A DNA stretch of 64,000 nucleotides, from NCBI GenBank assembly GCA_964593255.1, contig CAZQGX010000011.1, positions 99 through 64,098 of the forward strand. Direction: 5' to 3'. This document shows positions 1 through 64,000 of this stretch, one piece after another. The notes under the pieces were generated by a model. It ran no database searches. It was given only the letters and a program-made list of their open reading frames with translations, and had not been told where the DNA came from. This DNA is from an uncultured Flavobacteriaceae bacterium (GTDB lineage Bacteria > Bacteroidota > Bacteroidia > Flavobacteriales > Flavobacteriaceae). Position numbers and translations under genes: made by a program. Numbering within the stretch: position 1 is the stretch's first letter; the number at the start of each line of letters is the position of its first letter.

Positions 1-1
1 A

Positions 2-193
2 GTAAGTGGATTATTGTTTGAATGGCTAAAAAAAGTAGCCGTTGCAAACAAAGTGAAAGGTGTAAATATTATTCACAGAGTAAAACGCTTTTTCTATCAA
101 TACATTAGCGTATGCGCTAAAATTGTAAAACATGCCAGGCTACAAAGCATCGTCATATTTAATCACGCAGATTATAAAATCCTACAAACATAG
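2..193 (+). CDS. DDE transposase, C-terminal fragment (IS1380/IS4-like); 5' part lies outside the window
   Basis: The frame ending at TAG 191-193 reads ...NIIHRVKRFFYQYISVCAKIVKHARLQSIVIFNHADYKILQT. A basic C-terminal helix of this kind (AKIVKHAR + hydrophobic strand) is typical of IS1380/IS4-type transposases, from memory only. Confidence 0.45.
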   Translation, partial: VSGLLFEWLKKVAVANKVKGVNIIHRVKRFFYQYISVCAKIVKHARLQSIVIFNHADYKILQT

Positions 194-860
194 TTCAATT
201 GATTTATTGGTTTAAGAAGTACCCCATTGATTTGGGTAAGGGATTTTGTGTCAAATAACCACTAAAATACTAACTTTCAGAGCATTTTTGTAAAAATGTA
301 TGGCTCTGATGGTAGGTAAAAAGTTTTGAGATTATTAAAATTATAGCTTGCGATTATTGGGTTACCACAAAAAAATAATTGCAGTTAACCCGAGAAATTC
401 ATTAAAATGCAAAAAACATGAGTGTAAAGTGTCGTATTTAAGTGCTTAGAAACAAATATTTTACTTTTTAAAAACACCAAGATTTGAGCAATAAAAATAC
501 ACTATTAATTACATAGATAACCTATTTATTTTCTGTAAGGCTGGCGTCATTCAGATGGCAAGAACTTTATTTGGGCTTAATTACGTAACTTGGGAATCTG
601 CTTATAAATGTTAGACTTATTTAAGGCTACCGTTAGGATTTGTTATAAGTCAAAAGGGAAATATTCCATCTAAACAATCTAGAGATAGAATACCTAGGTT
701 ATAAGTTGGGGTAGATTAGTCCGTAGTAGTTATGAAGGTTCTGTGATGAAACTGCAGCAAAGGGATTAAGTGGAATAGTTGCATTTTTAGGAATCAACTT
801 GCGAAAGTGAGGAGGAATTTTTTTGAATGAAAGAAAAACTATTTTAGATTTGTACAACAA

Positions 861-934
861 GAGCCGTGTGAGGGGAGTCTTTCAAGCACGGTTGTGAGAG
901 AAGGTTAGGGGGGAACTCCCTTTGCCTACTCGAT
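861..934 (+). ncRNA. Group II intron domain V / domain VI-like RNA (3' end of an ORF-less or degenerate intron)
   Basis: 861-894 GAGCCGUGUGAGGGGAGUCUUUCAAGCACGGUUG is 34 nt. It has the AGC triad paired A-U/G-U/C-G, a U9-G26 wobble, a 2-nt bulge at positions 24-25, a 5-bp upper helix and a tetraloop, the same layout as yeast ai5gamma D5. 898-931 folds as a stem with bulged A928 in CCUACU, 6 nt before an AU at 933-934. Confidence 0.55.
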
Positions 935-980
935 TACATAACCATTACAAACCAGCGAAAACAAAAACGATCACAAATTA

Positions 981-1850
981 ATGAACAGCATTTGGAACAG
1001 AATAAAAGCTAAAATTAACTATGTTTTCAATCCTAAAAAGGAAGAAGAGGAAAAAACTTATTTGGACGAATTACTCAATAATTTAAAAGAATCTCTAATA
1101 AATAATAGAACTTTAAAATTCCAAATTAAATCAGCAAAAAGGAATGGGTTTGTTGTTAAAGTAGGTGGAATGTTTGCATTTATATCATACAATTATATGC
1201 CGTGGGAGTATAAGTCAATTCAAAATTGGCGTGGCGTTTCAAAGCATTTAATAAACCAAGTGTTTTATTGCAAAATTCATAGTATTGATGAAAACACAAT
1301 ACCTATAAAAATTTTGATCAATGCTGAAAATCACAGATTTCAAAAAAAAACCTTGACTGAAAATGAACGATACAAAGGGATTGTAATTCACAAATCAAAA
1401 TATGGCCTTTTTGTAGATATAGGGTATCACTATAATTGGGATTTTGGAAGCTTTGTAGGATTAATCTATAAGTCCACCTACCTAAATGATGATAAGTTAT
1501 TATCAGCAGTTGTAGGGGATATTGTGGAATCACACTATTTTGGAGTAAAAAAAAATGGGGAAATTATCCTGGGCAACAAATATTTTCAAAAAGAATGGTT
1601 GACTGGAGAGCTAGAGAATTATGTCGGGACTAATAGAATGGCAATGGTAATGACGGACGAAACAGGAAAAAGAGGTTATTTTATTGATGGTAAATTTAGA
1701 ACCGTAATTCACTTAAACAAAGAAAGGTTTCCTAATAGAAACAAGTTAAAAAAAGATCTCAACAACTTAAAATTGTACAGCGAATTTGAATGTAAGATAT
1801 TAAGGATAAGTAAAAGTGATAACTTTGTATCTGAACCAGTAGGTATTTGA
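981..1850 (+). CDS. Hypothetical protein with repeated S1/OB-like RNA-binding motifs
   Basis: 289-aa ORF. Segments such as GFVVKVGGMFAFISYNYMP and YKGIVIHKSKYGLFVDIG...GLIYKS resemble the S1 signature G.V..V..fGaFV....GL.h.s. No closer family recognised. Confidence 0.5.
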   Translation: MNSIWNRIKAKINYVFNPKKEEEEKTYLDELLNNLKESLINNRTLKFQIKSAKRNGFVVKVGGMFAFISYNYMPWEYKSIQNWRGVSKHLINQVFYCKIHSIDENTIPIKILINAENHRFQKKTLTENERYKGIVIHKSKYGLFVDIGYHYNWDFGSFVGLIYKSTYLNDDKLLSAVVGDIVESHYFGVKKNGEIILGNKYFQKEWLTGELENYVGTNRMAMVMTDETGKRGYFIDGKFRTVIHLNKERFPNRNKLKKDLNNLKLYSEFECKILRISKSDNFVSEPVGI

Positions 1851-1920
1851 TTAAAGTACGTGCAGGAACTTAGTAAATATAGGTTTTATGTCAATGAGCA
1901 GATTATTCTTTGAGTTGCTT

Positions 1921-2135
1921 AAAAAAAGGTGGCTATTAAAAACAAAGTAAACGGCATAAGCATTATTCATAGAGTATAACTCTTTTTTATTAATACATTA
2001 GTGTATGCCCTAAAATCGTAAAACATGCTAGGTAACAAAGCATCGTAATTCGTGATCACGCGGTTTATACATTTCTTCAAACATTATTTAATTGCTTGAA
2101 TCTGTGATTTGACTTTTTAAGGGGCGCTCTAGATT
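1921..2135 (+). pseudogene. Degenerate second copy of the transposase 3' end seen at 1-235
   Basis: Aligns by eye with 30-235 (e.g. ISVCPKIVKHAR*QSIVIRDHAVYTFLQT versus ISVCAKIVKHARLQSIVIFNHADYKILQT) and contains in-frame stops. Confidence 0.6.
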
Positions 2136-2364
2136 AATCAAATAAGTTCTCACATTTCCTAACAAGCGCTTTTACATATTTAAATGATATATTGAAGTCA
2201 TTTAAACTTTTTCCATTTGTTAAAAAACTACTACTTTCCATTTTTAACCTTTTTTCTCTCTTAGCCCAGCTAAAAAACGCAAAAAAGCTTTCAAATAAAA
2301 ATCGTTAATTTTTGCTCAATTGTTTAAAATCTAAATCACTTCATTATCATTAACACAGCGCCAC

Positions 2365-3453
2365 TTAACTTTTCATTACTTTTTCTTGATGTACAATAGA
2401 TTCTTGGTGTATGGCCTTAAAGACTTTAAGAATAAATTCTTCACTTAAATCTTGCTCTTTTCCTTGCAAGATCATTTTACCTAGTATCTCGTTCCATCTT
2501 TTAGACTGTAAAACAGCTACATTGCGTTCTTTTTTTAGACCTCCTATGGCATCTGCCGTTTTCATTCTTTTGCCTAGCGATTCAATAATAGAATTATCGA
2601 TAATATCTATTTGTGAGCGCAGCATGCCCAGTTTTGACTGGTATCCTTCTTCATCGTCTTGCTCTTTTCTAATGCGCAAGTCTTTGAAAATTTGTAACAG
2701 GGTGGCAGGGGTTACTTGCTGTGCAGCATCACTCCAGGCGTTATCTGGGTCATAATGTGACTCGATCATCAACCCGTCAAAATTCAGGTCTAGTGCAGTT
2801 TGTGACACCTCAAATATCATGTCTCTATTTCCTGTAATGTGCGACGGGTCACAAATTAGGGGCATATCTGGATATTTAGTTTGAAAATCTACCGCTATTT
2901 GCCATTCTGGATTGTTGCGGTATTTTGACTTGCTATAGGTAGAAAACCCCCTGTGTATCACGCCTAGATTTTTAATATTTGCAGTGTATAAACGTTCTAC
3001 TGCGCCTATCCACAATGCTAGATCTGGATTTACCGGGTTTTTTACTAAAACTATTTTATCAGTTCCCTTAAGGGCATCGGCTATTTCTTGTACGATAAAA
3101 GGACTTACTGTAGAGCGTGCCCCTATCCATAATAAGTCTATATCGTGTTCTAGTGCTAGTTCTACATGGGCTCTATTGGCTACCTCGGTTGCGGTAAGTA
3201 GGCCTGTTTCTGCTTTGGCTTTTTGTAACCATTTAAGCCCTATGGCACCCACCCCTTCAAAATTTCCTGGGCGGGTTCTAGGTTTCCAGATGCCTGCTCT
3301 TAAATAAGTGACATCATTATCTTTTAACTCATGTGCGATTTTTAGTACTTGCTCCTCCGTCTCTGCGCTGCATGGTCCAGCGATAACGATGGGGTGATTT
3401 AATTGATGGGCGTCTAGCCAGTTTCTAAATTCTTTATTATTTTCCATTTTCAA
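2365..3453 (-). CDS. Bifunctional 3-deoxy-7-phosphoheptulonate (DAHP) synthase / chorismate mutase
   Basis: N-terminal KDO8P/DAHPS type I-beta-like region (PIVIAGPCSAE, CDPSH). C-terminal chorismate mutase type II-like helical domain (LRSQIDIIDNSIIESLGKRM). Confidence 0.85.
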   Translation of the reverse strand: MKMENNKEFRNWLDAHQLNHPIVIAGPCSAETEEQVLKIAHELKDNDVTYLRAGIWKPRTRPGNFEGVGAIGLKWLQKAKAETGLLTATEVANRAHVELALEHDIDLLWIGARSTVSPFIVQEIADALKGTDKIVLVKNPVNPDLALWIGAVERLYTANIKNLGVIHRGFSTYSKSKYRNNPEWQIAVDFQTKYPDMPLICDPSHITGNRDMIFEVSQTALDLNFDGLMIESHYDPDNAWSDAAQQVTPATLLQIFKDLRIRKEQDDEEGYQSKLGMLRSQIDIIDNSIIESLGKRMKTADAIGGLKKERNVAVLQSKRWNEILGKMILQGKEQDLSEEFILKVFKAIHQESIVHQEKVMKS

Positions 3454-4297
3454 TTCCTTTCAGTATCGTTTTTATTCTATTGGTTTGTTCCATATCTTTA
3501 AATATGGCGTGGTGATCGTTGTTTTTTACGCTTTCGCGAAAGCGAGATAAATTTTCAATATATGCATCTAAACCCGCTAGCACGTATTTTTTATTTTGTG
3601 CAAAAATAGGGGTCCACATGGCTGGCGAGCTTTTTGCAAGGCGCACGGTACTTTCAAAACCACTACCAGCGAGATCAAAAATATCGCGCTCGTTTTGCTC
3701 TTCTTCTATAACAGTTTTACCCAGCATAAAACTAGAAATGTGGGATAAGTGTGATACATAGGCAATGTGCTTATCATGTGCTGCTGCGGTCATGTATCGC
3801 AATCGCATCCCTAGTTGTGAAAATAGATTTGCCGCAATATCATGCAAGGTAGTAGCCGTTTTGTCTACCTCGCAAATAATTATGGTTTTCTTTACAAATA
3901 AATTACTAATCGCCGCATCTGGTCCTGAAAATTCGGTTCCCGCAATAGGGTGTGCGGCAAGAAACTGCGCGCGATGTGGATGATGGGTTACAGCATTACA
4001 AATAGCTTCTTTAGTAGAGCCTACATCTATAACCAGTGTGTTTTTTGCAACCATATCTAAAACTTGTGGCAGTATTTCTAGGGTGGCATCTACTGGTATA
4101 GAAATAATAACCAGGCAGGCACAGGCAATATCTTGTAATTGCGCCACCTGATCTATAATGCCGTTTTCTTTTGCTTTTTGCGCGTGTTGTGCATTATTGT
4201 CTATACCATAAAAGGTAGCGCTAGGGTAGTGCACACGCATGTCCTTGAGTAGCGACCCACCTATTAAACCAGTGCCTATTAAAAAAATATGTTTCAT
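3437..4297 (-). CDS. tyrA: Prephenate dehydrogenase
   Basis: Rossmann start MKHIFLIGTGLIGGSL and the HP.AG motif (AAHPIAGTE). Start trimmed to the internal ATG abutting the stop of the upstream gene. Confidence 0.85.
   Translation of the reverse strand: MKHIFLIGTGLIGGSLLKDMRVHYPSATFYGIDNNAQHAQKAKENGIIDQVAQLQDIACACLVIISIPVDATLEILPQVLDMVAKNTLVIDVGSTKEAICNAVTHHPHRAQFLAAHPIAGTEFSGPDAAISNLFVKKTIIICEVDKTATTLHDIAANLFSQLGMRLRYMTAAAHDKHIAYVSHLSHISSFMLGKTVIEEEQNERDIFDLAGSGFESTVRLAKSSPAMWTPIFAQNKKYVLAGLDAYIENLSRFRESVKNNDHHAIFKDMEQTNRIKTILKGIENGK
3529..3544. repeat. CGCTTTCGCGAAAGCG palindrome, exact, inside tyrA
   Basis: Exact 16-mer, translated as SRFRES in tyrA. Confidence 0.95.
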
Positions 4298-5457
4298 TTG
4301 TCGGTCTTTTTGTTTACTCGTGTGATCATTTCTGTTATTTGATCTTCTGGCACACACAGGGAAAGTCTTACATATCCCGCACCATTATTGCCAAAAATGC
4401 TTCCTGGCGCGATGAATATGTATTGTTCATACAGCAATTCATTTACAAAAGTCTTGTCATCTTCTTTACCTGTGGGTAGTTTACACCACACAAATAACCC
4501 ACCGTGCTGCTCTTGTGGCTGTAAACCAAGTGCGTTAGCCAGTTGCAGGGTTAATTCCCTGCGTTTTTGATAAATATGGTTTTGGTTTTCTAACCAACTG
4601 TCTTTGGTTTGTAATGCTGCAATAGCGCCTTGCTGTATGCCATAAAACATACCGCTGTCCATATTTGTTTTTACTTTTAGAACTTCTTTTAATAATGCGG
4701 CATCGCCAGTAAGCATACCCACACGCCAGCCAGCCATATTAAAGGTTTTACTAAGTGAGTTGAGTTCTAATACGTTTTTTGACTTACCAGCAGCCAGATG
4801 AATACTTAGTTTTTGATCATAACCAGCGCAACTATATGGGTTATCGTTAATTAATAAAATGTCATTTTTATTAGTAAAAGCAAGTAGTTTTTCAAAAACC
4901 TCTTGCGACCCTGCAACACCTGTGGGCATATTAGGATAATTGACCCACATGATTTTTACCTTGCTTACATCTATTTGTTCTAGCACATTAAAATCTGGTA
5001 ACCAATCATTTTCTGCATTAAGATGATAAGTGACTGCGCTTGCCTGGCACAACAGTGTTGCACTGGCATATGTAGGATATCCAGGATCTGGTATCAATAC
5101 CTGGTCTCCCGGATTTAAAAATGCCATAGAAATGTGCAAGATACCCTCTTTACTACCCATTAAAGGAATGATCTCGGTGGCGGGGTCTAGCGTTACATTA
5201 TAATGATTGTGATAAAAATCTGCTATCGCTTGTCTTAATTCTGGTAATCCCATATAGCTTTGGTAACCATGTGCTTTGGGATTTTGCAGGGCAAGCGACA
5301 GTGCAGATAGCACCCCATCAGGTGGCGGTAAATCTGGATTTCCAATACCAGCATTGATGATGGGTATTCCTGCGTCGATTAAGGTTTTTACCTCGCGCAA
5401 TTTGGTAGCAAAGTAATATTCTTTAACTGTATCTAGACGTTGGGCGGTGGTGATCAT
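4294..5457 (-). CDS. Class I/II PLP-dependent aminotransferase (aspartate/prephenate type)
   Basis: NPxNPTG-like motif (NYPNMPTG) and the SLSKTFNMAGWRVG lysine motif. Lies inside the Phe/Tyr operon. Confidence 0.85.
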   Translation of the reverse strand: MITTAQRLDTVKEYYFATKLREVKTLIDAGIPIINAGIGNPDLPPPDGVLSALSLALQNPKAHGYQSYMGLPELRQAIADFYHNHYNVTLDPATEIIPLMGSKEGILHISMAFLNPGDQVLIPDPGYPTYASATLLCQASAVTYHLNAENDWLPDFNVLEQIDVSKVKIMWVNYPNMPTGVAGSQEVFEKLLAFTNKNDILLINDNPYSCAGYDQKLSIHLAAGKSKNVLELNSLSKTFNMAGWRVGMLTGDAALLKEVLKVKTNMDSGMFYGIQQGAIAALQTKDSWLENQNHIYQKRRELTLQLANALGLQPQEQHGGLFVWCKLPTGKEDDKTFVNELLYEQYIFIAPGSIFGNNGAGYVRLSLCVPEDQITEMITRVNKKTDK

Positions 5458-6266
5458 AAAGTATGCGATTTATATATTCCTAATACTTGTAAAGACTCTA
5501 CCAGCAGGCCTATTTCTAGCAACACCTCGTCAAATTGTGATTGCTGCTCAAATTCAAGATCGGCTACAAAAGAGAAAACAAATGCTTGTTCAATAATTGG
5601 CACCGATTGTATTTTTGAAACATTGATTTTAAGACCTGCTATTTTAGTTAAAATTTTTGCAAGACTACCAGGATGGTGCCCTGCTGTAAAATAGATGGTA
5701 GCCTTATTTGTATTAGTTATAGAGGTAGGCGCTGCAGTTACAATAACAAAACGAGTTGCATTGTTAGTTATCTCTTGTATTTGATCGTTAATAATGTTTA
5801 AATGATACAATTGTGCGGCATGTGCACTAGCTATTGCCGCAACACCTTGTTTTTGATCTCTAAAAATGCGGTAGGCAGCTGCAGCGGTATCATCGGTTTC
5901 TAAAAGCTGCACGTGTGGGTGATTCTTAAAAAACGAGGTGCATTGCAATAGCGCCATAGGGTGCGAGTGCACCTCTTTAATGTCATTAATTTTTTGACCA
6001 GGTAGTGCCATCAGTTTATGATTGATGTATAGGTGATACTCGCCCACAATTTGCAAATTGTAATCCTTGATCAAGTTATAGTTGGGTAAAATGCTGCCAG
6101 CAATAGAATTACCTATGGCCATAATGCCGCGGTCTACCTCTTTGTTTGCTACTGCTATGGCAACTAGGTCAAAAGATGTACATTCTTGTAAGGACACCTT
6201 TTTATAAAGCTGCGCCGCGACCTGATCGTGATAAGAACCTTTGATTCCTTGTATGGCTATTTTCAT
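5454..6266 (-). CDS. pheA: Prephenate dehydratase
   Basis: PDT domain (IQGIKGSYHD, TRF motif NATRFVIV) plus a C-terminal ACT-like domain (PGSLAKIL). Confidence 0.9.
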   Translation of the reverse strand: MKIAIQGIKGSYHDQVAAQLYKKVSLQECTSFDLVAIAVANKEVDRGIMAIGNSIAGSILPNYNLIKDYNLQIVGEYHLYINHKLMALPGQKINDIKEVHSHPMALLQCTSFFKNHPHVQLLETDDTAAAAYRIFRDQKQGVAAIASAHAAQLYHLNIINDQIQEITNNATRFVIVTAAPTSITNTNKATIYFTAGHHPGSLAKILTKIAGLKINVSKIQSVPIIEQAFVFSFVADLEFEQQSQFDEVLLEIGLLVESLQVLGIYKSHTL

Positions 6267-6274
6267 TTTTTTGT

Positions 6275-6302
6275 AAAAAAAAAGCCCTGATCAAATCAGG
6301 AC
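6275..6302 (-). terminator. Intrinsic terminator (attenuator) 8 nt upstream of the pheA start
   Basis: The minus strand reads GUCCUGA-UUUGA-UCAGGGC (7-bp stem) followed by U9. Confidence 0.7.
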
Positions 6303-6329
6303 TTAATTGTGTTTTATATTTTTAAATTA

Positions 6330-6398
6330 TTACAATATTGTCCTTGCTTCTATAAAATAGAAGTAAAATCCATACCAGAAATAATTGCTTGTCGTCAT
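6330..6398 (-). CDS. Aromatic-rich leader peptide MTTSNYFWYGFYFYFIEARTIL
   Basis: Hand translation of the minus strand gives 22 codons. Residues 6-15 are YFWYGFYFYF. It lies upstream of the terminator and the Phe/Tyr biosynthesis operon. Confidence 0.65.
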   Translation of the reverse strand: MTTSNYFWYGFYFYFIEARTIL

Positions 6399-6523
6399 AA
6401 TAAGTTGCTAAAGTAAAATAGATTTTTTTAAATACCTTGTTTTTAAAGGTGTTTAATTTATTAATTTAACTCAAACGATATAGTTGGACTAGTTTTTAAT
6501 GTCGCTTTTATGTTCTCGCTTTT

Positions 6524-6553
6524 ATGATTTCGCTTTCGCGAAAGCGAAATCAT
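6524..6553. repeat. Palindromic element, exact core within a 30-nt perfect palindrome
   Basis: ATGATTTCGCTTTCGCGAAAGCGAAATCAT, intergenic. Preceded by two partial TCGCTTTTATG repeats. Confidence 0.95.
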
Positions 6554-6936
6554 AAAGTTTATCTCGTTGCATAACAAGACGAAAGCGTGATAAAAGAAAA
6601 CTGTTGCCCCAATTATTAAAGTATAAAAGCAAAATAGAGTCGATGTCGTAAGGCTATATTATGAAATCGAGAAAAAACAAGCATAAGTCTTTATACTACA
6701 AATTTTATTTTTAGGTAAATTAATTGGCTAATCATAACATAATTTATAATTGTTTATCAACTATTTACAAATTATCGTTGATGTTTTATCTGGGTTTTAT
6801 TGCTGAAATTGATGCCTAAACAAGCCAGTATCCATAAACCAATCCTTAATAACAAAAGTAAATAAGATAGAAAATATAATTTCTTAATGTAACAAAAGTT
6901 ACTTTTAAAAATGATTAGTTAAAATAAATTTGAAGT

Positions 6937-7230
6937 ATGTATAAACATACATTCATTTTTATTGTCTTTTTGTTACTAAATTGTGAAAATGCTTATTCAC
7001 AAGACTTTACAATTGAAAAAAACATAGCTTTTCTTAGTAATGATAGTTTACAGGGTAGATTAGTAGGTTCACCGTCTGAAAAAATTGCGGCAACATACAT
7101 TGCGCAAGTATTTGAACATTACAATTTAATCCCCGCCTTGGATAATAGCTATTTTCAAAACTTTAATTTCACTTATCATAGTAAGCCTCACGATACCTTA
7201 ATAATCATACAGTATGAACAGAGTTTTTAA
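6937..7230 (+). pseudogene. N-terminal remnant of an M28-family peptidase
   Basis: The 97-aa ORF has a signal peptide and NIAFLSNDSLQGRLVGSPSEKIAATYIAQVFEHYNL, like the N-terminus of M28 aminopeptidases. It ends before any catalytic region and overlaps the next gene. Confidence 0.4.
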
Positions 7231-8824
7231 AATTGCTATCATCTTGCTTTTAATAGTGAGTTTTAAAGCACAAGCGCAAAGTAATTTTAATTACCAGCTT
7301 TCATTAGTGCCAGTTTCTGTCACAAATTTACCAGGGCTGCACTCATATGTTTATGCCCAGCATCAAGGTAAATGGCTAATTATCGGGGGACGTAAAGACG
7401 GGTTGCACGCCAGACAGCCATTTAATGCATTTCCAGCATCGCAAAACAATACAGATATGTATGTTGTAGATGTAGTAAATAACCAGGTTTGGTCTGCTTC
7501 TGTAAATAGTTTACCTACCTTAATAAATGAGCAGTTGCAATCAACAAACATGAATTTTTATCAAGATGGAGATTCTTTGTATATCATAGGTGGCTATGGC
7601 TTCTCAACTAGTGCAAATGATCATATAACTTATCCCTATCTTACTTCTGTTAATGTAAGTGGATTGATGAATGCTATAGAAAATAATCAACCTATTACAC
7701 CATATTTTAAACAGATTCAAGACAATATTTTTGCAGTATCAGGTGGGCACCTTAAAGAGTTAAATGGGCAATTCTATTTAGTGGGTGGACATCGTTTTGA
7801 TGGCCGCTATAATCCTATGGGCAACCCAACTTATACACAAGCTTACACAAATCAAATAAGGATATTTTCAATCGATAATTCTGGCACACAGCTCAGTTAC
7901 AACAACTATTCAGCAATAACAGATGCTGTTCATTTAAGAAGAAGGGATTACAATTTATTGCCTCAAATTTTCCCAAACGGTGATCAAGGGTTAACCATAT
8001 CTTCAGGAGTTTTTCAAATTAATGCAAACCTACCCTTTTTGTATCCCGTTGATATTACGGGTAGTGGCTATAATCCTATTACAACATTCAACCAGTATTT
8101 AAGCAACTATCACAGTCCTGTATTGTGCATGTATGATAGTGCTGCAAATAACATGCATTCCATTTTCTTTGGAGGTATGAGCCAGTATTATTACCAGAAT
8201 GGCAACCTAATTCAAGACAATTCTGTCCCTTTTGTTAAAACAATTAGCCGTGTAACTAGAGATGCAAATGGAAATTTAACTGAATATCAACTACCTATTG
8301 AGATGCCCAATTTAAAAGGCACAAGTGCAGAGTTTATACCTAATTTAAATCTACCTCATTATCCTAACAAGGTATTTAAGACTAATGATATAACTCAAAC
8401 TACTTTTATGGCGGGGCATATATACGGTGGTATCAGCAGTCCATCTTTAAATCCATTTTCAAATAATCAAACTACTACAACTAGTGCTGATAATTCTATT
8501 TATGAAGTATGGTTAACAACTACACCACTATCAACAGATGAATTTGAAATTGATGGAAAAAACCCATATGATGTAATTGTTTTTCCTAATCCATTTGATA
8601 ATTTATTCGCTGTGAAATTTAACGTAAATCAGACGGTTAAAGCCAGCTATTTTATAAGCAATAGTTTGGGACAAATCGTTAAAAAGACATCAAACCAAAA
8701 TTTCAACACAGGAGAAAACACCCTAAATATAAAAATTGATGAAGAACTTTCTTCAGGTCAATACACCATAACATTTGTATTTGACAACAAGTATTATGTC
8801 ACAAAAAAGATCGTAAAAAAATAA
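7214..8824 (+). CDS. T9SS C-terminal-target protein with Kelch-like beta-propeller repeats
   Basis: Signal peptide. Repeated ..W..IGG/..Y..GG motifs. The C-terminus VIVFPNPFDNLFAVKFN...YTITFVFDNKYYVTKKIVKK is a type A T9SS sorting domain. Confidence 0.75.
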   Translation: MNRVFKIAIILLLIVSFKAQAQSNFNYQLSLVPVSVTNLPGLHSYVYAQHQGKWLIIGGRKDGLHARQPFNAFPASQNNTDMYVVDVVNNQVWSASVNSLPTLINEQLQSTNMNFYQDGDSLYIIGGYGFSTSANDHITYPYLTSVNVSGLMNAIENNQPITPYFKQIQDNIFAVSGGHLKELNGQFYLVGGHRFDGRYNPMGNPTYTQAYTNQIRIFSIDNSGTQLSYNNYSAITDAVHLRRRDYNLLPQIFPNGDQGLTISSGVFQINANLPFLYPVDITGSGYNPITTFNQYLSNYHSPVLCMYDSAANNMHSIFFGGMSQYYYQNGNLIQDNSVPFVKTISRVTRDANGNLTEYQLPIEMPNLKGTSAEFIPNLNLPHYPNKVFKTNDITQTTFMAGHIYGGISSPSLNPFSNNQTTTTSADNSIYEVWLTTTPLSTDEFEIDGKNPYDVIVFPNPFDNLFAVKFNVNQTVKASYFISNSLGQIVKKTSNQNFNTGENTLNIKIDEELSSGQYTITFVFDNKYYVTKKIVKK

Positions 8825-8963
8825 GTGCCGCCAGCCGTAGTTTAGTTTATTTTGTAGCCATAAGCCATAACGCCACAAGGGAAGTTAATATATAGGACAA
8901 TGATAAAGATTTGATGGTTTTCTATATGAATAAAGTTTAGGAGGAAGGAGTTGTTATTAAATT

Positions 8964-8979
8964 CGCTTTCGCGAAAGCG
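8964..8979. repeat. Palindromic element, exact
   Basis: Exact 16-mer, intergenic, upstream of gldA. Confidence 0.95.
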
Positions 8980-9025
8980 TAACTAAAAACTATCATCACA
9001 CCATTTCATTTCATATATTTACCAT

Positions 9026-9937
9026 ATGTCTATAGAAGTAAAAAATATATCAAAATATTACGGTCAACAAAAGGCGCTAGATAACGTAAGTTTTTCTATC
9101 AAACCTGGTGAGATTGTTGGATTTTTAGGTCCTAACGGTGCGGGAAAATCAACGCTTATGCGCATTTTAACCACCTATCTTAATGCAAATGAAGGTAGTG
9201 CCAGTGTCAATGGTCACGATGTCACCAGCGCGCAACGCGAGGTGCAAAAATCAATAGGTTACTTACCAGAAAGCAACCCGCTGTATCCAGATATGTATGT
9301 GAAAGAATACCTCTCTTTTAGTGCGGCTATTTATAATTTATTAAATGCGCAACAACGTATAGAAGAGGTGGTAGAAGAAACTGGGCTTGCCTCGCACATG
9401 GGTAAAAAAATTAGCGAACTTTCAAAAGGCTATAAACAGCGGGTGGGACTAGCAAATGCCCTGTTACACAAACCGAAAGTACTTATTCTAGACGAACCGA
9501 CAACTGGTCTAGACCCAAACCAACTGGTAGAAATACGCCAACTGATTAGAAAGGTAGGAAATTATACGACCATTTTACTTTCTACCCATATCATGCAAGA
9601 AGTAGAAGCAATGTGCGATCGGGTGATTATTATTAATAAAGGTAAAATTGTTGCCGATGATTATCTGGCCAACTTAAAAAGTGATGCTGCCCAAGTCATC
9701 GAGGTAGAATTTGATTACAAAGTAGAACCAGAATTATTGCAACAAATCAATAAAGTTAGAGAGGTAACTGATCTTATTTCTAAACAGGGTTTTGTTTACA
9801 GTTTAAAATTTGAAACAAAGGAAGATATGCGCAGTGCAGTTTTTGATTTTGCTCATGATAACGAGCTAAAAATACTTGCCCTAAATAAAAGAAATAAAAA
9901 TCTTGAGACCATGTTTCAAGAATTAACGGGGGAATAG
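9026..9937 (+). CDS. gldA: ABC transporter ATP-binding protein, gliding-motility GldA-like
   Basis: Walker A GPNGAGKST, signature LSKGYKQR, Walker B LILDEPT. The N-terminus MSIEV.NISK.YG.QKAL resembles Flavobacterium GldA, from memory. Confidence 0.7.
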   Translation: MSIEVKNISKYYGQQKALDNVSFSIKPGEIVGFLGPNGAGKSTLMRILTTYLNANEGSASVNGHDVTSAQREVQKSIGYLPESNPLYPDMYVKEYLSFSAAIYNLLNAQQRIEEVVEETGLASHMGKKISELSKGYKQRVGLANALLHKPKVLILDEPTTGLDPNQLVEIRQLIRKVGNYTTILLSTHIMQEVEAMCDRVIIINKGKIVADDYLANLKSDAAQVIEVEFDYKVEPELLQQINKVREVTDLISKQGFVYSLKFETKEDMRSAVFDFAHDNELKILALNKRNKNLETMFQELTGE

Positions 9938-10035
9938 TTTTTGTGTTACTAAATGCGTTTGAAAGGTTTTAACTAGCTGTTTTTTATTCAAATTTCAGGT
10001 GATTCAAAATAAGCATCAATGATGTCAAATCTTAT

Positions 10036-10746
10036 CTACCAGCACTTTCTTAAATAATAGGTATGAATTTCTCGCATACTGGCGCCCCTGTACTTTTTCC
10101 AGTAAATAACCAGATAAAACCATTGCAATTTAAAGACGCCTTTTTCATGATAACGTCTGGCACTGGTTGTTAACCATTTTTGAATCACATGGTAATGGCC
10201 TTTTTTATATAGTCTTGCAATAAGATCATAATCTTCATAAAAGGGATATTGTGTGTTATAACCGCCTATTTGATGGTATAATTTTTTGGTAATGTATTGC
10301 GACTGATCACCGCCACGGCTTATTTTCCAAGAAAACTGAGTAAACCACCCCATAAGCAACAGCCATGGATGTTTGCTTCTAAACTTCATTTTAAAACATC
10401 CTGCTAGGTGTCCTTTTTTAGTATCATCGGTAATATACTGGTCAAAATTTTTAGGCGGGTAAGAATCTGCATGTAAAAAATAATAAATCTCGCCTTTGGC
10501 AACACTGGCGCCATGGTGTAATTGTACAGCGCGACCCTTGTTACTGTTTTCTAATCGTAGATTAAGTTGGCTAGTCGTTGTATAAGTTCTTACTTTTTCT
10601 AAAGTAGCATCGGTACTCTTACCGTCTACAATGATGATTTCGGTTTGGTCAGTCCTGCTAATTGTCTCGTGTAGATGATTAAGCAAGTCAATGATGGTCG
10701 CTTCTTCATTAAAAACAGGAATAATAATACTCAGGATCATGATCAA
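10036..10746 (-). CDS. Family 2 glycosyltransferase (TIGR04283-like)
   Basis: LSIIIPVFNEE start and the DGKSTD motif. It is near a DUF2064 gene, a pairing I recall for TIGR04282/TIGR04283. Confidence 0.7.
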   Translation of the reverse strand: MIMILSIIIPVFNEEATIIDLLNHLHETISRTDQTEIIIVDGKSTDATLEKVRTYTTTSQLNLRLENSNKGRAVQLHHGASVAKGEIYYFLHADSYPPKNFDQYITDDTKKGHLAGCFKMKFRSKHPWLLLMGWFTQFSWKISRGGDQSQYITKKLYHQIGGYNTQYPFYEDYDLIARLYKKGHYHVIQKWLTTSARRYHEKGVFKLQWFYLVIYWKKYRGASMREIHTYYLRKCW

Positions 10747-10860
10747 ATATACGAGTAGTGCCTAATTTTAGTTCTAATATATGGCTGCCATTATAAGGTT
10801 TTCTTTTTGAATTACTTTCATAGCTATATTTTCATTTTTAGGGTTTTTATATCTCGTTTT

Positions 10861-10892
10861 CATTGTTATGCTTTCACAAAAGCATGACAATG
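10861..10892. repeat. Degenerate variant of the palindromic element
   Basis: CATTGTTATGCTTTCACAAAAGCATGACAATG, an imperfect palindrome with a related core (GCTTTC.C.AAAGC). Confidence 0.5.
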
Positions 10893-11234
10893 AAGTTTAT
10901 GCAGTTGCAAAGTTGCACAAAAGCATCTAATGAAATTAATGCTTTTGCAGAAGACCAGAAAAGTAAATAATACAGATATCCATTAATTTTTGTTAGATGA
11001 ACGCTGAAAAATCATTCTTAAGATATCATAAATGCTTGTGACGGTAAACCTCGATGAACACCTTGATTTAATAAAATTCATCTTTTAGGGTCTAGTAGTC
11101 TTCAGTTTTTACTTTTATTTTTACTCGAGATAGTTGACAATTAAAAATTTTAAACCACTTCAAGTCTATATTCTGTACTCCAAAAGCTAGGCGGTTTTAT
11201 TCTTTGCCCGACAAAACAAATATCAATTAAACAC

Positions 11235-12053
11235 CTACAGCAACTCAATCAAACCTTTAAATAAAGCAACCATTTTGGGCTCGGCTTTTCCCGCTACAGC
11301 GATAATATCGGCTATATCAACAGGGGCAAGGTCGTCTGGATCACACTCGTCGGTAAGTACAGATACTGCACAAACGGGTAGTTTTAAATGATTAGCAACA
11401 ATTATCTCTGGTACGGTACTCATACCCACAGCATCGGCTCCTAGAATGTGTAGCATCCTGTATTCTGCCTTGGTTTCTAGTTGCGGTCCTACCACACTGG
11501 CATAAACTCCTTTTTTAAGGCTGATGTTGTGCGTGGCAGCAAGCGACATAAGGTGCTCATTCATGTGCTGGTCATATGGGGCGCTCATATCTGTAAATCT
11601 ATCGCCAAAATCGCCCACCCCTTTAAAAGCTAGTGGGCTGCCACCTTGCAAATTGATATGGTCGTCGATCAACATCAGGTCTCCTTTTTTCATGTCTTTA
11701 TTAATCGCACCAGCGGCATTAGATACCAGTAAATGTTTAATGCCTAGACCGTGCATGACCCGCACAGGATAGGTAACATCTATCAAATCATACCCCTCAT
11801 ATAAATGAAATCTACCCTGCATGACCACCACTTTTTTACCACCTAGGTTGCCATAAATAAGCTTACCTGTATGAAATTCTACCGTTGCCAGTGGGAAAGA
11901 TGGGATTTGATTGTAGTGCGCAATTTTTTGCTGTTCTATATGATCAACTAGTTGGCCTAGACCAGTGCCTAGAACGATGCCTACTTCAGGCGCATCAAAA
12001 CCTTGAGACTGTAGATATTTTATTGATTTTTCTAATTGTTTTTTACTGAGCAT
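11235..12053 (-). CDS. Purine nucleoside phosphorylase (PNP/MTAP family)
   Basis: VGIVLGTGLG, GRFHLYEGY and GMSTVPE motifs. Confidence 0.85.
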   Translation of the reverse strand: MLSKKQLEKSIKYLQSQGFDAPEVGIVLGTGLGQLVDHIEQQKIAHYNQIPSFPLATVEFHTGKLIYGNLGGKKVVVMQGRFHLYEGYDLIDVTYPVRVMHGLGIKHLLVSNAAGAINKDMKKGDLMLIDDHINLQGGSPLAFKGVGDFGDRFTDMSAPYDQHMNEHLMSLAATHNISLKKGVYASVVGPQLETKAEYRMLHILGADAVGMSTVPEIIVANHLKLPVCAVSVLTDECDPDDLAPVDIADIIAVAGKAEPKMVALFKGLIELL

Positions 12054-12672
12054 TTTTTAAGTGTTTTAAAAAGGGTTGAAATACAGGAATATCTTTAATA
12101 TCTTCATACACATCTACATCATTGCGTTCTTTAAGCAAGGCATAATTGACGTTTACAAGATCGGCCAGGGTATCTTTTAATACAGATGGCGTACCCCATT
12201 CTTTGTTATCAAAGATACCACCTACCAGGCGTTTTTTAAAACCTATCAAATAATAACCACCGTCTTCTGCTGGGCCTATTACCGCATCATGTTTTTCTAA
12301 TTGGTAGAACGCCTCCTCAATATCTACTTGTAACATGTCGTACATATCAGACCCTATGATAATAACAAGATTATGATTTTGAAAAGCTGTATTAAAAGCA
12401 TGTTTCATGCGCATACCTAAATCTTTACCATTTTGCACCTGTTTTTGATAAACAGTTTTATTCCATGAATCATTTTCATGAACTTTCTCACTGTACCAAA
12501 CTTGTTTATTTACTTTAAGGTCCATAGTAATCGACCGAGTATGATTTAATAAAAAGCAGTAAATATCTAGTGCCGCCTGATCTCCTACGGTTGCGGCAAG
12601 TCTTCGTTTTCCTTTTCCTAACTCGGGGTTACGGGTAAAAATGATAAGGCAATTTTTATTTTTTGAAATCAC
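12043..12672 (-). CDS. DUF2064 / TIGR04282-family nucleotidyltransferase-like protein
   Basis: The LIIFTRNPELGKGKRRLA N-terminus and DGGYYLIG motif are typical of DUF2064. Confidence 0.65.
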   Translation of the reverse strand: MISKNKNCLIIFTRNPELGKGKRRLAATVGDQAALDIYCFLLNHTRSITMDLKVNKQVWYSEKVHENDSWNKTVYQKQVQNGKDLGMRMKHAFNTAFQNHNLVIIIGSDMYDMLQVDIEEAFYQLEKHDAVIGPAEDGGYYLIGFKKRLVGGIFDNKEWGTPSVLKDTLADLVNVNYALLKERNDVDVYEDIKDIPVFQPFLKHLKNAQ

Positions 12673-12915
12673 TAAAGTATGGGGTTGTAATTGATAAGAA
12701 GGGTTTTAAATACTAGTTGCTATTTGAGAAGCTGATAGTAATGTCGTGAAAAAACGAATAGCATTATGTAAGCTTGCCTATTTTAAAACAAAACTAAGGT
12801 AATTTGTTAGATTACAAATCTGCTATTGTTTTTATCATATAAGTTTGCTCTCAACCTTATCTACTTTTCACCCAAAAATTTGAGAAATAAGTAATTGGGT
12901 TTCATGAAATAATCG

Positions 12916-12923
12916 TATTTTTG
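12916..12923 (+). promoter_or_regulatory. Bacteroidetes -7 box (TAnnTTTG) for rpsO
   Basis: TATTTTTG, 80 nt upstream of the rpsO ATG. Confidence 0.5.
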
Positions 12924-13002
12924 CAACCGCTTTGAGAGTAGATCTTACGGCAACGTCAGATCGACTGACATACATAATATTCATTATATAATTAATTTTG
13001 GC

Positions 13003-13272
13003 ATGTATTTAGCACCAGAAAAAAAAGCAGAAATTTTCGCAAAGTACGGAAAAGATGCAAACGACACGGGTAACACCGACGCGCAAATCGCATTGTTTAC
13101 CATGCGTATCAATCACTTAACACTTCACTTAAAACAAAATCGTCACGACTACAATACAGAGCGTAGTCTTGTAAAACTTGTAGGTAAAAGACGTTCTCTT
13201 TTAGATTACAAGATGAAAAAAGATATTGTTGCTTACCGTGAATTGATCAAGGATTTAGGTATCAGAAAATAA
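13003..13272 (+). CDS. rpsO: 30S ribosomal protein S15
   Basis: 89 aa. GNTDAQIALFTMRINHLTLHLKQNRHDYNTERSL is the S15 signature region. Confidence 0.95.
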   Translation: MYLAPEKKAEIFAKYGKDANDTGNTDAQIALFTMRINHLTLHLKQNRHDYNTERSLVKLVGKRRSLLDYKMKKDIVAYRELIKDLGIRK

Positions 13273-13275
13273 TTA

Positions 13276-13307
13276 AATTGGGGACCTTGTGTCCCCAATT
13301 GGTTTTT
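13276..13307 (+). terminator. Intrinsic terminator after rpsO
   Basis: AATTGGGGAC-CTTGT-GTCCCCAATT followed by GGTTTTT. Confidence 0.8.
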
Positions 13308-13461
13308 GCGCAGCAGGTATCGCATCGCATGCGATATTCACCCAGGGTTGTGTTACATCGCATTTGTTATTGAATTGAATACAATTTGATTGTATCCGAC
13401 ACCGCAGACTACAAAAGCCCTTTGCAATGATGTATTTCATGGCAGGATTTATATGTTATTC

Positions 13462-13477
13462 CGCTTTCGCGAAAGCA
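13462..13477. repeat. Palindromic element, 15/16
   Basis: CGCTTTCGCGAAAGCA in the rpsO-pnp intergenic region. Confidence 0.9.
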
Positions 13478-13677
13478 GAATTAAAACCAATTATCGCAAC
13501 ACAGTACCAACACCGTACTGCAAAATAAAGCTGGTTTTTCATAAAGTAGCAAATTCGGTTTTTACTTTTTTATTGAACAATAAATACACTTCAAAGTTCA
13601 CTTTTCTAGTTTAAATTTGAATTGATTAACGCCTTCTCTACCACACACAACTTGAGATTAACGTTTAATATTCAATT

Positions 13678-15906
13678 ATGAAACCACAAGTTTTTAAACA
13701 GGTGATTAAAATGGCCAACGGGCCAGACATCACTATCGAAACTGGAGCGCTTGCAAAACAAGCACATGGATCTGTCGTAGTAACCTGCGGTAAGGCTATG
13801 CTTCTAGGAACTGTAGTGTCCAGCTACAAATCTACTGGACTAGACTTCTTACCTCTAACGGTAGACTACCGCGAGAAATTTGCCGCTGCCGGTAAATATC
13901 CTGGAGGTTTTTTTAAACGCGAGGCACGCCCTAATGACGGCGAGGTGCTTACCATGCGTCTTGTAGACCGTGTTCTACGTCCTCTTTTCCCTAAAGATTA
14001 CCATGCCGAGGTTCAGGTAATGATACAGCTTATGTCTCATGACGAGGACGTAATGCCCGACGCTATGGCTGGTCTTGCAGCGAGTGCATGTTTACAACTG
14101 TCTGACATACCATTTGAATGCCCTATTTCTGAAGTGCGCGTTGCACGTGTAGATGGCCAGTTTGTTATCAACCCAAGTTATGCACAACTAGAAGTTGCCG
14201 ACCTAGACATGATGATAGGCGCAAGTGCAGACAGCGTGATGATGGTAGAAGGTGAGATGCATGAAATATCTGAAAAAGATATGATCGCCGCAATAAAAGC
14301 TGCACATGACGCAATTAAAGACCAGTGTGCGGCGCAGGTTGCACTAGCCGAAGCAGTAGGCAAAAAAGAAGTACGCGAGTACGAAGGCGAGCGCGAGGAT
14401 GCTACCATCGAAGCTAAAGTTGCTGAGCTTGCTTATCAAAAAGTATACGACATCGCTAAAAAAGGAAGTGCCAAGCATGAGCGTAGCGCAGCCTTCAGCG
14501 AGGTGAAGGATGAAGTAAAAGCTACCTTCTCAGAAGAAGACCAGGCTGACAATGCAGACCTTATCTCTAAATACTTTTCAAAAACCCATAAAAAAGCAGT
14601 ACGCGATGTATTGCTTAAAGAAGGTGTGCGTTTAGATGGTCGTAAGACTACAGACATACGCGATATATGGTGTGAGGTAGATTACTTACCATCTACACAC
14701 GGTAGTGCTATTTTCTCACGTGGTGAAACACAAGCGCTTGCAACTGTAACACTAGGAACATCTCGTGATGCAAACATTATAGACATGGCAAGTGCCGAAG
14801 GTGAAGAGCGTTTTTACCTACACTACAACTTCCCACCATTCTCAACCGGTGAGGCGCGTCCACTTCGTGGAACTTCTCGTCGCGAAGTAGGACATGGTAA
14901 CCTTGCACAACGTGCATTGAAAAACATGTTACCAGCAGATTTGCCTTATACGGTACGTATCGTGTCTGAAGTACTGGAATCTAACGGTTCTTCTTCTATG
15001 GCAACGGTTTGTGCAGGAACTATGGCACTGATGGACGCAGGTCTTCCTATGAAGAAACCAGTATCTGGTATCGCTATGGGATTGATTACTGAAGGTGATA
15101 ACTACGCCGTTCTTTCAGACATTCTGGGTGATGAAGACCACTTAGGAGATATGGACTTTAAAGTTACGGGAACTGCAGACGGTATTACCGCTTGCCAAAT
15201 GGACATTAAAGTAAAAGGACTTTCTTACGAGATTCTGACAAACGCATTGATGCAAGCTCGTGACGGCCGTTTACACATTCTTAAAACACTTACCGACACT
15301 ATTCCAGCTCCAAATGCAGATGTGAAACCACATGCGCCTAAAATGGAGTCTATGGAAATAGAAGGCAAGTACATAGGTGCGGTAATAGGACCTGGTGGAA
15401 AAGTGATTCAAGAAATGCAAAAAGAAACAGATACCGTAATCAACATCAAGGAAGAAGGCGATATGGGTATTATAGAAATTGCAGGAACTGACCGCAATAA
15501 GATCAATGCAGCGTTAGAAAAAATCGCCAACATTATTTTTGAACCTAATGTAGGTGAGGTTTACAGCGTTAAAGTTGTTAAGATGTTGGAATTTGGCGCT
15601 GTGGTAGAATTTAGACCAGGTAAAGAAACATTACTGCACGTAAGCGAGTTTGATTACAAACGCATTGAAGACCCAAGTACGGTTCTTAAAGTTGGCGACG
15701 TTCTAGACGTTAAATACATGGGTGTTGACCCACGTACTAAGAAGCAAAAAGTTTCTCGTAAAGAGTGTATGCCTAAGCCCGAAGGTTGGGTAGAGCGTCC
15801 ACCACGCCAGCGTGACGATAAACGCAGCGGTGGTCGCGATGACCGTCGTGGTGGTGACCGTCGTCGCGATGACCGCAAGCCACGTCGTGATAACGATAGT
15901 GAATAA
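13678..15906 (+). CDS. pnp: Polyribonucleotide nucleotidyltransferase (PNPase)
   Basis: Two RNase PH domains, KH (IGPGGKVI) and S1 ([20 protein letters not shown]), plus an Arg/Asp-rich tail. Confidence 0.95.
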
Positions 15907-15926
15907 ACGACCGTTTTTATAAATAT

Positions 15927-15963
15927 AAAATGCCCCTTGAGATTTCAAGGGGCATTTTTTTTT
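15927..15963 (+). terminator. Intrinsic terminator after pnp (member of a repeated terminator family)
   Basis: ATGCCCCTT-GAGATTTC-AAGGGGCAT followed by T10. Confidence 0.85.
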
Positions 15964-15976
15964 GTTTGTGTTATTT

Positions 15977-15992
15977 CGCTTTCGCGAAAGTT
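15977..15992. repeat. Palindromic element, 14/16, fused to the pnp terminator
   Basis: CGCTTTCGCGAAAGTT. Confidence 0.85.
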
Positions 15993-16121
15993 TAAAAGGT
16001 AGTATCTTATATGTAGTCAATTTTATTTGTATGGCAAATCACATAAAGTTAGAATAAACGCGCCTTTCTCGCCAGAAACCTTTTCATTTTTAAAACGAGC
16101 CTTACCATTTGGTTTCAGACC

Positions 16122-16337
16122 TCAATTTTCATTTAAATCTGTCCAAATTCTGATGAAATAAATTCCGTCAGTTTTGGAAAAATAGCTCTGAAATCTTTGC
16201 CAGTTCTGTTCTATTTCACCCTTTTCCATGTCGGTATTCCAAAATGATACTACAACATGGTCAGCGTTTTCTAGGCCAGTATTTTGGGGCAGATTAAATT
16301 TCTCTTTCAAAAACTTGAAGTTCGCATACGTACTCAA
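16122..16337 (-). CDS. Hypothetical protein, possibly the 3' part of a decayed gene
   Basis: 71-aa ORF. The same frame continues upstream to about 16440 across a single in-frame TAG. Confidence 0.3.
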   Translation of the reverse strand: MSTYANFKFLKEKFNLPQNTGLENADHVVVSFWNTDMEKGEIEQNWQRFQSYFSKTDGIYFIRIWTDLNEN

Positions 16338-16462
16338 ACTGTCTGTAGCTTGCTCACAGGATTTGAATACACCACTAATTGTTTTTGCCTCTAACTAGTT
16401 TAAGGCAGTTTGCGTACAGGCCTCATCACCTTCAAAACAGAGCGGCTCCTTATTTTTATTAA

Positions 16463-16726
16463 TTACGTAATTTTTTGCATTATTGACTCATAGACCATCA
16501 TTTTAATCTCATCTTCCGACGGAACTCCGGTAGGCAGAACATCAATAATATTGGGGGCGGCTGGCAATGTATTTATGTGCAGTTTAATGTCTTCTTGGTT
16601 ATACACCTCTAACGCTGGAATTCCCATAACCATTTTCATGACACTACCGCAGGAAACCATAAGAAGTAGAAAGACTACTGCTACGATTTTTAAAGATATT
16701 CTAGAAATAGTAAATTTGATATCCAT
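16463..16726 (-). CDS. Small putative lipoprotein
   Basis: Hydrophobic signal ending LLLMVSCGS. Confidence 0.4.
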   Translation of the reverse strand: MDIKFTISRISLKIVAVVFLLLMVSCGSVMKMVMGIPALEVYNQEDIKLHINTLPAAPNIIDVLPTGVPSEDEIKMMVYESIMQKIT

Positions 16727-16800
16727 GTCCTCTTAATATTAATACGAAAAATTTTGGAATTCAAATTTACTTCAAACATTGCTATTATCACTTCATGTTA

Positions 16801-16836
16801 AAATGCCCCTTGAAATTTCAAGAGGCATTTTTTTGC
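16801..16836. terminator. Hairpin terminator, same family as the pnp terminator
   Basis: AAATGCCCCTTGAAATTTCAAGAGGCATTTTTTT, about 100 nt downstream of the minus-strand lipoprotein gene. A/T runs on both sides. Confidence 0.6.
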
Positions 16837-16941
16837 TTTAATAATCCTTTTCCCTTTTTTTACAAAATTTCATTAGGAAATGAACTATGATAGACCCAAC
16901 TAGAACGGGAATTATAAAAGACAAAAACAATTCCATATCTA

Positions 16942-17787
16942 CTACCATTTAGACATCCAGCGACCAATTCGTCCCAAGGCACCCGTAGAACCCATTATTG
17001 CGGTCGTTAATCCAGAAGCTGCTACAATTCGCCAATTAATGCCGCCACCGGAACCTAAATAATGCTGATATCCTACAGATAATCCAGCTCCTATGATAGC
17101 ACCGGCAATATCTGCGCAAATCCATGGCGCTAGCTTTTGTTGCTCATTCGCCTCTAAACTATTAGCAGCCCACCATTCTAAGGAATTAATACTAATGTCC
17201 AGAATAATAAAGGAATAGTCAGTCCCCGCATGTGAGGTATTTTGACTTATATCCCATTGTGATTTCAAATCTAAAAGATTTTGATAAACCGCTTGATTTG
17301 AAAGTGAATTTGACAAATTCAACCGTATATCGGCAATTATGGAATTTACTATCAATTGATCTCTTTCACTAATAAGTCCTTCTGTTTTATATAATTCATT
17401 TAACTCCTCTAACTGATAAATACGGTTATTAAGTTCAACACCTTCATTTAAAGCCTTTTTTACGTTTGTAATGTCGTATAAATCAGTGTTTTCAGCTAGA
17501 AATAATTGTGCTGTTTCTAAATCATAAAGTAAGGAAGAATTAGAACTAAAATGTTGGGATTGAAAAGCAGCTAGAGATTGAAGTGCTTGTTCTTCAGAAT
17601 TATACTCTGAGGAATAAGCGAAATTTCTCATGGTATGAGTGAGAAAGTCGTTATGAATCATTCCTAAAGATGTATTTTGGTTGTTAGAACTTTTCACTTG
17701 TGTTAATTCATCTTCTTCACTACAAGAATTAAACACTAAACAAAGTCCAAAAAGGACAAACGACACCAATTTCATTTTTGTTTTCAT
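16942..17787 (-). CDS. Cassette 1 lipoprotein with a glycine-zipper C-terminus
   Basis: Signal and lipobox MKTKMKLVSFVLFGLCLVFNSC. Helical Asn/Leu-rich middle. C-terminus ICADIAGAIIGAGLSVG...GSGGGINWRIVAASGLTTAIMGSTGALGRIG. Confidence 0.7.
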   Translation of the reverse strand: MKTKMKLVSFVLFGLCLVFNSCSEEDELTQVKSSNNQNTSLGMIHNDFLTHTMRNFAYSSEYNSEEQALQSLAAFQSQHFSSNSSLLYDLETAQLFLAENTDLYDITNVKKALNEGVELNNRIYQLEELNELYKTEGLISERDQLIVNSIIADIRLNLSNSLSNQAVYQNLLDLKSQWDISQNTSHAGTDYSFIILDISINSLEWWAANSLEANEQQKLAPWICADIAGAIIGAGLSVGYQHYLGSGGGINWRIVAASGLTTAIMGSTGALGRIGRWMSKW

Positions 17788-17853
17788 GATTTTTATATTT
17801 TAAAAGTTATGATGCAAAAATATTGTAGCTATTTTGTTTTTTATGCGCCAAAT

Positions 17854-17870
17854 TTTACTAATTTAGTAAA
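17854..17870. promoter_or_regulatory. Perfect 17-bp palindrome TTTACTAATTTAGTAAA, candidate XRE operator (cassette 1)
   Basis: Lies in the 114-nt divergent intergenic region. An extra TTACTAA half-site is at 17874-17880. Confidence 0.55.
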
Positions 17871-17901
17871 TTCTTACTAAAAACGCATAAACTTTATACT
17901 T

Positions 17902-18288
17902 ATGATTGCTGCAAAACATCTAAAAGACCTGCGTTTAAAAAATAACTATACCCAAGAACATCTTGCCACAAAGCTAGGTATTTCTCAAAAAACCTATTCA
18001 AATCTTGAAAGTGGTACAGGAAAAATAACCCTGGAGCATTTATTAAAAATTGCAGCGGTTTATGCAATGCCGGTTGTACCCTTAACAGCATTGCTCACAA
18101 ACACGAGCCCAGAGTTCATGACCGCACTTGAAGAAGAAAACAAGGAAAGTACGGCTTACGAATTGTACCATGGTGTAAATGCAAACCTTACCCTAGAGTT
18201 ACTTACATCTTATAAAGCGCAAATAGACCAGCTAACTAAATTGAATGCAGTTTTAGAGGAACGCCTGCGTGTTCTATCCAGAGTGTAG
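17902..18288 (+). CDS. XRE-family helix-turn-helix transcriptional regulator (cassette 1)
   Basis: LKDLRLKNNYTQEHLATKLGISQKTYSNLESG is a canonical Cro/C1-type HTH. C-terminal coiled-coil-like tail. Confidence 0.85.
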   Translation: MIAAKHLKDLRLKNNYTQEHLATKLGISQKTYSNLESGTGKITLEHLLKIAAVYAMPVVPLTALLTNTSPEFMTALEEENKESTAYELYHGVNANLTLELLTSYKAQIDQLTKLNAVLEERLRVLSRV

Positions 18289-18304
18289 CATTGATAATGA
18301 TATT

Positions 18305-18340
18305 AAAATGCTCCTTGAAATTTCATGGGGCATTTTTTTG
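18305..18340 (+). terminator. Terminator after XRE-1, same family as the pnp terminator
   Basis: AAAATGCTCCTTGAAATTTCATGGGGCATTTTTTT. Confidence 0.75.
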
Positions 18341-18352
18341 TTTGTGTAATTT

Positions 18353-18368
18353 CGCTTTTGCGAAAGTT
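18353..18368. repeat. Palindromic element, 13/16, fused to the XRE-1 terminator
   Basis: CGCTTTTGCGAAAGTT. Confidence 0.7.
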
Positions 18369-18404
18369 TGGAAAACCACAATTCATAAGAATGGACTAAG
18401 ATTA

Positions 18405-18566
18405 TTAAATATTCTTACTATATGCGCCCTTTTTAAAGTTGTAGGTTACACCTAAAATATAGAAAATTAAAAACCCTAACCACCAATAAATGTACGGTTC
18501 ATTGTGCATGAAAATTAACAATGCAATGGGATATAAATAGATTCTGTAAGGTATTTTAAAAAGCAT
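18405..18566 (-). CDS. Small membrane protein (orphan immunity candidate)
   Basis: Start trimmed to the internal Met (MLFKIPYRIYLYPIALLIF...). Two hydrophobic segments. Confidence 0.4.
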   Translation of the reverse strand: MLFKIPYRIYLYPIALLIFMHNEPYIYWWLGFLIFYILGVTYNFKKGAYSKNI

Positions 18567-18567
18567 T

Positions 18568-18774
18568 TTAATTATGGTAAAAATGATTATATAGTATCCA
18601 TGTGTTGCGGTAAGCGAAAAACCCACCGAGACCTAATGCAACAAAGACAAGTAATACATAGCCCGCGCCTACTTTTTTGTCTGATAAAATCGCCTTAATT
18701 ATTTTTATAAAACCCACTATACCGTAATAAAGATAGTACAACGCAAGCAGCATTCCTAAAATACGTAAAAACAT
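18568..18774 (-). CDS. Small membrane protein (orphan immunity candidate)
   Basis: MFLRILGMLLALYYLYYGIVGF...GYVLLVFVALGLGGFFAY, two TM segments. An alternative TTG start is at 18783. Confidence 0.45.
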   Translation of the reverse strand: MFLRILGMLLALYYLYYGIVGFIKIIKAILSDKKVGAGYVLLVFVALGLGGFFAYRNTWILYNHFYHN

Positions 18775-18817
18775 AACATTCAATTTACCATAAAGACCAA
18801 ACTAATATCGTATTTGA

Positions 18818-18928
18818 TTAAGTGCTTTTAACAAGCAAAGTCACATCAACAACTTGCTCACTACAAGAATTAAACACTAAACAAAGCCCAAATAACGCAA
18901 TCGGCACTAAACTAAAAACTTTTTTCAT
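18818..18928 (-). pseudogene. Truncated lipoprotein stub sharing the cassette lipobox
   Basis: Hand translation gives MKKVFSLVPIALFGLCLVFNSCSEQVVDVTLLVKST*. The FGLCLVFNSCSE part matches cassettes 1 and 2 at the nucleotide level (CACTACAAGAATTAAACACTAAACAAAG). Confidence 0.55.
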
Positions 18929-19214
18929 GACTTTAAAATTTTAGTTGTTAAAACAAGACAAACCATTTGTCTTGAAAGATACACTTGATTTGCAAATCAT
19001 TATAAAGAAAAAAAAAAGAATCTTCCTAACGTATTCTTCGTATAAAAACACTTTTAACAACTTTTTAACCATTAAACCATTTTTGTTCAATTTTTAAATC
19101 CTTTTAATGTTAATTAAACAAACAAAATACGCACCATGCGCAGTTCCTTAAATTCAGATTGTCTCTGGTAGCATGTTCTGAATGACCCTGCTTGTACGGC
19201 AGGACTAACAACAT

Positions 19215-19250
19215 AAAAGCCCTGTAACTTTTTATTTACGGGGCTTTTTA
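19215..19250. terminator. Bidirectional hairpin terminator
   Basis: AAAAGCCCTGTAA-CTTTTTAT-TTACGGGGCTTTTT, 47 nt downstream of the minus-strand 19297 gene. Confidence 0.65.
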
Positions 19251-19296
19251 CGGCTATTGAAAATCTTAGATTTAAATTCTGAAAAAGAGCTTTCTC

Positions 19297-19503
19297 TTAC
19301 TTGTTTTTTAACAAAGCAAATAATTTGGACATTAAATAGTCAAAAACATAAACGAAAAATAGTATTAAAATAAAACCAATAACCGTGTCAAAAAGTAAAA
19401 AAGTCCAGCTACCACGGTAGTAATTATCCATAAATAAAAGTCGTGCTAGAACTGAAACACTTGTTAAAATAAATGCTGTCCATATTTTATATTTAACTAC
19501 CAT
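19297..19503 (-). CDS. Small 2-TM membrane protein translationally coupled to the cassette 2 lipoprotein (immunity candidate)
   Basis: The ATG at 19503 is 2 nt after the lipoprotein stop (19506-19508). Sequence MVVKYKIWTAFILTSVSVLARLL...VIGFILILFFVYVF. Confidence 0.55.
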   Translation of the reverse strand: MVVKYKIWTAFILTSVSVLARLLFMDNYYRGSWTFLLFDTVIGFILILFFVYVFDYLMSKLFALLKNK

Positions 19504-19505
19504 GA

Positions 19506-20300
19506 TTATGACCAAAATTTACAAGATAGATACGCTCTTAAATATCCCTCAGCAAATCCAGCAAGTCCTCCTATAATAGCACCCCCCAAAGCACCTACAC
19601 CACCTGCTGGCAAAGCTAAAACCCCCAGACTTAAAAAACCTCCTATTGTAAAACCACTTAATCCTCCTACAATAACACCACCAACCATTCCTATGACGCC
19701 ATCTAGAATAGCGGATCGTAAAGCTTCTTTCCTACAATCCTTACCCTTTTGTAAAATTATTTCTTCAGATTTGTCTATTAATGCAAAAATCAGACTATAA
19801 ACTTGCAATTCTGGGTTTGTAAGAACATCAATAAAATATTGATTTTTAAGGTCGATTAACCCCTCTAGGTCATTATCTGATGCAAATTGAAACAGGTTTA
19901 GAGCATATTCCTTTTGTTTTTCACTAAGATGTTCCGCATTTAATATATCATCTTCGTTTAGAATGTGGTTCTGAGACGCTACATTATTGACTAAGATCTG
20001 TTCAATATCTGTGTATTCGGTAAAGTTATTTAATATGTTCTCATTTAAAGTGTAATAATTAGAAACTTCATGATTAACATCAACATTTGGTTCGGTCAAT
20101 TGGTCAGAATAAACCTCTAAGCTTGTTAGCATTTGTTCTGCAATAATGGAAGCCTCGAAGTCAGATAAATAGTTAAATTGAAAATTTTTAGTTGTGGTCG
20201 ACAAAGTATTTTCAGTGTTTAAATTATCCTCACTACAAGAATTAAAAACTAAGCAAAGTCCAAAAAGGATAAACGGCATTAATTTCATTTTTGTTTTCAT
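19506..20300 (-). CDS. Cassette 2 lipoprotein with a glycine-zipper C-terminus
   Basis: Start trimmed to MKTKMKLMPFILFGLCLVFNSC, which reproduces the 114-nt intergenic spacing of cassette 1. C-terminus GVIGMVGGVIVGGLSGFTIGGFLSLGVLALPAGGVGALGGAIIGGLAGFAEG. Confidence 0.7.
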   Translation of the reverse strand: MKTKMKLMPFILFGLCLVFNSCSEDNLNTENTLSTTTKNFQFNYLSDFEASIIAEQMLTSLEVYSDQLTEPNVDVNHEVSNYYTLNENILNNFTEYTDIEQILVNNVASQNHILNEDDILNAEHLSEKQKEYALNLFQFASDNDLEGLIDLKNQYFIDVLTNPELQVYSLIFALIDKSEEIILQKGKDCRKEALRSAILDGVIGMVGGVIVGGLSGFTIGGFLSLGVLALPAGGVGALGGAIIGGLAGFAEGYLRAYLSCKFWS

Positions 20301-20366
20301 AATATATGTTGTTTTAAAATTATGATGCAAAGATGTTATCGCTATTTTGTATTTCATGCGCTAAAT

Positions 20367-20383
20367 TTTACTAATTTAGTAAA
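20367..20383. promoter_or_regulatory. Perfect 17-bp palindrome TTTACTAATTTAGTAAA (cassette 2)
   Basis: Same sequence and same position as in cassette 1. Confidence 0.55.
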
Positions 20384-20414
20384 TGCTTACTAAAAACGCA
20401 TAAACTTTATACCT

Positions 20415-20801
20415 ATGATTGCTGCAAAACATTTAAAAGACCTGCGTTTAAAAAATAACTATACCCAAGAACATCTTGCCACAAAGCAAGGTATTTCTCA
20501 AAAAACATATTCAAATCTTGAAAGTGGTACAGCAAAAATAACGCTGGAGCATTTATTAAAAATTGCAGCGGTTTATAAAATGCCGGTTGTACCATTAACA
20601 GCACTACTTACAAACACCAGCCCAGAGTTCATGACCGCACTTGAAGAAGAAAACAAGGAAAGTACGCCTTACGAATTGTACCATGGTGTAAATGCAGACC
20701 TTACTCTAGAGTTACTTACATCTTACAAAGCGCAAATAGACCAGCTAACTAAACTGAATGCAGTTTTGGAAGAGCGCCTACGGGTTCTATCCAAAGTGTA
20801 G
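20415..20801 (+). CDS. XRE-family HTH regulator (cassette 2)
   Basis: 128 aa, differing from the 17902 copy at only 6 positions by eye. Confidence 0.85.
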   Translation: MIAAKHLKDLRLKNNYTQEHLATKQGISQKTYSNLESGTAKITLEHLLKIAAVYKMPVVPLTALLTNTSPEFMTALEEENKESTPYELYHGVNADLTLELLTSYKAQIDQLTKLNAVLEERLRVLSKV

Positions 20802-20817
20802 CATTGTTAATGATATT

Positions 20818-20853
20818 AAAATGCCCCTTGATATTTCAAGGGGTGTTTTTTTT
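20818..20853 (+). terminator. Terminator after XRE-2, same family
   Basis: AAAATGCCCCTTGATATTTCAAGGGGTGTTTTTTTT. Confidence 0.7.
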
Positions 20854-20866
20854 GTTGGTGTTATTT

Positions 20867-20882
20867 CGCTTTCACTAAAAAG
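20867..20882. repeat. Half-decayed palindromic element fused to the XRE-2 terminator
   Basis: CGCTTTCACTAAAAAG. The left arm is kept and the right arm is degraded. Confidence 0.5.
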
Positions 20883-20901
20883 GGTTGTATGATAACGACC
20901 A

Positions 20902-21216
20902 TTAATAAAACAATGCCAGCAAAATCTCTTTATACGATTTCCCATTGCCCAAAATGACTACATCATAAAATTTAACGCAATTTCGAATAAAGAGATAGGT
21001 AACAAAAATGATGGCGCCAATTGTAAGAATCAAGTGACCATTGTAAACTTCCCCGTTATCTACAAATTTGGACCTTGCCACTTTCAGGCCGATATAACAG
21101 GAGCGAAGAATCCTTATGCAAATAAATTGCAAGAACAAGAACAAAAATATATCTATAACAACAGACATCAGCAAAAAATTAATGTGGTTAACGCATACAC
21201 TATGCAAATTCTGCAA
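20902..21216 (-). CDS. Hypothetical membrane protein
   Basis: 104 aa with two or three hydrophobic segments. No recognised family. Confidence 0.35.
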   Translation of the reverse strand: MQNLHSVCVNHINFLLMSVVIDIFLFLFLQFICIRILRSCYIGLKVARSKFVDNGEVYNGHLILTIGAIIFVTYLFIRNCVKFYDVVILGNGKSYKEILLALFY

Positions 21217-21224
21217 CCTTTATC

Positions 21225-21503
21225 TCAACACCAATGAGTCCTAGACCCGCTCTCACTGCCGAAGCTCTTTCTTTCGATTTCTAATAGAGTAAGTCTAGCT
21301 TCAACACGTGATAAGGCCCGTCCAGTAAAGGCTCTTTGAAGATCCCTAGCTCCCAAAACCGCGCCTGCACAACTATAAACTTCAAAACTACTAATATCTT
21401 TGGCAACGCTTGTTTTTGAAGAAACCAGTCTCGCCGCGATAATCATTTGGTAAACAGCAGCAATCATTACTTTGGTATAATCAATTTCTTCTTTGTATTG
21501 CAC
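21225..21503 (-). CDS. Hypothetical protein
   Basis: 92-aa ORF with a GTG start, in a locally GC-richer patch. No recognised family. Confidence 0.25.
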   Translation of the reverse strand: MQYKEEIDYTKVMIAAVYQMIIAARLVSSKTSVAKDISSFEVYSCAGAVLGARDLQRAFTGRALSRVEARLTLLEIERKSFGSESGSRTHWC

Positions 21504-21698
21504 ACTATCGAATGATTATACTTTTTGAATATTAAGTTATAATGCTTAAAAGCATATGCATTACTTGACATAGAAGAATGGTAATAAGTACGATTAATTC
21601 TCAAAAGATTTACAAATATTTAAATCCTTCAGACATTACATTAAACATAAAAAACATGTTGCATACAATTTCTCAAATTTAAAGATGTTTTTGAAATG

Positions 21699-22001
21699 CT
21701 AGACGTTTTTATGTTTAGGTGGAAACGCCGCTAGCACTAAATTTACTATTGGCACTAAAAAAAGCCACTTATTAAATTTGGTTTCATTTAGTCTTCTCAT
21801 ACCTAATGTCAAAAACGGTACAAGAAAAAATATTCTAGTTACCATGGCAACATTATTACCAAAAAGATCGAGACCTTTAGCAAATCCAATTAGCGGACTG
21901 ACAATAAAAAAATAAAACAATACGAATATCCAGAATTCTTTTACACTGGCTTTTTTAGTAATATTGAATACGTTGCTAAAGGGTTGAATTATATATTTCA
22001 T
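21699..22001 (-). CDS. DUF805-family membrane protein
   Basis: KEFWIFVLFYFFIV...RRLNETKFNKWLFLVPIVNLVL matches the DUF805 pattern (RRLHD..SGWW.LL..iP). Confidence 0.6.
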   Translation of the reverse strand: MKYIIQPFSNVFNITKKASVKEFWIFVLFYFFIVSPLIGFAKGLDLFGNNVAMVTRIFFLVPFLTLGMRRLNETKFNKWLFLVPIVNLVLAAFPPKHKNV

Positions 22002-22016
22002 AGCTAGTTGTTTTAT

Positions 22017-22591
22017 TTAGTCATTTGGAGCACGATCATCTAGACAGTTCCGTGAGGTGCAAGATGCAGCTTCTTCGGCAATACAGGCAAAACCAGCAAA
22101 AGAACAAACAATTTTTTCAAAGGTGTTCATTCCTTCATAAATATTGTATTGAACGCATTGCCTGACACCTTCAACCGAACATTCATCTCTTCTAGGATAA
22201 TCATTTATTTTAGGTAGTAATAAATATAAGTTTTGTCTATTTATTATAAAGGACTCGTCTTCTATTCCGTTGAAATAAAATGTAATTTTACCATCAATTT
22301 TATTTTTGTTTTTATTTAAAAAATCTTCAAACAATTGGACATCCCCTGTTGATAAAATATCGTCAGGAATCTTTATGTTTGTTTCAAATTTACTACTTAG
22401 AATTAAATTAGGAATCTCTTCATTAATTGTATTTAATAATACTTTTGAGTTATATTTTAATTGAATTAAATCAACAGGTTCAAATTTATATGTGTAAACT
22501 TTTTCTTGTGGTGAAATATCTTCTTGTTCGCAACTTGCCGTAATTAGAGCAAGTGCTGCCAATATATCAATAATTTCATTTTTGTTTTCAT
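22017..22591 (-). pseudogene. Cassette 3 lipoprotein (Cys-rich mature part) with a frameshifted signal peptide
   Basis: The ATG at 22591 gives MKTKMKLLIYWQHLL*. The long ORF (LAALALITASCEQ...) is in the -1 frame from position 30 of that reading. A 1-nt gain would restore MKTKMKLLI.LAALALITASC. Confidence 0.5.
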
Positions 22592-22706
22592 AATTTACGT
22601 TATTTTAAAAGTTATGATGCAAAAATATTGTAGCTATTTTGTTTTTAATGCGCCAAATTTTACTAATTTAATAAGTACTTACTAAAAACGCATAAACTTT
22701 ATACCT

Positions 22707-22724
22707 ATGATTGCTGCTACTTAA
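22707..22724 (+). pseudogene. Remnant of the third XRE gene (MIAAT*)
   Basis: The intergenic region 22592-22706 aligns with cassettes 1 and 2. Homology stops about 12 nt into the XRE CDS. Confidence 0.6.
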
Positions 22725-22754
22725 CCCAATGCCATGATTTAAACTTGATAATTA

Positions 22755-22770
22755 CGCTTTCGCTAAAGCG
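22755..22770. repeat. Palindromic element, 15/16, at the right edge of the island
   Basis: CGCTTTCGCTAAAGCG. Confidence 0.9.
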
Positions 22771-22847
22771 AAATAATAGTAAAAATACAATAAAGCAAAT
22801 GCAGGAAATAACAAATGAAAGCAAAATGTAAAAAGCCATCAAAAACC

Positions 22848-22855
22848 TACCTTTG
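22848..22855 (+). promoter_or_regulatory. -7 box TACCTTTG for rpe
   Basis: TAnnTTTG motif, 22 nt upstream of the rpe ATG. Confidence 0.45.
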
Positions 22856-22876
22856 CATAACCTTTAAAAAATATCA

Positions 22877-23536
22877 ATGGCGACGAAAATAGCACCATCT
22901 ATACTAGCGGCAGATTTTGCCAATTTACAACGAGACATAGAAATGATCAATCACAGCGATGCCGACTGGTTTCATATTGATATTATGGACGGTGTTTTTG
23001 TGCCTAATATTTCTTTCGGTATGCCGGTGCTAGAGGCTATTGTTAAACACGCCACAAAAACCATTGATTGTCACTTGATGATTGTAGACCCTGATCGTTA
23101 TGTAGAGACTTTTGCAAGGTTGGGTTGTGATATTCTTACAGTGCATTATGAGGCCTGTACACACTTGCACCGCACTTTACAACTTATCAAATCTCAAGGT
23201 ATGAAGGCTGGCGTGGCACTTAATCCACATACCCCTGTAGATTTATTAAGCGATGTGATTCAAGACATAGATATGGTGTGCTTAATGAGTGTGAACCCAG
23301 GTTTTGGAGGGCAAAGTTTCATAGAAAATACTTACAATAAAGTAAGAAAGCTTAAAAATCTTATTGATGTCAAGGATGCTACAACCCTAATCGAAATAGA
23401 TGGTGGCGTGACCAATAAAAACGCAAAACAGCTAGTACAGGCTGGGGCAAATGTGCTAGTTGCTGGCAGTTATGTTTTTAAGGCTAGCGACCCCACAGCG
23501 ACTATTAAGGATTTAAATGAATTGGTGCAATTTTAG
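22877..23536 (+). CDS. rpe: Ribulose-phosphate 3-epimerase
   Basis: IAPSILAADF, HIDIMDG.FVPN and VNPGFGGQ.F motifs. Confidence 0.95.
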   Translation: MATKIAPSILAADFANLQRDIEMINHSDADWFHIDIMDGVFVPNISFGMPVLEAIVKHATKTIDCHLMIVDPDRYVETFARLGCDILTVHYEACTHLHRTLQLIKSQGMKAGVALNPHTPVDLLSDVIQDIDMVCLMSVNPGFGGQSFIENTYNKVRKLKNLIDVKDATTLIEIDGGVTNKNAKQLVQAGANVLVAGSYVFKASDPTATIKDLNELVQF

Positions 23537-23819
23537 TAGTTATTTCTGTTTTTTTAGGTTCAAATCGTATTTCATATAAGTTTAAAGAGATACTTTGATT
23601 TTAAAAAGTTTATCATAAAAGGTATAACATTGGTTTTTAAGAGTGATTTTGAATCATATTTTACACAATTAGAGTAAAATTAATGTTATGTTTTCTTATG
23701 GCAAAGCGGTTTAATTATAAATCATACACGATTTATATTTAATGTTAACATAACTTAGTATATACGTCATACATCTGTCAATTAGCAGTACTTTTGCGGG
23801 CTTTTAAAAAATAGCCCTA

Positions 23820-24422
23820 ATGAAAAGTGATGCCCTGTTAGATTTTTTTTATGCCTTTAGTTTTAAACAGACGTTTACGGCGGGAATGATTCTCTTTGCA
23901 GTGATCGATATAATAGGTAGCATTCCTATTATTGTTGATTTAAGACGTAAAGTGGGTCATGTGCAAAGTGAAAAAGCCTCTATTGTTGCGGGAATTCTTA
24001 TGATTACTTTTATGTATGTAGGAGAGCGCATGTTGCACCTTATAGGGATTGATGTGAACTCATTTGCTGTTGCAGGTGCTTTTATTATTTTTTTTATTGC
24101 GCTAGAAATGATTCTGGGAATACAACTTTATAAAGACGATGCTCCAGAAACCGCTGCTATAATTCCCATAGCTTTTCCTTTGATTGCAGGTGCAGGAACA
24201 CTTACCACGATACTTTCATTAAGATCAGAATTTGAAGCGATCAACATTATTATCGCTATAGTGGTTAATATAGGTTTTGTATATGTGGTTCTCAAAAACT
24301 CTGGACGTCTTGAAAAACTTTTTGGTAAGCAAGGAATTAATGTGATTAGAAAAATATTTGGTGTGATACTGCTTGCTATTGCGGTTAAACTTTTTACAGC
24401 AAATATTAAAGAGTTGTTTTAA
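23820..24422 (+). CDS. MarC-family (UPF0056) integral membrane protein
   Basis: 200 aa, six hydrophobic segments, with IAFPLIAGAGTLTT typical of MarC. Confidence 0.7.
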   Translation: MKSDALLDFFYAFSFKQTFTAGMILFAVIDIIGSIPIIVDLRRKVGHVQSEKASIVAGILMITFMYVGERMLHLIGIDVNSFAVAGAFIIFFIALEMILGIQLYKDDAPETAAIIPIAFPLIAGAGTLTTILSLRSEFEAINIIIAIVVNIGFVYVVLKNSGRLEKLFGKQGINVIRKIFGVILLAIAVKLFTANIKELF

Positions 24423-24624
24423 ATTTGCAGACTCGGTACTTTAAACGAATTCTAATTTGATTTTTCCTTTAGAATATTGTTTAACGATTATCAAAAATAC
24501 CCTTACAAAAATTTCACATTTTATTTCTTTAAAAACAAGGTTTCTTTAACTTCATGCGATTAATAATATAATATCTTGCGCAGCATACAAGGGGTTTTAA
24601 CTTCTTAAAATTAAGAAAGTTATT

Positions 24625-24825
24625 ATGAAATATACATTTTACTTGATTGGGATTTTGGCAGTAGCTAGTATTATATTTAATGCTACCTTGCTAGATTTTA
24701 AAAACCCACTGCATGGCGATAGTCAGATCGCTGCCATAGGCATTATTGCTGCATTGTGTGTAGTAGCATTGATGGGTATCATGCTTATCTCAAAAAGTAT
24801 TGATGAAAATTATAAGGATAGGTAG
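24625..24825 (+). CDS. Small membrane protein
   Basis: 66 aa with two hydrophobic segments. Confidence 0.35.
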   Translation: MKYTFYLIGILAVASIIFNATLLDFKNPLHGDSQIAAIGIIAALCVVALMGIMLISKSIDENYKDR

Positions 24826-24829
24826 TTAA

Positions 24830-26410
24830 TTATTTATTACTTAATTCCAGTAGTTTTTTAATCATTACATCTTCTCGATTCAATAATCTCACCTTTAATT
24901 GGGTTGTAAATAACTGTTCTGCCATTGTAGATTTGATGATTAAGGCAATTTCATTTCTATAGCCAGGTAACGTTATACTTGTATTATAGAGTTGGGCGTA
25001 TTTTATAAAGTCTTCCATTAATTTTTCAGTAACTTCATATTCATTGACAAATTTTTCTTTAGAAATATCTCTAATAGTTTTCCCTTCTTCTTGCAAGTAC
25101 TTATTTACAAATTGATCAGCAAATCCAGTTTTTGCAAAATAATCTAGCGTTTGTAACACATAGCCATCTGCACTGGGTACAAACACATCTGGTATGATAC
25201 CGCCACCGCCATAGACGACTTTGCCTTTGGGAGTGATTTTTTTAAGAGAGTCGTTTACTTCAATATTTGTAATACTTTGCAGTTCACCATTGCTGTAACG
25301 GTCTATATATTCTTTAAAGTAATCTTCATTACCATTATTATATGGTCGTTGTATACTTCTACCGGTGGGGGTATAGTATCTCGCTACTGTAAGACGCACT
25401 GCACTGCCATCACCCAATTTTATCTCTTGTTGCACAAGCCCTTTACCAAAACTTCTACGCCCTATTATAGTTCCTGTGTCGTTGTCTTGTAATGCACCTG
25501 CTACCACCTCGCTAGCACTGGCGCTGTTTTCATTAATTAATATAAAAACTTCTTTGTCTTCAAAGTCTCCACGACTTGTTGCATAACTATCCTTGCGCTT
25601 GTTATTTCTATCTTTTTGAAACAATATAAGTTTATCTCTAGTTAAAAATTCATCTGCAATTTCTATAGCAGCGCTTAAAACACCACCTGGGTTGTCTCTT
25701 AAATCAAGCGCAATTTGCGTTGCGCCGTCATTCTTTAGTTTTTCTATGGCAGTTTTGAATTCTTTCTCGGTACGCTCTGCAAAACGATTTATTTTTATGT
25801 ACCCTAGTTTTTTATTAAGCATGTATGCGGCATCAATACTTTTAAGTGTTACACTCCCTCTAGTCACGGGTATGTTTACCACCTCGTCATCACCTGGTCT
25901 TAAAACGCCTAAAATTATTTTAGAACCTTTTACTCCTTTTAGCACATCTGTAGATGTGGCATTTGCTCCAAAAAGTGGTTTGCCATCTGCATATAAAATT
26001 TTATCTCCTCCTTTTATTCCTGCCCGGTGGCTAGGACCGTTTTCTATTGCTCTTAAAACCGATATGGAATCTTGATTAACAAAAAAGCGTATTCCTATTC
26101 CCACAAAATCTCCCCGCATATTATTGTCCACATCTTCTAGCTGGTCACTAGGTATATATACCGAGTGTGGATCTAGGTTTTTCATAATCTCGTTTACCGT
26201 TACATCTACAATACTATCGGTGTTGATCTGGTCTACATAACGCTGGTCAATTAAGTCTATCAACCTATTGATTTTACGTTTTTTTAAATTGCTAGACGAT
26301 GCGATATAATCACTACCTATACTACTGGTATTGATAACACTACCTAGCCAAATCCCTACAGCAAAGATGATTCCTAAGAATAATGGATAATAAAGGTATC
26401 TTTTTTTCAT
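24830..26410 (-). CDS. S41-family carboxyl-terminal processing peptidase
   Basis: PDZ region (GIGI.F, GPS.RAGIKGGDKI), S41 core (LDLRDNPGG, SASASE, GTIIGRRSFGKG). Confidence 0.9.
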   Translation of the reverse strand: MKKRYLYYPLFLGIIFAVGIWLGSVINTSSIGSDYIASSSNLKKRKINRLIDLIDQRYVDQINTDSIVDVTVNEIMKNLDPHSVYIPSDQLEDVDNNMRGDFVGIGIRFFVNQDSISVLRAIENGPSHRAGIKGGDKILYADGKPLFGANATSTDVLKGVKGSKIILGVLRPGDDEVVNIPVTRGSVTLKSIDAAYMLNKKLGYIKINRFAERTEKEFKTAIEKLKNDGATQIALDLRDNPGGVLSAAIEIADEFLTRDKLILFQKDRNNKRKDSYATSRGDFEDKEVFILINENSASASEVVAGALQDNDTGTIIGRRSFGKGLVQQEIKLGDGSAVRLTVARYYTPTGRSIQRPYNNGNEDYFKEYIDRYSNGELQSITNIEVNDSLKKITPKGKVVYGGGGIIPDVFVPSADGYVLQTLDYFAKTGFADQFVNKYLQEEGKTIRDISKEKFVNEYEVTEKLMEDFIKYAQLYNTSITLPGYRNEIALIIKSTMAEQLFTTQLKVRLLNREDVMIKKLLELSNK

Positions 26411-26838
26411 TAATCTATGTTGGGTATTTGTTCTATAATAACTCCTGCTTTTTCTAGAAATTGTAGACCACTATTATCTTTATACTTCTCTACATATACT
26501 ACTCGTTTAATACCGCTTTGATGGATTAGTTTACTGCAATCTTTACACGGTGATAAGGTGATATAAAGGGTCGCGTCGCGACAGCTTTGTGTAGATCTAG
26601 CAACTTTAAGAATTGCATTTGCCTCGGCGTGTAATACATACCATTTTGTATAACCATCTTCATCTTCACAAAAATTTTCAAAGCCACTAGGTGTGCCATT
26701 ATATCCATCGCTTATGATCATGCGATCTCTTACAATTAGTGCCCCTACTTGTCGGCGCTTGCAGTGTGAAAGTTTTCCCCATTCTGTTGCCATTTTTAAA
26801 TAGGCTACATCATATCTATGTTGTTTTTCTTTCTTCAA
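26410..26838 (-). CDS. Deoxycytidylate (dCMP) deaminase
   Basis: HAEANA and SPCKDC zinc motifs, 142 aa. Confidence 0.9.
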   Translation of the reverse strand: MKKEKQHRYDVAYLKMATEWGKLSHCKRRQVGALIVRDRMIISDGYNGTPSGFENFCEDEDGYTKWYVLHAEANAILKVARSTQSCRDATLYITLSPCKDCSKLIHQSGIKRVVYVEKYKDNSGLQFLEKAGVIIEQIPNID

Positions 26839-26970
26839 TTCTTGTTTATTAATTAAATTTTAAGATTGTTATATTACATTGATAATCAATCAATAGGTCG
26901 ATTTTATTTTGTTCTACTTTTACATTTTACTCTTAATGTTTGCTTTTATATACACCCTTTCTATTTGTCT

Positions 26971-26986
26971 CGCTTTCGCAAAAGCG
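26971..26986. repeat. Palindromic element, 15/16
   Basis: TCTCGCTTTCGCAAAAGCGAGA, intergenic. Confidence 0.9.
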
Positions 26987-27160
26987 AGATTAAAAGAAGT
27001 TTGTGCCGCACTTGTTGCAGTACGACGTCTGGATAAAAAAGTTAATGCCATTGCAAAAGTTACGTAAGCAAAATCATAAAAATGTTTACTGGCATAAATT
27101 ATAATTAACAATCTAAACAAAAAATACCATATCACACTTCCGGTGGTGTATCTATAACAC

Positions 27161-27751
27161 CTAAAAAACCCACCTTATTATCAACAATGGGATAACCATG
27201 CCTAAAATGATGGCAGATATTACTTGTACCCAATCTTTCTTTTTAAAACGTAATAACGAGGTAAAAATAAAATTAAGAACTAACATCACTAGTATTACCA
27301 GTAATTGTCCTAATTCTATCCCCAGTGCAAATTCAACAAGCATCAATAATTTACTTTCTGCTCCTGCGGCTAGCATTTTAAAACCGCCAGCAAACCCAAA
27401 ACCGTGTACCAGCCCAAAAAACAATGCAACTATCAAAATGATCCAGTTATTTTGTTCACGACTGCGTTTACCTGCGGTGCTTATATTGTAAAGGGCTGCA
27501 ATAGCAATGGTGACCACAATTAAAAACTCTATATACTCGCTATTAAAGTTTAAATCTCCATAAATAACCAGCAGCAGTGATATTACATGACCTATGGTAA
27601 AGGCAAGACTTAAACCTATTAGTTTTTTCCAACTGTTAAAAAGAAACGGAACCGCAATGAGTATAAAAAACAGCACATGATCATAAGCACCTACATTAAA
27701 ATTCATAACGTGATCAAAACCTTCTGTCACATATAAAATAAAATCTTCCAT
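27161..27751 (-). CDS. HupE/UreJ-family membrane protein
   Basis: 196 aa polytopic. GFDHV... and GLVHGFGFAG motifs are typical of HupE/UreJ. Confidence 0.7.
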   Translation of the reverse strand: MEDFILYVTEGFDHVMNFNVGAYDHVLFFILIAVPFLFNSWKKLIGLSLAFTIGHVISLLLVIYGDLNFNSEYIEFLIVVTIAIAALYNISTAGKRSREQNNWIILIVALFFGLVHGFGFAGGFKMLAAGAESKLLMLVEFALGIELGQLLVILVMLVLNFIFTSLLRFKKKDWVQVISAIILGMVIPLLIIRWVF

Positions 27752-27983
27752 AAATTCACTATTATCCTATGTAAAATTCAAAAGTAAGCTAATGAGACAA
27801 AGCTTAAAAGTGTTTAACATATTTACTATTCAACCACTTGTTTTTATAAAGGTATATATTACATTTTAAACTGTATGTGATTTGGGTTTTTATTATTGCT
27901 TTTAATGCAAATAAGTTTATTGACAGGTTGAATAATGTTGACGGTTTAAAAACTATGCTATATCTTTACAACAATTAATAAAT

Positions 27984-28397
27984 ATGAAGTCATTTTACAC
28001 CATTTGTTACGTGAGTAAAACCGCTGCTCATGTTACCGATCAGCAAATAGAAGAGCTGTTTGAATACACTGCGGCGTGGAATAATGATCACGACATAAGC
28101 GGTATTTTACTACATTCACTTGATAACTTTTTTCAGGTTCTAGAGGGCAAAGAAAAAGACTTACTCGCCTTATATGAGAGAATTAAAGAAGACCCTAGAC
28201 ATGGGGATATTTATGAAGTGTATAATAAACGCACCGCGCATCCTGTTTTTAAAAATTACAAATCTACTTTTGATATTGTAAAAACTGCCGCCGATTTAAA
28301 AATGCTGCTTACTTATCTTAATCAAGACCTTTATAACAGTACCAATTTGAAATTGAGAAGGTTGCTAAAACCGTTTGACATGCTAGGCGAGTTTTAA
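27984..28397 (+). CDS. BLUF-domain blue-light photoreceptor (short, stand-alone)
   Basis: Y.I.YVS...ISGILL....FFQVLEG......LY.RI..DPRH pattern. Confidence 0.85.
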   Translation: MKSFYTICYVSKTAAHVTDQQIEELFEYTAAWNNDHDISGILLHSLDNFFQVLEGKEKDLLALYERIKEDPRHGDIYEVYNKRTAHPVFKNYKSTFDIVKTAADLKMLLTYLNQDLYNSTNLKLRRLLKPFDMLGEF

Positions 28398-28814
28398 AAG
28401 AAGATATAATATCATAATAATTCTTGTGCAATGAATCCCGAAAAGCTATTTTAGTATTGAATATTATAAAGACATTTAAAGATAAACCTCATTTTTACAC
28501 CTTTCTTTTAAAGCAGTTCATCAAGAATAGCAAACAGTCTTCTTTAATTTTAATTTTCAATTGATCTTAAAGCAGTTGAATTTGCCAGAATTATGGTGTT
28601 GATTTATTTGCAGTTGAAAGTATTTGTGTGTGCATTTTATTATCTCCTAATTGTATATTTCAAAAGTAAAGCAACCTAGTTTCTTAATCAGTCACGACTG
28701 ATAACATGTATTAGAAGCGCATAATTAAATTAGAATCTTCCATTGTCATTTTATAAAACATATCTATAATTAAAAACCTTAAGTTTGTGGTATGAAAGAA
28801 ACACAACTACATTT

Positions 28815-29819
28815 ATGACGGGCATCGTTTATAGATCTACAGGCAGCTGGTATGAAGTAAAAGGAGAAGATGGTGCTTTTTATTCTTGTAGAATCAAGGG
28901 TAAATTCCGTTTAAAAGGCATAAAAAGTACTAATCCTGTTGCCGTAGGTGATCGAGTAGATTTTGAAATCGAGAAAAAAGGCGATGAAGAGATAGGAGTC
29001 ATAAATGTGATTCATGACAGGGATAATTATATCGTTAGAAAATCGGTAAATCTTTCTAAACAAACCCACATTATTGCTGCAAATATAGACCAGCTTTTTT
29101 TATTAGTCACTTTAAACAATCCGCCTACATTTACTTCTTTTATAGACCGAGTGTTAGTAACTGCCGAGGCTTACCAAATACCAGTAGTCATCACTTTTAA
29201 TAAAGTAGATACTTATAATGATGATCAAAGTGAAGTTTCTATAGATCCAGAAACAGGAGAAGAACTACTCACCATGACAGAGTTAGACCAGATAAGGTAT
29301 TTAATGAGTCTTTATAAATCCATAGGTTATGAATGTATTGCCATAAGTGCCGTATCAGGTAAAAATATCGAGAGTATAAAAGAAAAAATGAAAGGTAAGA
29401 CCAGTATGTTTACAGGACATAGTGGTGCAGGAAAAAGCACTCTTGCAAATGCCGTACAACCTGGGCTAGAATTAAAAACCAAAAAGATTTCAGACCAGCA
29501 CAAACAAGGGCAACACACCACTACGTTTGCCGAAATGTTTGATCTTGATTTTGATGCAAGATTAATAGATACGCCGGGTATTAAAGGATTTGGTGTGGTA
29601 GATATGCAAGAAGAAGAAATAGGGGATTACTTTCCTGAAATCAAAAAACTGCAACAAAAATGTAAATTTCATAACTGCTTGCACATAGAAGAGCCTAAAT
29701 GTGCGGTAAAAGATGCCGTAGAAAATGGTAAAATGGTGTTAAGTCGTTATGAAAGCTATGTGCAAATAGTTAAAAATGACGACGATCAGTATCGTGTAGA
29801 TAAACACCTATTGCAGTGA
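28815..29819 (+). CDS. rsgA: Ribosome small-subunit-dependent GTPase A
   Basis: Circularly permuted GTPase (NKVD, GHSGAGKST, DTPG) and a C-terminal zinc knuckle CKFHNCLHIEEPKC. Start set at ATG MTGIVY; the track ORF begins at an upstream TTG. Confidence 0.9.
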   Translation: MTGIVYRSTGSWYEVKGEDGAFYSCRIKGKFRLKGIKSTNPVAVGDRVDFEIEKKGDEEIGVINVIHDRDNYIVRKSVNLSKQTHIIAANIDQLFLLVTLNNPPTFTSFIDRVLVTAEAYQIPVVITFNKVDTYNDDQSEVSIDPETGEELLTMTELDQIRYLMSLYKSIGYECIAISAVSGKNIESIKEKMKGKTSMFTGHSGAGKSTLANAVQPGLELKTKKISDQHKQGQHTTTFAEMFDLDFDARLIDTPGIKGFGVVDMQEEEIGDYFPEIKKLQQKCKFHNCLHIEEPKCAVKDAVENGKMVLSRYESYVQIVKNDDDQYRVDKHLLQ

Positions 29820-30268
29820 GAGTAGTTATTCAAAGAGTCAGCAAGGCAAGTGTCACTATAAACGATACCGTTCATGCAGCCATCAACCACGGTTTGCTTA
29901 TTCTATTGGGCATCAGTCACGATGATACACAAGAAGATATCAATTGGCTAGTAGGTAAAATCATAGGTATGAGAATATTTTCTGATAGCCACGGCAAAAT
30001 GAACCTCAGCGTGCAAGATAATAAAGGGGAATTACTAGTTATTTCACAATTTACGCTATTTGCAAGCACTAAAAAGGGCAATCGCCCTAGTTACATCAAT
30101 GCCGCAAGTCCAGATATTGCAGTACCTTTATATGAAACTTTTATAAGTACGCTTTCGCGAAAGCTGAACAAAAAAATAAAATCTGGAGTTTTTGGTGCAG
30201 ATATGAAAGTACAGTTAATCAACGACGGGCCAGTGACTATAGTGGTAGATAGTAAAAGTAAAGAGTAA
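29816..30268 (+). CDS. dtd: D-aminoacyl-tRNA deacylase
   Basis: MRVVIQRV start, SQFTL and NDGPVT motifs. The GTG start overlaps the rsgA stop. Confidence 0.9.
   Translation: MRVVIQRVSKASVTINDTVHAAINHGLLILLGISHDDTQEDINWLVGKIIGMRIFSDSHGKMNLSVQDNKGELLVISQFTLFASTKKGNRPSYINAASPDIAVPLYETFISTLSRKLNKKIKSGVFGADMKVQLINDGPVTIVVDSKSKE
30150..30165. repeat. Palindromic element, 15/16, inside dtd
   Basis: CGCTTTCGCGAAAGCT, read as T-LSRK-L. Confidence 0.9.
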
Positions 30269-30354
30269 AGAATTAACAAAAAGCTACTTATCAAATTTAC
30301 TAAACAACAAATACAAACCACAGAATTAAATAAAAATATTAAAGCCAAAAAAAG

Positions 30355-30684
30355 ATGTCTTTAAAAAAATCACAAGAACAAGTAGATCAGTGGATTAAAT
30401 CTCACGGAGTACGTTATTTTAATGAGCTCACAAATATGGCGCAACTTACAGAAGAAGTAGGCGAGGTAGCACGCATTATTGCACGCCGTTATGGAGAGCA
30501 AAGCGAGAAAGAAAGCGACAAAAATAAAGACCTAGGAGAAGAACTGGCAGATGTTATGTTTGTGGTACTTTGTCTTGCAAATCAAACAGGTACTGATCTA
30601 GAAACTGCTTTTAATAAAAAACTAGAAACTAAAACAAAACGCGACCACGACCGCCATCATAACAATCAAAAGTTACAACCATAA
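30355..30684 (+). CDS. MazG-like nucleotide pyrophosphohydrolase
   Basis: EEVGEVARII....LGEELADV acidic helix motifs, 109 aa. Confidence 0.75.
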   Translation: MSLKKSQEQVDQWIKSHGVRYFNELTNMAQLTEEVGEVARIIARRYGEQSEKESDKNKDLGEELADVMFVVLCLANQTGTDLETAFNKKLETKTKRDHDRHHNNQKLQP

Positions 30685-30687
30685 ACA

Positions 30688-31956
30688 ATGGATTTAAAAC
30701 TCTTTAAAGTTAGCCAGCCTATAAGTGATGTACACCTTACTATTTCAGGGTCAAAAAGTGAAAGCAACCGCTGGTTGATCTTGCAAGCACTTTATGACCA
30801 ATTACAAATTGAAAACCTATCAGATAGTGATGATAGTGAGTACTTACAGCGAGTGCTATGCAGCAAAGAAAATATTCTTGATATAGGTCATGCAGGTACG
30901 GCGATGCGTTTTGGTACGGCTTTTTTTGCTTCACAACAAGGGCGGGAAATTACACTAACTGGTAGCAACCGCATGAAACAGCGCCCCATAGGTATACTGG
31001 TAGAAGCCCTTAAAGACCTAGGCGCTGAAATTACCTATTTAGAAAATGAAGGCTTCCCACCTTTAAAGATTATCGGTAAAACTTTAAAAGGTGGGCACCT
31101 GTCAATAGATGGCAGCATTTCTAGTCAGTTTCTTACCGCTTTGTTGCTGGTTGCACCTAGTTTTAAAAACGGTCTAACCATTAATGTCTATAATGAGATT
31201 ACCTCTAGACCTTATTTAGAAATGACAATGACAATTTTAAAACAAATAGGGGTAGAGGTAAGCAGTAAAACAGCTGCCACATCGCAATCACAAATCCCAG
31301 AAGGTAACATTACGGTCTTGCCACTTTCGCAAATCGCAGTAACAACGGCCGTGGTAGAAAGCGACTGGAGTAGTGCAGGCTATTGGTATAGTTGGGTAGC
31401 ATTGCAAGAGTTTGGTTATCAATTACAAATTTCCTTTTATCATAAAAATTCTTTACAAGGCGATAGCAAGCTAGCCGATATTTACAAGCTGCTAGGGGTA
31501 ACTACTACTTTTACTAATCACGGCATTCAACTAGTAAAAATTCAAAGCAAGTTACCAGAAAGCATTGCCTTAGATTTGACAGGTCAGCCAGACCAGGCAC
31601 AAACGATTTTTGCCACTTGTATCGGGTTGGGAATCAATGCACATTTGACTGGCTTGCACACCCTTAAAATTAAAGAAACAGATAGGCTAGAGGCGATGAA
31701 GGTGGTGGGTTCTCGCTTTCGCGAAAGCAAAATTACCACAACAAATCATTCTATTAAATTACAATTTGACACTGCAACAGCTTTTAATAAAGAGGTGGTG
31801 GTAGATACTTTTCAAGACCATAGAATGGCAATGGCATTTGCGCCGCTGTGTATGAAAACTGCTGTCATTATTAAAGATGCGCTGGTGGTCACAAAAAGTT
31901 ATAAAAACTTTTATAATGACTTAAAAAGCCTAAATGTTACTTCTACAGAAATTTAA
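30688..31956 (+). CDS. aroA: 3-phosphoshikimate 1-carboxyvinyltransferase (EPSP synthase)
   Basis: SGSKSESNR, GHAGTAMRF and DHRMAMAFAP motifs. Confidence 0.9.
   Translation: MDLKLFKVSQPISDVHLTISGSKSESNRWLILQALYDQLQIENLSDSDDSEYLQRVLCSKENILDIGHAGTAMRFGTAFFASQQGREITLTGSNRMKQRPIGILVEALKDLGAEITYLENEGFPPLKIIGKTLKGGHLSIDGSISSQFLTALLLVAPSFKNGLTINVYNEITSRPYLEMTMTILKQIGVEVSSKTAATSQSQIPEGNITVLPLSQIAVTTAVVESDWSSAGYWYSWVALQEFGYQLQISFYHKNSLQGDSKLADIYKLLGVTTTFTNHGIQLVKIQSKLPESIALDLTGQPDQAQTIFATCIGLGINAHLTGLHTLKIKETDRLEAMKVVGSRFRESKITTTNHSIKLQFDTATAFNKEVVVDTFQDHRMAMAFAPLCMKTAVIIKDALVVTKSYKNFYNDLKSLNVTSTEI
31714..31729. repeat. Palindromic element, 15/16, inside aroA
   Basis: CGCTTTCGCGAAAGCA, read as SRFRES. 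Confidence 0.9.
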
Positions 31957-31992
31957 GCATTAATTTACTTGACAACGCCTGTTGCAAAATCG

Positions 31993-32000
31993 TATATTTG
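31993..32000 (+). promoter_or_regulatory. -7 box TATATTTG for queA
   Basis: TAnnTTTG motif, 22 nt upstream of the queA ATG. Confidence 0.45.
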
Positions 32001-32021
32001 TAGCTTGAAATTAATATCCAT

Positions 32022-33074
32022 ATGAAGCTATCCCAATTCGGTTTCGATCTGCCAGAAGATCGCATCGCACAGCACCCCGCAGAAAACAGAGACGAGTCAA
32101 AGTTGATGGTGTTGCACAGGAAATCTGGAAAAATTGAACATAAAATGTTTAAAGATGTGATCGATTATTTTAATGAAGATGACATTTTTGTAATGAATGA
32201 CACCAAGGTTTTTCCTGCCCGTTTATACGGTAATAAAGAAAAAACAGGCGCAAGAATCGAGGTTTTTTTACTTAGAGAATTAAACCCAGACACAAAGTTA
32301 TGGGATGTTCTTGTCGATCCAGCAAGAAAAATAAGAATAGGAAACAAACTATATTTTGGTGAAGATGACAGCCTTGTTGCCGAGGTTATTGATAACACCA
32401 CATCAAGAGGTCGCACCTTGCGTTTTCTTTTTGATGGCAGTTATGAAGAATTTAGACAAGTTCTAAAGGATCTAGGAGAAACGCCACTGCCTAAAGAATT
32501 AAACAGAGAGGTAGAGCCAGAGGATGAAGAACGCTATCAAACCATATTTGCTCAAAATGAGGGTGCAGTTGCTGCCCCAGTTGCAGGGTTACACTTTTCA
32601 AAACATTTATTAAAACGTCTTGAAATTAAAGGTATTAAAAGAACTGCAGTAACCATGCACATAGGTCTAGGTACTTTTGCACCTGTAGAGGTAGAAGACC
32701 TTTCTAAACATAAAATGGATAGTGAGCAGGCTTTTATCACCCAAGAGGCGTGCGACATCGTTAACGAAGGGATCGATAATAGAAAAAATATATGTGCGGT
32801 AGGAACCACCACCATGCGCACGCTAGAAAGTGCTGTAAGTAGCAACGGCCGTTTAAATGCCTTTGACGAGTGGACTAATAAATTTATTTTCCCACCCTAT
32901 GAATTCTCTATTGCTAATAGTATGATTACAAATTTTCACCATCCTAAATCTACATTAATGATGCAAGCCGCTGCTTTTGCTGGGTATGATTTTCTTAAAG
33001 AAGCCTATACAGTTGCTTTAAAAGAAGGTTACAAATTTAGCACCTATGGCGATGCTATGTTGATCATTGATTAA
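32022..33074 (+). CDS. queA: S-adenosylmethionine:tRNA ribosyltransferase-isomerase
   Basis: [19 protein letters not shown] start, [11 protein letters not shown] and NFHHPKSTL motifs. Confidence 0.95.
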
Positions 33075-33097
33075 CAGTTGCATTACTGATTAAAGGT

Positions 33098-33132
33098 AAA
33101 AACCACTTACATGTCCTGTAGGTGGTTTTTTT
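33098..33132 (+). terminator. Intrinsic terminator after queA
   Basis: CCACTTAC-ATGTCCT-GTAGGTGG followed by T7. Confidence 0.75.
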
Positions 33133-33193
33133 GTTAAAATAGATTTACTTCTTCTTTAATTACCTTAAAAAGGAATATGTAAATGAATTTATT

Positions 33194-33201
33194 TATATTT
33201 G
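33194..33201 (+). promoter_or_regulatory. -7 box TATATTTG for the secreted protease gene
   Basis: TAnnTTTG motif, 25 nt upstream of ATG 33226. Confidence 0.4.
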
Positions 33202-33225
33202 AAAGCTAATTAATAACACACAAAC

Positions 33226-35538
33226 ATGAAAAAAATTACTTTATTGCTGGTATTGTTTGCAGTCCAGACGGTCTTGGCCCAGGTCGATTTTACAGGACCA
33301 CAACCCTTATCATGGAAGTTGACCACTAAATATGATCGCCCTATTGAAAAATTTAAAAACGTTCCTTTTGAACAATTAGCAAAGGAGGACGCTGTAAATG
33401 ACCTAGATAAAAGTATCCCATGGCGATTCGGCTATGATTTTGCAACTAATATTGATCCAGCTACACATGGTCAAAAAGTAACCCTTAATAATGGTGATCA
33501 ATTATGGAGGGTAAGAATACAATCTCCTGGAGCAAAAACCATGAATATCTATTTTGACTGGTATGATTTACGTCCAGGAGCGTGGATGCGAGTTTCTGCT
33601 TATGACCGCAGTGACATTTCAAAACTTTTTACTTACGAGCAAAATAATGAAGATAAAGCATTGGGCATCTGGCCTATTGAGTCAGACGATGTTTGGGTAG
33701 AGTTTTATGAACCTAAAAACGTTATAGGACAAAGTAGATTAGAAATAGGAAACGTGATACACGGCTATCGTACAGCTACAGATTTTAATCAAGCAAAAGG
33801 ACTAAATGATTCAGGCGACTGCAATCATGATGTAGATTGCGATATTACTCCACCAGGTGGTGACCCTTTTAATATTGATCAAGTTAAAGAAGATATGAAA
33901 AAGAGTGTTGCCATGCTAGTAACTAATAATAATGGCTTTTGTACTGGATCTCTTATAAATAATACTGCAAATAATGGGGCGCCTTATTTTATTACTGCAA
34001 ATCACTGTGGTAATAATGTAGCCGGTTGGGCTTTCCGTTTTAACTGGAGAAGTCCTACACCATCTTGTGCTACCACCGCGTCTAGTCCTAATGGAACATT
34101 TAATCAAACAGCATCTGGTGCTACTTTATTAATGAATAATAGTGGTAGCGATACGCAATTGGTTAGAATTACAGATGCTGGTTTTTTTAGCTCAAATCCA
34201 GATGTAGTCTGGAATGGCTGGAATAGATCTGCCACAGATCTTCCTTCTTTGCAGTTTGGAATTCACCACCCAAGAGGTGATATTCAAAAAACTTGTCGAG
34301 ATGATCAAGGAGCAACAAAACAAACGACTAATTTTAATGGTGATCCTAATACTAGAATGTGGAGAATAGCCGATTGGGATCTGGGGGTAACAGAACCAGG
34401 TTCATCTGGATCGCCTTTGTTCAATCAAGAGGGTCAACTGATAGGTGTATTATCTGGTGGCGCGGCAGCTTGTGCAGGTACAAACGATAACAATGCGTTT
34501 GATATATATGGTAGGTTTGATATTGCAATGTCACAAGGTACCAGTGCGTCAAACAGATTAAGCGATTGGTTAGACCCAAACAACACAGGGCAGGTGACAT
34601 TAGGTCGTTTCCCGCCGTTACAGGTTTTTGCAATCGATGCAGGGGTATCTATCAATAACCTTCCTAGCGAGATTTGTAGTAATCCAGTTAGTCCAGTTGT
34701 TCAAATAACTAATAGAGGTTCTTCAACCCTTACTAGTGTAGATATCGTTTATACTTATGATAGAGGTGCCACAAATACAACTATTAACTATACAGGAAAT
34801 CTTGCACAAGGAGCAAGTGATACGGTTTCTTTACCGCCTTATACAGCTACGGGTACTACCACATTAAATGTAAGGCTAGAAAATCCTAATGGTGTGCCAG
34901 ATCAAAATACAGTGAATAACATTATTAGTAGCACCTTTAATTTAAGCAGCTCTCCTTCCTTTGCAGCAAACAATACAGTGATATTTACCATCTTAACAGA
35001 TGACTATGCAAATGAAACCTCGTGGCAAGTAACTAATTCGTCTGGCGCTATTGTTGCAGCTGGCGCAAGGGGTTCTTTACCTAGTAATAATACCACCTAC
35101 AATAGAGTCATTAATATCTCACCAGGAGAATGTTATGAATTTACTATTAACGATGCTGCAAGCGATGGTATTTGTTGTGGTTTTGGTCTAGGAAGTTATA
35201 GTTTATCTACAGATACTGGATTGCAAATTGTTTCAGGAGGTAATTTTGGAGCTTCTGAGGTAACCCCATTTAATATAGATAGTACTGCTGGTCTTGAAGA
35301 CTTATTACAAGATGCTGTCGCTATTTTTCCTAATCCGTCTACAGGTTTATTCAATGTAACTTCTAGTCTTGATGAAGTTAAATACGAGATTTATAGTTTA
35401 AATGGTAAATTAATAACCTCTGGCAATCTGTCAAACGGTAACTCACAAATTAATTTAAATGCCGTTGCTGATGGGCTTTATTTAATGAAGTTATCCTCAA
35501 ATAACACACAAATTACTAAGAAGTTGATTAAGAAATAA
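33226..35538 (+). CDS. T9SS-secreted trypsin-like (S1 family, lysyl-endopeptidase-like) serine protease
   Basis: Signal peptide. TGSLIN...YFITANHC (His) and GSSGSPLF (Ser). C-terminal AIFPNPSTGLFNV...LYLMKLSS..TQITKKLIKK sorting domain. Confidence 0.8.
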   Translation: MKKITLLLVLFAVQTVLAQVDFTGPQPLSWKLTTKYDRPIEKFKNVPFEQLAKEDAVNDLDKSIPWRFGYDFATNIDPATHGQKVTLNNGDQLWRVRIQSPGAKTMNIYFDWYDLRPGAWMRVSAYDRSDISKLFTYEQNNEDKALGIWPIESDDVWVEFYEPKNVIGQSRLEIGNVIHGYRTATDFNQAKGLNDSGDCNHDVDCDITPPGGDPFNIDQVKEDMKKSVAMLVTNNNGFCTGSLINNTANNGAPYFITANHCGNNVAGWAFRFNWRSPTPSCATTASSPNGTFNQTASGATLLMNNSGSDTQLVRITDAGFFSSNPDVVWNGWNRSATDLPSLQFGIHHPRGDIQKTCRDDQGATKQTTNFNGDPNTRMWRIADWDLGVTEPGSSGSPLFNQEGQLIGVLSGGAAACAGTNDNNAFDIYGRFDIAMSQGTSASNRLSDWLDPNNTGQVTLGRFPPLQVFAIDAGVSINNLPSEICSNPVSPVVQITNRGSSTLTSVDIVYTYDRGATNTTINYTGNLAQGASDTVSLPPYTATGTTTLNVRLENPNGVPDQNTVNNIISSTFNLSSSPSFAANNTVIFTILTDDYANETSWQVTNSSGAIVAAGARGSLPSNNTTYNRVINISPGECYEFTINDAASDGICCGFGLGSYSLSTDTGLQIVSGGNFGASEVTPFNIDSTAGLEDLLQDAVAIFPNPSTGLFNVTSSLDEVKYEIYSLNGKLITSGNLSNGNSQINLNAVADGLYLMKLSSNNTQITKKLIKK

Positions 35539-35557
35539 TAAACACTTAATTTATAGT

Positions 35558-35600
35558 AAACGCGTTGTGAGATCTTGTAGTTTTGCAACGCGTTTTTATA
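35558..35600 (+). terminator. Hairpin terminator after the protease gene
   Basis: AAACGCGTTG-18 nt-CAACGCGTTT followed by TTATA. Confidence 0.55.
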
Positions 35601-35609
35601 TACCCTATT

Positions 35610-36650
35610 TTGAAAGAAAAGAAAAGAGACATTAGAGCTTTAAATAAAGAGCAATTGCGAGACTTTTTTGTTGCGCATAATTACCATGCATTTAGAGGTA
35701 ATCAAATTTATGAATGGTTATGGAAAAAAGGAGTGCACACTTTTGATGAAATGACCAATCTTTCTAAAGAAACAAGAGCTTTTCTTGAAGAGTATTTTGT
35801 AATCAATCACATTAAGGTAGACCACATGCAGCGCAGTGCTGATGGCACCATAAAAAACGCAGTAAAATTACACGATGGATTAACGGTAGAATCTGTATTA
35901 ATTCCTACAAATAAAAGAACAACTGCTTGTGTTTCCTCACAAGTAGGTTGTAGTTTAAATTGTCATTTTTGTGCTACAGCTAGATTAAAACGTATGCGTA
36001 ATTTACAACCTGACGAGATTTATGACCAAGTGGTTGCTATAGACGAGCAAAGCCGGCTGTATCACAATCAGCCGTTGTCAAATATTGTTTTCATGGGTAT
36101 GGGAGAACCATTGATGAATTATAATAATGTCCTTAAATCCATTGAAAAAATAACCGATGTAGAAGGACTTGCCATGTCTCCTAAAAGAATAACACTTTCT
36201 ACAAGTGGGATTCCTAAAATGATGATGAAACTTGCAGATGATGGCCCTAAATTTAACCTTGCATTATCACTACATAGCGCAATAGACGAAAAGCGAACTC
36301 AAATTATGCCTTTTAATGAACAGTTCCCATTATCTGATATTAAACAAGCACTTAAGTACTGGTATGAAAAAACAGGCACAAGGGTAACTTATGAATATGT
36401 AGTATGGAAGGGTATTAATGATACTCAAGACGATGTTCATGAGTTGATAAAGTTTTGTAAAGTAATTCCATGTAAAGTAAACATCATTGAATACAACTCT
36501 ATAGACGATGAAAGATTTGAACAAGCAAGTGCAGAAGCAATCGAAATGTACAAGTCACAATTAGAACGTAATCATATTGTAGTAAATGTAAGACGCAGTA
36601 GGGGTAAAGATATAGATGCCGCCTGTGGTCAGCTTGCCAATAAAAGCTGA
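35610..36650 (+). CDS. rlmN: 23S rRNA/tRNA (adenine-C2)-methyltransferase RlmN
   Basis: Radical SAM CSLNCHFCAT and GMGEPL motifs. Start placed at TTG (KEKKRDIRAL) because the track start lies inside the upstream terminator, so the start is uncertain. Confidence 0.85.
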   Translation: MKEKKRDIRALNKEQLRDFFVAHNYHAFRGNQIYEWLWKKGVHTFDEMTNLSKETRAFLEEYFVINHIKVDHMQRSADGTIKNAVKLHDGLTVESVLIPTNKRTTACVSSQVGCSLNCHFCATARLKRMRNLQPDEIYDQVVAIDEQSRLYHNQPLSNIVFMGMGEPLMNYNNVLKSIEKITDVEGLAMSPKRITLSTSGIPKMMMKLADDGPKFNLALSLHSAIDEKRTQIMPFNEQFPLSDIKQALKYWYEKTGTRVTYEYVVWKGINDTQDDVHELIKFCKVIPCKVNIIEYNSIDDERFEQASAEAIEMYKSQLERNHIVVNVRRSRGKDIDAACGQLANKS

Positions 36651-36807
36651 TCACCTTTGTAAAATTTAAAGATTGTTCATTAAGCCATCCTCTAAAAACT
36701 CAAAAACTGTAAAAATAGTACCATTAAGATACTGCTTAAAACCCTGTATCATTATATTGCATTGAATATGAATACATTTAAACGGATATAGCGATTACGG
36801 TTTTTTT

Positions 36808-37095
36808 AACCAATGTTTATATGTAGATAGTGCTTATACTGGCGAAAGTTAAGAAAACATCATTTCAAAGAATAATATGAAAAATGAGGTTCATGAAAAG
36901 GGTAAAAGATCAAATCCTTTGACTGAAGAAAAAAAGTTGAGCAATACAGAAAAATTAAGAACAAGAGCTAGAGTTGAGCATATATTTGGGTTTACTTGGT
37001 TTTTAGCTCAGTTCTTTGTTAGTATTAAAAGAACAAGTGCCACGATTGGTCTTATGAACTTGACATACGACATGTTTAGAATAATTAAAATATAA
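36808..37095 (+). pseudogene. IS5-family transposase C-terminal remnant
   Basis: ...YVDSAYTGES*ENIISKNNMKNEVHEKGKRSNPLTEEKKLSNTEKLRTRARVEHIFG.... It has the D(S/K)(A/G)Y and SxxRxxVEHxFG motifs of IS5-type DDE transposases, an in-frame TAA at 36850, and no N-terminal half. Confidence 0.6.
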
Positions 37096-37414
37096 AATTC
37101 TTGATGAGAACATGCATTTTTTTTAAAACAAATAAAGTTACAAAACATTGTATACCAATATATTAAATGTTAAGATGAAAAAGTGAATCTGTAAAAAAAA
37201 ATAAACTCAAAATTTTAAAAAATAAAGGTAATTGATTTCAAAAATAAAATAACGAGTTATTAGAGATGCCCTTATAAAAATCAAGATACTCATAGGTCTT
37301 TCTAAAAGCATATTTTAAATCAGTTTAAAACTTTAAGCTATTGCACAACTTTCAAATATTTGATAGATGCAATAGTTTTAAAATTAAAGTGAGTAATGTT
37401 TTGATACAAAACTG

Positions 37415-37906
37415 TTGGTTATACTTGATAAAAAAATCAGACAAATGAAGATTAATGAGTTAAATCAAAAACCAGGCATCCAGAAAAATATCAAGCTTAA
37501 CGAGTTGTATGTTCAGTTTGAAAAGCTACTAATTGAATTGCAGAAAAGAGATTTACCTGTTGGGCTGGTTAGGTCAATTAATAAAGACATTGAGGAGATG
37601 AATTTAACTTCTATTTCAGAGGGTGATATGTTTAAAATACTCAAAAAAAAACAAATTAGTATTATCAAATTGCTCGAGAAGGAGGTTAATTTGGTTCCCA
37701 AAAACTACTATCGTAATCTTTGGTTAGCACTTGGAATGGCTGTATTTGGTATACCGATAGGTGTTTTGGTTGGTGCTAGTTTTGGAAATATGGCTTTTTT
37801 AGGAATTGGGTTACCAATAGGGCTACCAATTGGAATTGCTGTTGGCTCTAGAATGGACAAAAAAGCATTTGAAGAAGGAAGACAGCTCGATCTTGAAATT
37901 AAATAG
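37415..37906 (+). CDS. Hypothetical membrane protein with a glycine-zipper segment
   Basis: Helical N-terminal part. C-terminal GIPIGVLVGASFGNMAFLGIGLPIGLPIGIAVG. The start may be the ATG at 37445. Confidence 0.45.
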   Translation: MVILDKKIRQMKINELNQKPGIQKNIKLNELYVQFEKLLIELQKRDLPVGLVRSINKDIEEMNLTSISEGDMFKILKKKQISIIKLLEKEVNLVPKNYYRNLWLALGMAVFGIPIGVLVGASFGNMAFLGIGLPIGLPIGIAVGSRMDKKAFEEGRQLDLEIK

Positions 37907-38088
37907 CATGACAGTGCCTAGCCAAAAGTGGTGGATCAGTACTTAAATTAAGTTTTGTAATGCTATCAATTTTTTGTTTGATTAACAGTTAACTTACTTA
38001 AAAACAATTTGTTAATATAGATACAAAACGCTATTTACTATTTTAACGGCGACTGTGTAAATGTTTAAAATATATACTGTTTAATTAC

Positions 38089-38104
38089 CGCTTTCGCGAA
38101 AGCG
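38089..38104. repeat. Palindromic element, exact
   Basis: CCGCTTTCGCGAAAGCGG, intergenic. Confidence 0.95.
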
Positions 38105-38259
38105 GAATATCTAAATTGATCCCTTTGCAAGATGGATTTATAACGCTAAAAATAGAAGTCAAACCAGCATTTGTTGCTGTATGCAAGCCAATTATTTACT
38201 TTTTTAACAAGTGAGAAAAGTAAGTTTGATTACTGCAATGACTTTGTAATACTTGCAAA

Positions 38260-39519
38260 TCAATTTGAAATATTACTAGAGTTTGCTTCTCCTATTCCTA
38301 TTAATTGATCATAACGACCACCTAATTCTCTATAATAGGCAAGAACAGAATATTGGTTTTCTGTTTGCCATTTGTTACCGCTTATAAAACCAGGGTCTTG
38401 GGTGCCATTGTCGTAAACCACGGTATAACGGTAATTGTAAAATCCTTGTTTTAATAAAATGACTGCCTCGTATTTTCCTGTTTTAGGATTGTAAATGGCT
38501 TCACTTTCATCTTGAGTTTGAAAAGCGTTGTAGTTGCCCATTACATAAATTCTCGCATCTGGTGGTATTTGAATCCCATTAGTATCTAGAGCAAAATGTA
38601 CGTTTACATATTCTGCTTGCACCGCATTATCTTCATTATCTAAAGTGGTTACAAGGTAATTACCATTAATATCTGGATTAAAAGTGTATTCAAAATTATT
38701 TCGTGCCACATCTACAAAAAGATAGGCATTATAAAGTTCTTCTTTACGCACAAAATTTATATTATTATTAGGTGATCTAAAATCTCTATTCTCAAAATTC
38801 AAAAACTCGTCACCACCCCAAAAAGAGGTTTCTTCATCATATCGATACACTTGTTTATTGCCCAAATTAAACTGTGGTTGTATATCTGTAATGGTGGTGT
38901 TTAAATCACTATTTTGTATTAATGTAACTTTAAGTTGGTCATTGGGATTTATAAAATTAATATTCCTTGAGTCTACAAAAAATTCAACTCGTTGCTGGGT
39001 GAGTACATAATTTAAATCACGGACCCGCTTGATCTCTACGCCTACAATTGCATTATTATCAAGAATCATAAATTTTCTAGAAAAAACCAGCTGCTGATTA
39101 GAATTATAAATATGAATCATATAGTTACCACTCACTTTAAAACCTTGGGTAAATTGATTAGGTAATCTTAAATCATAATGTGAGTAAGGTTGTATGGTGG
39201 TAAACGAGTTGCGATAGTTAAAAATGCGTATGTTATCTATGCCTTTTAGGAATTCATTTTTAAATAGTTTGCTAGGTGTCCAGTCATAGTCATAATGTTC
39301 AAATTGATAGTAATAATCTGCCTCGTCACCTATAACATCATCAAAACTTATTTCAAAAGGGTCGTTCATGTTAAAAATAGGTAACATGTTTTCAGGCGGT
39401 TTATTAAAGGTTACTGATTTTATATAATCAGGATCATTGACCAGTTCTTCTTCGGTTTGTGCGTTGCAGTATAAATAGACAGAAAAAACAGTAATAACAG
39501 ATAAAAAATACGACTTCAT
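38260..39519 (-). CDS. Bacteroidetes-specific secreted protein, possibly DUF5103 / T9SS plug-like
   Basis: Signal peptide and a Tyr/Asn-rich beta-type sequence of about 419 aa. Family assignment is from memory only. Confidence 0.35.
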   Translation of the reverse strand: MKSYFLSVITVFSVYLYCNAQTEEELVNDPDYIKSVTFNKPPENMLPIFNMNDPFEISFDDVIGDEADYYYQFEHYDYDWTPSKLFKNEFLKGIDNIRIFNYRNSFTTIQPYSHYDLRLPNQFTQGFKVSGNYMIHIYNSNQQLVFSRKFMILDNNAIVGVEIKRVRDLNYVLTQQRVEFFVDSRNINFINPNDQLKVTLIQNSDLNTTITDIQPQFNLGNKQVYRYDEETSFWGGDEFLNFENRDFRSPNNNINFVRKEELYNAYLFVDVARNNFEYTFNPDINGNYLVTTLDNEDNAVQAEYVNVHFALDTNGIQIPPDARIYVMGNYNAFQTQDESEAIYNPKTGKYEAVILLKQGFYNYRYTVVYDNGTQDPGFISGNKWQTENQYSVLAYYRELGGRYDQLIGIGEANSSNISN

Positions 39520-39712
39520 AAGTGTGGGAATAAATGAATAATAAAGATAAAGTTTTTAGACTACAAATCCATTAATAACGATCAATTTTGAATCATATTT
39601 TTGTAATTTTAATTAGTAAATATCGTGTTTTCAGTAAACGAGAACTTAATAAAACCTTTATTTGTAATGTTTCTAAATAAGGTTTTAATAAAAAAATCAA
39701 TTGTTTATACCG

Positions 39713-39720
39713 TAAATTTG
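39713..39720 (+). promoter_or_regulatory. -7 box TAAATTTG for the nqr operon
   Basis: TAnnTTTG motif, 34 nt upstream of the nqrA ATG. Confidence 0.45.
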
Positions 39721-39753
39721 CAAATTCTATAAAAAGACTTAAAATACCAACTT

Positions 39754-41097
39754 ATGTCAAAGGACATTAGAGTAAAAAAAGGGCTAGATCTTAAGCTCAA
39801 AGGAGAGGCAGATAAACAAATTGTTGACGCCATCCCGTCGGTGGTTTATGCTATAAAACCATCTGATTTTCATGCGGTCGTTCCTAAGCTGATTTTAAAA
39901 GAAGGCGCTCAGGTAAAAGCAGGTGAACCTATATTTTATTCCAAATATGATGACAAGGTGAAATTTGCTGCTCCAGTAAGTGGTGTAATAACAGAGGTTT
40001 TAAGAGGTGCCAAAAGACGTGTTCTCGAGATCAAAATAACAGCAGATGGAAAAAATGAAGCCATCAATCATGGTAAAGTAAATACAGCTGATGCATCTGC
40101 AGATGTTATTCGTAATACGATATTAGAAAGTGGTTGCTGGCCCTTTATCGTCCAGCGTCCTTATAGTATAGTTGCAAATTCTCAAGACACGCCAAAGTCT
40201 ATTTTTATCTCGGCATATGCCACTGCTCCTTTAGCTGGTGATCCCGAGGTGATCATTGCAGATAAAAAAGAAGCTTTTCAAGTTGGTGTTACTGCTTTAA
40301 GTAAGTTAACTAGCGGTAAAGTTCATCTTTGTGTAGGTAAAAACTCTACCTTAAACGACATTAAGGACGCAGAGATTCATAAGGTTACTGGTCCACACCC
40401 TGCTGGTAATGTAGGTGTTCAAATTCATAAGTTAGATCCTATAAATATGGGTGAAAGAGTTTGGACAGTAGGTGCTGAAGACGTTGCTACCATAGGAAAT
40501 TTATTTTTAACTGGTGAATTTAAACCAGAAAGAACTATTGCACTAGTAGGAACTGAAGTAAAAGAGTCTGATCGTAAGTATTACAAAACAATTATTGGTG
40601 CAAATGTAAATACTTTAGTTGGCAATGTTGATTTAAACAAGACTCGTATCATTTCTGGAGATGTTTTGACAGGTGATAAGTTAAGTAATGATCAGTTTTT
40701 AAATTTTTATCACAATACATTAACCCTTATTCCAGAGGGTAATGAATATGCGTTTTTGGGTTGGATTCCTTTTACTCGCAATCAAGTACCATCTAATGCA
40801 GGCACATCGCTGTCAAAATTGTTCGGTGGTAAGCGCACCGTAAATACCAATTTAAATGGTGAAGAGCGCGCACTAGTAGTAACCGGCGAAATGGAAGAAA
40901 TTTTCCCAATGGATATCTATCCTTTACAACTTATTAAGGCTTGCATGGCTGGAAATATTGAGGATATGGAAAACCTTGGGATTTATGAAGTAGCCCCAGA
41001 AGACTTTGCTTTAATAGATTATACAAATACATCTAAACTAGAAGCACAAGAAATTATTCGTTTAGGGCTAGATTTAATGATAACAGAAGTAGGATAA
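39754..41097 (+). CDS. nqrA: Na+-translocating NADH:quinone oxidoreductase subunit A
   Basis: 447 aa. The start ...KKGLDL.L.G.A matches NqrA. First gene of a six-gene nqr cluster. Confidence 0.9.
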   Translation: MSKDIRVKKGLDLKLKGEADKQIVDAIPSVVYAIKPSDFHAVVPKLILKEGAQVKAGEPIFYSKYDDKVKFAAPVSGVITEVLRGAKRRVLEIKITADGKNEAINHGKVNTADASADVIRNTILESGCWPFIVQRPYSIVANSQDTPKSIFISAYATAPLAGDPEVIIADKKEAFQVGVTALSKLTSGKVHLCVGKNSTLNDIKDAEIHKVTGPHPAGNVGVQIHKLDPINMGERVWTVGAEDVATIGNLFLTGEFKPERTIALVGTEVKESDRKYYKTIIGANVNTLVGNVDLNKTRIISGDVLTGDKLSNDQFLNFYHNTLTLIPEGNEYAFLGWIPFTRNQVPSNAGTSLSKLFGGKRTVNTNLNGEERALVVTGEMEEIFPMDIYPLQLIKACMAGNIEDMENLGIYEVAPEDFALIDYTNTSKLEAQEIIRLGLDLMITEVG

Positions 41098-41110
41098 ATT
41101 ATATTAAGAT

Positions 41111-42286
41111 ATGAAATGGTTAAGAAATAGACTAGACCAAGCTAGAAAGCCTTTTGGAACTGGTCAAAAATTTGAGAAGTTTGCGCCTGCAATAAATGCA
41201 TTTGACACTTTTTTATTTACACCTAATCACACCACTAAAAAAGGTGCTCACATAAGAGATGTTGTTGATTTAAAGCGTACCATGATTACTGTGGTGTTTG
41301 CTTTAATTCCAGCACTTCTTTTTGGTATGTGGAATACTGGAGCTCAATACTTATATCAAGAGAGAGGTCTTGCCAGTGTTACTGATGTTCCTTTTTGGGA
41401 TGCTTTTATTGAAGGAGGAATTTTAGTAATGCCTTTAATAATAGTAAGTTATGTGGTAGGTTTAACAATAGAGTTTATATTTGCCATCTATAGAGGTCAT
41501 GAGGTAAACGAGGGTTATCTGGTAACAGGTTTATTAATCCCAATGATTTTCCCTGTAGACATTCCGTTATGGATGCTTGCGATATCAGTTGCCTTTTCTG
41601 TATTGATTGCCAAAGAAGCTTTTGGAGGTACAGGTATGAATATCTTAAATCCTGCCCTTACGGCTAGAGCATTTGCATTTTTTGCTTATCCTTTATATAT
41701 GTCTGGAAATGCGATATGGGTGCATCAAGGTGCTACAGACAGTATTTCAGGCGAGACTATTTTAGGAACACTTGCACAAGGGAAATCTGTTGCATACGGT
41801 TTTTATGAAGCAGCAATAGGGTTTATACCAGGCTCAGTTTCTGAAACATCAACAGTAGCTGTATTAATCGGTGCAGCAATATTAATCCTTACTAAAGTAG
41901 GAAGCTGGAGAATCATACTTAGTGGTTTTGCAGGTGCGGCGGTAATGGGACTTATATTTAATGCTTTTGGACTTAATGCTTTAATGCAATTTGATTGGTA
42001 CATGCACCTAGTTGTAGGTGGTTTGGCTTTCGGGTTGGTATTTATGGCGACCGACCCAGTGAGTGCAGCGCAAACCTTAAAAGGAAAGTGGATTTACGGA
42101 TTCCTTTGTGGATTTTTTGGTGTTATGATACGGGTATTTAATCCAGCATATCCAGAAGGAATCATGCTTGCCATTCTATTAATGAATGTATTTGCTCCAA
42201 CCATAGACCATTATGTAGTACAAGCAAATGTTTCAAAACGTAAAAAACGCCTTGCCAAGGCAAAAGTTAATCTTCAAACAGCATAA
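41111..42286 (+). CDS. nqrB: Na+-NQR subunit B
   Basis: Polytopic membrane protein with an FMN-attachment region (DSISGETILG) and MATDPVS. Confidence 0.9.
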   Translation: MKWLRNRLDQARKPFGTGQKFEKFAPAINAFDTFLFTPNHTTKKGAHIRDVVDLKRTMITVVFALIPALLFGMWNTGAQYLYQERGLASVTDVPFWDAFIEGGILVMPLIIVSYVVGLTIEFIFAIYRGHEVNEGYLVTGLLIPMIFPVDIPLWMLAISVAFSVLIAKEAFGGTGMNILNPALTARAFAFFAYPLYMSGNAIWVHQGATDSISGETILGTLAQGKSVAYGFYEAAIGFIPGSVSETSTVAVLIGAAILILTKVGSWRIILSGFAGAAVMGLIFNAFGLNALMQFDWYMHLVVGGLAFGLVFMATDPVSAAQTLKGKWIYGFLCGFFGVMIRVFNPAYPEGIMLAILLMNVFAPTIDHYVVQANVSKRKKRLAKAKVNLQTA

Positions 42287-42288
42287 TA

Positions 42289-43014
42289 ATGAATAGAAAT
42301 TCTAACGCATACACCTTTCTTTTTGCTATAATTCTTGTAGGTGTTGTAGCAAGTGCATTAGCATTCACTGCAACGCAACTGCAACCAGAGCAGGCAGAAA
42401 ATGTGAGAAGAGAAAAAATGCAAAATATTCTTGGTACGGTAGGTATCGAGGTAGCAAGAGATGAGGCTGCGATACCATTTGAAAAATATATTGTTGAACG
42501 CATTGCTCTTGACTATAATGGAAATGAAAAAACTGAAGTAAACGCTTTTGATATTGACCTTGTAAAAGAATTAAAAAAACCTGCTGCCGAACAATCGTTC
42601 CCACTGTATGTAGCAAATGTAGAAGGTAGTAAATATTATATCGTTCCGTTAAGAGGTAAAGGTTTATGGGATGCTATATGGGGTTATATCGCTCTAGAAG
42701 AGGATGTTAATACCATTAAGGGCGCTATTTTTGATCATAAGGCAGAAACCCCTGGTCTAGGTGCCGAAATCACACAATCTTGGTTTAAGGAAAGATTTGA
42801 TAAAGAAAAAATATTTGATGTATCTGGAGAATTTGTAGGTGTCTCTGTTTCTAAGGGTTATCAAGGCGGTGATAATAAAGATGATAATGCCGTAGATGCT
42901 ATTTCGGGCGCTACTATTACTGGTGACGGTGTGAGTGATATGATTGTAGAACGTCTTGAAAAATATTTACCTTATTTTAAGAAAAATCAAAACATTAAAG
43001 TTGCTTCTAATTAA
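42289..43014 (+). CDS. nqrC: Na+-NQR subunit C
   Basis: Single N-terminal TM segment and FMN motif DAISGATITG. Confidence 0.9.
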   Translation: MNRNSNAYTFLFAIILVGVVASALAFTATQLQPEQAENVRREKMQNILGTVGIEVARDEAAIPFEKYIVERIALDYNGNEKTEVNAFDIDLVKELKKPAAEQSFPLYVANVEGSKYYIVPLRGKGLWDAIWGYIALEEDVNTIKGAIFDHKAETPGLGAEITQSWFKERFDKEKIFDVSGEFVGVSVSKGYQGGDNKDDNAVDAISGATITGDGVSDMIVERLEKYLPYFKKNQNIKVASN

Positions 43015-43027
43015 ATTTTAAATATTC

Positions 43028-43043
43028 CGCTTTCGCGAAAGCG
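43028..43043. repeat. Palindromic element, exact, between nqrC and nqrD
   Basis: Exact 16-mer in the 46-nt nqrC-nqrD spacer. Confidence 0.95.
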
Positions 43044-43060
43044 AGATAAAACTAAAGGCT

Positions 43061-43762
43061 ATGGCTAAAAATAATAAATTAAGTAAAAAAGAAGATCTAA
43101 TTCTTTTCCTATCTGATACCGATGAAAGAGAAGGGCTTTTAGGTAAGAAGAATAGAAAACTTCTTTCTGACCCGCTTACTGATAATAATCCAATTACTGT
43201 ACAAGTTTTAGGTATTTGTAGCGCACTTGCAATTACTGTACAACTAGAACCTGCTATTGTAATGTCCCTTGCTGTAATGGCGGTTATGGCATTTAGTAAC
43301 ATGATTATTTCGTTATTGCGTAATTTGATACCATCACGTATTAGAATTATTGTGCAACTAGTTGTTGTAGCTTCTTTGGTTATTTTGGTTGATCAGGTGT
43401 TAAAGGCTTATGCTTATGACGTTTCAAAACAACTTTCCGTTTTTGTTGGATTAATTATCACAAACTGTATTGTAATGGGTCGATTAGAAGCTTTTGCTTT
43501 AGGTAACGGTGTTTATAAATCTTTTCTTGATGGTATAGGTAATGCCGCTGGTTATGCATTCATATTAGTCATTGTTGCATTTTTTAGGGAACTTTTGGGT
43601 GCTGGTAAATTATTAGGTATCGAGGTGATCCCACAATCATTTTATGAAGCTGGTTATTCAAATAATGGATTGATGCTTCTTTCTCCTATGGCATTGATAA
43701 CAGTAGGTATTATTATCTGGGTACAACGCAGCCGCAACAGGGTTTTAATAGAAAAAAATTAA
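43061..43762 (+). CDS. nqrD: Na+-NQR subunit D
   Basis: [36 protein letters not shown]. Confidence 0.9.
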
Positions 43763-43780
43763 TACTATAAAATTTTAAAG

Positions 43781-44395
43781 ATGGATTTAATTAATCTTTT
43801 TGTAAAGAGTGTTTTTATAGAGAACATGGTTTTTGCTTATTTCTTAGGAATGTGCTCTTACCTTGCTGTTTCAAAATCTGTAAAAACCGCTGTCGGTCTA
43901 GGTGCTGCAGTAATTTTTGTACTAGGTATAACTGTGCCAATCAACTGGTTGCTGGATACTTATCTTTTAAAGCCTGGCGCATTGGTATGGCTAGATGCTG
44001 AATATGCTAATATTGATCTGTCATTTTTAAGTTTTATCATGTTTATAGCAGTTATAGCAAGTATGGTACAACTTGTAGAAATGATTGTAGAACGTTTTGC
44101 ACCTGCTTTATACGGGGCACTAGGTATATTCTTACCATTAATAGCTGTAAACTGTGCAATTCTAGGTGGTTCATTGTTTATGCAACAGAAAGGCTTTGTT
44201 AATATAGGTGAATCTGCGGTCTATGGGATAGGTAGTGGGGTAGGCTTCTTTCTAGCAATTCTTGCGATATCTGCCATACGTGAAAAAATCACTTATTCAA
44301 ATGTTCCTGCACCATTACGTGGCCTAGGGATTACATTTATAATTACGGGACTTATGGCTTTAGGCTTTATGAGTTTTATGGGAATAGAAATTTAA
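43781..44395 (+). CDS. nqrE: Na+-NQR subunit E
   Basis: [24 protein letters not shown]. Confidence 0.9.
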
Positions 44396-44411
44396 AAAAG
44401 AAAACATAGAT

Positions 44412-45710
44412 ATGGAGTCTAATTTATTTACAATTTTAGCTAGTATAGCCATTTTTTTAGTACTTACTTTACTACTTGTTTCACTACTTTTAGGGGCAAA
44501 ATCTAAGTTATTACCCTCTGGTCCAGTAACCATTAGTGTAAACGGTGAAAAGGATATTACAACAGGGTCTGGATCGACTCTTTTATCAACACTGGGCGAT
44601 AACAAGCTGTTTTTACCATCTGCCTGTGGTGGTGGTGGAACATGTATACAATGTAAATGTATCGTGAGTCAAGGCGGTGGATCTATCTTACCGACAGAAG
44701 AACCACACTTTACAAGAAAAGAAATTGCAGCTGGCTGGAGACTGGGTTGTCAGGTAAAGGTAAAGCAAGATATGGTAATTGAAATACCTGAAGAGGTTTT
44801 TGGTATCAAAAAGTGGGAGGCAGAGGTAGTGCGTAACTATAATGTAGCTTCCTTCATTAAAGAGTTTGTAGTAAGGTTACCAGAAGACATGCATTATGAA
44901 GCTGGTGGATATATTCAAATTGAAATACCTAAATGTGAGGTGCGATTTGAAGATATGGATATCACTGCGCATCCAGAAGAGCATGATTCTCCCGATAAAT
45001 TTAAGGCAGAGTGGGACAAGTTTAAGTTATGGCCGCTGGTTATGAAGAATACTGAAGTTGTTGAAAGAGCCTATTCTATGGCCTCTTTCCCAGCTGAGGG
45101 CAGAGAAATCATGTTAAATGTGCGTATTGCAACTCCACCTTTTGATCGCGCCAAAGGCGGCTGGATGGATGTGAACCCTGGTATTGCTAGTTCTTATATT
45201 TTTAATCAAAAAAAGGGTGATAAAGTAATAGTTTCTGGTCCTTATGGAGAGTTCTTTATCAATCACTCTGAGGCTGAAATGCTTTATGTAGGTGGCGGTG
45301 CTGGTATGGCGCCGATGCGATCGCATTTATACGAGCTTTTTAGAACACTTAAAACGAATCGTAAAGTGACGTTTTGGTATGGAGGTAGATCAAAAGCAGA
45401 ATTGTTTTATATAGAACACTTCCGTGCTTTGGAACGTGATTTTCCTAATTTCAAATTTTACCTTGCTCTTTCAGAGCCATTAGAATCGGACAACTGGAAA
45501 GTAAAACAAAATCTCGATGCCGAAGGTGATGGTTTTGTAGGGTTTATTCACCAAGTGGTTATTGATCAGTATTTAAGTCATCATGAATCTCCAGAAGATC
45601 TGGAAGTTTATTTTTGTGGTCCACCATTGATGAATAATGCCGTAAGTAAAATGGCTGAAGATTTTGGTGTAGATCCTGAAAATATACGTTTTGATGATTT
45701 TGGTGGGTAA
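44412..45710 (+). CDS. nqrF: Na+-NQR subunit F
   Basis: N-terminal TM segment, 2Fe-2S CGGGGTC.QC.C, FAD RAYSMAS, NAD GGGAGMAPM. Confidence 0.9.
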   Translation: MESNLFTILASIAIFLVLTLLLVSLLLGAKSKLLPSGPVTISVNGEKDITTGSGSTLLSTLGDNKLFLPSACGGGGTCIQCKCIVSQGGGSILPTEEPHFTRKEIAAGWRLGCQVKVKQDMVIEIPEEVFGIKKWEAEVVRNYNVASFIKEFVVRLPEDMHYEAGGYIQIEIPKCEVRFEDMDITAHPEEHDSPDKFKAEWDKFKLWPLVMKNTEVVERAYSMASFPAEGREIMLNVRIATPPFDRAKGGWMDVNPGIASSYIFNQKKGDKVIVSGPYGEFFINHSEAEMLYVGGGAGMAPMRSHLYELFRTLKTNRKVTFWYGGRSKAELFYIEHFRALERDFPNFKFYLALSEPLESDNWKVKQNLDAEGDGFVGFIHQVVIDQYLSHHESPEDLEVYFCGPPLMNNAVSKMAEDFGVDPENIRFDDFGG

Positions 45711-45800
45711 TTGAAAAACCCCTCTTATTCATATTTTTACAAAGCCTTTTCATTTTGATTGGGCTTTTATTTTTATTATCACTTAAGCGATTCTTAATAA

Positions 45801-46847
45801 TTGAAAACAAAAGTAGATATCATCATTGTTGGTTCGGGAATAGCTGGTTGTTCACTAGCATGGCAATGGATTTTGAAAGGCAAAACTGTTATGATGATTT
45901 CACATGGCAATAATGCTTCATCTTCTGTTGCTGCGGGTGTTTACAATCCGCTTGTTTTAAAAAGATTTACCAGTGTTTGGAAAGCTAGCGAGCAACTTAA
46001 AGTTTTAAACGATACTTATACCAAGATAGAACCTCTTATTAAGACTAAGGTATTACACCCCTTAGAAATTTTAAGAAGATTGCACGATCCCAGAGAGGTA
46101 AAATCATGGATCAAAAAATCTATAAGAGCCGATTTAAAAGAGTATATGAATAAGAATATCATTAAGTATGAAAATGATGCTATTGATGCCCCTTTTGATT
46201 ATGGCAGGGTATCAGGTTCTGGGTGGTTGGACACTGTTCTTTTTATGAAGGAAACCATTCAATATTTAAAAAACATGAATTCTTTTCACGAGGAATCTTT
46301 TCATTATAACGAGTTGCACCACCTGCACAACAGTGTAAGTTATAAAGAGTTTCAGGCAGAGAAAATTATTTTTGCCGAGGGCTATAACATGATTAACAAC
46401 CCATTTTTTAATGACCTGCCGCTACAAGGTAATAAAGGCGAGGTCATGACCATAAAAGTACCAGGTCTTCAATTGGACTACATTATTAAGTCTTCAGTAT
46501 TCTTAATGCCATATACAGCTGATTTATTTTGGGTAGGTGCCACTTATAATACAGAAGACCTATCCAGCAAATCTACCGACGCTGGGAAAGAATTTCTCAC
46601 ATCGCGATTAGAACGTTTTTTAAATTTACCTTATACGGTTATAGATTATAAATACGGCATAAGACCCACAACAATGGATAGACGACCTTTTGTGGGCGCA
46701 CATAATACATATAAGCATTATTATATTTTTAACGGTATGGGAAGTCGTGCAGTACTTCTGGCTCCTTGGGCAGCCTTGCAATTATATCATAACATATATG
46801 ATAACGAGGCAATAGACCTAGAAATGGATATCAATAGGTTTTTGTAG
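45801..46847 (+). CDS. FAD-dependent oxidoreductase (DAO family)
   Basis: VDIIIVGSGIAGCS dinucleotide-binding fold. TTG start. Confidence 0.7.
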   Translation: MKTKVDIIIVGSGIAGCSLAWQWILKGKTVMMISHGNNASSSVAAGVYNPLVLKRFTSVWKASEQLKVLNDTYTKIEPLIKTKVLHPLEILRRLHDPREVKSWIKKSIRADLKEYMNKNIIKYENDAIDAPFDYGRVSGSGWLDTVLFMKETIQYLKNMNSFHEESFHYNELHHLHNSVSYKEFQAEKIIFAEGYNMINNPFFNDLPLQGNKGEVMTIKVPGLQLDYIIKSSVFLMPYTADLFWVGATYNTEDLSSKSTDAGKEFLTSRLERFLNLPYTVIDYKYGIRPTTMDRRPFVGAHNTYKHYYIFNGMGSRAVLLAPWAALQLYHNIYDNEAIDLEMDINRFL

Positions 46848-46900
46848 ATCGTCTTTATAATTACAGTTCATACTAGATGCTTTAAATTTTTAAAGTATCT

Positions 46901-47566
46901 ATGAATAGAATTTTTATTCTTTGCCTAGCCATTACGTAAAATGACTACGATAAAAACGATAATATATCTCTAACCCCTTTATCCAGATTGCCACGAGCAA
47001 CAATGACAGGCGCAAACACCTTGGGCGCACTGCTAGATGGCTAGTCATTGATACCTAATGGTGGGATTAATCCTTTAGATCGTGAATCTCAAATAAGCAA
47101 TTGGTAGCGATTTTTTTAATCTTCTAGGAAATCTTTCTTAGTTTCAAGAAAACTTTCGCACCTCAGCTCGCGTAAAATTGTGTTACTTGATTAGCTAAAA
47201 TGAATGAATTTTAATAAAGCATAACTAATGGATTGTCATTAATGTAATTTACATTAGTTAGAAGTAAAGAGATAAGAGTTTTAACCTAATACGTCTCTCT
47301 CTTGTAAAAGATGCAGGAGAATTATCTTCAAACGTTACATTTTTATTAATGTCAACTAATACTGGATATATGTACTTCATTTTTTAATAAATACTGAACT
47401 AACATTTACAAAAGGCTCTAGCTATTCTAGAGAGTTAACTATCAATCGTTTAGATTTAAACGCTCAAATCGTTTTTGAAACTTTTTTTCGATGTAATCGT
47501 TGGTAATGTATACTTAAGACAAATCAGATACGGGAGAAATGATATGCGATTTATCCAGTAATAAGT
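46901..47566 (+). pseudogene. Decayed lipoprotein gene
   Basis: One frame reads MNRIFILCLAIT*NDYDKNDNISLTPLSRLPRATMTGANTLGALLDG*SLIPNGGINPL.... Later fragments read ...LTINRLDLNAQIVFETFF...*. There are multiple in-frame stops and no ORF of 60 aa or more in the track. Confidence 0.45.
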
Positions 47567-47714
47567 AATAAACAATCCTAGCTTGCATGGATTCCACTCG
47601 CCTAGCACAGCTGGACTTTAATTGATAAAAGAATACCAAGGCTAATAATTTTATGTAAGACCCGAATTAAGCAGTGTTAAACTATCAGGCTTTACAAACA
47701 CTTCACCTATATAA

Positions 47715-49163
47715 TTATTCATATTCAATACAAACATTTTTTGGTTCGGTAAAAAAGTTTAGGGCTTCAAAACCACCCTCACGACCCACACCGCTGTTTT
47801 TAATACCACCAAAAGGTGTTCTTAAATCCCTGTTTAACCAAGTGTTAACCCATACAATTCCCGTTTCTATCTCTTGTGTCAATCGCATAGTTTGCGATAG
47901 GTCACTAGTCCATATGGTGGCACTCAGTCCATAATTAGAATCGTTTGCTAGTTGCAGTGCATGGGCTTCATCAGTAAATGGCATAATGGTAACCACTGGT
48001 CCAAAAATCTCTTCTTGATTTAATTGACAGTCATTGGTCTTTACTTCAATCACCGCAGGGGCGAGGTAATATCCGTTTTCATAACCTGTAATGGATATAC
48101 GGTGACCGCCTGTTAATACGGTATATTTTTCTGGTTCCGCTTTCGCAATAGCGATATATTCTTCAATCTTTTCTCTATGACCAGCACTTACAACAGCACC
48201 TATTACAGTATTTGCATTTTCTGGATGGCCTATAGCCAGTTGTTGCACACGATCGACAAAATCTTTTTTAAAACGTTCATAAATATTTTGTTCTATAAAA
48301 ATACGACTGCCACATAAACATATTTGACCTTGGTTGGCAAAAGAAGAGCGCACTGTGGTGTCCAGCATCTTATTATAATTACAACTAGCAAAGATCAAAT
48401 TGGGATTTTTACCGCCCAATTCTAACGAGAGTTTTTTAAACATTGGTGCTGCTGTTTTTGCAATATGGGCACCAGTAGCGGTACCACCTGTAAAACTAAT
48501 GGCTTTAATATCAGGATGCGCAACAATAGCCTGACCACAACTGGCGCCAGTGCCGTGCACGATATTTAACACCCCTGCAGGCAGCCCTGCTTTTTTTACT
48601 ATATCACCCAGCAAATATGCGGTAGCTGGCGTCACCTCACTAGGTTTTGCCACCACACAATTACCAGCAGCAATAGCAGGTGCGATTTTCCAGGTAAAAA
48701 GATATAAAGGTAAATTCCACGGTGATATACATCCCACCACACCTACAGGTTTACGCAAGGTAAGGTTAATGGAGTTTTTCCCTACACTTTCATGTGCTTT
48801 ACTGGCATATTGGGTAATAGCATGGCCATAAAATCTAAAGTTTGATGAAGATCGCGGTATATCTATAGACCGTGCTAGTGATACTGGTTTGCCATTGTCA
48901 CGCGATTCTGCAGCGGCAAGTGTTTCTAGTTGTTCTTCTATTAAATCTGCAATGCGCAGCATGATTTTAGATCGCTGTTCTACAGTGGTGCGCGACCAAG
49001 AGGGAAAAGCAGCACGCGCAGCTTTAAAAGCGCTTTCTACATCTTCTTCATTAGAATTTGGGATTTCTCCATAAACCTCGCCACTTGCAGGTTCATAATT
49101 GTCTAACCAAAACCCAGATAATGGTATATGTTCTTCATTATTAATAAAATTTTTTATGTCCAT
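47715..49163 (-). CDS. NAD(P)-dependent aldehyde dehydrogenase (semialdehyde dehydrogenase-like)
   Basis: ELGGKNP and FANQGQICLCGSR catalytic motifs, EEIFGPV. Confidence 0.85.
   Translation of the reverse strand: MDIKNFINNEEHIPLSGFWLDNYEPASGEVYGEIPNSNEEDVESAFKAARAAFPSWSRTTVEQRSKIMLRIADLIEEQLETLAAAESRDNGKPVSLARSIDIPRSSSNFRFYGHAITQYASKAHESVGKNSINLTLRKPVGVVGCISPWNLPLYLFTWKIAPAIAAGNCVVAKPSEVTPATAYLLGDIVKKAGLPAGVLNIVHGTGASCGQAIVAHPDIKAISFTGGTATGAHIAKTAAPMFKKLSLELGGKNPNLIFASCNYNKMLDTTVRSSFANQGQICLCGSRIFIEQNIYERFKKDFVDRVQQLAIGHPENANTVIGAVVSAGHREKIEEYIAIAKAEPEKYTVLTGGHRISITGYENGYYLAPAVIEVKTNDCQLNQEEIFGPVVTIMPFTDEAHALQLANDSNYGLSATIWTSDLSQTMRLTQEIETGIVWVNTWLNRDLRTPFGGIKNSGVGREGGFEALNFFTEPKNVCIEYE
48138..48153. 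repeat. Palindromic element, 14/16, inside the aldehyde dehydrogenase gene
   Basis: CGCTTTCGCAATAGCG, read as AIAKAE on the minus strand. Confidence 0.7.
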
Positions 49164-49308
49164 ATTTGTAGGGGATCTTTTTATTAGGTTGCTTTTTTAC
49201 CTCTATACTTATTCTTATTTATTTAGTTTGGCTTTTATCGCTTTACAATAAATAAAGTAACAATAGCATCAAAGGTACTAAAGAAATGTAAAAGGTTTGT
49301 GTTGATCT

Positions 49309-49324
49309 CGCTTTCGCGAAAGCG
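49309..49324. repeat. Palindromic element, exact
   Basis: TCTCGCTTTCGCGAAAGCGAGA, intergenic. Confidence 0.95.
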
Positions 49325-49445
49325 AGACAAAAAGAAGTTCATACCATTGCAGCACTTTATGAAAAAGAAACAAAGAGAGGTTCTTACCGTTGCGGAACGA
49401 TACGAAAGCGGTATCATTTTTAACTCTTAATTAAACTATGAACTT

Positions 49446-49453
49446 TATATTTG
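49446..49453 (+). promoter_or_regulatory. -7 box TATATTTG only 4 nt upstream of ATG 49458
   Basis: TAnnTTTG motif directly abutting the start codon. Confidence 0.35.
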
Positions 49454-49457
49454 CAGG

Positions 49458-49820
49458 ATGTTAACACCACTATCAGAACAAGAACTGCATCAACTGGCGA
49501 TGAATATCGTGGGTAAAGAGATGGAAGAGTTAGGATTTGAATTTTTAGCAATCAATTCTAAACCTAAAAAAGATCCGCAATTTGTAGCGTTAAAAGATAA
49601 ATTTCTACATTTTGTGGTTGTCCGTGCTGTTAAATATCCTACAAACCCTGTAGAGTATGACGAAAAATTATTGAACATTATGCGAGACCACGGTGCAAAA
49701 TACAAAGCAACTACCTATTATGCTGGGGTAGGTATTGCAAATTCTAGAGATTATGATATGCCTGTGCACCATGAAGATGATTATGTGGTAAATTTTGCCG
49801 GTCTTATTGAAATTAAATAA
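49458..49820 (+). CDS. Hypothetical protein
   Basis: 120-aa ORF with coding-like composition. No recognised family. Confidence 0.45.
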   Translation: MLTPLSEQELHQLAMNIVGKEMEELGFEFLAINSKPKKDPQFVALKDKFLHFVVVRAVKYPTNPVEYDEKLLNIMRDHGAKYKATTYYAGVGIANSRDYDMPVHHEDDYVVNFAGLIEIK

Positions 49821-49933
49821 ATGGGTTAGTAAACCTCAAGTACTAGTGTGAAAACTGTTGGTTTTTAAGGTTTGGTGCGTTTATCAGTTCAACCTACAAC
49901 AGTCGTAAGCATCACAACAAACAAACGTCTCTT

Positions 49934-50986
49934 ATGAAAAAATATATTATTGCAAGCCTATTTTCAATCGCCTTGCTATATTCTTGTAAAGAAAAAGAAG
50001 CAGAAGATACTACATTAAAAGCTCAAGAATTTGTAGGAAACGCCATTGGGACTACTTATTCTATCAAGCTTTTTTCTGATCAAGAACAGGATGTGACGAG
50101 ACAGGTTGATAGTATCATAGACATGTTTAACAATTCCATGAGCACCTGGGTACCAGGTTCTTTAATCAATAGAATTAATGCTGGTGAGGACAGTGTACTG
50201 GTAGGAATGCCTTTTAAAGAGGTTTTTAACCAGGCGCAACAGGTTTATAAAAACACCGATGGTTATTTTGACCCTACTGTGGGTAATTTAGTAAATGCTT
50301 ATGGTTTTGGCGCAAATGGTAAAAAAGAGCGCATTCCTACACCACAGCAAATAGATAGTTTAAAACAATTTGTTGGTTTTGATAAATTGCAGTTGGTTCC
50401 ATCTGCGATCAAGGATTCTTTCTATATAAAAGCTACTCAAAAAGGAATGTATCTAGAGTTTAACGCTATTGCAAAAGGTACTTTGGTAGATTATATGTCT
50501 AGATTATTAGATGGTAAAAATATTGATAACTATCTGGTAGAGGTAGGCGGCGAGATCGTTACTAAAGGGATCAACCTAGAACGCGATAGTAAGTGGGCAG
50601 TAGGAATAGACGATCCTAACCAGCTACCAGGCGAGCGCGTTTATATTACCGTGGTAGAATTATCTAATGTTGCCATGGCAGGAAGTGGTAACTACCGCAA
50701 GTTTAAAGTTGATCCAGAAAGTGGGCAAGAATTTGTTCATACTGTTAATCCTTTAACAGGCCAGGCGATACCTAGCGAGGTGCTGGGCGTTAATGTAATC
50801 GCAAAAAACTGCACCCTAGCCGATGGATATGCCACAGCTTTTATGGCCATGCCTTTAGAAAAGTCAAAAGAGCTGATTAAAAATCTTAAAGATATAGAGG
50901 TGCTGATCATGTACACCGATAAAAATGGCTTGTTGCGATTTGAGACAACACCAGGTTTTGAAAAATATGTAAAACAGGCAGGTTAA
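49934..50986 (+). CDS. apbE: FAD:protein FMN transferase (ApbE), lipoprotein
   Basis: Lipobox LLYSC. GTTYSIK, FDPTVG, AMAGSGNYRKF and ADGYATA motifs. Confidence 0.85.
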   Translation: MKKYIIASLFSIALLYSCKEKEAEDTTLKAQEFVGNAIGTTYSIKLFSDQEQDVTRQVDSIIDMFNNSMSTWVPGSLINRINAGEDSVLVGMPFKEVFNQAQQVYKNTDGYFDPTVGNLVNAYGFGANGKKERIPTPQQIDSLKQFVGFDKLQLVPSAIKDSFYIKATQKGMYLEFNAIAKGTLVDYMSRLLDGKNIDNYLVEVGGEIVTKGINLERDSKWAVGIDDPNQLPGERVYITVVELSNVAMAGSGNYRKFKVDPESGQEFVHTVNPLTGQAIPSEVLGVNVIAKNCTLADGYATAFMAMPLEKSKELIKNLKDIEVLIMYTDKNGLLRFETTPGFEKYVKQAG

Positions 50987-51753
50987 TTTTTTGTCACCAC
51001 AGGGATGAGTTCGCCAGCAGCGAGGCGATAACGATCTACTAATTTGGGATCTAGTTGCGCAGTATAATCAACAGCTTGCACACTAAACCCCACTTCTTTT
51101 AAACGTGTAAAATAGTCCATTCCATAAACACGCACGTGATCATATTGTCCAAAAATGCGTGCCCTTTCTTTGCGGTCGGTGATAGAATGATCTTCAAAAG
51201 TTGTTGTCCTGTTGTTTTCTAAAGGTATTTGTAAAATGGCCCTGCCGCCTGGTTTTAAGACTCTGTGTATCTCCTGCATGGCTTTAAAATCATCATCAAT
51301 ATGTTCAAGTACATGATTGCATAAAATAAAATCAAATTCATTATCCTTAAAAGGCAGGTTGCAAATATCTGCAAGAACATCTGCTAGTGGCGAGTTTAGA
51401 TCTGTGGTGGTGTATTGAATGATCTCGCTATTGCGAAAACGTTTATAAAAACATTGTTCAGGGGCAAAATGTAATAATTTTTGAGGTTGTGTGAGTAAAT
51501 CGGTTTCATTTTGTAAATACAGCCAAAGCAGGCGGTGGCGTTCTAAAGAAAGTGTTGACGGCGACAGCACATTGCCCCGCACATTTTCATAACCATAGGG
51601 TAAAAAACTTTTAAAAGTCTTCCCGTCTATTGGGTCTTCATAACGATTTCCTTTATACCACCATGCGATCAATGGGCGCACATAATAGCTCGCTTTAATC
51701 AACCATGGCCGCGGTATCAGATTTAGAAAAAATTTAAAGACTTTTTTAAGCAA
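50983..51753 (-). CDS. Class I SAM-dependent methyltransferase
   Basis: FDFILCNHVLEHI....LKPGGRAILQ. Confidence 0.7.
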   Translation of the reverse strand: MLKKVFKFFLNLIPRPWLIKASYYVRPLIAWWYKGNRYEDPIDGKTFKSFLPYGYENVRGNVLSPSTLSLERHRLLWLYLQNETDLLTQPQKLLHFAPEQCFYKRFRNSEIIQYTTTDLNSPLADVLADICNLPFKDNEFDFILCNHVLEHIDDDFKAMQEIHRVLKPGGRAILQIPLENNRTTTFEDHSITDRKERARIFGQYDHVRVYGMDYFTRLKEVGFSVQAVDYTAQLDPKLVDRYRLAAGELIPVVTKN

Positions 51754-51786
51754 GGCAAAAGAGTTGTAGTATGTGTATAAAAATTC

Positions 51787-52599
51787 TTAATTGGTTTTCC
51801 AGCGATAGGGATCTTCTTCATTACTGGTAATTCCCAGCACATCGTAAATGTAATCAAAGGTGCTCAATAAGCGAGGTTCACCATCTACTATCGCAACATC
51901 ATGTTCAAAATGTGCACTAGGTTTATTATCTTTAGTAGTTATTGTCCATCCATCTTTATGATGTTTTATGTTTTTACTACCTAGATTGATCATGGGTTCT
52001 ATGGCCACGGTCATGCCTTCTACAAATTTCTTACCTCGACCGCGTTTGCCATAATTAGGCATTTGTGGATCTTCATGCATCACCCTGCCCAGTCCATGTC
52101 CTACCAGCTCGCGCACCACGCCATATCCAAATGATTCGCAATAATCTTGTATGGCATATCCCACATCGCCCACGCGTTTACCGGTTCTAAATTGATCAAT
52201 ACCTATGTATAAAGATTTTTTGGTTCTTTCTAAAAGGTCTAGTGTTTGTTGTGGCACTTCTCCCACAGTAAAAGTATAAGCGTGGTCTCCATAAAAACCA
52301 TCTACTATCGCACCGCAATCTATAGAAAGTACGTCTCCTTCTTTAATGGCAACCTCTTTGGGAATTCCATGAACTACTTCTTCATTAGGCGAGATCAACA
52401 GTGTGCTAGGGCAGTCATAAAGCCCTTTAAATCCGGGTATAGCGCCATGGTCTCTTATAAATTGCTCGGCTAGGGTGTCTAGTCGCAGGGTGGTAACACC
52501 TGGTTGGATCTCGGCAGCGATCATACCTAGTGTTTTACTTACCATTAATGCTGCTCTACGCATTATTTCTAACTCTTCCTTACTCTTTGTTACAATCAT
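51787..52599 (-). CDS. map: Type I methionine aminopeptidase
   Basis: Metal ligands in DVLSIDCGA..DGFYGD, GHGLG and VAIEPM contexts. Confidence 0.95.
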   Translation of the reverse strand: MIVTKSKEELEIMRRAALMVSKTLGMIAAEIQPGVTTLRLDTLAEQFIRDHGAIPGFKGLYDCPSTLLISPNEEVVHGIPKEVAIKEGDVLSIDCGAIVDGFYGDHAYTFTVGEVPQQTLDLLERTKKSLYIGIDQFRTGKRVGDVGYAIQDYCESFGYGVVRELVGHGLGRVMHEDPQMPNYGKRGRGKKFVEGMTVAIEPMINLGSKNIKHHKDGWTITTKDNKPSAHFEHDVAIVDGEPRLLSTFDYIYDVLGITSNEEDPYRWKTN

Positions 52600-52776
52600 A
52601 TTTTTTATAAAGCGGCAAAGGTAAACATTCCATCATTATTTGCGATGCCCATTACCAGGTTGCAAGCGATGTGCATGCTTTATTAATATTTGAAATTAGG
52701 TTTACAGTTTCCTTGTGTTGTGCAGCACTAAAATTAATTCTGTACCATAGAAATATCATTTCCCTTCTATTTTGAT

Positions 52777-52784
52777 TAAATTTG
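52777..52784 (+). promoter_or_regulatory. -7 box TAAATTTG 4 nt upstream of ATG 52789
   Basis: TAnnTTTG motif abutting the start codon. Confidence 0.35.
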
Positions 52785-52788
52785 TGAT

Positions 52789-53574
52789 ATGATAATAGAT
52801 TTAAAAGACAAAACTGCTTTAGTTTGTGGCAGCAGTACAGGAATAGGAAGAGAAACCGCTATGCAGTTTGCACAGGCAGGTGCTCGAGTAATTTTATTGG
52901 CCCGCAATCCTAATAAATTACAAGAGGTTTTAAAAGAGCTTGACACCAGTCACCGTGATGACCATACCTATCTAGTGGCAGATTTCTCAAATTATAAAGA
53001 GGTAAGTGATGTGGTTTCCGCTTTCGCGAAAGCGAATACCATACACATTATAGTCAACAACACAGGTGGTCCTGCCCCAGGATTGCTACTAGATGCAGAA
53101 GTAGACGCTTTTGAACAAGCTTTTACCCAGCATGTAAAATGTAATCAGGTAATATTGCAAGCCTGTGCGCCAGGCATGAAAGAGGCGGGTTATGGCCGGG
53201 TAATCAACGTGATTTCTACAAGCGTTAAAGCACCTATAGAGTTTTTGGGTGTTTCTAATGTGACACGTGGTGCGGTGGCCAGTTGGGCAAAAACCTTGGC
53301 AACAGAGTTAGGGTCATTTGGCATAACTGTAAACAACGTGCTACCAGGTTTTACTGCAACCGATAGACTAGATAAAATCATAACTGGTAAAGCAAAAAGA
53401 GCCGGACAAACTGATGACGATGCTGCTGCGGTGATGAAAAGCCACGTGCCTGCAAGGAGGTTTGCCACACCAGACGAGGTGGCAAATGCCATTACATTTT
53501 TGGCTAGCGATAAAGCAAGTTATATTAACGGCATCAATTTACCTGTAGATGGCGGTAGAACAAAAAGTTTGTAG
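52789..53574 (+). CDS. SDR-family oxidoreductase
   Basis: VCGSSTGIGR cofactor motif and NNTGG. Short-chain dehydrogenase length and layout. Confidence 0.85.
   Translation: MIIDLKDKTALVCGSSTGIGRETAMQFAQAGARVILLARNPNKLQEVLKELDTSHRDDHTYLVADFSNYKEVSDVVSAFAKANTIHIIVNNTGGPAPGLLLDAEVDAFEQAFTQHVKCNQVILQACAPGMKEAGYGRVINVISTSVKAPIEFLGVSNVTRGAVASWAKTLATELGSFGITVNNVLPGFTATDRLDKIITGKAKRAGQTDDDAAAVMKSHVPARRFATPDEVANAITFLASDKASYINGINLPVDGGRTKSL
53019..53034. repeat. Palindromic element, exact, inside the SDR gene
   Basis: Exact 16-mer, read as SAFAKAN. Confidence 0.95.
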
Positions 53575-53716
53575 TCCTCAACAAACTTTTGAGTCATCAA
53601 TTTTAAAACTTTGTCTGTGGTTAATGTGCTTAAAAAAAGCAAACCAAAGGATATGTAAATGATAAACTAAACCATTACATCATTGTACCTATTTTAGGTG
53701 CTAGAAACTCTAAAAT

Positions 53717-54799
53717 ATGAAAAAAAAACTACGCATTAACGGGCATTCACATTTACTTCCTTACCCAGAGCAAATTCCCGATTTCATGAGGGAAAAGGGT
53801 ATTTTTTGGGTAGATCCAGAACGTAAAAATATGCTGCAAAAGGACTGGTCTAGACCTGTTACCGACTCTAGTTTTTTTCTCAATGAAAAGTTAGAATGGA
53901 TGGAAAAGTTTAAAATAGACCATGCGGTAATTTTAAATTTAAGCCAGTTATATGGTAACGGCTTGCGACTAGAAGAAATGAAACAAGCCTTGCGTTTTCA
54001 AAATGATTTTAATGCCAAGGTACAGCATGACCATCCGTCAAAATTTACCGCAGGTTTTGTAGTGCATCCTGGTTATGTGCGTGGGGCATTATGGGAGATA
54101 GAGCGATGTGTAAAGGTGCTAGGAATGAAACTGCTTTGTTTGCCCACACATTATATGGATACCATAGGGCAGTGGCGTTGTATTTTTGATGAAGAAAACG
54201 AACCCATATTTGAACTAGCTAGCGAGCTAAATCTCGCCATAGAAATCCATCCTTATGATGGTGAGAAATTTATAAAGTTGCAAAACACCTCGTGGCGTTT
54301 TCACTTAATATGGATGCTGGCACAATGTGCAGATGCTTATCACTTTTTAACCTTAAACGGCTATGCATTTAAATATCCCGGTATGCGGGTTTGTTTTGCA
54401 CATGGTGGGCAACTGGCACAAATGAATTTAGGTCGTAGAATTCAAGGTTTTGACGGGAGACCAGATTTATTTGAAGGAAAAACACACCCCAGAAAATCTG
54501 TTGGGCATCCTAACATATTTTTTGATACCCTGGTGCATGATACAGGTTCCTTAAAACTATTAGTAAAAAATCAAGGGGTCAAACAAGTGCTTGTGGGACT
54601 AGACGATCCATATCCACTAGGAGAGATGGACAGTGAAAAACAAAGTAGTTATCCAGGTAAAATAATAGATCTTGCTATTGAAGAAGATGTAGTTACCGCA
54701 AATCAGGCAGTCGATATGTGGGACGAGCATGTGGTGCGATGGCTTTTTGGAGACGACCAGGCTGCAAAAACGGCTTTTTATGAACGTGTATGCAAATAG
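53717..54799 (+). CDS. Amidohydrolase-2 family protein (ACMSD-like decarboxylase/hydrolase)
   Basis: INGHSHLLP metal-binding start, FAHGG, and D near GLDDPYP. Confidence 0.7.
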   Translation: MKKKLRINGHSHLLPYPEQIPDFMREKGIFWVDPERKNMLQKDWSRPVTDSSFFLNEKLEWMEKFKIDHAVILNLSQLYGNGLRLEEMKQALRFQNDFNAKVQHDHPSKFTAGFVVHPGYVRGALWEIERCVKVLGMKLLCLPTHYMDTIGQWRCIFDEENEPIFELASELNLAIEIHPYDGEKFIKLQNTSWRFHLIWMLAQCADAYHFLTLNGYAFKYPGMRVCFAHGGQLAQMNLGRRIQGFDGRPDLFEGKTHPRKSVGHPNIFFDTLVHDTGSLKLLVKNQGVKQVLVGLDDPYPLGEMDSEKQSSYPGKIIDLAIEEDVVTANQAVDMWDEHVVRWLFGDDQAAKTAFYERVCK

Positions 54800-54910
54800 A
54801 GGTTTTAAAAATTTTATGGTTTAAAAAGTATGTTTTTAAAGTTTAATAATGCAACTGCAGTTATTACAGTAGATTAAGAGATATTTTTAATACATAGCCT
54901 TGTAAAATCC

Positions 54911-54918
54911 TATTTTTG
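54911..54918 (+). promoter_or_regulatory. -7 box TATTTTTG
   Basis: TAnnTTTG motif, 18 nt upstream of ATG 54936. Confidence 0.4.
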
Positions 54919-54935
54919 TAAATTAAATATTATAA

Positions 54936-55952
54936 ATGGATTACGTAGAAAATATATTGGGTACAATTGGAAATACGCCGCTTGTTAAAATAAACAAGTT
55001 AGTAGAGGATATTCCTGCACTAATACTCGCAAAATATGAAACTTTTAACCCAGGAAATTCTGTTAAAGACAGAATGGGACTAATGATGATAGAGGATGCC
55101 GAGGCAGATGGTAGATTAAAACCCGGTGGTACCATTATAGAGGGGACAAGTGGCAACACAGGAATGGGTCTAGCGCTTGCAGCAATCATTAAAGGCTATA
55201 AATTGATATGTGTGTTAAGTGATAAGCAGTCTAAAGAAAAGATGGATATCCTTAAAGCTGTTGGAGCTCAAGTTTATGTGTGTCCTACAGATGTAGCACC
55301 CGATGACCCGCAGTCTTATTATTCTACAAGTAAAAGATTGAGTGAAGAGATACCTAATTCATGGTATGTAAACCAGTACGATAATCCATCAAACTGTAGA
55401 GCACATTATGAAAGTACTGGTCCAGAAATATGGAAACAAACTAAAGGTAAAATAACCCATTTTGTTGTAGGTGTAGGAACTGGTGGTACCATATCGGGCG
55501 TGGGGACTTATTTAAAATTACAAAATCCAGATATTAAAATTTGGGGAATAGATACTTATGGATCGGTATTTAAAAAGTATCACGAGACTGGTGTTTTTGA
55601 TAAAAACGAAATCTATTCTTATGTTACTGAGGGGATAGGTGAGGATATTTTACCTTTAAACGTGCGTTTTGAGGTAATCGACGGTTTTACTAAAGTTACC
55701 GATAGAGACGCAGCCGTTTATACCCGCAGACTTGCAAAAGAAGAAGGAATGTTTTTAGGAAACAGCGCGGGTGCTGCTATTAAAGGACTAAAACAAATTC
55801 ATAAAGAAGTAGGTTTTAAAAAGGACGATGTGGTAGTTGTCCTTTTCCATGACCACGGCAGCCGTTATGTAGGTAAATTTTTCAACGACGACTGGATGAA
55901 GGAGAAAAAGTACTTAAAAAAAGATGGTACTTATTTTGACGACGAGAAATAG
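54936..55952 (+). CDS. PLP-dependent cysteine synthase / cystathionine beta-synthase-family enzyme
   Basis: NPGNSVKDR lysine motif, GTSGNTG, GVGTGGTISG. Confidence 0.85.
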   Translation: MDYVENILGTIGNTPLVKINKLVEDIPALILAKYETFNPGNSVKDRMGLMMIEDAEADGRLKPGGTIIEGTSGNTGMGLALAAIIKGYKLICVLSDKQSKEKMDILKAVGAQVYVCPTDVAPDDPQSYYSTSKRLSEEIPNSWYVNQYDNPSNCRAHYESTGPEIWKQTKGKITHFVVGVGTGGTISGVGTYLKLQNPDIKIWGIDTYGSVFKKYHETGVFDKNEIYSYVTEGIGEDILPLNVRFEVIDGFTKVTDRDAAVYTRRLAKEEGMFLGNSAGAAIKGLKQIHKEVGFKKDDVVVVLFHDHGSRYVGKFFNDDWMKEKKYLKKDGTYFDDEK

Positions 55953-56021
55953 TCTAAAACAGTGAACAGTTATAAACATGAGCTTTGCAAGGGGTATTAC
56001 ATTAATATCTATCTTTAGACC

Positions 56022-57299
56022 ATGAAAGAAGATTTTATTCACTACCTCTGGAAATTTAAAAAGTTGAGCGGTATTGCCCTGAAAACAACTGAGGGTAAAG
56101 AAATACTTATCAAATCTTTAGGTGAGCACAATCATTTTTCTGGCCCTGATTTTTTTAATAGTCGAGTAGAGATTGATGGTCAAGATTGGGCAGGAAATAT
56201 AGAAATGCATGTCAAAGCAAGTGATTGGTACCTGCATGGGCATGATGACGATCCAGCATACGACAATGTTATTCTTCATGTAGTATGGTCACATGATGCC
56301 GAAATCACTAGAAGGGACGACATAAATATCCCGGTTTTAGAAGTGTCACAGTACATAAATCCCGGTTTGGTTCAATCTTATAGAAAATTATTTGCTGTAA
56401 AAAACGGTCAGTTTATAAATTGCCAAAGCCAGTTTTCAAGTATAGATTCCTTTAAAAGAGACCATTGGTTAGAAAAGCTGTTTTTTGAGCGATTAGAATA
56501 TAAATCTGATCGCATAAGACACATGCTTCAACAAAATAACAACGATTGGGAAGCTGCTTTTTTTCAACTTCTTGCAAGAAGCTTTGGCACAAAAACAAAC
56601 GCCGACGCCTTTGAACAGCTTGCCAGTAGTATGAATCAACATGTGGTGCGCAAACTAGCAAAAGACGCTTTTCAGTTAGAGGCCGCTTTATTAGGTCAGT
56701 CGGGATTGCTGGATGAGGTTAAAAATGATGCTTATTATCAAGATTTAGTTAAGGAGTTCGCTTTTGCGAAAGCCAAACATCAATTACAACCTTGCCTAAC
56801 ACCTATGTTATTTTTTAAATTACGACCTGCAAATTATCCTACAGTGCGTCTTTCACAATTAGCGATGTTATACCATCGTAATCCTATGCTTTTTGGAGAA
56901 GTATTGCTTGCCAAATCACGCCTAGAAATACAAAAACTTTTTGACGTACAAGCTGCAAAATATTGGAATACCCACCATGTTTTTGATAAAGAAACTGAAG
57001 AAAGAGAAAAAATACTGACAACAGATTTCATTGACTTGCTAATTATTAATTGCATCATCCCTATAAAATTTATACATGCAAAGTATCTGGGAAAAGATAA
57101 AACAGAAGAATTGTTAGACCTGATTACTGAAATAAAGCCCGAGAAAAATTCCATCATAACAGGGTTTAAAAAACTTTTTAAGATAGAAAACGCCATGCAA
57201 ACTCAATCTTTACTGCAGTTAAAACCCAATTATTGCGATGTCAACAAATGTTTAAGCTGCGATATAGGGGTGGCATTGTTACGGGATGAAATTAATTAA
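56022..57299 (+). CDS. DUF2851-family protein
   Basis: The MKEDFIHYLWKFKK start and 425-aa length match the family as I recall it. Confidence 0.6.
   Translation: MKEDFIHYLWKFKKLSGIALKTTEGKEILIKSLGEHNHFSGPDFFNSRVEIDGQDWAGNIEMHVKASDWYLHGHDDDPAYDNVILHVVWSHDAEITRRDDINIPVLEVSQYINPGLVQSYRKLFAVKNGQFINCQSQFSSIDSFKRDHWLEKLFFERLEYKSDRIRHMLQQNNNDWEAAFFQLLARSFGTKTNADAFEQLASSMNQHVVRKLAKDAFQLEAALLGQSGLLDEVKNDAYYQDLVKEFAFAKAKHQLQPCLTPMLFFKLRPANYPTVRLSQLAMLYHRNPMLFGEVLLAKSRLEIQKLFDVQAAKYWNTHHVFDKETEEREKILTTDFIDLLIINCIIPIKFIHAKYLGKDKTEELLDLITEIKPEKNSIITGFKKLFKIENAMQTQSLLQLKPNYCDVNKCLSCDIGVALLRDEIN
56759..56774. repeat. Palindromic element, 14/16, inside the DUF2851 gene
   Basis: CGCTTTTGCGAAAGCC, read as FAFAKAK. 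Confidence 0.7.
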
Positions 57300-57356
57300 T
57301 ATTCAATTATCAAATTTTTGAAAACGATTATTATCTTTAATCATTAATTTTACCAC

Positions 57357-57584
57357 ATGGGAATAGTTACCTATTTACGCACATTAATGGAAAAATACGG
57401 CTTTTATGTATCCACTCGTGTTGCCGAAAAATTGGGAATAAAAGCAAGAAGCGTGCGTATTACCTTTATCTACTTTACATTTGCCACGCTAGGAGCAGGC
57501 TTTGCCGTTTATTTAATTATGGCGTTTTGGATAAAAATCAAAGATCTGATTTATACAAAACGCAGTTCTGTTTTTGACCTTTAA
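57357..57584 (+). CDS. PspC-domain membrane protein
   Basis: VAEKLGIKARSVRITFIYFTFATLGAGFAVYLIMAFW. Confidence 0.6.
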   Translation: MGIVTYLRTLMEKYGFYVSTRVAEKLGIKARSVRITFIYFTFATLGAGFAVYLIMAFWIKIKDLIYTKRSSVFDL

Positions 57585-57596
57585 AATAATATAATT

Positions 57597-58610
57597 GTGC
57601 AAGGTAAATTAAGATTGTCAATGATTTTACTAGTTATCGTGCTATTTGTAGGCGTGATAGGCTATCAATACTTCATGGATTTGCCGTGGGTTGATGCACT
57701 CTATATGACAGTAATTACCATAACTACAGTAGGTTATAAGGAAGTAGGGGTGCCTACCACAGCTGCAAAGTTATTTACAGTTTTATTTATATTAGTAAGT
57801 GTGGTAGTAGTAGGGTATGCACTGTCTGCAATTACTGAGTACCTATTATCAAACAACAGTCTAGCAGATTTGAGACTGAAGAGAAAAAGTAAACAATTTA
57901 AATCTATGGAAAATCACATTATTGTTTGTGGATACGGTCGCAATGGTAGGCAAGCTGTACGTAAATTACAAGACTATAAAAAGGATTTTATAATTATAGA
58001 AAAAGATCAAGATGTGATAGACAATGCATCCATTGATCAAAATCATTTTTTAAAAGGTAATGCGAGCGATGATGAAGTACTTATTAATGCTGGTGTGGAT
58101 AGAGCTTCTACCTTAATAACAGCACTACCAGAAGATGCTGATAATTTATTTATTGTATTAAGCGCTAGACAACTTAATAAATCTTTAAAAATTATCTCTC
58201 GAGCAAGTGAAGACACCTCAGATAAAAAACTTAAACTTGCTGGCGCTGATAATGTAATATTGCCAGACACTATAGGTGGGCAGCACATGGCATCTTTAAT
58301 AGTCAGTCCTGATTTAATTGAATTTTGGGATAATTTGAGTTATGGAGGTAGTAATGGTGTTAATCTTGAACAGATATCTTTTGAACAAATTTTTGATCAT
58401 CAAAAAAAGGATTGCAGCATTTTAGAATTGAATTTAAGGCAACAAACAGGTTGTAATATTATAGGTTATAAGGCGCCAGACGGTGATTATACTGTAAATC
58501 CAGCCCCTAGTCTTAAGCTACTACCAGGTTCTAAAATAATAGTTATAGGTAATGCAAAACAAATTGCAAAGCTTCAAAAAATATATAGAATTAACGATGC
58601 GGTAACATAA
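57597..58610 (+). CDS. 2-TM ion channel with a cytoplasmic RCK/TrkA-N domain
   Basis: TM1, pore helix, TITTVGYKE, TM2, then IVCGYGRNGRQ Rossmann and RCK C-lobe. GTG start. Confidence 0.8.
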   Translation: MQGKLRLSMILLVIVLFVGVIGYQYFMDLPWVDALYMTVITITTVGYKEVGVPTTAAKLFTVLFILVSVVVVGYALSAITEYLLSNNSLADLRLKRKSKQFKSMENHIIVCGYGRNGRQAVRKLQDYKKDFIIIEKDQDVIDNASIDQNHFLKGNASDDEVLINAGVDRASTLITALPEDADNLFIVLSARQLNKSLKIISRASEDTSDKKLKLAGADNVILPDTIGGQHMASLIVSPDLIEFWDNLSYGGSNGVNLEQISFEQIFDHQKKDCSILELNLRQQTGCNIIGYKAPDGDYTVNPAPSLKLLPGSKIIVIGNAKQIAKLQKIYRINDAVT

Positions 58611-58682
58611 GTGTCTCTAAAACTTTCAAAAAGCAAGTTTTTTATGCATATTGCCACTCATTAAAAATAAATACTTGTTTCT

Positions 58683-60383
58683 ATGAATTGTAATAATAAA
58701 GTGATAGTGTCGCTTGCATCCTTTTTCTTTCCAGTAGTTGCTTTAGCACAAGAGGCTGCTCAAGAAAATACAGAAAAAGGAATAGATGAAAAAATAGACG
58801 ACGCTTTTGGTTGGGCAACTGGTGATTATGTAAATGGTGTTTTTTATCAAATCCCTTTTACAGACGAGATAAAAATTTACTGGGTGCTTTTTCCACTTAT
58901 TTTAGGAGCTTTATTCTTTACTATCTATTTTAATTTCATCAATTTTTCGGGAATATGGAGAGCCATTCAAGTGGTAAGAGGAAAGTATGAAGACATAGAA
59001 AAACACGGTGCGGAATTGCTTTATGGCGAGGATGGTATAGCAAATGGGGTTGATATCAATCAAATAGATGATATTGAAGAACATCTAGACGAGGTCAGTC
59101 AGGATATTACCGTTGATAGTGATATTAAAGAAACTATAAAAGACCAAGCTTCTGATGGTGAAGTATCGCACTTTCAAGCATTGACCGCTGCGCTTTCTGC
59201 AACGGTAGGATTAGGAAATATTGCTGGTGTTGCTATCGCAGTTTCTGTAGGTGGTGCTGGTGCAACATTCTGGATGATTGTAGCAGGATTTCTAGGTATG
59301 GCATCAAAATTTGTCGAATGTACTCTAGGAGTAAAATATCGCGATGTAGGTCCCGATGGAACTATTTATGGTGGTCCAATGTACTATCTTACTAAAGGAT
59401 TGAAATCTATGGGGCTTGCCAGTCTGGGTAAAGTACTGGCTGTGATTTTTGCCATTATGTGTATAGGTGGCTCATTCGGTGGGGGTAATATGTTTCAAGC
59501 AAATCAAGCAGCACAAATGGTTGAAAATATCACTGGTGGTACACAATCTTTTATGTATGGCTATCGCTGGGTATTTGGTTTACTAATGGCAATTTTTGTA
59601 GGTATTGTAATTATAGGTGGTATTAAATCTATTGCCAAGGTTACCGATAAGATTGTACCTTTCATGGTAGTGACCTATGTAGGCGCGGCTATATGGGTAA
59701 TTATTGCAAGATATGATATGATAGGTGATGCATTTATGCAAATTATTGACGGTGCTTTTAGTCCAGAAGGTGTTGCAGGTGGTGCTGTAGGTGTTTTAGT
59801 ACAAGGTTTTAGAAGGGCGGCATTTTCAAATGAAGCAGGTGTAGGTTCTGCATCCATTGCACACTCTGCTGTGCGCACCAAATACCCAGCAAGTGAAGGT
59901 CTAGTTGCGCTATTAGAACCTTTTATTGATACAGTTGTAGTGTGTACCATGACTGCTGTAGTATTAATTATTACAGGAAATGTAAATCCTGAAAATGCAG
60001 GACTAGCAGATGCCGATGCTATTTTACTTACCTCCGACGCATTTGCATCGGTGATCGATTGGTTTCCTTATGTATTAACCGTTGCAGTTGTATTATTTGC
60101 CTTTTCAACCATGATTTCTTGGTCTTATTATGGATACCAAGCCTGGGCTTATTTATTTGGAAGAACAACTAAAACAGAGTATACATACAAAATATTATTT
60201 TGTGTATTTGTAGTAATTGGATCTGCAGCTAGCTTGGGTAATGTTATTGGTTTTTCTGATGCGATGATTTTTTCAATGATGGTGCCTAACATGATAGGTA
60301 TTGTACTACTAGCACCCAAAGTGAAAAAAGAAATGACCAAGTATACGGATGCTATAAAATTAAAACGACAAGCAATCGATTAA
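58683..60383 (+). CDS. Alanine/glycine:cation symporter (AGCS) family transporter
   Basis: FQALTAALSATVGLGNIAGVA and AAFSNEAGVGSA motifs. Confidence 0.85.
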   Translation: MNCNNKVIVSLASFFFPVVALAQEAAQENTEKGIDEKIDDAFGWATGDYVNGVFYQIPFTDEIKIYWVLFPLILGALFFTIYFNFINFSGIWRAIQVVRGKYEDIEKHGAELLYGEDGIANGVDINQIDDIEEHLDEVSQDITVDSDIKETIKDQASDGEVSHFQALTAALSATVGLGNIAGVAIAVSVGGAGATFWMIVAGFLGMASKFVECTLGVKYRDVGPDGTIYGGPMYYLTKGLKSMGLASLGKVLAVIFAIMCIGGSFGGGNMFQANQAAQMVENITGGTQSFMYGYRWVFGLLMAIFVGIVIIGGIKSIAKVTDKIVPFMVVTYVGAAIWVIIARYDMIGDAFMQIIDGAFSPEGVAGGAVGVLVQGFRRAAFSNEAGVGSASIAHSAVRTKYPASEGLVALLEPFIDTVVVCTMTAVVLIITGNVNPENAGLADADAILLTSDAFASVIDWFPYVLTVAVVLFAFSTMISWSYYGYQAWAYLFGRTTKTEYTYKILFCVFVVIGSAASLGNVIGFSDAMIFSMMVPNMIGIVLLAPKVKKEMTKYTDAIKLKRQAID

Positions 60384-60393
60384 TTTAAATATT

Positions 60394-61260
60394 ATGAATC
60401 AGTTAAGATCCCTTTTTGCTTTTGATAGAAAACAGCAAAGAGGGATTTTTGTATTAATGGTACTTCTGCTCGTTATCCTTTCGGTCTTTTTTTATGTAAA
60501 ACAACTGCCACAAGAGCCTTTAACTTTAAAAGACGCCTCTTTATATCAGGATAAAATAGACGCACTAGCTGCTATACAACAAAAACGCAGGGACACAATT
60601 TATGCTTTTAACCCCAATTACATCACAGATTATAGAGGGTATAAACTAGGTCTCAACGTTCAAGAGATTGATCGGTTATTCCGCTTTCGCGAAAGCGGTA
60701 AATTCATAAACTCAAAACAAGATTTCCAGCAAGTTACAAAGGTGAGCGACCAATGGCTGGATAGTATCTCGCCCTATTTTAAATTCCCCGATTGGGTTAC
60801 AAATCCTAAAAACACTTCAAAAAGTAATTATGCGGTGTATAATAATGACATAAAAATAGTGGTTAAAGACATCAATAAGGCATCGCAAGAAGAATTAAAA
60901 AAAGTGTACGGTATAGGCCCTGCACTATCTGGCAGGATCATAAAAGAAAGAGAACGTTTACAAGGTTTTATTGATATCACACAACTAAAAGGCGTTTATG
61001 GCCTTACAGATTCTACAATGGTGCAACTTAAGAAACACTTTTACGTTACACCACCACAAGGATTTTCAAAAATTGCATTAAATACAGCCACTCAAGAGCA
61101 GTTGTTAACTATTCCTTATTTTAACGACTACCTGGTAGAGAAACTAATAGAACAAAGAACCTTAAGAGAAGGGTTTAAAAGCTGGGATAAAGTCTTGTTA
61201 ACATCTAGGTTCCCACAAGAAAAATTAGATTTAATTCAATTATATTTGACACTTAATTAA
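60394..61260 (+). CDS. Helix-hairpin-helix (ComEA-like) membrane-anchored DNA-binding protein
   Basis: N-terminal TM segment and repeated HhH units (INKASQEELKKVYGIGPALSGRIIKERE; LNTATQEQLLTIPYFNDYLVEKLIEQR). Confidence 0.7.
   Translation: MNQLRSLFAFDRKQQRGIFVLMVLLLVILSVFFYVKQLPQEPLTLKDASLYQDKIDALAAIQQKRRDTIYAFNPNYITDYRGYKLGLNVQEIDRLFRFRESGKFINSKQDFQQVTKVSDQWLDSISPYFKFPDWVTNPKNTSKSNYAVYNNDIKIVVKDINKASQEELKKVYGIGPALSGRIIKERERLQGFIDITQLKGVYGLTDSTMVQLKKHFYVTPPQGFSKIALNTATQEQLLTIPYFNDYLVEKLIEQRTLREGFKSWDKVLLTSRFPQEKLDLIQLYLTLN
60682..60697. repeat. Palindromic element, exact, inside the ComEA-like gene
   Basis: Exact 16-mer, read as FRFRESG. Confidence 0.95.
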
Positions 61261-61340
61261 AAAAACAAATTTTCATTAAGAATATGGCAGTTAAATTCAA
61301 GTTTTAGTTGCTTTTTAATAATTTATTGAAATCACTCCCT

Positions 61341-62510
61341 ATGTATTCAAAATATTTTACCGAAGAGCATGACGCCTTCAGACAAAGTTTTAGAGATTTT
61401 CTTCAAAAAGAAGCTGTTCCCCACATCGATAGATGGGAAGAGACTGGTCACATAGATCGTGAGATTTTTCAAAAAATGGGAGAAATGGGATATTTTGCCC
61501 TTTATTATCCCGAACAATATGGTGGTTTAAATCTAGATTTCTTTTACACAGTAATTTTTTTAGAAGAAATGCAACGCATCAACTCTGGCGGTTTTGCAGC
61601 TGCAATGTGGGTACAAGCTTTTCTAGGCGCACAACATTTACTTAAAGAAGGTGACGAGCGTATTAAAAATGAATATCTTGTTCCTACACTTACAGGTGAA
61701 AAAATAGGCTGTTTGGGTGTTACAGAGCCATTCGGTGGTAGTGATGTTGCTGCTATGAGAACTACTGCGGTAAAAGATGGAGATCATTATGTGATTAACG
61801 GTTCAAAAACCTTCATTACAAATGGCGTTTACAGTGATTATTTGGTAATTGCTGCCAAAACAGATGTAGAGGCCAAAGGAAGAGGAATCTCTATATTTTT
61901 AATCGATAGAGAAACCCCTGGGATTAGTGCCACAAAGCTCAATAAACTAGGATGGAGAGCAAGTGATACAGGCGAGATAGGATTCAACAATGTGCGTATT
62001 CCAGCAGCAAATTTAATGGGTGAAGAGGGAAAAGGTTTTCCATATATCATGCAGCATTTTGCACTAGAGCGCTTGATTATGGGGATTAATGCCCATGCCC
62101 GAGCAGAATATGCTGTTGAATACACCATAGGTTACATGAAAGACCGTACTGCATTTGGTAAATCACTCGATACTTATCAGGCCTTGCGTCACAATCTTGC
62201 CGATATGATAAGCGAGGTAGAAATGGCAAAATGTTTTAATTACTCTGTTGCCGAAGAACTTGATAAAGGTTTATACCCTGTCAAAGAAGCAAGTATGTCA
62301 AAATTATTATCTACTAAAATCGCCGATGAGGTTATTTATAAGTGCCTTCAATATCTAGGCGGCTATGGTTATATAGAAGAGTATCCACTTGCCAGAATGT
62401 GGCGCGATAGTAGATTAGGGCCTATAGGCGGTGGTACAAGCGAGATCATGAGAGAGATTATTGCAAAAATGACGCTAGACGGTAAAGACTATAAAGTTGC
62501 TGTAAAGTAA
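61341..62510 (+). CDS. Acyl-CoA dehydrogenase
   Basis: GVTEPFGGSD, FITNG and GGGTSEI motifs. Start set at the ATG (MYSKYFTEEH). Confidence 0.9.
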   Translation: MYSKYFTEEHDAFRQSFRDFLQKEAVPHIDRWEETGHIDREIFQKMGEMGYFALYYPEQYGGLNLDFFYTVIFLEEMQRINSGGFAAAMWVQAFLGAQHLLKEGDERIKNEYLVPTLTGEKIGCLGVTEPFGGSDVAAMRTTAVKDGDHYVINGSKTFITNGVYSDYLVIAAKTDVEAKGRGISIFLIDRETPGISATKLNKLGWRASDTGEIGFNNVRIPAANLMGEEGKGFPYIMQHFALERLIMGINAHARAEYAVEYTIGYMKDRTAFGKSLDTYQALRHNLADMISEVEMAKCFNYSVAEELDKGLYPVKEASMSKLLSTKIADEVIYKCLQYLGGYGYIEEYPLARMWRDSRLGPIGGGTSEIMREIIAKMTLDGKDYKVAVK

Positions 62511-62521
62511 TTGATGTACTT

Positions 62522-62537
62522 CGCTTTCGCGAAAGCG
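62522..62537. repeat. Palindromic element, exact
   Basis: Exact 16-mer, 12 nt after the acyl-CoA dehydrogenase stop. Confidence 0.95.
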
Positions 62538-62589
62538 AGATTCTTTAAAAATCATAATTAAAAATAACTTTGTATTTCAAAATTAAATG

Positions 62590-62597
62590 TACTTTTG
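62590..62597 (+). promoter_or_regulatory. -7 box TACTTTTG for rpsU
   Basis: TAnnTTTG motif, 29 nt upstream of ATG 62626. Confidence 0.45.
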
Positions 62598-62625
62598 CAG
62601 TCCAAAGAAAGGAGGTGATGACACT

Positions 62626-62820
62626 ATGTTAATAATACCAGTAAAAGACGGAGAAAATATCGATAGAGCTCTAAAACGTTTTAAACGTAAGTTTGATCGT
62701 ACAGGAAAAATGCGTGAACTGCGTTCAAGACAGCAGTTTACTAAACCATCTGTTGCAAAACGTGCTCAAAAGATCAAGGCTTCCTACATACAAGGCCTAC
62801 GTGATGCCGAAAACATTTAA
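62626..62820 (+). CDS. rpsU: 30S ribosomal protein S21
   Basis: MLIIPVKDGENIDRALKRFKRKFDRTG....R....F.KPS. Start trimmed to the conserved Met. Confidence 0.9.
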   Translation: MLIIPVKDGENIDRALKRFKRKFDRTGKMRELRSRQQFTKPSVAKRAQKIKASYIQGLRDAENI

Positions 62821-62887
62821 GGATTTTTCCTTAATATAATTTACCGCTTTATTGTAAAGTTATATCTTTACATTAAGCGGTATTTTT

Positions 62888-63775
62888 ATGGTTTTTAAGC
62901 ATTTTATAGAATACAGTATTATCGAGAAAAATCATTCTTGTCACACTGTGGCAGCTTATGAAAGAGATCTCTTGCAGTTTACATTATTTTTAAAGCAACA
63001 AGATATCTTGCAAATACAAGATGTTAATCATAGCGTGATAAGAAGCTGGGTAACTTATTTGTTAGAAAAAGGAGACTCTAGACGCACGGTAAATAGAAAA
63101 ATATCAACCTTAAAATCTTATTTTAAGTTTTTGTTGAAAATAGGAGATATTACATCTAGTCCTGTCGCATCTTATAAAAGTTTGAAAACTTCAAAAAAAG
63201 TTCAAATACCATTTTCTATTGAAGAGGTCGTACAATTGCTAGATACATCATATGACAATCAAGATTTTACAGAGTCTCGTAATATGTTAATGATTGAATT
63301 TTTATATGCTACAGGAGTAAGAAGGGATGAGCTTATATGTTTAAAGGTAAGTGATATAGATTTATCTGGAAATATTATTAAAGTATTGGGTAAAGGAAAT
63401 AAGGAACGATTAATACCACTAGTCCAATCAATTCATACACATGTAAAACAGTATTTGTTGTTAAGACGTAGGATAGCTCAATTGAATACTGATGCATTTT
63501 TTGTTACCGTAAAGGGTGTTAAAATTCACCCCAGTCTTGTTTATAGAGTGGTAAAATCATATTTTAGTACTGTGTCTTTAAAAGTAAAGATCAGCCCACA
63601 TGTATTGCGACATACTTTTGCGACACATTTATTAGATAACGGGGCAGATCTAAATGCTGTAAAAGAACTATTAGGGCATGAAAGTTTATCATCCACCCAG
63701 GTTTATACACATTCTAGTATGGGAATATTAAAAGAGGTTTACAAAAACACACACCCTAGATCAAAAACAACTTAA
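62888..63775 (+). CDS. Tyrosine recombinase, XerC/XerD family
   Basis: ATGVRRDEL, HVLRHTFATHLL and GHESLSSTQVYTH catalytic motifs. Confidence 0.85.
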   Translation: MVFKHFIEYSIIEKNHSCHTVAAYERDLLQFTLFLKQQDILQIQDVNHSVIRSWVTYLLEKGDSRRTVNRKISTLKSYFKFLLKIGDITSSPVASYKSLKTSKKVQIPFSIEEVVQLLDTSYDNQDFTESRNMLMIEFLYATGVRRDELICLKVSDIDLSGNIIKVLGKGNKERLIPLVQSIHTHVKQYLLLRRRIAQLNTDAFFVTVKGVKIHPSLVYRVVKSYFSTVSLKVKISPHVLRHTFATHLLDNGADLNAVKELLGHESLSSTQVYTHSSMGILKEVYKNTHPRSKTT

Positions 63776-63786
63776 AATAAAATTAT

Positions 63787-64000
63787 ATGAAAGTAGACAC
63801 ACAAGCAGTAAATTTTAATGCAGATCCTGCGCTTATTGATTTCATACAAGATCGAATTAATAAGTTAGAACAATTTTATAGTAAAATTATTAATATAGAT
63901 GTGTACCTAAAAGTTCAAAAGACTTCATCTCCAGAAAATAAAATTGCCGAGGTAAGGATATTTGTACCAGGAGACGATATGGTTGTAAAAAAGACGTGTA
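63787..64000 (+). CDS. hpf: Ribosome hibernation-promoting factor / RaiA (3' end outside the window)
   Basis: Hand translation gives MKVDTQAVNFNADPALIDFIQDRINKLEQFYSKIINIDVYLKV..., typical of the sigma-54 modulation / S30EA family. Confidence 0.75.
   Translation, partial: MKVDTQAVNFNADPALIDFIQDRINKLEQFYSKIINIDVYLKVQKTSSPENKIAEVRIFVPGDDMVVKKTC

What the first reader, a model, noticed from the sequence alone, without database searches (positions are those of the whole stretch)
236..940. Group II intron catalytic domain V/VI signature with no intron-encoded protein
The 34-nt sequence at 861-894 (GAGCCGUGUGAGGGGAGUCUUUCAAGCACGGUUG) can be threaded position by position onto the canonical 34-nt domain V. 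It has the AGC triad with A-U/G-U/C-G pairing, an 8-bp lower helix ending in a U-G wobble, a 2-nt bulge at positions 24-25, a 5-bp upper helix and a tetraloop. It shares GAGCCGU...ACGGUU with the yeast ai5gamma D5 sequence as I remember it.

Three nucleotides later, a stem (898-931) presents a bulged A928 in CCUACU. That A is 6 nt upstream of an AU dinucleotide at 933-934, which is the usual branch point to 3' splice site geometry.

The 600-700 nt upstream contains no ORF of 60 aa or more, so there is no RT/maturase. I could not find a convincing GUGYG 5' end. The tetraloop is GAGU, not GNRA.

The candidate explanations are an ORF-less intron mobilised in trans, a 5'-degraded relic, or a domesticated ribozyme-like RNA.
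Basis: partly seen in the sequence, partly recalled or inferred. Interest (0 to 1): 0.65.

Follow-up and report, generated by a model that had tools for sequence, protein, structure and literature searches.

The report
Dead fragment of a group II intron
The domain V/VI signature is real, but it belongs to a broken leftover of a common mobile group II intron of marine Flavobacteria that has lost its first ~280 bases and its reverse-transcriptase gene, so it is an ordinary piece of genomic debris and not a new ribozyme.

Summary
The DV/DVI signature is confirmed. Rfam Intron_gpII hits window 859-934 (+) at 46.2 bits (gathering score 40).

A metagenome scan with a DV-flank pattern returned 77 closely related loci. 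Full-length family members are about 1900-1960 nt. They start with GUGUG and end with CCUACUCGAU. In domain IV they carry a 420-aa RT/maturase with no endonuclease domain. They match Rfam group-II-D1D4-2 at 102-112 bits and Intron_gpII at about 65 bits.

Only window 501-837 (intron positions 283-619) and about 844-934 (the last ~100 nt) are homologous to this family. The first ~282 nt are absent from all 64 kb of the window. That missing part holds the 5' splice site, the D1D4-2 part of domain I and the putative EBS1. The ~1.2-kb IEP ORF is also deleted, and its start codon reads AGG.

The remnant carries uncompensated changes:
- The DV loop is GAGU where the family has GAGA.
- The DV closing pair is broken.
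- Three of 12 DVI pairs and three DIV stem pairs are broken.

Positions 236-500 are not intron sequence. They hold an IS1380-family end and other repeats. An 86%-identical orthologue of the downstream gene has the empty homing site at the same distance from its ATG.

Verdict: an ordinary 5'-truncated, ORF-deleted, decaying intron relic. Interest is low.

The parts
1..193 (+). 3' end of an IS1380-family transposase ORF, cut by the window start. It is not part of the intron.
   Evidence: There is a weak NCBIfam transpos_IS1380 match to the C-terminus. The region sits at 3-4x depth in the source metagenome. An 80%-identical degenerate copy lies at 1893-2100.
194..362 (+). Non-coding right end of the IS-like repeat. 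Block 317-362 is present about 13x in the source metagenome and is the probable IS terminus.
   Evidence: Contigs match up to 362/363 and then continue into at least 3 different flanks. Depth there is about 100 against a unique depth of about 7.6.
363..500 (.). Spacer of unknown origin with no similarity to the intron family. It contains another repeat block, 384-445/506, that has paralogues elsewhere in the metagenome.
   Evidence: No blastn or nhmmer hit to any intron copy. Loose ends occur at 384/385 (before) and 506 (behind). The unique-depth contig 332-544 spans the 501 junction, so the join is not an assembly artefact.
501..595 (+). 3'-terminal remnant of intron domain I. Homology to the family starts at 501, which is intron position 283 of the L164 copy.
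   Evidence: blastn gives 501-837 = L164 intron 283-619 at 86% identity. Other copies in the same metagenome continue upstream of 501 with intron sequence ...GGAGTGAAAAGTAATAGTAGCGAT. The domain assignment comes from the RNAalifold consensus of 12 full-length members.
598..708 (+). Domain II remnant.
   Evidence: Family consensus structure. In the window, 17/20 predicted pairs are standard, against 18-20/20 in members.
716..769 (+). Domain III remnant.
   Evidence: Family consensus structure. 15/16 pairs are kept.
770..858 (+). Domain IV stub. It holds the IEP ribosome-binding site, a mutated start codon (ATG>AGG, G814), about 10 IEP codons, and the deletion junction at about 837-843 that removed about 1.23 kb of RT/maturase ORF. 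The 5' strand of the DIV stem reads GUGGAAU instead of GUUGUAC.
   Evidence: Alignments with 18 members. 5' homology ends at 837 and 3' homology starts at 828/844. tblastn of the family IEP finds nothing in the window.
861..894 (+). Domain V, with the AGC triad at 862-864. Two private mutations are present. A878U turns the family GAGA (GNRA) loop into GAGU, and C894G breaks the closing pair.
   Evidence: RF00029 alignment. The family consensus at 878 and 894 is invariant in 49/49 equal-length members.
898..931 (+). Domain VI, with the unpaired branch-point A928. Stem pairs are broken by changes at 902 and 904.
   Evidence: RF00029 alignment with non-canonical pairs marked. 9/12 pairs are kept, against 11-12/12 in all members and in L149. 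The changes at 897, 902, 904, 911 and 913 are not shared by the family.
932..934 (+). Last three nucleotides of the intron (GAU), giving the 3' boundary at 934.
   Evidence: The family ends ...CUACUCGAU and the flanks then diverge. Metagenome loose ends lie behind 934/938.
935..980 (+). 3' exon half of the family's homing site (TACATAACCATTAC..., a decayed version of the consensus TACnAACCGTTR) and the 5' UTR of the downstream gene.
   Evidence: 3' flanks of about 70 copies. The empty site CATA|TACAAACACGTTGCC in L008/L009 lies 47 nt from the ATG, against 46 nt here.
981..1850 (+). S1-domain-like protein gene (289 aa). It is a downstream host gene and not part of the intron.
   Evidence: Pfam S1 match at 28.5 bits. 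There are 35 homologue clusters, all in Bacteroidota where named. None of the homologous loci (L002-L013) has a DV/DVI upstream.

Best explanation
Window 501-934 is a dead relic of a mobile, endonuclease-less group II intron. The intron belongs to a family that is abundant in marine, saline and microbial-mat Flavobacteriaceae.

Inferred history: the ancestor retrohomed, in the sense orientation, into the family's usual homing site about 46 nt upstream of the start codon of an S1-domain-like gene. Two events then disabled this copy.
1. The ~1.23-kb RT/maturase ORF in domain IV was deleted. About 10 codons remain.
2. The first ~282 nt were lost. They held the 5' splice site GUGUG, most of domain I and the EBS1 loop. 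Unrelated repetitive DNA and an IS1380-family end now abut position 501.

What remains is the end of DI, then DII, DIII, a DIV stub, DV and DVI. This remnant is accumulating uncompensated substitutions. It cannot splice or move, and at most it is transcribed passively as part of the leader of the downstream gene.

Shown: homology and its limits, the absence of the 5' part and of the IEP from the window, the mutations, the empty orthologous site, and the multi-copy status of relatives in the same sample.

Inferred: the order and mechanism of the two deletions, and the lack of function.
For: (1) RF00029 hit at 859-934, 46.2 bits.

(2) 77 related loci were found. Full-length members are 1900-1963 nt. 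Their 420-aa IEP scores 407.8 bits against TIGR04416 group_II_RT_mat (cutoff 300) and matches Pfam RVT_1 and GIIM. It has no En domain, and its best solved relatives are the 7uim-series group II intron RT/maturase and GsI-IIC RT. Close IEP relatives are annotated in Psychroflexus torquis ATCC 700755 (90% identity), Formosa, Aquimarina and Flavivirga.

(3) Full-length members score 102-112 bits on RF01999 group-II-D1D4-2 at intron positions ~54-172, and 65-66 bits on RF00029. The window has no D1D4 hit at E <= 10, and its RF00029 score is 20 bits lower.

(4) blastn of a full-length intron against the whole window finds only 501-837 (intron 283-619, 86%) and 828-934 (89%). tblastn of the IEP finds nothing.

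(5) The putative EBS1 (UAUGAU, intron ~251-256) lies in the missing part. It covaries with the 5' exon in L167 and L195.

(6) Decay. Six of 57 near-invariant DV/DVI columns are changed, against 0-1 in 48 of 49 members. Thirteen of 140 invariant columns are changed in 501-837, against a leave-one-out median of 2. Pairs kept are DII 17/20, DIII 15/16, DIV 15/18, DV 14/15 and DVI 9/12. Members, and the independent control L149, keep nearly all of theirs.

(7) Empty site in L008/L009, the 86%-identical orthologue, at the same distance from the ATG.

(8) In the source metagenome the intron parts are multi-copy, with more abundant intact-looking variants that include IEP 3' ends and a copy with an intact 5' end. 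The junction contigs 332-544 and 715-868 are at single-copy depth.

Against: Nothing observed contradicts this explanation, but several limits apply.
- The window starts only 500 nt upstream of the truncation point. A displaced 5' piece beyond the IS element cannot be excluded from the window alone. One search showed no contig ending at intron position ~282, but contigs show presence and not absence.
- No RNA data exist for this sample, so lack of splicing is inferred and not measured.
- The consensus structure used for the pair counts was derived from the members themselves, which favours them. L149 serves as an outside control.
- DV and DVI remain recognisable, at 14/15 and 9/12 pairs, so the inactivation is recent or incomplete at the level of these two hairpins.
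Confidence: 0.9

Rival explanations
1. The intron is interrupted and not truncated. An IS1380-family element plus other repeats inserted into domain I, and the 5' ~282 nt with the 5' exon lie upstream of the window start. It would still be inactive in cis, unless it trans-splices.
For: An IS1380-family end lies at 1-362, directly upstream. Bacterial introns are often surrounded by other mobile DNA (PMC4424553). The window gives no view beyond position 1.
Against: The IS terminus is at ~362 and not at 500. The intervening 138 nt are unrelated to the intron and contain a further repeat with its own paralogues, so a single insertion does not explain the junction. Laying the metagenome contigs on the 5' part of a full-length copy showed no piece that stops at intron position ~282 and runs into foreign sequence. 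The only junction found at that point is the window's own.
Confidence: 0.06
2. A complete, functional ORF-less group II intron spans ~236-934, has an unusually divergent domain I, and is spliced and mobilised in trans by IEPs of co-resident full-length copies.
For: IEP-encoding relatives co-occur in the same metagenome. A genuine complete ORF-less family member exists (L149, 682 nt). ORF-less bacterial introns normally live beside related IEP-encoding copies (PMC4424553).
Against: There is no GUGYG and no D1D4 hit even at E <= 10. Region 236-500 has no similarity to any of the 77 relatives and is made of blocks repeated independently elsewhere. The fold of 205-940 is not better than shuffles (z = -1.7). 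The family's EBS1 and D1D4-2 region are absent. DV lost its GNRA loop and closing pair, and the DIV and DVI stems are broken.
Confidence: 0.02
3. The DV/DVI remnant has been co-opted, for example as a structured 5' leader or promoter-bearing segment that regulates the S1-domain-like RNA-binding protein gene 46 nt downstream.
For: It is in the same orientation as the gene and immediately upstream of it. Two stable hairpins are retained.
Against: The family routinely inserts 20-50 nt upstream of unrelated genes, so the position is explained by homing. None of 10 homologous S1-like loci has it. The closest orthologue has the empty site. The substitutions hit family-invariant and paired positions without compensation.
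Confidence: 0.02

Closest known systems
Group II intron family of marine Flavobacteriaceae. Its IEP is annotated as 'group II intron reverse transcriptase/maturase' in Psychroflexus torquis ATCC 700755, Formosa sp. PL04, Aquimarina muelleri and Flavivirga sp.
   Same: Window 501-837 and 844-934 are 86-91% identical to the corresponding RNA parts of full-length members. The 3' end is the same (CUACUCGAU), and so is the homing-site 3' half.
   Different: The window copy lacks intron positions 1-282 and the whole IEP. It carries private mutations at family-invariant positions.
Truncated or inactivated bacterial group II intron copies, described as the majority of copies in bacterial genomes in the review PMC4424553
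   Same: It is a fragmentary copy next to other mobile DNA (an IS1380-family end and other repeats), outside a housekeeping gene, in a genome or community that also holds intact copies.
   Different: Nothing essential differs. This copy happens to combine a 5' truncation with an internal ORF deletion.
Bacterial ORF-less group II introns served in trans by IEPs of related copies. The review PMC4424553 mentions a cyanobacterial example.
   Same: The IEP ORF is deleted from domain IV while DV and DVI are retained, and related IEP-encoding copies exist in the same sample. The family member L149 is a true example of this kind.
   Different: Functional ORF-less introns keep the 5' splice site, the whole of domain I with the EBS sites, and an intact GNRA loop on DV. 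The window copy has none of these.
Class C (IIC) group II introns, based on the best solved relatives of the family's IEP (the 7uim-series group II intron RT/maturase and GsI-IIC RT)
   Same: The IEP is about 420 aa, of RT plus X/thumb type, with no endonuclease domain.
   Different: The insertion sites share a two-exon sequence motif (..CGCAACnAAnCAUA|UACnAACCGUUR..) and are not simply downstream of an intrinsic terminator. The ORF-less RNA is about 680 nt, which from my own recall is longer than typical IIC ribozymes. The class was not determined here.

Membership tests
Group II intron (functional self-splicing ribozyme or retroelement) | Domain V: a ~34-nt hairpin with the catalytic AGC triad and a 2-nt bulge | tested here: met
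   RF00029 scores 46.2 bits against a gathering score of 40 at 859-934. However, the closing pair is broken (C894G) and the GNRA loop is mutated to GAGU.
Group II intron (functional self-splicing ribozyme or retroelement) | Domain VI with a bulged branch-point adenosine 7-8 nt from the 3' splice site | tested here: met
   A928 is unpaired in the CM alignment, and the intron ends at 934. Only 9/12 stem pairs remain.
Group II intron (functional self-splicing ribozyme or retroelement) | 5' splice-site consensus GUGYG at the intron start | tested here: not met
   Family members start with GUGUGCC. The homologous part of the window starts at intron position 283. The 5' 282 nt match nothing in the 64-kb window on either strand.
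Group II intron (functional self-splicing ribozyme or retroelement) | Complete domain I with exon-binding site(s) | tested here: not met
   RF01999 D1D4-2 scores 102-112 bits in relatives at intron ~54-172 but gives no hit in the window at E <= 10. The putative EBS1 at intron ~251-256 lies in the missing part.
Group II intron (functional self-splicing ribozyme or retroelement) | Intron-encoded RT/maturase in domain IV (for the mobile retroelement form) | tested here: not met
   No ORF of 60 aa or more lies in 194-980. tblastn of the family IEP against the window finds nothing. About 10 codons remain, with the start codon mutated.
Group II intron (functional self-splicing ribozyme or retroelement) | Splicing (ligated exons, lariat) in RNA | not testable with these tools
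   Only DNA runs of the source sample hold the sequence. No RNA run of this community was found.
Flavobacteriaceae En-minus group II intron family (by descent) | Nucleotide homology to full-length members over the RNA domains | tested here: met
   86% identity over 337 nt and 89% over 107-109 nt to L164. Similar values hold for more than 20 other members.
Flavobacteriaceae En-minus group II intron family (by descent) | Insertion at the family's homing site | tested here: inconclusive
   The 3' flank TACATAACCATTAC resembles the consensus TACnAACCGTTR, and the empty orthologous site fits the consensus. The 5' exon half is not present next to the truncated copy.

The most novel reading that the evidence does not exclude
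The relic descends from a non-autonomous, ORF-less sublineage of this intron family that spreads by borrowing the RT/maturase of co-resident full-length copies. The window copy and the complete 682-nt ORF-less intron L149 have similar-looking deletion junctions: IEP codon ~10 is joined to ..UUAGAUUUGUAC just before DV. Yet they are only ~66% identical to each other. This means either an old, diversifying ORF-less lineage or recurrent deletion at the same short direct repeat (UGAAAyAAA) flanking the ORF.
Probability: 0.25. Interest if true: 0.3.

Novelty: already known. Interest (0 to 1): 0.1.

Why it matters
It matters little beyond correct annotation. The finding is a textbook case of bacterial group II intron decay: a fragment lying among other mobile-element debris.

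Three points are useful in practice:
- A DV/DVI covariance hit alone should not be read as an ORF-less or novel ribozyme.
- The boundaries (501-934) and the homing site of this Flavobacteriaceae intron family are now defined well enough to annotate other copies.
- The family contains at least one genuinely complete ORF-less member (L149). ORF-less introns are a rare form in bacteria, so anyone studying trans-mobilisation might want to look at it.

Tried and rejected
(1) The single genome-contig scan used a degenerate DV pattern. The scan gave no close relatives.

(2) The permissive Rfam scan of 1-2600 (E <= 10) found no D1-D4 model and only chance-level hits such as snoRNA and Tombus_5.

(3) MFE folding of 205-940 gave z = -1.7, which is uninformative, and no recognisable six-domain layout.

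(4) I tested whether the S1-domain-like gene is functionally tied to the intron. It is not. Ten homologous loci lack any DV/DVI.

(5) I tested whether the 5' part or the IEP lies elsewhere in the window. It does not.

(6) I searched the window for further unoccupied homing sites with a fuzzy regex and an nhmmer profile. Nothing significant turned up.

(7) I searched for a complementary 5' intron piece ending at position ~282 in the source metagenome. None was seen.

(8) A literature search for this family in Psychroflexus returned no papers.

(9) I did not assign an intron class (A-F, CL, ML). The best PDB relatives of the IEP include GsI-IIC RT, but the homing-site behaviour does not look like class C. 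No class-specific reference set was available.

Full report
**1. Checking the observation**

Rfam release 15 at gathering thresholds gives one intron hit in the 64-kb window. It is RF00029 (Intron_gpII, the DV+DVI model) at 859-934 on the + strand. The score is 46.2 bits against a gathering score of 40, the model is matched end to end, and E = 6.7e-06.

The alignment places DV at 861-894, with the AGC triad at 862-864, the usual bulge and the loop GAGU. It places DVI at 898-931 with A928 unpaired.

A permissive scan of 1-2600 (E <= 10) adds no D1-D4 model hit. No ORF of 60 aa or more lies between 194 and 980 on either strand.

**2. Surroundings**

- Positions 1-193 encode the C-terminus of an IS1380-family transposase (weak NCBIfam match).
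- About 80% identity links 1-205 to a degenerate second copy at 1893-2100.
- ORF 981-1850 is an S1-domain-like protein. It belongs to a small family of 35 clusters, all in Bacteroidota where named.
- Ten homologous loci were fetched: Paucihalobacter, Tenuifilum and several metagenomic contigs. None has a DV/DVI upstream, so the gene and the intron signature are not a unit.
- In the closest orthologue (L008/L009, 86% amino-acid identity) the upstream region is different. Similarity to the window resumes just downstream of position 934.

**3. The source sample**

The stretch occurs in four DNA runs of one microbial-mat metagenome. I laid Logan's contigs of those runs on 1-2400.

- Positions 948-2190 sit at unique depth (7.6, 18.8 and 15.4 in the first three runs).
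- Positions 1-940 are shredded into short contigs at 2-14x that depth.
- More abundant sequence variants exist at 878, 894, 897, 902 and 904.
- Contigs leave the window sequence after 934/938, after 362, before 501, after 506 and before 825/844.

The DV/DVI region is therefore one copy of a multi-copy element. The loose-end sequence before 844 (TTGGAACTTTCCTGAAATAAATGTTATTGC) later proved to be the 3' end of the family's IEP ORF. Contigs 332-544 and 715-868 are at about single-copy depth and reproduce the window's junctions exactly. The junctions are therefore real and not assembly chimeras.

**4. Relatives**

A metagenome scan with the family-specific 21-mer ACAAGAGCCGTGTGAGGGGAG returned 77 loci. 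Their DV/DVI are near-identical to the window's, they all end in CUACUCGAU, and their flanks then diverge.

Copies with enough upstream sequence carry a ~420-434-codon open frame that ends 12 nt before the pattern. The encoded 420-aa protein scores 407.8 bits on TIGR04416, group II intron RT/maturase (cutoff 300). It matches Pfam RVT_1 and GIIM and has no endonuclease domain. Its best solved relatives are the 7uim-series group II intron RT/maturase and GsI-IIC RT. Proteins 76-90% identical to it are annotated in Psychroflexus torquis ATCC 700755, Formosa, Aquimarina and Flavivirga. This is a known, widespread Flavobacteriaceae intron family.

Comparing full-length copies with one another puts the 5' end at GUGUGCC and the total length at 1900-1963 nt. 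These copies score 102-112 bits on RF01999 (group-II-D1D4-2) at intron positions ~54-172, and 65-66 bits on RF00029.

**5. What the window holds**

blastn of a full-length member (L164) against the entire window finds two pieces only:
- 501-837, equal to intron positions 283-619, at 86% identity;
- 828-934, the last ~105 nt, at 89% identity.

tblastn of the IEP finds nothing. Two things are therefore missing.

(a) Intron positions 1-282 are absent. They hold the 5' splice site, the D1D4-2 part of domain I and the loop UAUGAU at ~251-256. I take that loop to be EBS1, because it is complementary to the 5' exon ends (..UCAUA) and changes together with them in L167 and L195. The EBS1 assignment is an inference.

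(b) About 1.23 kb of IEP ORF is absent. The stub keeps the ribosome-binding site and ~10 codons. The start codon is mutated (GAGGATGAA > GAGGAGGAA, G814). The junction lies at ~837-843.

An RNAalifold consensus of 12 full-length members gives the canonical six-domain layout. On that map the window retains the following:

| Domain | Window coordinates |
|---|---|
| Last ~95 nt of DI | 501-595 |
| DII | 598-708 |
| DIII | 716-769 |
| DIV stub | 770-858 |
| DV | 861-894 |
| DVI | 898-931 |

**6. Decay**

Among 49 equal-length DV/DVI sequences, 57 columns outside the search pattern are at least 95% conserved. The window differs at 6 of these. By comparison, 42 members differ at none, 6 members at one and 1 member at three.

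The six window changes include:
- C894G, which breaks the DV closing pair;
- changes at 902 and 904 in the DVI stem.

In 501-837 the window differs at 13 of 140 invariant columns. The leave-one-out values for members are 0-8, with a median of 2. Three of the 13 changes (772, 774, 776) turn the DIV stem strand GUUGUAC into GUGGAAU while its partner GUACAAC is unchanged.

| Domain | Window pairs kept | Members and L149 |
|---|---|---|
| DII | 17/20 | nearly all kept |
| DIII | 15/16 | nearly all kept |
| DIV | 15/18 | nearly all kept |
| DV | 14/15 | 15/15 |
| DVI | 9/12 | 11-12/12 |

L149 was not used to derive the structure, so it is an outside control. The 20-bit deficit of the window's RF00029 score relative to intact copies (46 against 65-66) says the same thing.

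**7. The 5' side**

Positions 236-500 are not intron. They have no similarity to any relative.

They are a patchwork:
- an IS-like repeat whose ~13x-copy terminal block ends at 362, with at least three different continuations in the metagenome;
- about 20 nt at near-unique depth;
- a further repeat (384-445/506) with its own paralogues.

I laid the metagenome contigs on the 5' part of L164. They show one copy with an intact 5' end behind a canonical 5' exon. No piece stops at intron position ~282 and runs into foreign DNA. I therefore favour true loss of the 5' part over displacement by an insertion. Because contigs cannot prove absence, I leave about 6% for the 'interrupted' rival.

How the truncation arose is not determinable here. 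It could be abortive reverse transcription, or a later deletion or rearrangement near the IS.

**8. Homing site**

The flanks of the family share a two-exon motif..CGCAACnAAnCAUA | UACnAACCGUUR.., that usually lies 20-50 nt upstream of a start codon.

The window's 3' flank (TACATAACCATTAC) is a decayed version of this motif. L008/L009 carries the unoccupied site (..ACGCAACAAACCATA|TACAAACACGTTGCC) 47 nt from its ATG, against 46 nt between position 934 and the ATG here. This amounts to an empty-site comparison. It shows that the intron inserted into the leader of the S1-like gene. It also explains the intron's position without invoking any functional link.

**9. Comparison with what is known, and verdict**

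[quoted passage not shown] It also states that ORF-less bacterial introns are rare and occur beside related IEP-encoding copies (PMC4424553).

The window element is an instance of the first statement. It meets the DV and DVI criteria and is a member of the Flavobacteriaceae family by descent. It fails the tests for a 5' splice site, a complete domain I with EBS, and an IEP. It should be annotated as a group II intron fragment and not as an intron.

The only mildly unusual points are in the relatives:
- a complete 682-nt ORF-less member (L149) whose deletion junction resembles the window's;
- a second partial-deletion form (L187);
- tandem copies (L142);
- sublineages with palindromic insertions in or after DV.

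Novelty: already known. Interest: low.

Noticed in passing
L149 (Ga0209414_1004361), extracted coordinates 2642-3323 of the 3.5-kb upstream extract; Rfam hits at L149:2698-2819 and 3227-3323: This is a complete 682-nt ORF-less member of the intron family. It starts with GUGUG behind a canonical homing site, scores 93.8 bits on D1D4-2, and keeps DV 15/15 and DVI 12/12 pairs. Its IEP-deletion junction looks like the window's, although the two are only ~66% identical. ORF-less bacterial group II introns are described as rare.
   Followed up: partly
L142 (tandem copies) and L187 (intron of 1261 nt): In L142 a second GUGUGCC intron start follows directly after the CUACUCGA end of the first copy, so the introns are in tandem. 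L187 carries a different, partial deletion of the IEP ORF.
   Followed up: no
L160, L163, L181, L185, L202, L203, L209; and L148, L149, L159, L177, L196, L205: In seven loci the 3' strand of DV (..CACGGUUC) is replaced by a palindrome (CGUAUCCCGGUCGACCGGGA). In six other loci a GC-rich hairpin is inserted in or just after the 3' end of DV, before DVI. These look like small palindromic insertions that spread with intron sublineages.
   Followed up: no
Flanks of L134-L210; empty site in L008 (about 47 nt upstream of the gene start at 177) and in L009: The family homes into a conserved two-exon motif (..GCTAAAnnACGCAACnAAnCATA|TACnAACCGTTR..) that sits 20-50 nt upstream of the start codons of many unrelated genes. 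A second group of sites has a conserved TTCGG-N13-CCGAA hairpin upstream. The nature of this recurrent leader or intergenic motif is unknown.
   Followed up: partly
window 1-362 and 1893-2100: The S1-like gene and the intron relic are bracketed by two same-orientation copies of an IS1380-family right end. The downstream copy is degenerate, with stop codons in the transposase frame. Block 317-362 is present about 13x in the source metagenome.
   Followed up: partly
window 981-1850: This 289-aa protein has a weak S1 RNA-binding domain match. It belongs to a small family of 35 clusters, all in Bacteroidota where named. The family is found in varied genomic contexts, for example after znuB in Tenuifilum.
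   Followed up: partly
window 12948-13059: Rfam S15 ribosomal protein leader (RF00114), 41.4 bits against a gathering score of 39.5.
   Followed up: no
window 3529-3544, 8964-8979, 13462-13477, 26971-26986, 43028-43043, 49309-49324, 62522-62537 and others: The 16-nt palindrome CGCTTTCGCGAAAGCG recurs about ten times in the window, mostly between genes. It may be a terminator or a REP-like element.
   Followed up: no
window 17709-22717: Repeat blocks of about 100-300 nt recur three times, at start-to-start spacings of 2513 and 2292 nt, with 82-96% identity between copies.
   Followed up: no

Follow-up and report, generated by a model that had tools for sequence, protein, structure and literature searches.

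A 16-base palindrome present about once per 3.5 kb in the genomes of marine Nonlabens and Dokdonia, a candidate DNA-level recognition word

The genomes of marine Nonlabens and Dokdonia contain a 16-base palindrome, CGCTTTCGCGAAAGCG, about once in every 3.5 kb, and we describe here its anatomy, its origin by substitution, the conservation of its positions and synonymous sites, its regular spacing and its restriction to one clade. In the window (the whole 64-kb stretch of DNA analysed) it occurs in nine exact copies where none is expected, as testified by 100 dinucleotide-preserving shuffles of the window that gave no exact match. Five further sites match at 15/16 positions, three at 14/16 and two at 13/16; altogether, 19 sites carry three mismatches or fewer, against 0.11 expected, and one more decayed copy matches at 12/16. 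This recount returned exactly the nine positions and the five 15/16 copies reported by the first-pass annotation, whose "six more" decayed copies correspond to the three at 14/16, the two at 13/16 and the one at 12/16. No published description of the palindrome was found in the literature searched. The copies in the window are as follows.

3529–3544, exact copy, in the tyrA-type prephenate dehydrogenase gene (3437–4357, minus strand), frame RFRES
6531–6546, exact copy, divergent intergenic region, centre of a 36-nt perfect palindrome (6521–6556)
8964–8979, exact copy, spacer between a Por_Secre_tail protein gene and an ABC ATPase gene
13462–13477, 15/16 copy (position 16 G>A), in a spacer, some 200 nt 5′ of pnp and some 400 nt 3′ of the S15 leader
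15977–15992, 14/16 copy, 3′ of pnp, downstream of a canonical terminator and a GT-rich spacer (module 15927–15993)
18353–18368, 13/16 copy, paralogous terminator module after an HTH_3 gene (17902–18288)
20867–20882, 12/16 decayed copy CGCTTTCACTAAAAAG, third paralogous module, after an HTH_3 gene (20415–20801)
22755–22770, 15/16 copy (G10>T), divergent intergenic region
26971–26986, 15/16 copy (G10>A), spacer flanked by two minus-strand genes
30150–30165, 15/16 copy, in dtd (29816–30268, plus strand), frame LSRK
31714–31729, 15/16 copy, in aroA (30688–31956, plus strand), frame RFRES
38089–38104, exact copy, convergent intergenic region adjoining a T9SS plug gene
43028–43043, exact copy, 46-nt spacer within the nqr operon (FMN_bind gene / Rnf-Nqr gene)
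48138–48153, 14/16 copy, in the aldehyde dehydrogenase gene (47715–49163, minus strand), frame IAIAKA
49309–49324, exact copy, divergent intergenic region
51426–51441, 13/16 copy, in the SAM methyltransferase gene (50983–51753, minus strand), frame RFRNS
53019–53034, exact copy, in the SDR gene (52789–53574, plus strand), frame AFAKA
56759–56774, 14/16 copy, in the DUF2851 gene (56022–57299, plus strand), frame AFAKA
60682–60697, exact copy, in the HHH_3 ComEA-like gene (60394–61260, plus strand), frame RFRES
62522–62537, exact copy, 11 nt past the acyl-CoA dehydrogenase stop codon, upstream of rpsU

Pfam agrees with the seven host genes named earlier (tyrA-type prephenate dehydrogenase, Dtd, EPSP synthase, aldehyde dehydrogenase, SDR, DUF2851 and HHH_3 ComEA-like), to which the SAM methyltransferase at 51426 adds an eighth, and the translations match the frame readings RFRES, LSRK and AFAKA given with them. 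In 247 kb of loci picked independently of the motif, we found 37 exact, 23 one-mismatch and 10 two-mismatch copies. The density is about one copy per 3.5–7 kb, with a mean spacing of 3.5 kb, and the number of near-perfect copies is estimated at about 450–900.

The hard core of the palindrome is the 14-mer GCTTTCGCGAAAGC (positions 2–15): in 31 of 43 one-mismatch variants the sole change is at an outermost position, and at the outer two positions of the 16-mer C and G are preferred. The immediate flanks read K-T-M (5′) and K-A-M (3′). Around them extends a mirror-symmetric skew of about 25 nt on each side, the 5′ arm being poor in C and rich in T/G, the 3′ arm poor in G and rich in A/C (5′ GAGGTAAGTGATGTGGTTTC and 3′ AATACCATACACATTATAGTC at the SDR copy); it is found at genic and spacer copies alike and is one of composition only, with no fixed sequence motif. 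The 14-mer hard core and the skew around each copy are new here. The unit is this long word and not the NruI hexamer, since 13 of the 19 TCGCGA sites in the window fall within CTTTCGCGAAAG and the six observed outside it compare with about six calculated from base composition. The same count bears on a quite improbable reading, that of a HIP1-type palindrome made or kept by a putative orphan methyltransferase or short-patch repair system recognising the CGCG/TCGCGA centre. The word does share with HIP1 its palindromic nature, its hyper-abundance, its presence in genes and spacers and its conserved orthologous sites (PMC5861425, PMC4390886), and some inner-core variants are CpG transitions (C7>T and the mirror G10>A); TCGCGA is, however, neither enriched nor avoided outside the long word, and the specificity spans 14–20 bp, far exceeding known methyltransferase or Vsr-type sites.

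The hard core also corresponds exactly to d(GCTTTCGC) plus d(GCGAAAGC), overlapping by GC, which speaks for an unlikely alternative in which the word is a single-strand DNA signal. Each unwound strand would carry the exceptionally stable, 3′-exonuclease-resistant mini-hairpin d(GCGAAAGC) with a GT-rich, C-poor tract on its 5′ side, and would either stop exonucleases and load RecA in both directions, as a palindromic version of Chi, or provide a priming signal, as the hairpin of the phage G4 origin does. This mini-hairpin has a Tm of 76.5 °C, a stability that standard energy parameters do not predict, resists the 3′ exonuclease of T4 DNA polymerase and occurs in the phage G4 origin hairpin, not bound by SSB (PMC13037366). 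On either strand, the C-poor, G/T-rich arm 5′ of the hairpin would be the kept part of the 3′ tail, and the motif is carried by temperate phages. In density the word comes near to E. coli Chi; known Chi sites, however, are asymmetric, 5–8 nt long and oriented with replication, the purely compositional flank signal argues against such a role, and the mini-hairpin fit could be a coincidence. 

With ORFs called by a simple longest-ORF rule, 63% of the exact copies lie in ORFs and 37% in the roughly 10% of the sequence that is non-coding. The comparison of coding and intergenic density proposed by the first-pass annotation gives an enrichment of about 5-fold per base in spacers, yet the majority of copies is genic. 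Genic exact copies use all three frames, the benign AFAKA frame being dominant (60 of 95). The spacing is regular, with a pooled CV of 0.41 versus 0.90 ± 0.10 for random placement (P ~1e-4 for the window alone) and a smallest gap of 750 nt. Temperate-phage contigs carry three to six exact copies at a host-like density. The flanking stop codon lies within 17 nt in 22 of 52 distances, and half of the same-strand spacer copies sit 2–17 nt past a stop codon. Intergenic copies are indeed often near stop codons, as had been proposed, but they are not long perfect palindromes: 54 of 55 exact ones extend by only 0–4 bp per side, the single outlier being the 36-nt palindrome of the window.

The position just past stop codons would suit a word acting as RNA, be it a REP-like mRNA 3′ stabiliser, a terminator or an RNase site, and a palindrome would work in either transcript orientation. 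This RNA-level reading is disfavoured and very improbable. The hairpin is weak (−4.3 kcal/mol, z-score −0.9), and the flanks, T-rich on the 5′ side and A-rich instead of U-rich on the 3′ side, are the reverse of those of a terminator. Convergent spacers are not enriched, 10 of the 54 copies in spacers are in promoter regions, flanked by divergent genes, one copy sits inside the nqr operon, and three are downstream of separate canonical terminators; the 63% of copies within ORFs also stand against it. Rfam gave no match at any copy. The terminator-like behaviour suggested earlier is not supported, in view of the hairpin, the 3′ flank and these locations.

The copies arose in place through point substitution, in genes and spacers alike. 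None of the eight genic copies in the window is a 16-nt insertion, native codons being replaced instead, in agreement with the earlier view of these copies as non-inserted; length differences beside them are of only 1–3 amino acids, at four of the eight host genes, and no target-site duplications are present at genic copies in the host-gene alignments of the window. In the PDB alignments, RFRES of the tyrA-type protein pairs gap-free with HLKEL, the aroA copy aligns to ELRKV of EPSP synthases and the SDR copy, with no gap in the motif, to LFEKA. The dtd copy lies in a variable linker whose length differs by just 1 amino acid from PDB homologues, the aldehyde dehydrogenase copy, also free of a 16-nt insertion, adjoins a 2-amino-acid length difference, and the SAM methyltransferase orthologue in locus L122 reads LFKES, with a motif match of 9/16. 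At the HHH_3 site, the outgroup has AGT TAC AGA AAG CAG (SYRKQ) versus CGC TTT CGC GAA AGC (RFRES) in Nonlabens; at the DUF2851 site, [DQ][YF]LKQ versus AFAKA. Since outgroup residues and Arg codons differ at both sites, these proteins were altered to fit the word, and the encoded residues do not pre-exist as the first-pass annotation had supposed. The word is costly, in amino-acid replacements and rare codons in housekeeping genes.

That the word is a mobile repeat, either a MITE or a REP/REPIN that a RAYT transposase or gene conversion has spread, is largely refuted and extremely improbable. The very high copy number and identical copies would be in keeping with such an origin, as would a 67-nt terminator-plus-palindrome module of which the window has three copies; this module, however, comes after genes that are themselves duplicated and therefore reflects ordinary segmental duplication. 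Besides the missing insertions and target-site duplications, the sites are orthologous and stable across the genus, not polymorphic, the arms have neither copy-specific complementarity nor shared sequence, and the 750-nt smallest gap leaves no REPIN-style close pairs. A MITE, REP or terminator identity was rejected on the genic substitution, the altered outgroup residues, the weak hairpin and the reversed flank skew.

The copies appear to be held at fixed chromosomal positions by selection or fixation bias on the nucleotide sequence. Orthologous sites are common to Nonlabens loci with DUF2851 proteins 65–84% identical to that of the window, and to L172 and L173; the motif is conserved in sister genomes, in support of the earlier interpretation. 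The DUF2851 site is exact in L172, and its 14-mer core is intact in all other Nonlabens loci (exact 16-mer or one mismatch, at position 16); the window copy is decaying via two synonymous changes. The HHH_3 site is retained in L123–L127, L172 and L173 and decayed by two mismatches in L122, which also has the SDR copy; the orthologous aroA position in N. dokdonensis L111 holds an exact copy. A copy lies just past the acyl-CoA dehydrogenase stop codon in L122–L125 and L127 while the flanks diverge; a gene insertion separates the two in L126, and L172 carries a copy one spacer further downstream, beyond an additional ORF of 150 aa. At spacer copies the word is constant and the flanks have diverged, and in genes the codons for shared amino acids are identical in 276 of 310 cases (0.89) in the motif versus 0.505 elsewhere in the same genes. 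The palindrome is a feature of a single clade of Flavobacteriaceae, Nonlabens and Dokdonia with their relatives, whose GC content is 35 to 45%: in a scan of 185,579 species genomes, at least 104 of 117 loci among the matches listed are from Dokdonia, Nonlabens or Flavobacteriaceae without a genus name, and none is present in the syntenic 21-kb Aestuariibaculum locus.

Conserved positions and synonymous sites, together with regular spacing, also favour a possible, though doubtful, role in chromosome architecture; the nucleoid-protein binding site that the first-pass annotation had listed among its alternatives is still a live contender. The word would be the high-affinity site of a putative dimeric nucleoid-associated, ParB/Noc/SlmA-like, condensin-loading or topoisomerase-associated protein, kept at about one per 3.5 kb by purifying selection and organising or marking the chromosome. 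The perfect 14–16-bp dyad has the size of parS, NBS and SBS operators, and the symmetric signal of about 25 nt per side gives a footprint of about 66 bp that suggests a large nucleoprotein complex. Known architecture sites, however, number tens per genome, against about 450–900 near-perfect copies here, are degenerate and usually lie in one chromosomal region, and the price paid in housekeeping proteins would be high for such a site. HIP1, too, is conserved and periodic, and a part in chromosome or nucleoid structure has been suggested for it (PMC5861425).

Our tentative preference is for a candidate word of the USS/DUS/HIP1 class acting at the DNA level, most likely a self-DNA uptake or recombination signal with a dimeric protein reader. 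We agree with the first-pass annotation in likening the element to DUS/USS and not to REP/MITE; what did not survive of its interpretation is the terminator behaviour and the pre-existing residues. Copies pile up at the perfect word, as is usual for uptake sequences but not for ordinary regulator sites, and the distribution over genes and spacers in all frames resembles that of USS/DUS, which make their encoded tripeptides twice as frequent and are placed at residues of low conservation (PMC2817400). A precedent in the Flavobacteriales is Riemerella columbina, a naturally competent species with a preference for its own DNA; a k-mer search there, of 10 bases at most, found no uptake word (PMC7965970). 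Several points weigh against uptake. No competence data for Nonlabens or Dokdonia were found in the literature searched, and known uptake sequences are asymmetric, 9–12 nt long and present about once per kb, unlike this 14–16-nt palindrome found once per 3.5–7 kb. The phage contigs carry the motif, whereas in Haemophilus and Neisseria uptake sequences are missing from genes that have no homologues in related genomes (PMC2817400). Nothing in USS/DUS corresponds to the symmetric K-rich/M-rich arms, which an uptake model leaves unexplained, and an architecture site predicts positional conservation and regular spacing equally well.

As an uptake or recombination signal, the element would be a lineage-specific recognition word acting on DNA, and, judging from its perfect dyad, the putative reader would be a dimeric protein that binds double-stranded DNA. 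The most likely process would be recognition of conspecific DNA in natural transformation, at uptake and then recombination, which would make the word a palindromic equivalent, in function, of the USS of Pasteurellaceae and the DUS of Neisseria. We infer that fragments bearing the motif would be preferentially taken up and recombined, driving near-matches to the perfect word and keeping them there. Written into genes by base substitution and kept at the same sites across species, the palindrome is in these respects like the DNA-uptake words of Haemophilus or cyanobacterial HIP1.

The window holds nine exact copies of the 16-bp palindrome CGCTTTCGCGAAAGCG, as counted and placed by the first-pass annotation, and none appears in 100 dinucleotide-preserving shuffles. 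With up to three mismatches allowed, 19 sites are found versus 0.11 expected, the near-copies comprising five at 15/16, three at 14/16 and two at 13/16, and a 20th, weaker copy is located as follows:
20867-20882: copy matching at 12 of 16 positions
The hexamer TCGCGA occurs 19 times in the window, which has a GC content of 35%: 13 of these sites fall within CTTTCGCGAAAG, and the six outside the long word agree with the approximately six calculated from base composition. What recurs is the long word rather than the NruI hexamer, and avoidance or enrichment of TCGCGA or CGCG as a restriction site was rejected, as the counts outside the motif equal expectation. Pfam bears out the host genes named previously (prephenate dehydrogenase, Dtd, EPSP synthase, aldehyde dehydrogenase, SDR, DUF2851, and the HHH_3 ComEA-like protein) and adds an eighth, a SAM methyltransferase; translation likewise yields the anticipated peptides RFRES, LSRK, and AFAKA in the three reading phases.

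Among 43 one-mismatch variants, 31 differ only at position 1 or 16, so that the hard core of the word is the 14-mer GCTTTCGCGAAAGC. The 16-mer is immediately flanked as K-T-M [16-mer] K-A-M, usually TTA...TAA in spacers, and is embedded in arms of about 25 nt per side that show a mirror-symmetric skew in gene and spacer copies alike: the 5' arm is T/G-rich with 5-11% C versus 18% in the background, and the 3' arm is G-poor and A/C-rich. For the window only, the arms contain 8.1% C versus 17.8 ± 1.5% at random positions and 64% G+T versus 50 ± 2%. Codon usage does not account for this skew, which survives orientation by gene strand and is found in all three phases and in spacers. The spacer arms show an excess of T at every third base from the motif (distances 3, 6, 9, and 12; 56% versus 42%, P = 5e-6); only G/T-rich 5-mers are enriched in the flanks, with no fixed flank motif beyond K-T-M. 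An extended hairpin was rejected, since layer-by-layer pairing of the flanks equals the prediction from composition and arms exchanged between copies fold at least as well as the native pairs. The sole long extension among the 55 intergenic exact copies is the following:
6521-6556: 36-nt perfect palindrome centered on the copy starting at 6531
Upstream of it (region 6498-6556), the half-site-like CGCTTTTATG is repeated with a 14-nt period.

The window DNA is about 80% identical to Nonlabens dokdonensis. A scan for the exact word in one genome per species (185,579 species, 596 Gb) gave at least 117 loci; among the matches listed, 104 of 117 belong to Dokdonia, Nonlabens (including strain BBFL7), or other Flavobacteriaceae, and the remaining ones listed are single hits in unrelated phyla, as expected by chance in 596 Gb. 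Possession of an exact copy was the criterion for these loci; we also used a motif-blind set of loci fetched via DUF2851 homologs (247 kb). In this set, the word is present in every Nonlabens locus, with GC contents of 36 to 42%, and in the two deeper relatives L172 (45% GC, eight sites in 21 kb) and L173; the Dokdonia Hel_I_53 locus also carries eight sites in 21 kb. The syntenic Aestuariibaculum locus (21 kb, same gene order) has no site within three mismatches, and the use of a different word by this outgroup was rejected, as no alternative hyper-repeated 12-mer was found in these 21 kb. The density over 247 kb is one exact copy per 6.7 kb, one copy with at most one mismatch per 4.1 kb, and one with at most two mismatches per 3.5 kb, which extrapolates to about 450-900 copies per genome. 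Three copies with typical skewed flanks, in 16 kb, lie on contigs labeled "uncultured Aquimarina sp." (L068, positions 156 and 1089; L043, position 7054): either the clade extends beyond Nonlabens and Dokdonia, or these labels are imprecise. In the Dokdonia Hel_I_53 locus (L128, 13731-21212), several 12-mers bearing no relation to the palindrome recur 13-14 times, probably derived from the repeated domains of a 2493-aa SprB/cadherin-like gene.

In the clade set of 150 exact copies in 807 kb, for which genes and spacers outside the window were delimited with a simple longest-ORF caller, 55 copies (37%) lie in the approximately 10% of non-coding sequence and 95 within ORFs, where the AFAKA phase is used 60 times, RFRES 22 times, and LSRK 13 times. 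About six of 59 AFAKA copies in loci L001-L117 from other genomes are situated in N-terminal signal-peptide regions (e.g., ...LLLFMTAFAKAQ...), where its translation provides the A-X-A that signal-peptidase cleavage sites typically have. The spacer copies are distributed between same-strand (36), divergent (10), and convergent (8) spacers in proportion to the available sequence; they favor the first 2-17 nt past a stop codon (22 of 52 distances), and none is found less than 17 nt from a putative start. The spacing is regular: the 17 window sites with at most two mismatches have a gap CV of 0.44, the 19 sites with at most three behave likewise (both P ~1e-4), and the smallest window gap is 1171 nt. 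Pooling the window with seven motif-blind loci gives a CV of 0.41 versus 0.90 ± 0.10 under a null placement weighted 5.2-fold towards spacers, six of the seven loci (L122-L127) being orthologous, so that the spacing and conservation statistics are not independent.

The genic copies were compared with PDB structures in five alignments, supplemented by codon alignments with orthologs.
Protein segments encoded by the palindrome and their counterparts in PDB structures
tyrA: RFRES opposite HLKEL; no length difference
aroA: RFRES opposite ELRKV; length difference of 3 aa, immediately upstream
dtd: LSRK opposite a variable linker; length difference of 1 aa
SDR: AFAKA opposite LFEKA; no length difference at the motif, 3 aa four residues downstream
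aldehyde dehydrogenase: IAIAKA opposite FRLAVE; length difference of 2 aa, adjacent
None of the five alignments contains a 16-nt length change or a target-site duplication as left by a MITE, and the DUF2851 and HHH_3 ortholog alignments have no gap at the palindrome. An origin by insertion of a MITE was rejected, since the proteins differ in length by at most 1-3 aa beside the copy, and we consider it exceedingly improbable that the palindrome is a mobile element. At the HHH_3 site, the Aestuariibaculum codons AGT TAC AGA AAG CAG (SYRKQ) correspond to CGC TTT CGC GAA AGC (RFRES) in Nonlabens, so that even the shared Arg is encoded by AGA in the former and CGC in the latter; at the DUF2851 site, [DQ][YF]LKQ in Dokdonia and Aestuariibaculum corresponds to AFAKA in Nonlabens. 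At these sites, at least 10 substitutions separate the motif and outgroup states at unchanged length. The first-pass annotation was therefore right that the genic copies are not insertions and wrong in regarding the encoded residues as pre-existing parts of the proteins: the HHH_3 and DUF2851 proteins are altered to suit the word, which is a DNA-level word made in place by substitution.

Once formed, the copies are retained. Nonlabens species whose DUF2851 is 65-84% identical to that of the window have the following palindrome sites in common:
DUF2851, gene offset 737
HHH_3, gene offset 282-288, also present in L172 and L173
NamZ
ADK-PRT fusion
spacer directly past the acyl-CoA dehydrogenase stop codon
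In the last of these, the word is kept across Nonlabens and the flanks have diverged. Where two species have the same amino acid, they also use the same codon in 276 of 310 cases within the motif (0.89) versus 7545 of 14,939 elsewhere in the same genes (0.505), a comparison in which the species pairs are phylogenetically non-independent. Decay is seen as two synonymous changes in the DUF2851 copy of the window and two mismatches in the HHH_3 copy of L122, one of the orthologous Nonlabens loci. The Dokdonia DUF2851 copy lies at a different gene offset from that of Nonlabens, which implies turnover of sites after the divergence of the two genera. In Nonlabens sp. YIK11 (L126, 11332-12714), the acyl-CoA dehydrogenase stop codon and the conserved spacer copy are separated by an inserted alpha-amylase gene; the copy now follows this gene and has two mismatches. 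The word keeps to fixed positions at even intervals, and its upkeep costs the host in protein sequence and codon usage.

The terminator-like behavior proposed earlier for the intergenic copies did not hold up. The hairpin of the word is weak (-4.3 kcal/mol, z-score -0.9), the word is preceded by T-rich and followed by A-rich sequence, opposite in polarity to a terminator, copy placement shows no bias towards convergent spacers, and one copy fills the 46-nt spacer between two genes of the nqr operon; on these grounds, an intrinsic terminator or RNA stabilizer was rejected. Rfam gives no family match at any copy, and a role as an RNA-level element is very improbable. A module of about 67 nt occurs in three paralogous versions, each made up of a canonical intrinsic terminator (ATGCCCCTTGA...TCAAGGGGCAT and a T-run), then a GT-rich spacer, and finally a palindrome copy in decay, which thus lies downstream of a separate terminator:
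15927-15993: terminator module following pnp
18305-18369: terminator module following a 128-aa HTH_3 (XRE-type) gene at 17902-18288
20818-20882: terminator module following the paralog of that gene (95% identical) at 20415-20801
16800-16834: fourth module copy, terminator only
The 16-22 kb stretch of the window has degenerate motif copies only and a lower GC content, and might have arisen by duplication or acquisition. Two known RNA families have matches in the window, one of them near a palindrome copy:
12948-13059: ribosomal S15 leader (Rfam RF00114), located before the rpsO-pnp region; the palindrome copy starting at 13462 follows it by about 400 nt and precedes pnp by about 200 nt
859-934: group II intron domains V/VI (Rfam, 46 bits, above the gathering score)
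The ORF at 1-193, off the left edge, has no Pfam hit, and the rest of any intron would lie to the left of the window.

Among known repeats, close counterparts of the palindrome are the uptake sequences USS (AAGTGCGGT core, Pasteurellaceae) and DUS (GCCGTCTGAA, Neisseriaceae), to which the first-pass annotation had likened it. Like them, it is a clade-restricted, genome-wide word in excess of chance, with hundreds of near-perfect copies, of which about one third are intergenic and the others genic, in all frames with a skew towards that of tolerated peptides; it likewise arises by substitution, changes protein sequence, and is retained at orthologous positions. USS are also evenly spaced, with weaker flank signals beyond the core. 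The palindrome differs in being a perfect dyad of 14-16 bp, whereas USS and DUS are asymmetric and 9-12 nt long, in being three to six times sparser, and in its mirror-symmetric K-rich and M-rich arms. USS and DUS double the frequency of the tripeptides they encode and are located at poorly conserved residues (PMC2817400). Riemerella columbina, of the order Flavobacteriales, is competent and prefers its own DNA, and a search restricted to k-mers of 10 or fewer found no uptake word in it (PMC7965970). No report of natural competence in Nonlabens or Dokdonia was found in the literature searched.

Roughly 10 times rarer than the cyanobacterial octamer HIP1 (GCGATCGC), the palindrome is also twice as long and has no short core over-represented by itself. 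Because its sequence is unrelated and its phylum different, it is an analog and not a member of HIP1, which is defined as a cyanobacterial octamer with cognate orphan methyltransferases; a methylation- or repair-linked palindrome of HIP type appears improbable here. The two share hyper-abundance in genes and spacers, conservation between genomes beyond codon expectation, and non-random spacing (PMC5861425). A chromosome-architecture site, as proposed for HIP1 (PMC5861425), is a possible if rather doubtful reading. The parS, Noc NBS, and SlmA SBS sites are also perfect dyads of 14-16 bp that act on DNA and can lie inside genes; dyad and size fit such ParB-, Noc-, or SlmA-type operators, but the palindrome exceeds them in copy number by one to two orders of magnitude, and the near-identity of its copies is likewise far above known examples.

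REP, BIME, REPIN, and MITE families resemble the palindrome as short palindromic repeats of high copy number, often right past stop codons. They are, however, extragenic insertions, often paired and subject to strain turnover, whereas the palindrome is mostly genic (95 of 150 exact copies within ORFs; eight Pfam-confirmed hosts in the window), made by substitution, single, and positionally stable, and no REPIN-style close inverted pairs exist, the smallest gap being 750 nt. The REP/REPIN assignment was rejected accordingly. Chi is found in genes and spacers in a GT-rich context, at a similar density (about 1 per 4.5 kb in Escherichia coli), and in some temperate phages; it is a short, asymmetric, replication-oriented, modestly over-represented word recognized by RecBCD/AddAB, whereas ours is symmetric and 14-16 nt long.

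To our knowledge, self-DNA recognition in natural transformation, the role of USS and DUS, is the only experimentally established function for words with these combined properties. For this reason, we rank first, tentatively, the reading of the palindrome as an uptake or recombination signal that would be read by a dimeric protein. The skewed arms are not explained by it, and the copies carried by temperate phages fit it awkwardly. Temperate-phage contigs bear three to six exact copies. Contigs of tailed phages (IMGVR_UViG_3300040781_000495, comprising L168, L151, and L171; IMGVR_UViG_3300036669_000050, comprising L136, L152, and L159), with genes for a baseplate hub, a tape measure protein, and an integrase, have four to six exact copies each, some inside ORFs, a density of about one per 6 kb that is similar to that of the host; in L136, one copy lies between the end of an ORF and the stop codon of the integrase gene.

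A single-strand DNA signal is an unlikely reading, based on one structural fit: d(GCTTTCGC) and d(GCGAAAGC) together make up precisely the 14-mer core. A GT-rich arm lies 5' of d(GCGAAAGC) on either strand. The d(GCGAAAGC) mini-hairpin melts at 76.5 °C, resists 3' exonuclease, occurs in the origin hairpin of phage G4, and has a stability missed by standard energy parameters (PMC13037366). In a fuller version, which we hold to be less probable than a single-strand signal as such, the palindrome would be a bidirectional genome-maintenance signal: about every 3.5 kb, either strand could fold into the nuclease-resistant mini-hairpin after a GT-rich, C-poor tract, and the hairpin would stop resection by exonucleases or label transforming strands as they enter, with RecA loading favored. 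It might thus act as a structure-based, orientation-free counterpart of Chi, or else as a chromosomal priming signal, and the temperate phages of the clade would have copied the word to pass as self.

Hyper-abundant, selectively maintained genomic words are known as a kind; what is new in the palindrome is the perfect dyad of 14-16 bp, the skewed arms of about 25 nt, the occurrence in Bacteroidota, and the recurrence every 3.5 kb or so. In the literature searched (a library of 8 million papers), we found no occurrence of the 14-mer core GCTTTCGCGAAAGC, no title or abstract on a palindromic repeat in Nonlabens or Dokdonia, and no paper on REP in Dokdonia. We know of very few lineages, namely Pasteurellaceae, Neisseriaceae, and cyanobacteria, in which site-fixed hyper-abundant words overwrite coding sequence, and this would be the first such word in Bacteroidota of which we are aware. 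Such words have elsewhere opened questions on transformation, recombination, or chromosome structure. The palindrome occurs in the cultivable marine genera Dokdonia and Nonlabens, which opens to direct test whether these bacteria have natural competence with preference for self-DNA, which protein would recognize a dyad of 14-16 bp flanked by skewed arms of about 25 nt, and what protein-coding cost a genome accepts for a DNA signal. It is a sharp taxonomic marker for binning and may become a handle for genetic tools if its addition to donor DNA improves transformation, as does HIP1 in Synechococcus.

Follow-up and report, generated by a model that had tools for sequence, protein, structure and literature searches.

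A hypervariable lipoprotein array between pnp and rpe of a marine flavobacterium: a putative set of membrane toxins with immunity partners

Lipoprotein toxins paired with an immunity protein are experimentally proven in the case of SitA and SitI (PMC5562445). CdzC/D, which are surface-retained glycine-zipper proteins, and CdzI, a small transmembrane (TM) immunity protein, are likewise proven by experiment (PMC5380434). The array described here, known from sequence, is a putative analogue of both systems. It is located in a marine flavobacterium between pnp (13678-15906, plus strand) and rpe (22877-23536, plus strand) of the analysed 64,000-nt stretch of DNA (the window). These flanks are the two housekeeping genes named in the original prediction, and no recognisable housekeeping gene is present between them. 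The original prediction knew of no described system of this composition, and none was found in the literature and family searches. The array most likely represents an uncharacterised set of toxins with matching immunity genes.

The array contains a repeat unit of ~657 nt, composed of a lipoprotein signal peptide, a divergent promoter of 114 nt that contains a palindromic operator, an XRE gene and a terminator. The unit starts 4-5 codons past the lipobox Cys, runs through the promoter and the XRE gene, and ends at the terminator. The edges are sharp: between the full copies of modules 1 and 2 (17710-18366 and 20223-20879), the identity is 80-97% per 30-nt bin inside the unit and ~50% outside. 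Three modules had been claimed; the repeat structure is real, but only two copies are full and module 3 is truncated. The 114-nt intergenic region is present in three copies with 89-96% identity, in agreement with the predicted near-identical divergent promoter of 114-115 nt. Copy 1 (17788-17901) has the operator palindrome TTACTAATTTAGTAA (17855-17869), a third half-site CTTACTAAAAA, and, 27 nt before the Lipo1 ATG, a minus-strand -7 box of Bacteroidetes type, TATTTTTG. The operator is located at 20368-20382 in copy 2 (20301-20414), and at 22660-22674, with one mismatch, in copy 3 (22593-22706). Within the 64 kb, sites of this putative operator (TTACTAA-N-TTAGTAA) are found only in the three promoter copies.

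A palindromic terminator, overlooked in the original inventory, has four sites in the window, all inside the block. The pnp terminator palindrome AAAATGCCCCTTGAnATTTCAAGGGGCATTTT and the motif TTTGTTTGTGTTATTTCGCTTTCGCGAAAGTTT that follows it (15927-15993) mark the left array boundary and are equivalent to the 3' end of a repeat unit. Copy 2 of the palindrome (16800-16831) ends the Lipo1 operon, and copies 3 (18305-18369) and 4 (20818-20883), both with the following motif, end repeat units 1 and 2, respectively. The right boundary is an inverted copy of the post-terminator motif (22752-22790, 77% match).

XRE1 (17902-18288) and XRE2 (20415-20801), both of 128 aa and on the plus strand, were found as predicted. 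The two proteins are 95% identical and match Pfam HTH_3 (1.5e-14 for XRE1), which is located at the N-terminus of XRE1; the C-terminal part is coiled-coil-like by eye. Only eight relatives of XRE1 were found in 5.8 billion proteins. Further matches are HipB-like (2.3e-10) and the PADLOC models HTH_VI, capH and C-protein. The predicted truncated third gene is confirmed as a stub encoding MIAAT* (22707-22724, plus strand), and the remainder of the gene is deleted; in the related genome L001, the XRE gene nearest rpe is full length. In Nonlabens arenilitoris L006, two copies of the operator palindrome are kept, upstream of an XRE with 48% identity. In L025, TTACTAA half-sites again adjoin a 37%-identical XRE, which is divergent from a gene of payload family b, described below.

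Lipo1 (281 aa, 16942-17787) and Lipo2 (264 aa, 19506-20300), both on the minus strand, have in common the N-terminal MKTKMKL..FGLCLVFNSCSE. A 35-nt probe from this region matched inside the block only, with 0 matches expected by chance. The conservation of ~25 lipoprotein codons noted previously stands for these two genes, but the third lipoprotein keeps only about six. The lipobox is followed by an acidic C-SEEDE in Lipo1 and by C-SEDNL in Lipo2. These mature N-termini resemble SDDFE and SDDDD, which are experimentally defined lipoprotein export signals (PMC5080379). The body of Lipo1 is an all-helical domain (AlphaFold model with pLDDT 78 and pTM 0.78). The C-terminal hairpin of the protein (residues ~220-280) is hydrophobic and rich in glycine zippers. 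The relatives of Lipo1, only seven in 5.8 billion proteins, have APWIAADIAGA...STGA.GRIGRW in common. Two GxxxG ladders of four glycines each (204-216 and 236-248) lie in the C-terminus of Lipo2, between Cys189 and Cys260. Lipo2 gave only two hits in the same 5.8 billion proteins, and the ladders and both Cys residues are kept in its sole relative (L046; 47% overall identity).

Each lipoprotein gene is followed by a small membrane ORF, as predicted. The ATG of a 36-aa single-TM ORF (16838-16948, minus strand) overlaps the Lipo1 stop codon (ATGGTAG). This ORF is kept in L001 and L003 behind the respective Lipo1 orthologues, with 75-86% identity, and P0030, a distant Lipo1 relative, has a 52-aa TM ORF overlapping its stop codon. 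Downstream of Lipo2, a 2-TM ORF of 68 aa (72 aa from TTG; 19297-19503, minus strand) has its ATG 2 nt past the stop codon. In L046, an ORF that is similar by eye (5433-5573) overlaps the stop codon of the Lipo2 relative. The 36-aa and 68-aa ORFs are candidate immunity partners of Lipo1 and Lipo2, respectively.

Of the repeat unit, module 3 retains only the promoter, four codons of the XRE gene and about six of the lipoprotein gene. Its payload gene, Lipo3 (22017-22592, minus strand), had been described as Cys-rich with about 190 aa. Six Cys residues are indeed present in the last 55 residues, but the ORF has 181 aa (22017-22562, TTG start at 22562). Lipo3 is probably frameshifted because the conserved ATG (22592) is in another frame, and a 1-nt indel near 22563-22570 was read from the sequence. 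Owing to this indel, Lipo3 is probably a pseudogene, or else its signal peptide is weakened. A DUF805 membrane protein (100 aa, three hydrophobic segments; PF05656, 5.9e-8; 21699-22001, minus strand), encoded 15 nt downstream, is a candidate partner of Lipo3.

The word triplicated undercounts the array, which has at least six cassette remnants. Three of the elements on the minus strand had been overlooked, namely a broken lipoprotein gene, a signal-peptide stub and a payload pseudogene. The 234-aa lipoprotein gene, intact in L001 (4719-5423) and L003 (10277-10981), is broken in the window (16122-16726) into fragments of 87 aa (16463-16726) and 71 aa (16122-16337). These are 66-68% identical to residues 1-85 and 167-200, with a DNA identity of 71%. 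A decayed cassette (18405-18928) consists of the signal-peptide stub (36 aa, 18818-18928; MKKVFSLVPIALFGLCLVFNSCSEQ... and then a stop), which is the fourth signal-peptide copy, a 71-aa 2-TM ORF (18568-18783), and a 73-aa ORF (18405-18626) homologous to L001 4481-4702 (71% identity). The 71-aa ORF shows a weak likeness to an immunity-like ORF of L001, with E 0.005 over 17 residues, and therefore this is not counted as evidence. The payload pseudogene (21188-21626) belongs to family b (tblastn, 43% and 76% identity to P0033). It is without its N-terminus, its reading frame is interrupted by four in-frame stops and a frameshift, and a stop also lies within the terminal motif. The adjacent 2-TM ORF by TM prediction (20902-21216, minus strand; 88 aa from the ATG at 21168, 104 aa from TTG) is intact. 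The 88-aa ORF is 80% identical to L003 8583-8849, which there comes after an intact gene of family b, and it looks like an orphan immunity gene beside a dead payload.

Family b comprises at least 88 clusters of secreted proteins, mostly with a lipoprotein signal, and has a C-terminal two-Cys hydrophobic domain. Two invariant Cys residues and the motif LGPIGVAIAV..F..C are observed in 40 sequences. A small membrane ORF of 48-88 aa follows the family-b gene in 21 of the 22 metagenomic loci. It starts within ~30 nt of the payload stop codon or overlaps it in 21 of the 22, and 88 nt away in the remaining one; 18 of these downstream ORFs form one homologous 2-TM family. An XRE gene is present at only 2-3 of the 14 family-b loci with enough upstream sequence. 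Since it is absent at most of them, regulation is no core feature.

The mature parts of the three lipoproteins are unrelated to each other, as originally claimed: BLASTP gave E > 0.9, and hhalign between the three payload families aligned only residues 1-26/32. Lipo1, Lipo2 and Lipo3 had no family match, with no match of the mature proteins in Pfam, NCBIfam, PADLOC, PHROGs or PDB sequences. No known toxin, bacteriocin or pore-former was matched by sequence profile. The fold search, including Lipo1, gave no match either (best Foldseek E 0.4, TM about 0.15). Within the payload families, the strongest conservation is observed in the hydrophobic C-termini rather than in the surface-exposed body.

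In related Nonlabens-like genomes, the pnp-rpe interval holds similar arrays with other cassette content. Four XRE genes with lipoproteins are present in L001, at least three in L003, and one XRE with two lipoproteins in N. arenilitoris L006; in L046 and L047 such lipoproteins also adjoin rpe or pnp. Module 1 aligns collinearly with L001 and L003, and its identity of ~87% equals that of pnp. Lipo2 is found in the window alone in this comparison. The comparison proposed with the prediction thus gave variable content, but at a site where several relatives carry arrays. The GC content of the block is 0.326 against 0.359 in the rest of the window, among the lowest 2.6% of equal-sized windows; the AT-richness seen by eye is correct in direction, but only modest. 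Neither an integrase nor a tRNA was found in the block, nor any similarity to phages or plasmids. The name accessory island is misleading, and by these comparisons the block is a conserved hypervariable locus and no recent acquisition.

On balance, we lean towards a chromosomal array in which surface lipoproteins act as membrane toxins, cognate proteins confer immunity and a shared XRE repressor exerts control. The sequences support it in several ways: a shared promoter and one trafficking head, the signal peptide, precede unrelated payloads, and in other genomes, too, the small membrane ORF directly downstream is specific to each payload family. The intact partner at 20902-21168 next to a dead payload is an orphan-immunity signature. 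Cassette content differs at one site, operator and regulator co-occur, and conserved hydrophobic C-termini are combined with export-signal-like N-termini. The polymorphic toxin/immunity logic proposed originally gains comparative support from these features, but no known toxin domain was matched. Counting against it, no delivery machinery was identified, neighbouring genes co-occur for many reasons, two payload genes in the window are decayed or frameshifted, and the XRE gene is missing at most family-b loci. The hydrophobic C-terminus might just as well anchor the protein in a membrane or serve for oligomerisation.

The cassettes may instead be alternative surface coats that evade phages, grazers or host recognition, with the small membrane ORFs as assembly partners. 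Mycoplasma Vlp/Vsp families likewise hold promoter and signal peptide constant, and here too a 5' region and signal peptide conserved at the nucleotide level precede divergent, tandem mature parts with surface-export-like N-termini and strain-variable content. We regard this as unlikely, and the surface-antigen alternative of the original prediction is weakened: the promoters have no homopolymer or repeat tract, the coding regions have no tandem repeats, and the block has no invertase or recombinase ORF, that is, no phase-variation device. Conservation lies in the C-terminus rather than in the exposed body, and a coat model does not predict family-specific membrane ORFs or an intact partner beside a dead payload. 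Somewhat less probable still is an XRE-controlled abortive-infection, defence or addiction module, in which de-repression would let the lipoprotein make the envelope of the producer itself permeable, with the small ORF as a restraint on it. The XRE is similar to repressors and controllers that occur in defence and toxin-antitoxin systems, the hypervariability of the site is like that of a defence island, and the payload domains look membrane-active. However, exported lipoproteins with surface-export-like N-termini are odd suicide effectors, and the XRE gene is divergent without co-transcription and often missing in family b. The block has no phage or plasmid similarity, and its non-HTH proteins match neither PADLOC nor PHROG, except for weak matches to phrog_12855 (the DUF805 ORF) and phrog_6470 (E 0.0047), which are membrane-protein and unknown-function families.

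Glycine-zipper lipoproteins are common envelope components, tandem duplication is evident, and the locus lies among housekeeping genes. SlyB/PCP-like paralogues for envelope stabilisation, with no conflict role, are nevertheless improbable here. Pfam at E up to 1 matched no glycine-zipper lipoprotein family, and the payloads are mutually unrelated. The families are extremely rare, and close relatives differ in content with frequent pseudogenes, unlike housekeeping genes.

If the toxin-immunity reading is correct, the operator-bearing divergent promoter of each cassette would have a small gene for an XRE repressor to one side, and to the other an operon of a lipoprotein and, directly after it, a tiny inner-membrane protein. 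All cassettes would be switched together, because near-identical XRE proteins are proposed to bind identical operators. The shared type II signal peptide, together with the acidic residues past the lipid-modified Cys, would direct all payloads to the outer membrane, and there probably to the outer face or into vesicles. At the C-terminus, a hydrophobic module, be it a glycine-zipper hairpin, a two-Cys helical domain or a Cys-rich knot, would damage the membranes of neighbouring cells without the matching small membrane protein, which would protect the producer. By sequence, the ~657-nt unit flanks each payload, and thus it can act as a handle for homologous recombination. Through it, cassettes may be duplicated, deleted and swapped between strains, which would leave behind orphan immunity genes and dead toxins.

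The block between pnp (13678-15906, plus strand) on the left and rpe (22877-23536, plus strand) on the right is about 6.95 kb long, and nearly all of its plausible genes lie on the minus strand. It had been called visibly AT-rich; the GC content of 0.326 against 0.359 is among the lowest 2.6% of equal-sized windows, but the block is only slightly AT-rich. According to the repeat search, an intergenic segment of 117 nt is present in three copies with 89–96% identity, and a segment of 300 nt in two copies with 91% identity. When modules 1 and 2 are aligned in bins, the repeat unit extends over about 657 nt (17710-18366 and 20223-20879), with an identity of 80–97% per 30-nt bin inside the unit and about 50% beyond either edge. 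Read along the lipoprotein gene, the unit comprises a terminator and an XRE gene that lie on the opposite strand, then the divergent promoter (114 nt), and then the signal peptide with 4–5 mature residues. The DNA between the units is payload DNA. A 35-nt signal-peptide probe and the terminator palindrome AAAATGCCCCTTGAnATTTCAAGGGGCATTTT match only within the block in the 64-kb window, and 0 matches are expected by chance in each case.

The original prediction described three copies of one module. The repeats are real, but the array holds at least six cassettes in varied states of decay, and module 3 is not a full copy. What it has in common with the others is limited to about six codons, the promoter and four codons of XRE (stub at 22707-22724), and the core of its signal peptide is different. 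The 181-aa ORF that starts at TTG 22562 is in a different frame from the conserved ATG of module 3 (22592), which indicates that the payload gene Lipo3 (22017-22592, minus strand) has probably been frameshifted, or that its signal peptide has been weakened. Four further features were absent from the original prediction. A signal-peptide stub of 36 aa (18818-18928) is followed by two small membrane ORFs. The payload pseudogene at 21188-21626, which carries four in-frame stops and a frameshift, lies beside an intact two-TM ORF of 88 aa (104 aa from TTG; 20902-21216). Of a 234-aa lipoprotein gene that is intact in relatives, two fragments are left, at 16463-16726 and 16122-16337. A non-coding gap of 370 nt (18929-19296) separates the signal-peptide stub from the Lipo2 operon and is probably the deletion scar of a lost XRE/promoter unit; a hairpin followed by a T-run is seen by eye at about 19215-19250, with no Rfam match. 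The Rfam scan of the block gave nothing above noise. Outside the block, 405 nt without a convincing ORF (13273-13677) lie between rpsO (13003-13272) and pnp, and this segment could be the pnp leader.

Related arrays occupy the same pnp–rpe interval in several relatives known from metagenomes and in one species with a sequenced genome, Nonlabens arenilitoris. The related locus L001 contains four XRE genes with lipoproteins, the loci L003 and L004 contain at least three, and the N. arenilitoris locus (L006) contains one XRE gene and two lipoproteins. The only relative of Lipo2 adjoins rpe in locus L046, and the small ORF that follows it resembles by eye the 68-aa ORF of the window. A distant relative of Lipo1 is found in locus L047, where it overlaps a 52-aa TM ORF near pnp and rpe fragments. 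Module 1 aligns collinearly with L001 and L003; the DNA identity there, about 87%, equals that of pnp, and the other cassettes vary by genome. The interval is variable, with cassette sets that differ among L001, L003, L006 and L046. The proposal of an accessory island is not retained: a mobile-element origin was considered and rejected, as the block has no DNA similarity to phages or plasmids and contains neither a tRNA nor an integrase ORF, and related arrays occupy the same site in relatives. From these comparisons, the block is a conserved hypervariable chromosomal locus and not an imported island.

Decayed genes are common in the related arrays too. An XRE gene of L003 (9590-9976) is broken into two ORFs of 44 aa and 79 aa, and a Lipo1 orthologue of L001 (1525-2370) into a signal-peptide ORF and a 239-aa ORF. 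In L046 (4301-4620) and L047 (1884-2406), genes of the Lipo2 and Lipo1 families adjoin rpe without an XRE gene, and their upstream regions share a leader of about 70 nt (TTTGCAAAT...CTAAAAAC.AG..AAGCCGAAAA.CGT...GAGTAGGCATTAA), which may be a different regulatory element. L047 (1-5354) also contains two 99.6%-identical copies of the lipoprotein and 52-aa ORF pair, separated by pnp/rpe fragments; these are probably an artefact of metagenome assembly.

The two intact regulators, XRE1 (17902-18288, plus strand) and XRE2 (20415-20801, plus strand), are 128 aa each and 95% identical. Residues 7–56 match Pfam PF01381 (HTH_3) at 1.5e-14, as in Cro/C1-type helix-turn-helix proteins, and the C-terminal half is coiled-coil-like by eye. 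Eight proteins of this family were found in 5.8 billion. The regulator type is rare, since the scan of representative genomes with the XRE profile, in a set from which the species of the window is apparently absent, gave one true relative (locus L007). XRE paralogues are 88–100% identical within a genome and about 74% identical between genomes, a pattern that points to recent duplication or gene conversion. At the start position corresponding to the ATG of the window, several paralogues have ATA (L001, 2390-2869 and 3939-4418; L003, 8001-8480), and gene callers lengthen these to 159 aa through operator DNA.

Each promoter copy contains the palindrome TTACTAA-T-TTAGTAA (with one mismatch in copy 3), located 33–47 nt upstream of the XRE start and accompanied by a third half-site. 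The motif is found nowhere else in the window. Two copies of the palindrome are located beside the 48%-identical XRE of N. arenilitoris, and TTACTAA half-sites are located beside a 37%-identical XRE in locus L025. We infer that XRE binds the palindrome (TTACTAATTTAGTAA) and represses the operons. For this phylum, a sigma-70 promoter scan carries no information. Modules 1 and 3 have a Bacteroidetes-type -7 box (TAnnTTTG) 27 nt upstream of the start of the lipoprotein gene.

The lipobox signal L(V/A)FNS|C, a type II signal, was read from the translations of Lipo1 (16942-17787, minus strand), Lipo2 (19506-20300, minus strand) and their relatives. The mature N-termini are C-SEEDE, C-SEDNL and C-EQEDI. 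The lipoprotein export signals of Flavobacterium and Bacteroides have been defined experimentally as SDDFE and SDDDD (PMC5080379). According to this resemblance, exposure of the payloads on the cell surface is plausible. The nucleotide repeat stops 4–5 codons past the lipobox Cys, and the payloads have one trafficking region in common, which is the signal peptide only, without a carrier domain. The mature proteins had been described as mutually unrelated, and BLASTP of the mature parts agrees; hhalign between payload families aligned residues 1–26/32 alone, that is, the signal peptide. A distant kinship of Lipo1 and Lipo2 (BLASTP E 4e-15 without composition correction) was rejected, because it vanished when the signal peptide was removed and in hhalign.

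Lipo1 (281 aa) has seven relatives only. Its AlphaFold model is all-helical (pLDDT 78, pTM 0.78), and the last two long helices form a hydrophobic hairpin rich in glycine zippers, which is the best conserved part of the family. The sequence contains 3 GxxxG and 6 small-xxx-small triplets. Lipo2 (264 aa) has at its C-terminus two four-glycine GxxxG ladders (204/208/212/216 and 236/240/244/248), flanked by two Cys (Cys189 and Cys260) that are kept in its relative. Lipo3 has 6 Cys within the last 55 residues and no GxxxG. From these alignments, the conserved parts of the payloads are concentrated in their hydrophobic C-termini.

The payloads had no match in Pfam, NCBIfam, PADLOC, PHROGs, PDB sequences and PDB/BFVD folds. 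For all block proteins and 40 members of family b (described below), the first four of these searches gave only HTH_3, DUF805 and sub-threshold noise. Sequence profiles of the Lipo1 family and of family b had no match in the PDB, and the AlphaFold models of Lipo1 and of the intact family-b protein P0033 (pLDDT 83.5) gave no Foldseek match in PDB or BFVD (best E 0.4, TM about 0.15). An assignment of Lipo1 as an alpha-pore-forming toxin was rejected, as SmhB and ClyA topped the Foldseek list at chance level (E 0.4, TM 0.14). Thus, the payloads match no toxin family or structure in these collections.

The pseudogene at 21188-21626 matches family b, an unnamed family defined in this analysis by a C-terminal domain of about 57 aa (C..A.G...(K/R)KA..K....A.R.LGPIG.A..V..F..C) and by a small 2-TM ORF directly after the gene. 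The intact member P0033 lies in a related array (L001, 3182-3919), and its AlphaFold model is composed of helices. Lipo1, Lipo2 and Lipo3 are not members. When 1.84 billion representatives were searched exhaustively with HMMER, family b gave 88 clusters at E up to 1e-3. The alignment contains secreted proteins, mostly with a lipoprotein-type signal, which have variable bodies and a conserved C-terminal domain with two invariant Cys (LGPIGVAIAV..F..C).

The contig scan with the trimmed C-terminal alignment recovered 24 metagenomic family-b loci, and the family-b gene is complete in 22. In 21 of these, an ORF of 48–88 aa overlaps the payload stop codon or begins within about 30 nt of it; in the other locus it begins 88 nt downstream. 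Eighteen of these downstream ORFs belong to one homologous two-TM family. An XRE gene is adjacent in 2–3 of the 14 family-b loci with enough upstream sequence. Hence the core that is conserved consists of the payload and the small membrane protein, and XRE is an accessory of one clade. Family-specific small membrane ORFs always follow the payloads directly, and each tiny membrane protein is translationally coupled to its payload; the partners are candidate immunity proteins. A similarity between a 71-aa ORF of the window and a 64-aa immunity-like ORF of L001 (E 0.005 over 17 residues) is too weak to claim. In locus L021 (4196-6811), a family-b and 2-TM cassette (5662-6392) is located between a full SDR gene and its duplicated 5' fragment, and a neighbouring small ORF is duplicated too, which suggests insertion of the cassette with local duplication. 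In L001 (6674-7447), a 257-aa protein with GMTHL...YGAGHF motifs, TraB/GumN-like by eye, is encoded downstream of a Cys-rich lipoprotein and may be another type of partner or immunity protein.

Polymorphic toxin systems are an established concept (Zhang et al., 2012; PMC3482391), and among the closest proven cases is SitA of Myxococcus, a set of lipoprotein toxins with the immunity protein SitI encoded downstream (PMC5562445). SitA/SitI and the window have in common a lipobox signal, a shared N-terminal part with unrelated C-terminal domains, a cognate immunity gene (a candidate in the window) immediately downstream, and several cassettes per genome with a content that differs by strain (PMC5562445). 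The C-termini of SitA are recognisable nucleases and tRNases that act in the cytoplasm, its immunity proteins are soluble (e.g. of the SUKH family), delivery is via TraA/B outer-membrane exchange, sitB is often present, and the cassettes lie on Mx-alpha prophage-like units. In contrast, the window has short hydrophobic or Cys-rich payloads, tiny membrane partners, a shared part of the signal peptide and about 5 residues only, no extra conserved gene alongside the cassettes such as sitB, and no mobile element. TraA/B is a myxobacterial system.

The killers CdzC/D of Caulobacter are glycine-zipper proteins, extended and hydrophobic, that stay on the outer membrane of the producer, and the small multi-TM inner-membrane protein CdzI, encoded in the locus, is the proven immunity protein (PMC5380434). 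The glycine motifs of Lipo1 and Lipo2 are of this type, and the two ladders of Lipo2 with its 2-TM partner fit. However, the Cdz proteins, of about 85 aa, carry RTX-type signals, are exported by a dedicated type I system (cdzAB), act as a two-protein toxin and form SDS-resistant aggregates. In the window, the zipper is the C-terminus of a 260–280-aa lipoprotein (Sec and signal peptidase II), and no ABC or MFP transporter gene was found in 15927-22876.

The pneumococcal blp locus, a class II bacteriocin/immunity region, contains several small toxin genes with a nucleotide-conserved leader and divergent mature parts, each with small membrane immunity genes after it; its gene content differs strongly by strain, and orphan immunity genes and pseudogenes are common. 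Its double-glycine leader is cleaved by a C39-ABC exporter, and regulation is by a peptide pheromone and a two-component system. The window differs in its lipoprotein signal peptide leader, its small XRE regulator and 'mature' proteins about 5 times larger; NCBIfam bacteriocin models gave no match, the N-termini contain no GG leader, and the block contains no C39 exporter. The pore-forming BSAP toxins carry lipoprotein signal peptides, are released in vesicles and are large MACPF-domain proteins, and resistance of the producer is due to a replaced receptor gene, without an immunity protein. They are thus like the predicted payloads as antibacterials secreted with a lipoprotein signal, and unlike them in the MACPF domain, to which the window payloads show no similarity; the NCBIfam model BSAP5b matched Lipo1 in the signal-peptide region only (E 0.087). 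BSAPs are secreted antibacterial toxins of gut Bacteroidales, which belong to the same phylum as the window (PMC12853789).

We lean slightly towards the explanation that the cassettes encode surface- or vesicle-borne lipoprotein toxins, which would hit the membranes of neighbours without the cognate small membrane protein. The reading as toxin or bacteriocin with immunity rests on five features: unrelated payloads behind one trafficking head, a tiny membrane protein that is specific to each family and coupled to its payload, C-terminal conservation, cassette turnover at a fixed site, and an intact partner beside a dead payload. A shared XRE would act as co-regulating repressor, and the 657-nt unit as recombination handle. 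In a bolder form of this reading, which has somewhat less than even probability, the payload would be tethered to the cell surface or vesicle by the lipoprotein anchor, and the warhead would be a short membrane-active module, either a glycine-zipper hairpin or a helical domain closed by a disulfide. Each payload would be neutralised by a dedicated membrane protein of 50–100 aa. The repeat unit, with its signal peptide, operator/promoter, XRE gene and terminator, would then be both the joint control element and the handle by which recombination swaps warheads between strains.

A constant promoter and signal peptide before divergent mature regions is also the design of the tandem variable surface lipoproteins of Mycoplasma (Vlp/Vsp), which switch by slippage of a promoter repeat tract or by site-specific inversion and have tandem-repeat mature regions, with no partner membrane ORFs or regulator genes. 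That the cassettes are of this type is unlikely, as the window has neither the switching devices (the longest promoter homopolymer is 6 nt, and no recombinase ORF was found) nor repetitive mature regions (trivial tandem repeats only), and the partner ORFs would not be explained. A self-directed defence or addiction module would fit XRE and the hypervariability, but we consider it distinctly unlikely: an exported effector bearing a surface signal is a misfit, and PADLOC gave no match beyond HTH. XRE is also divergent from the exported lipoprotein gene, where a type II toxin–antitoxin antitoxin (HipB/HigA) would be co-transcribed with the cytoplasmic toxin that it neutralises, and it scores under the family cut-offs (HipB, 40 bits against 79). 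It is very improbable that these are ordinary glycine-zipper envelope lipoproteins, since the families are rare and mutually unrelated, the cassettes turn over, and the Pfam models (SlyB/PCP, Rick_17kDa_Anti) did not match Lipo1 or Lipo2 at E up to 1.

Polymorphic toxin–immunity cassettes are already known as a type. New here are a lipoprotein signal as the head in this phylum, the families of the payloads and of their partners, and the XRE/operator repeat unit. As the original prediction supposed, no description of such a system was found in the full-text literature on Flavobacteriia. Even if the cassettes are not toxins, the locus clearly exemplifies concerted evolution and the turnover of cassettes at one fixed position in the chromosome. 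The pair of two-Cys domain protein and 2-TM ORF is widespread (at least 88 clusters), so the idea can be tested beyond this genome. If the reading is true, the cassette, with one operator/repressor and one export signal, would be a compact natural device reusable to display or test payloads. It would also bring several toxin and immunity families that are entirely new and have no relative in Pfam or by structure, and delivery by a lipoprotein anchor, so far proven only for myxobacterial SitA. Flavobacteriia are major degraders of marine organic matter, and their interbacterial toxins are less known than those of gut Bacteroidales or Proteobacteria. More tentatively, and with somewhat less than even confidence, marine Bacteroidota may hold an undescribed class of antibacterial weapons with lipoprotein-anchored toxins, of which the Nonlabens-like clade would have a plug-and-play array.
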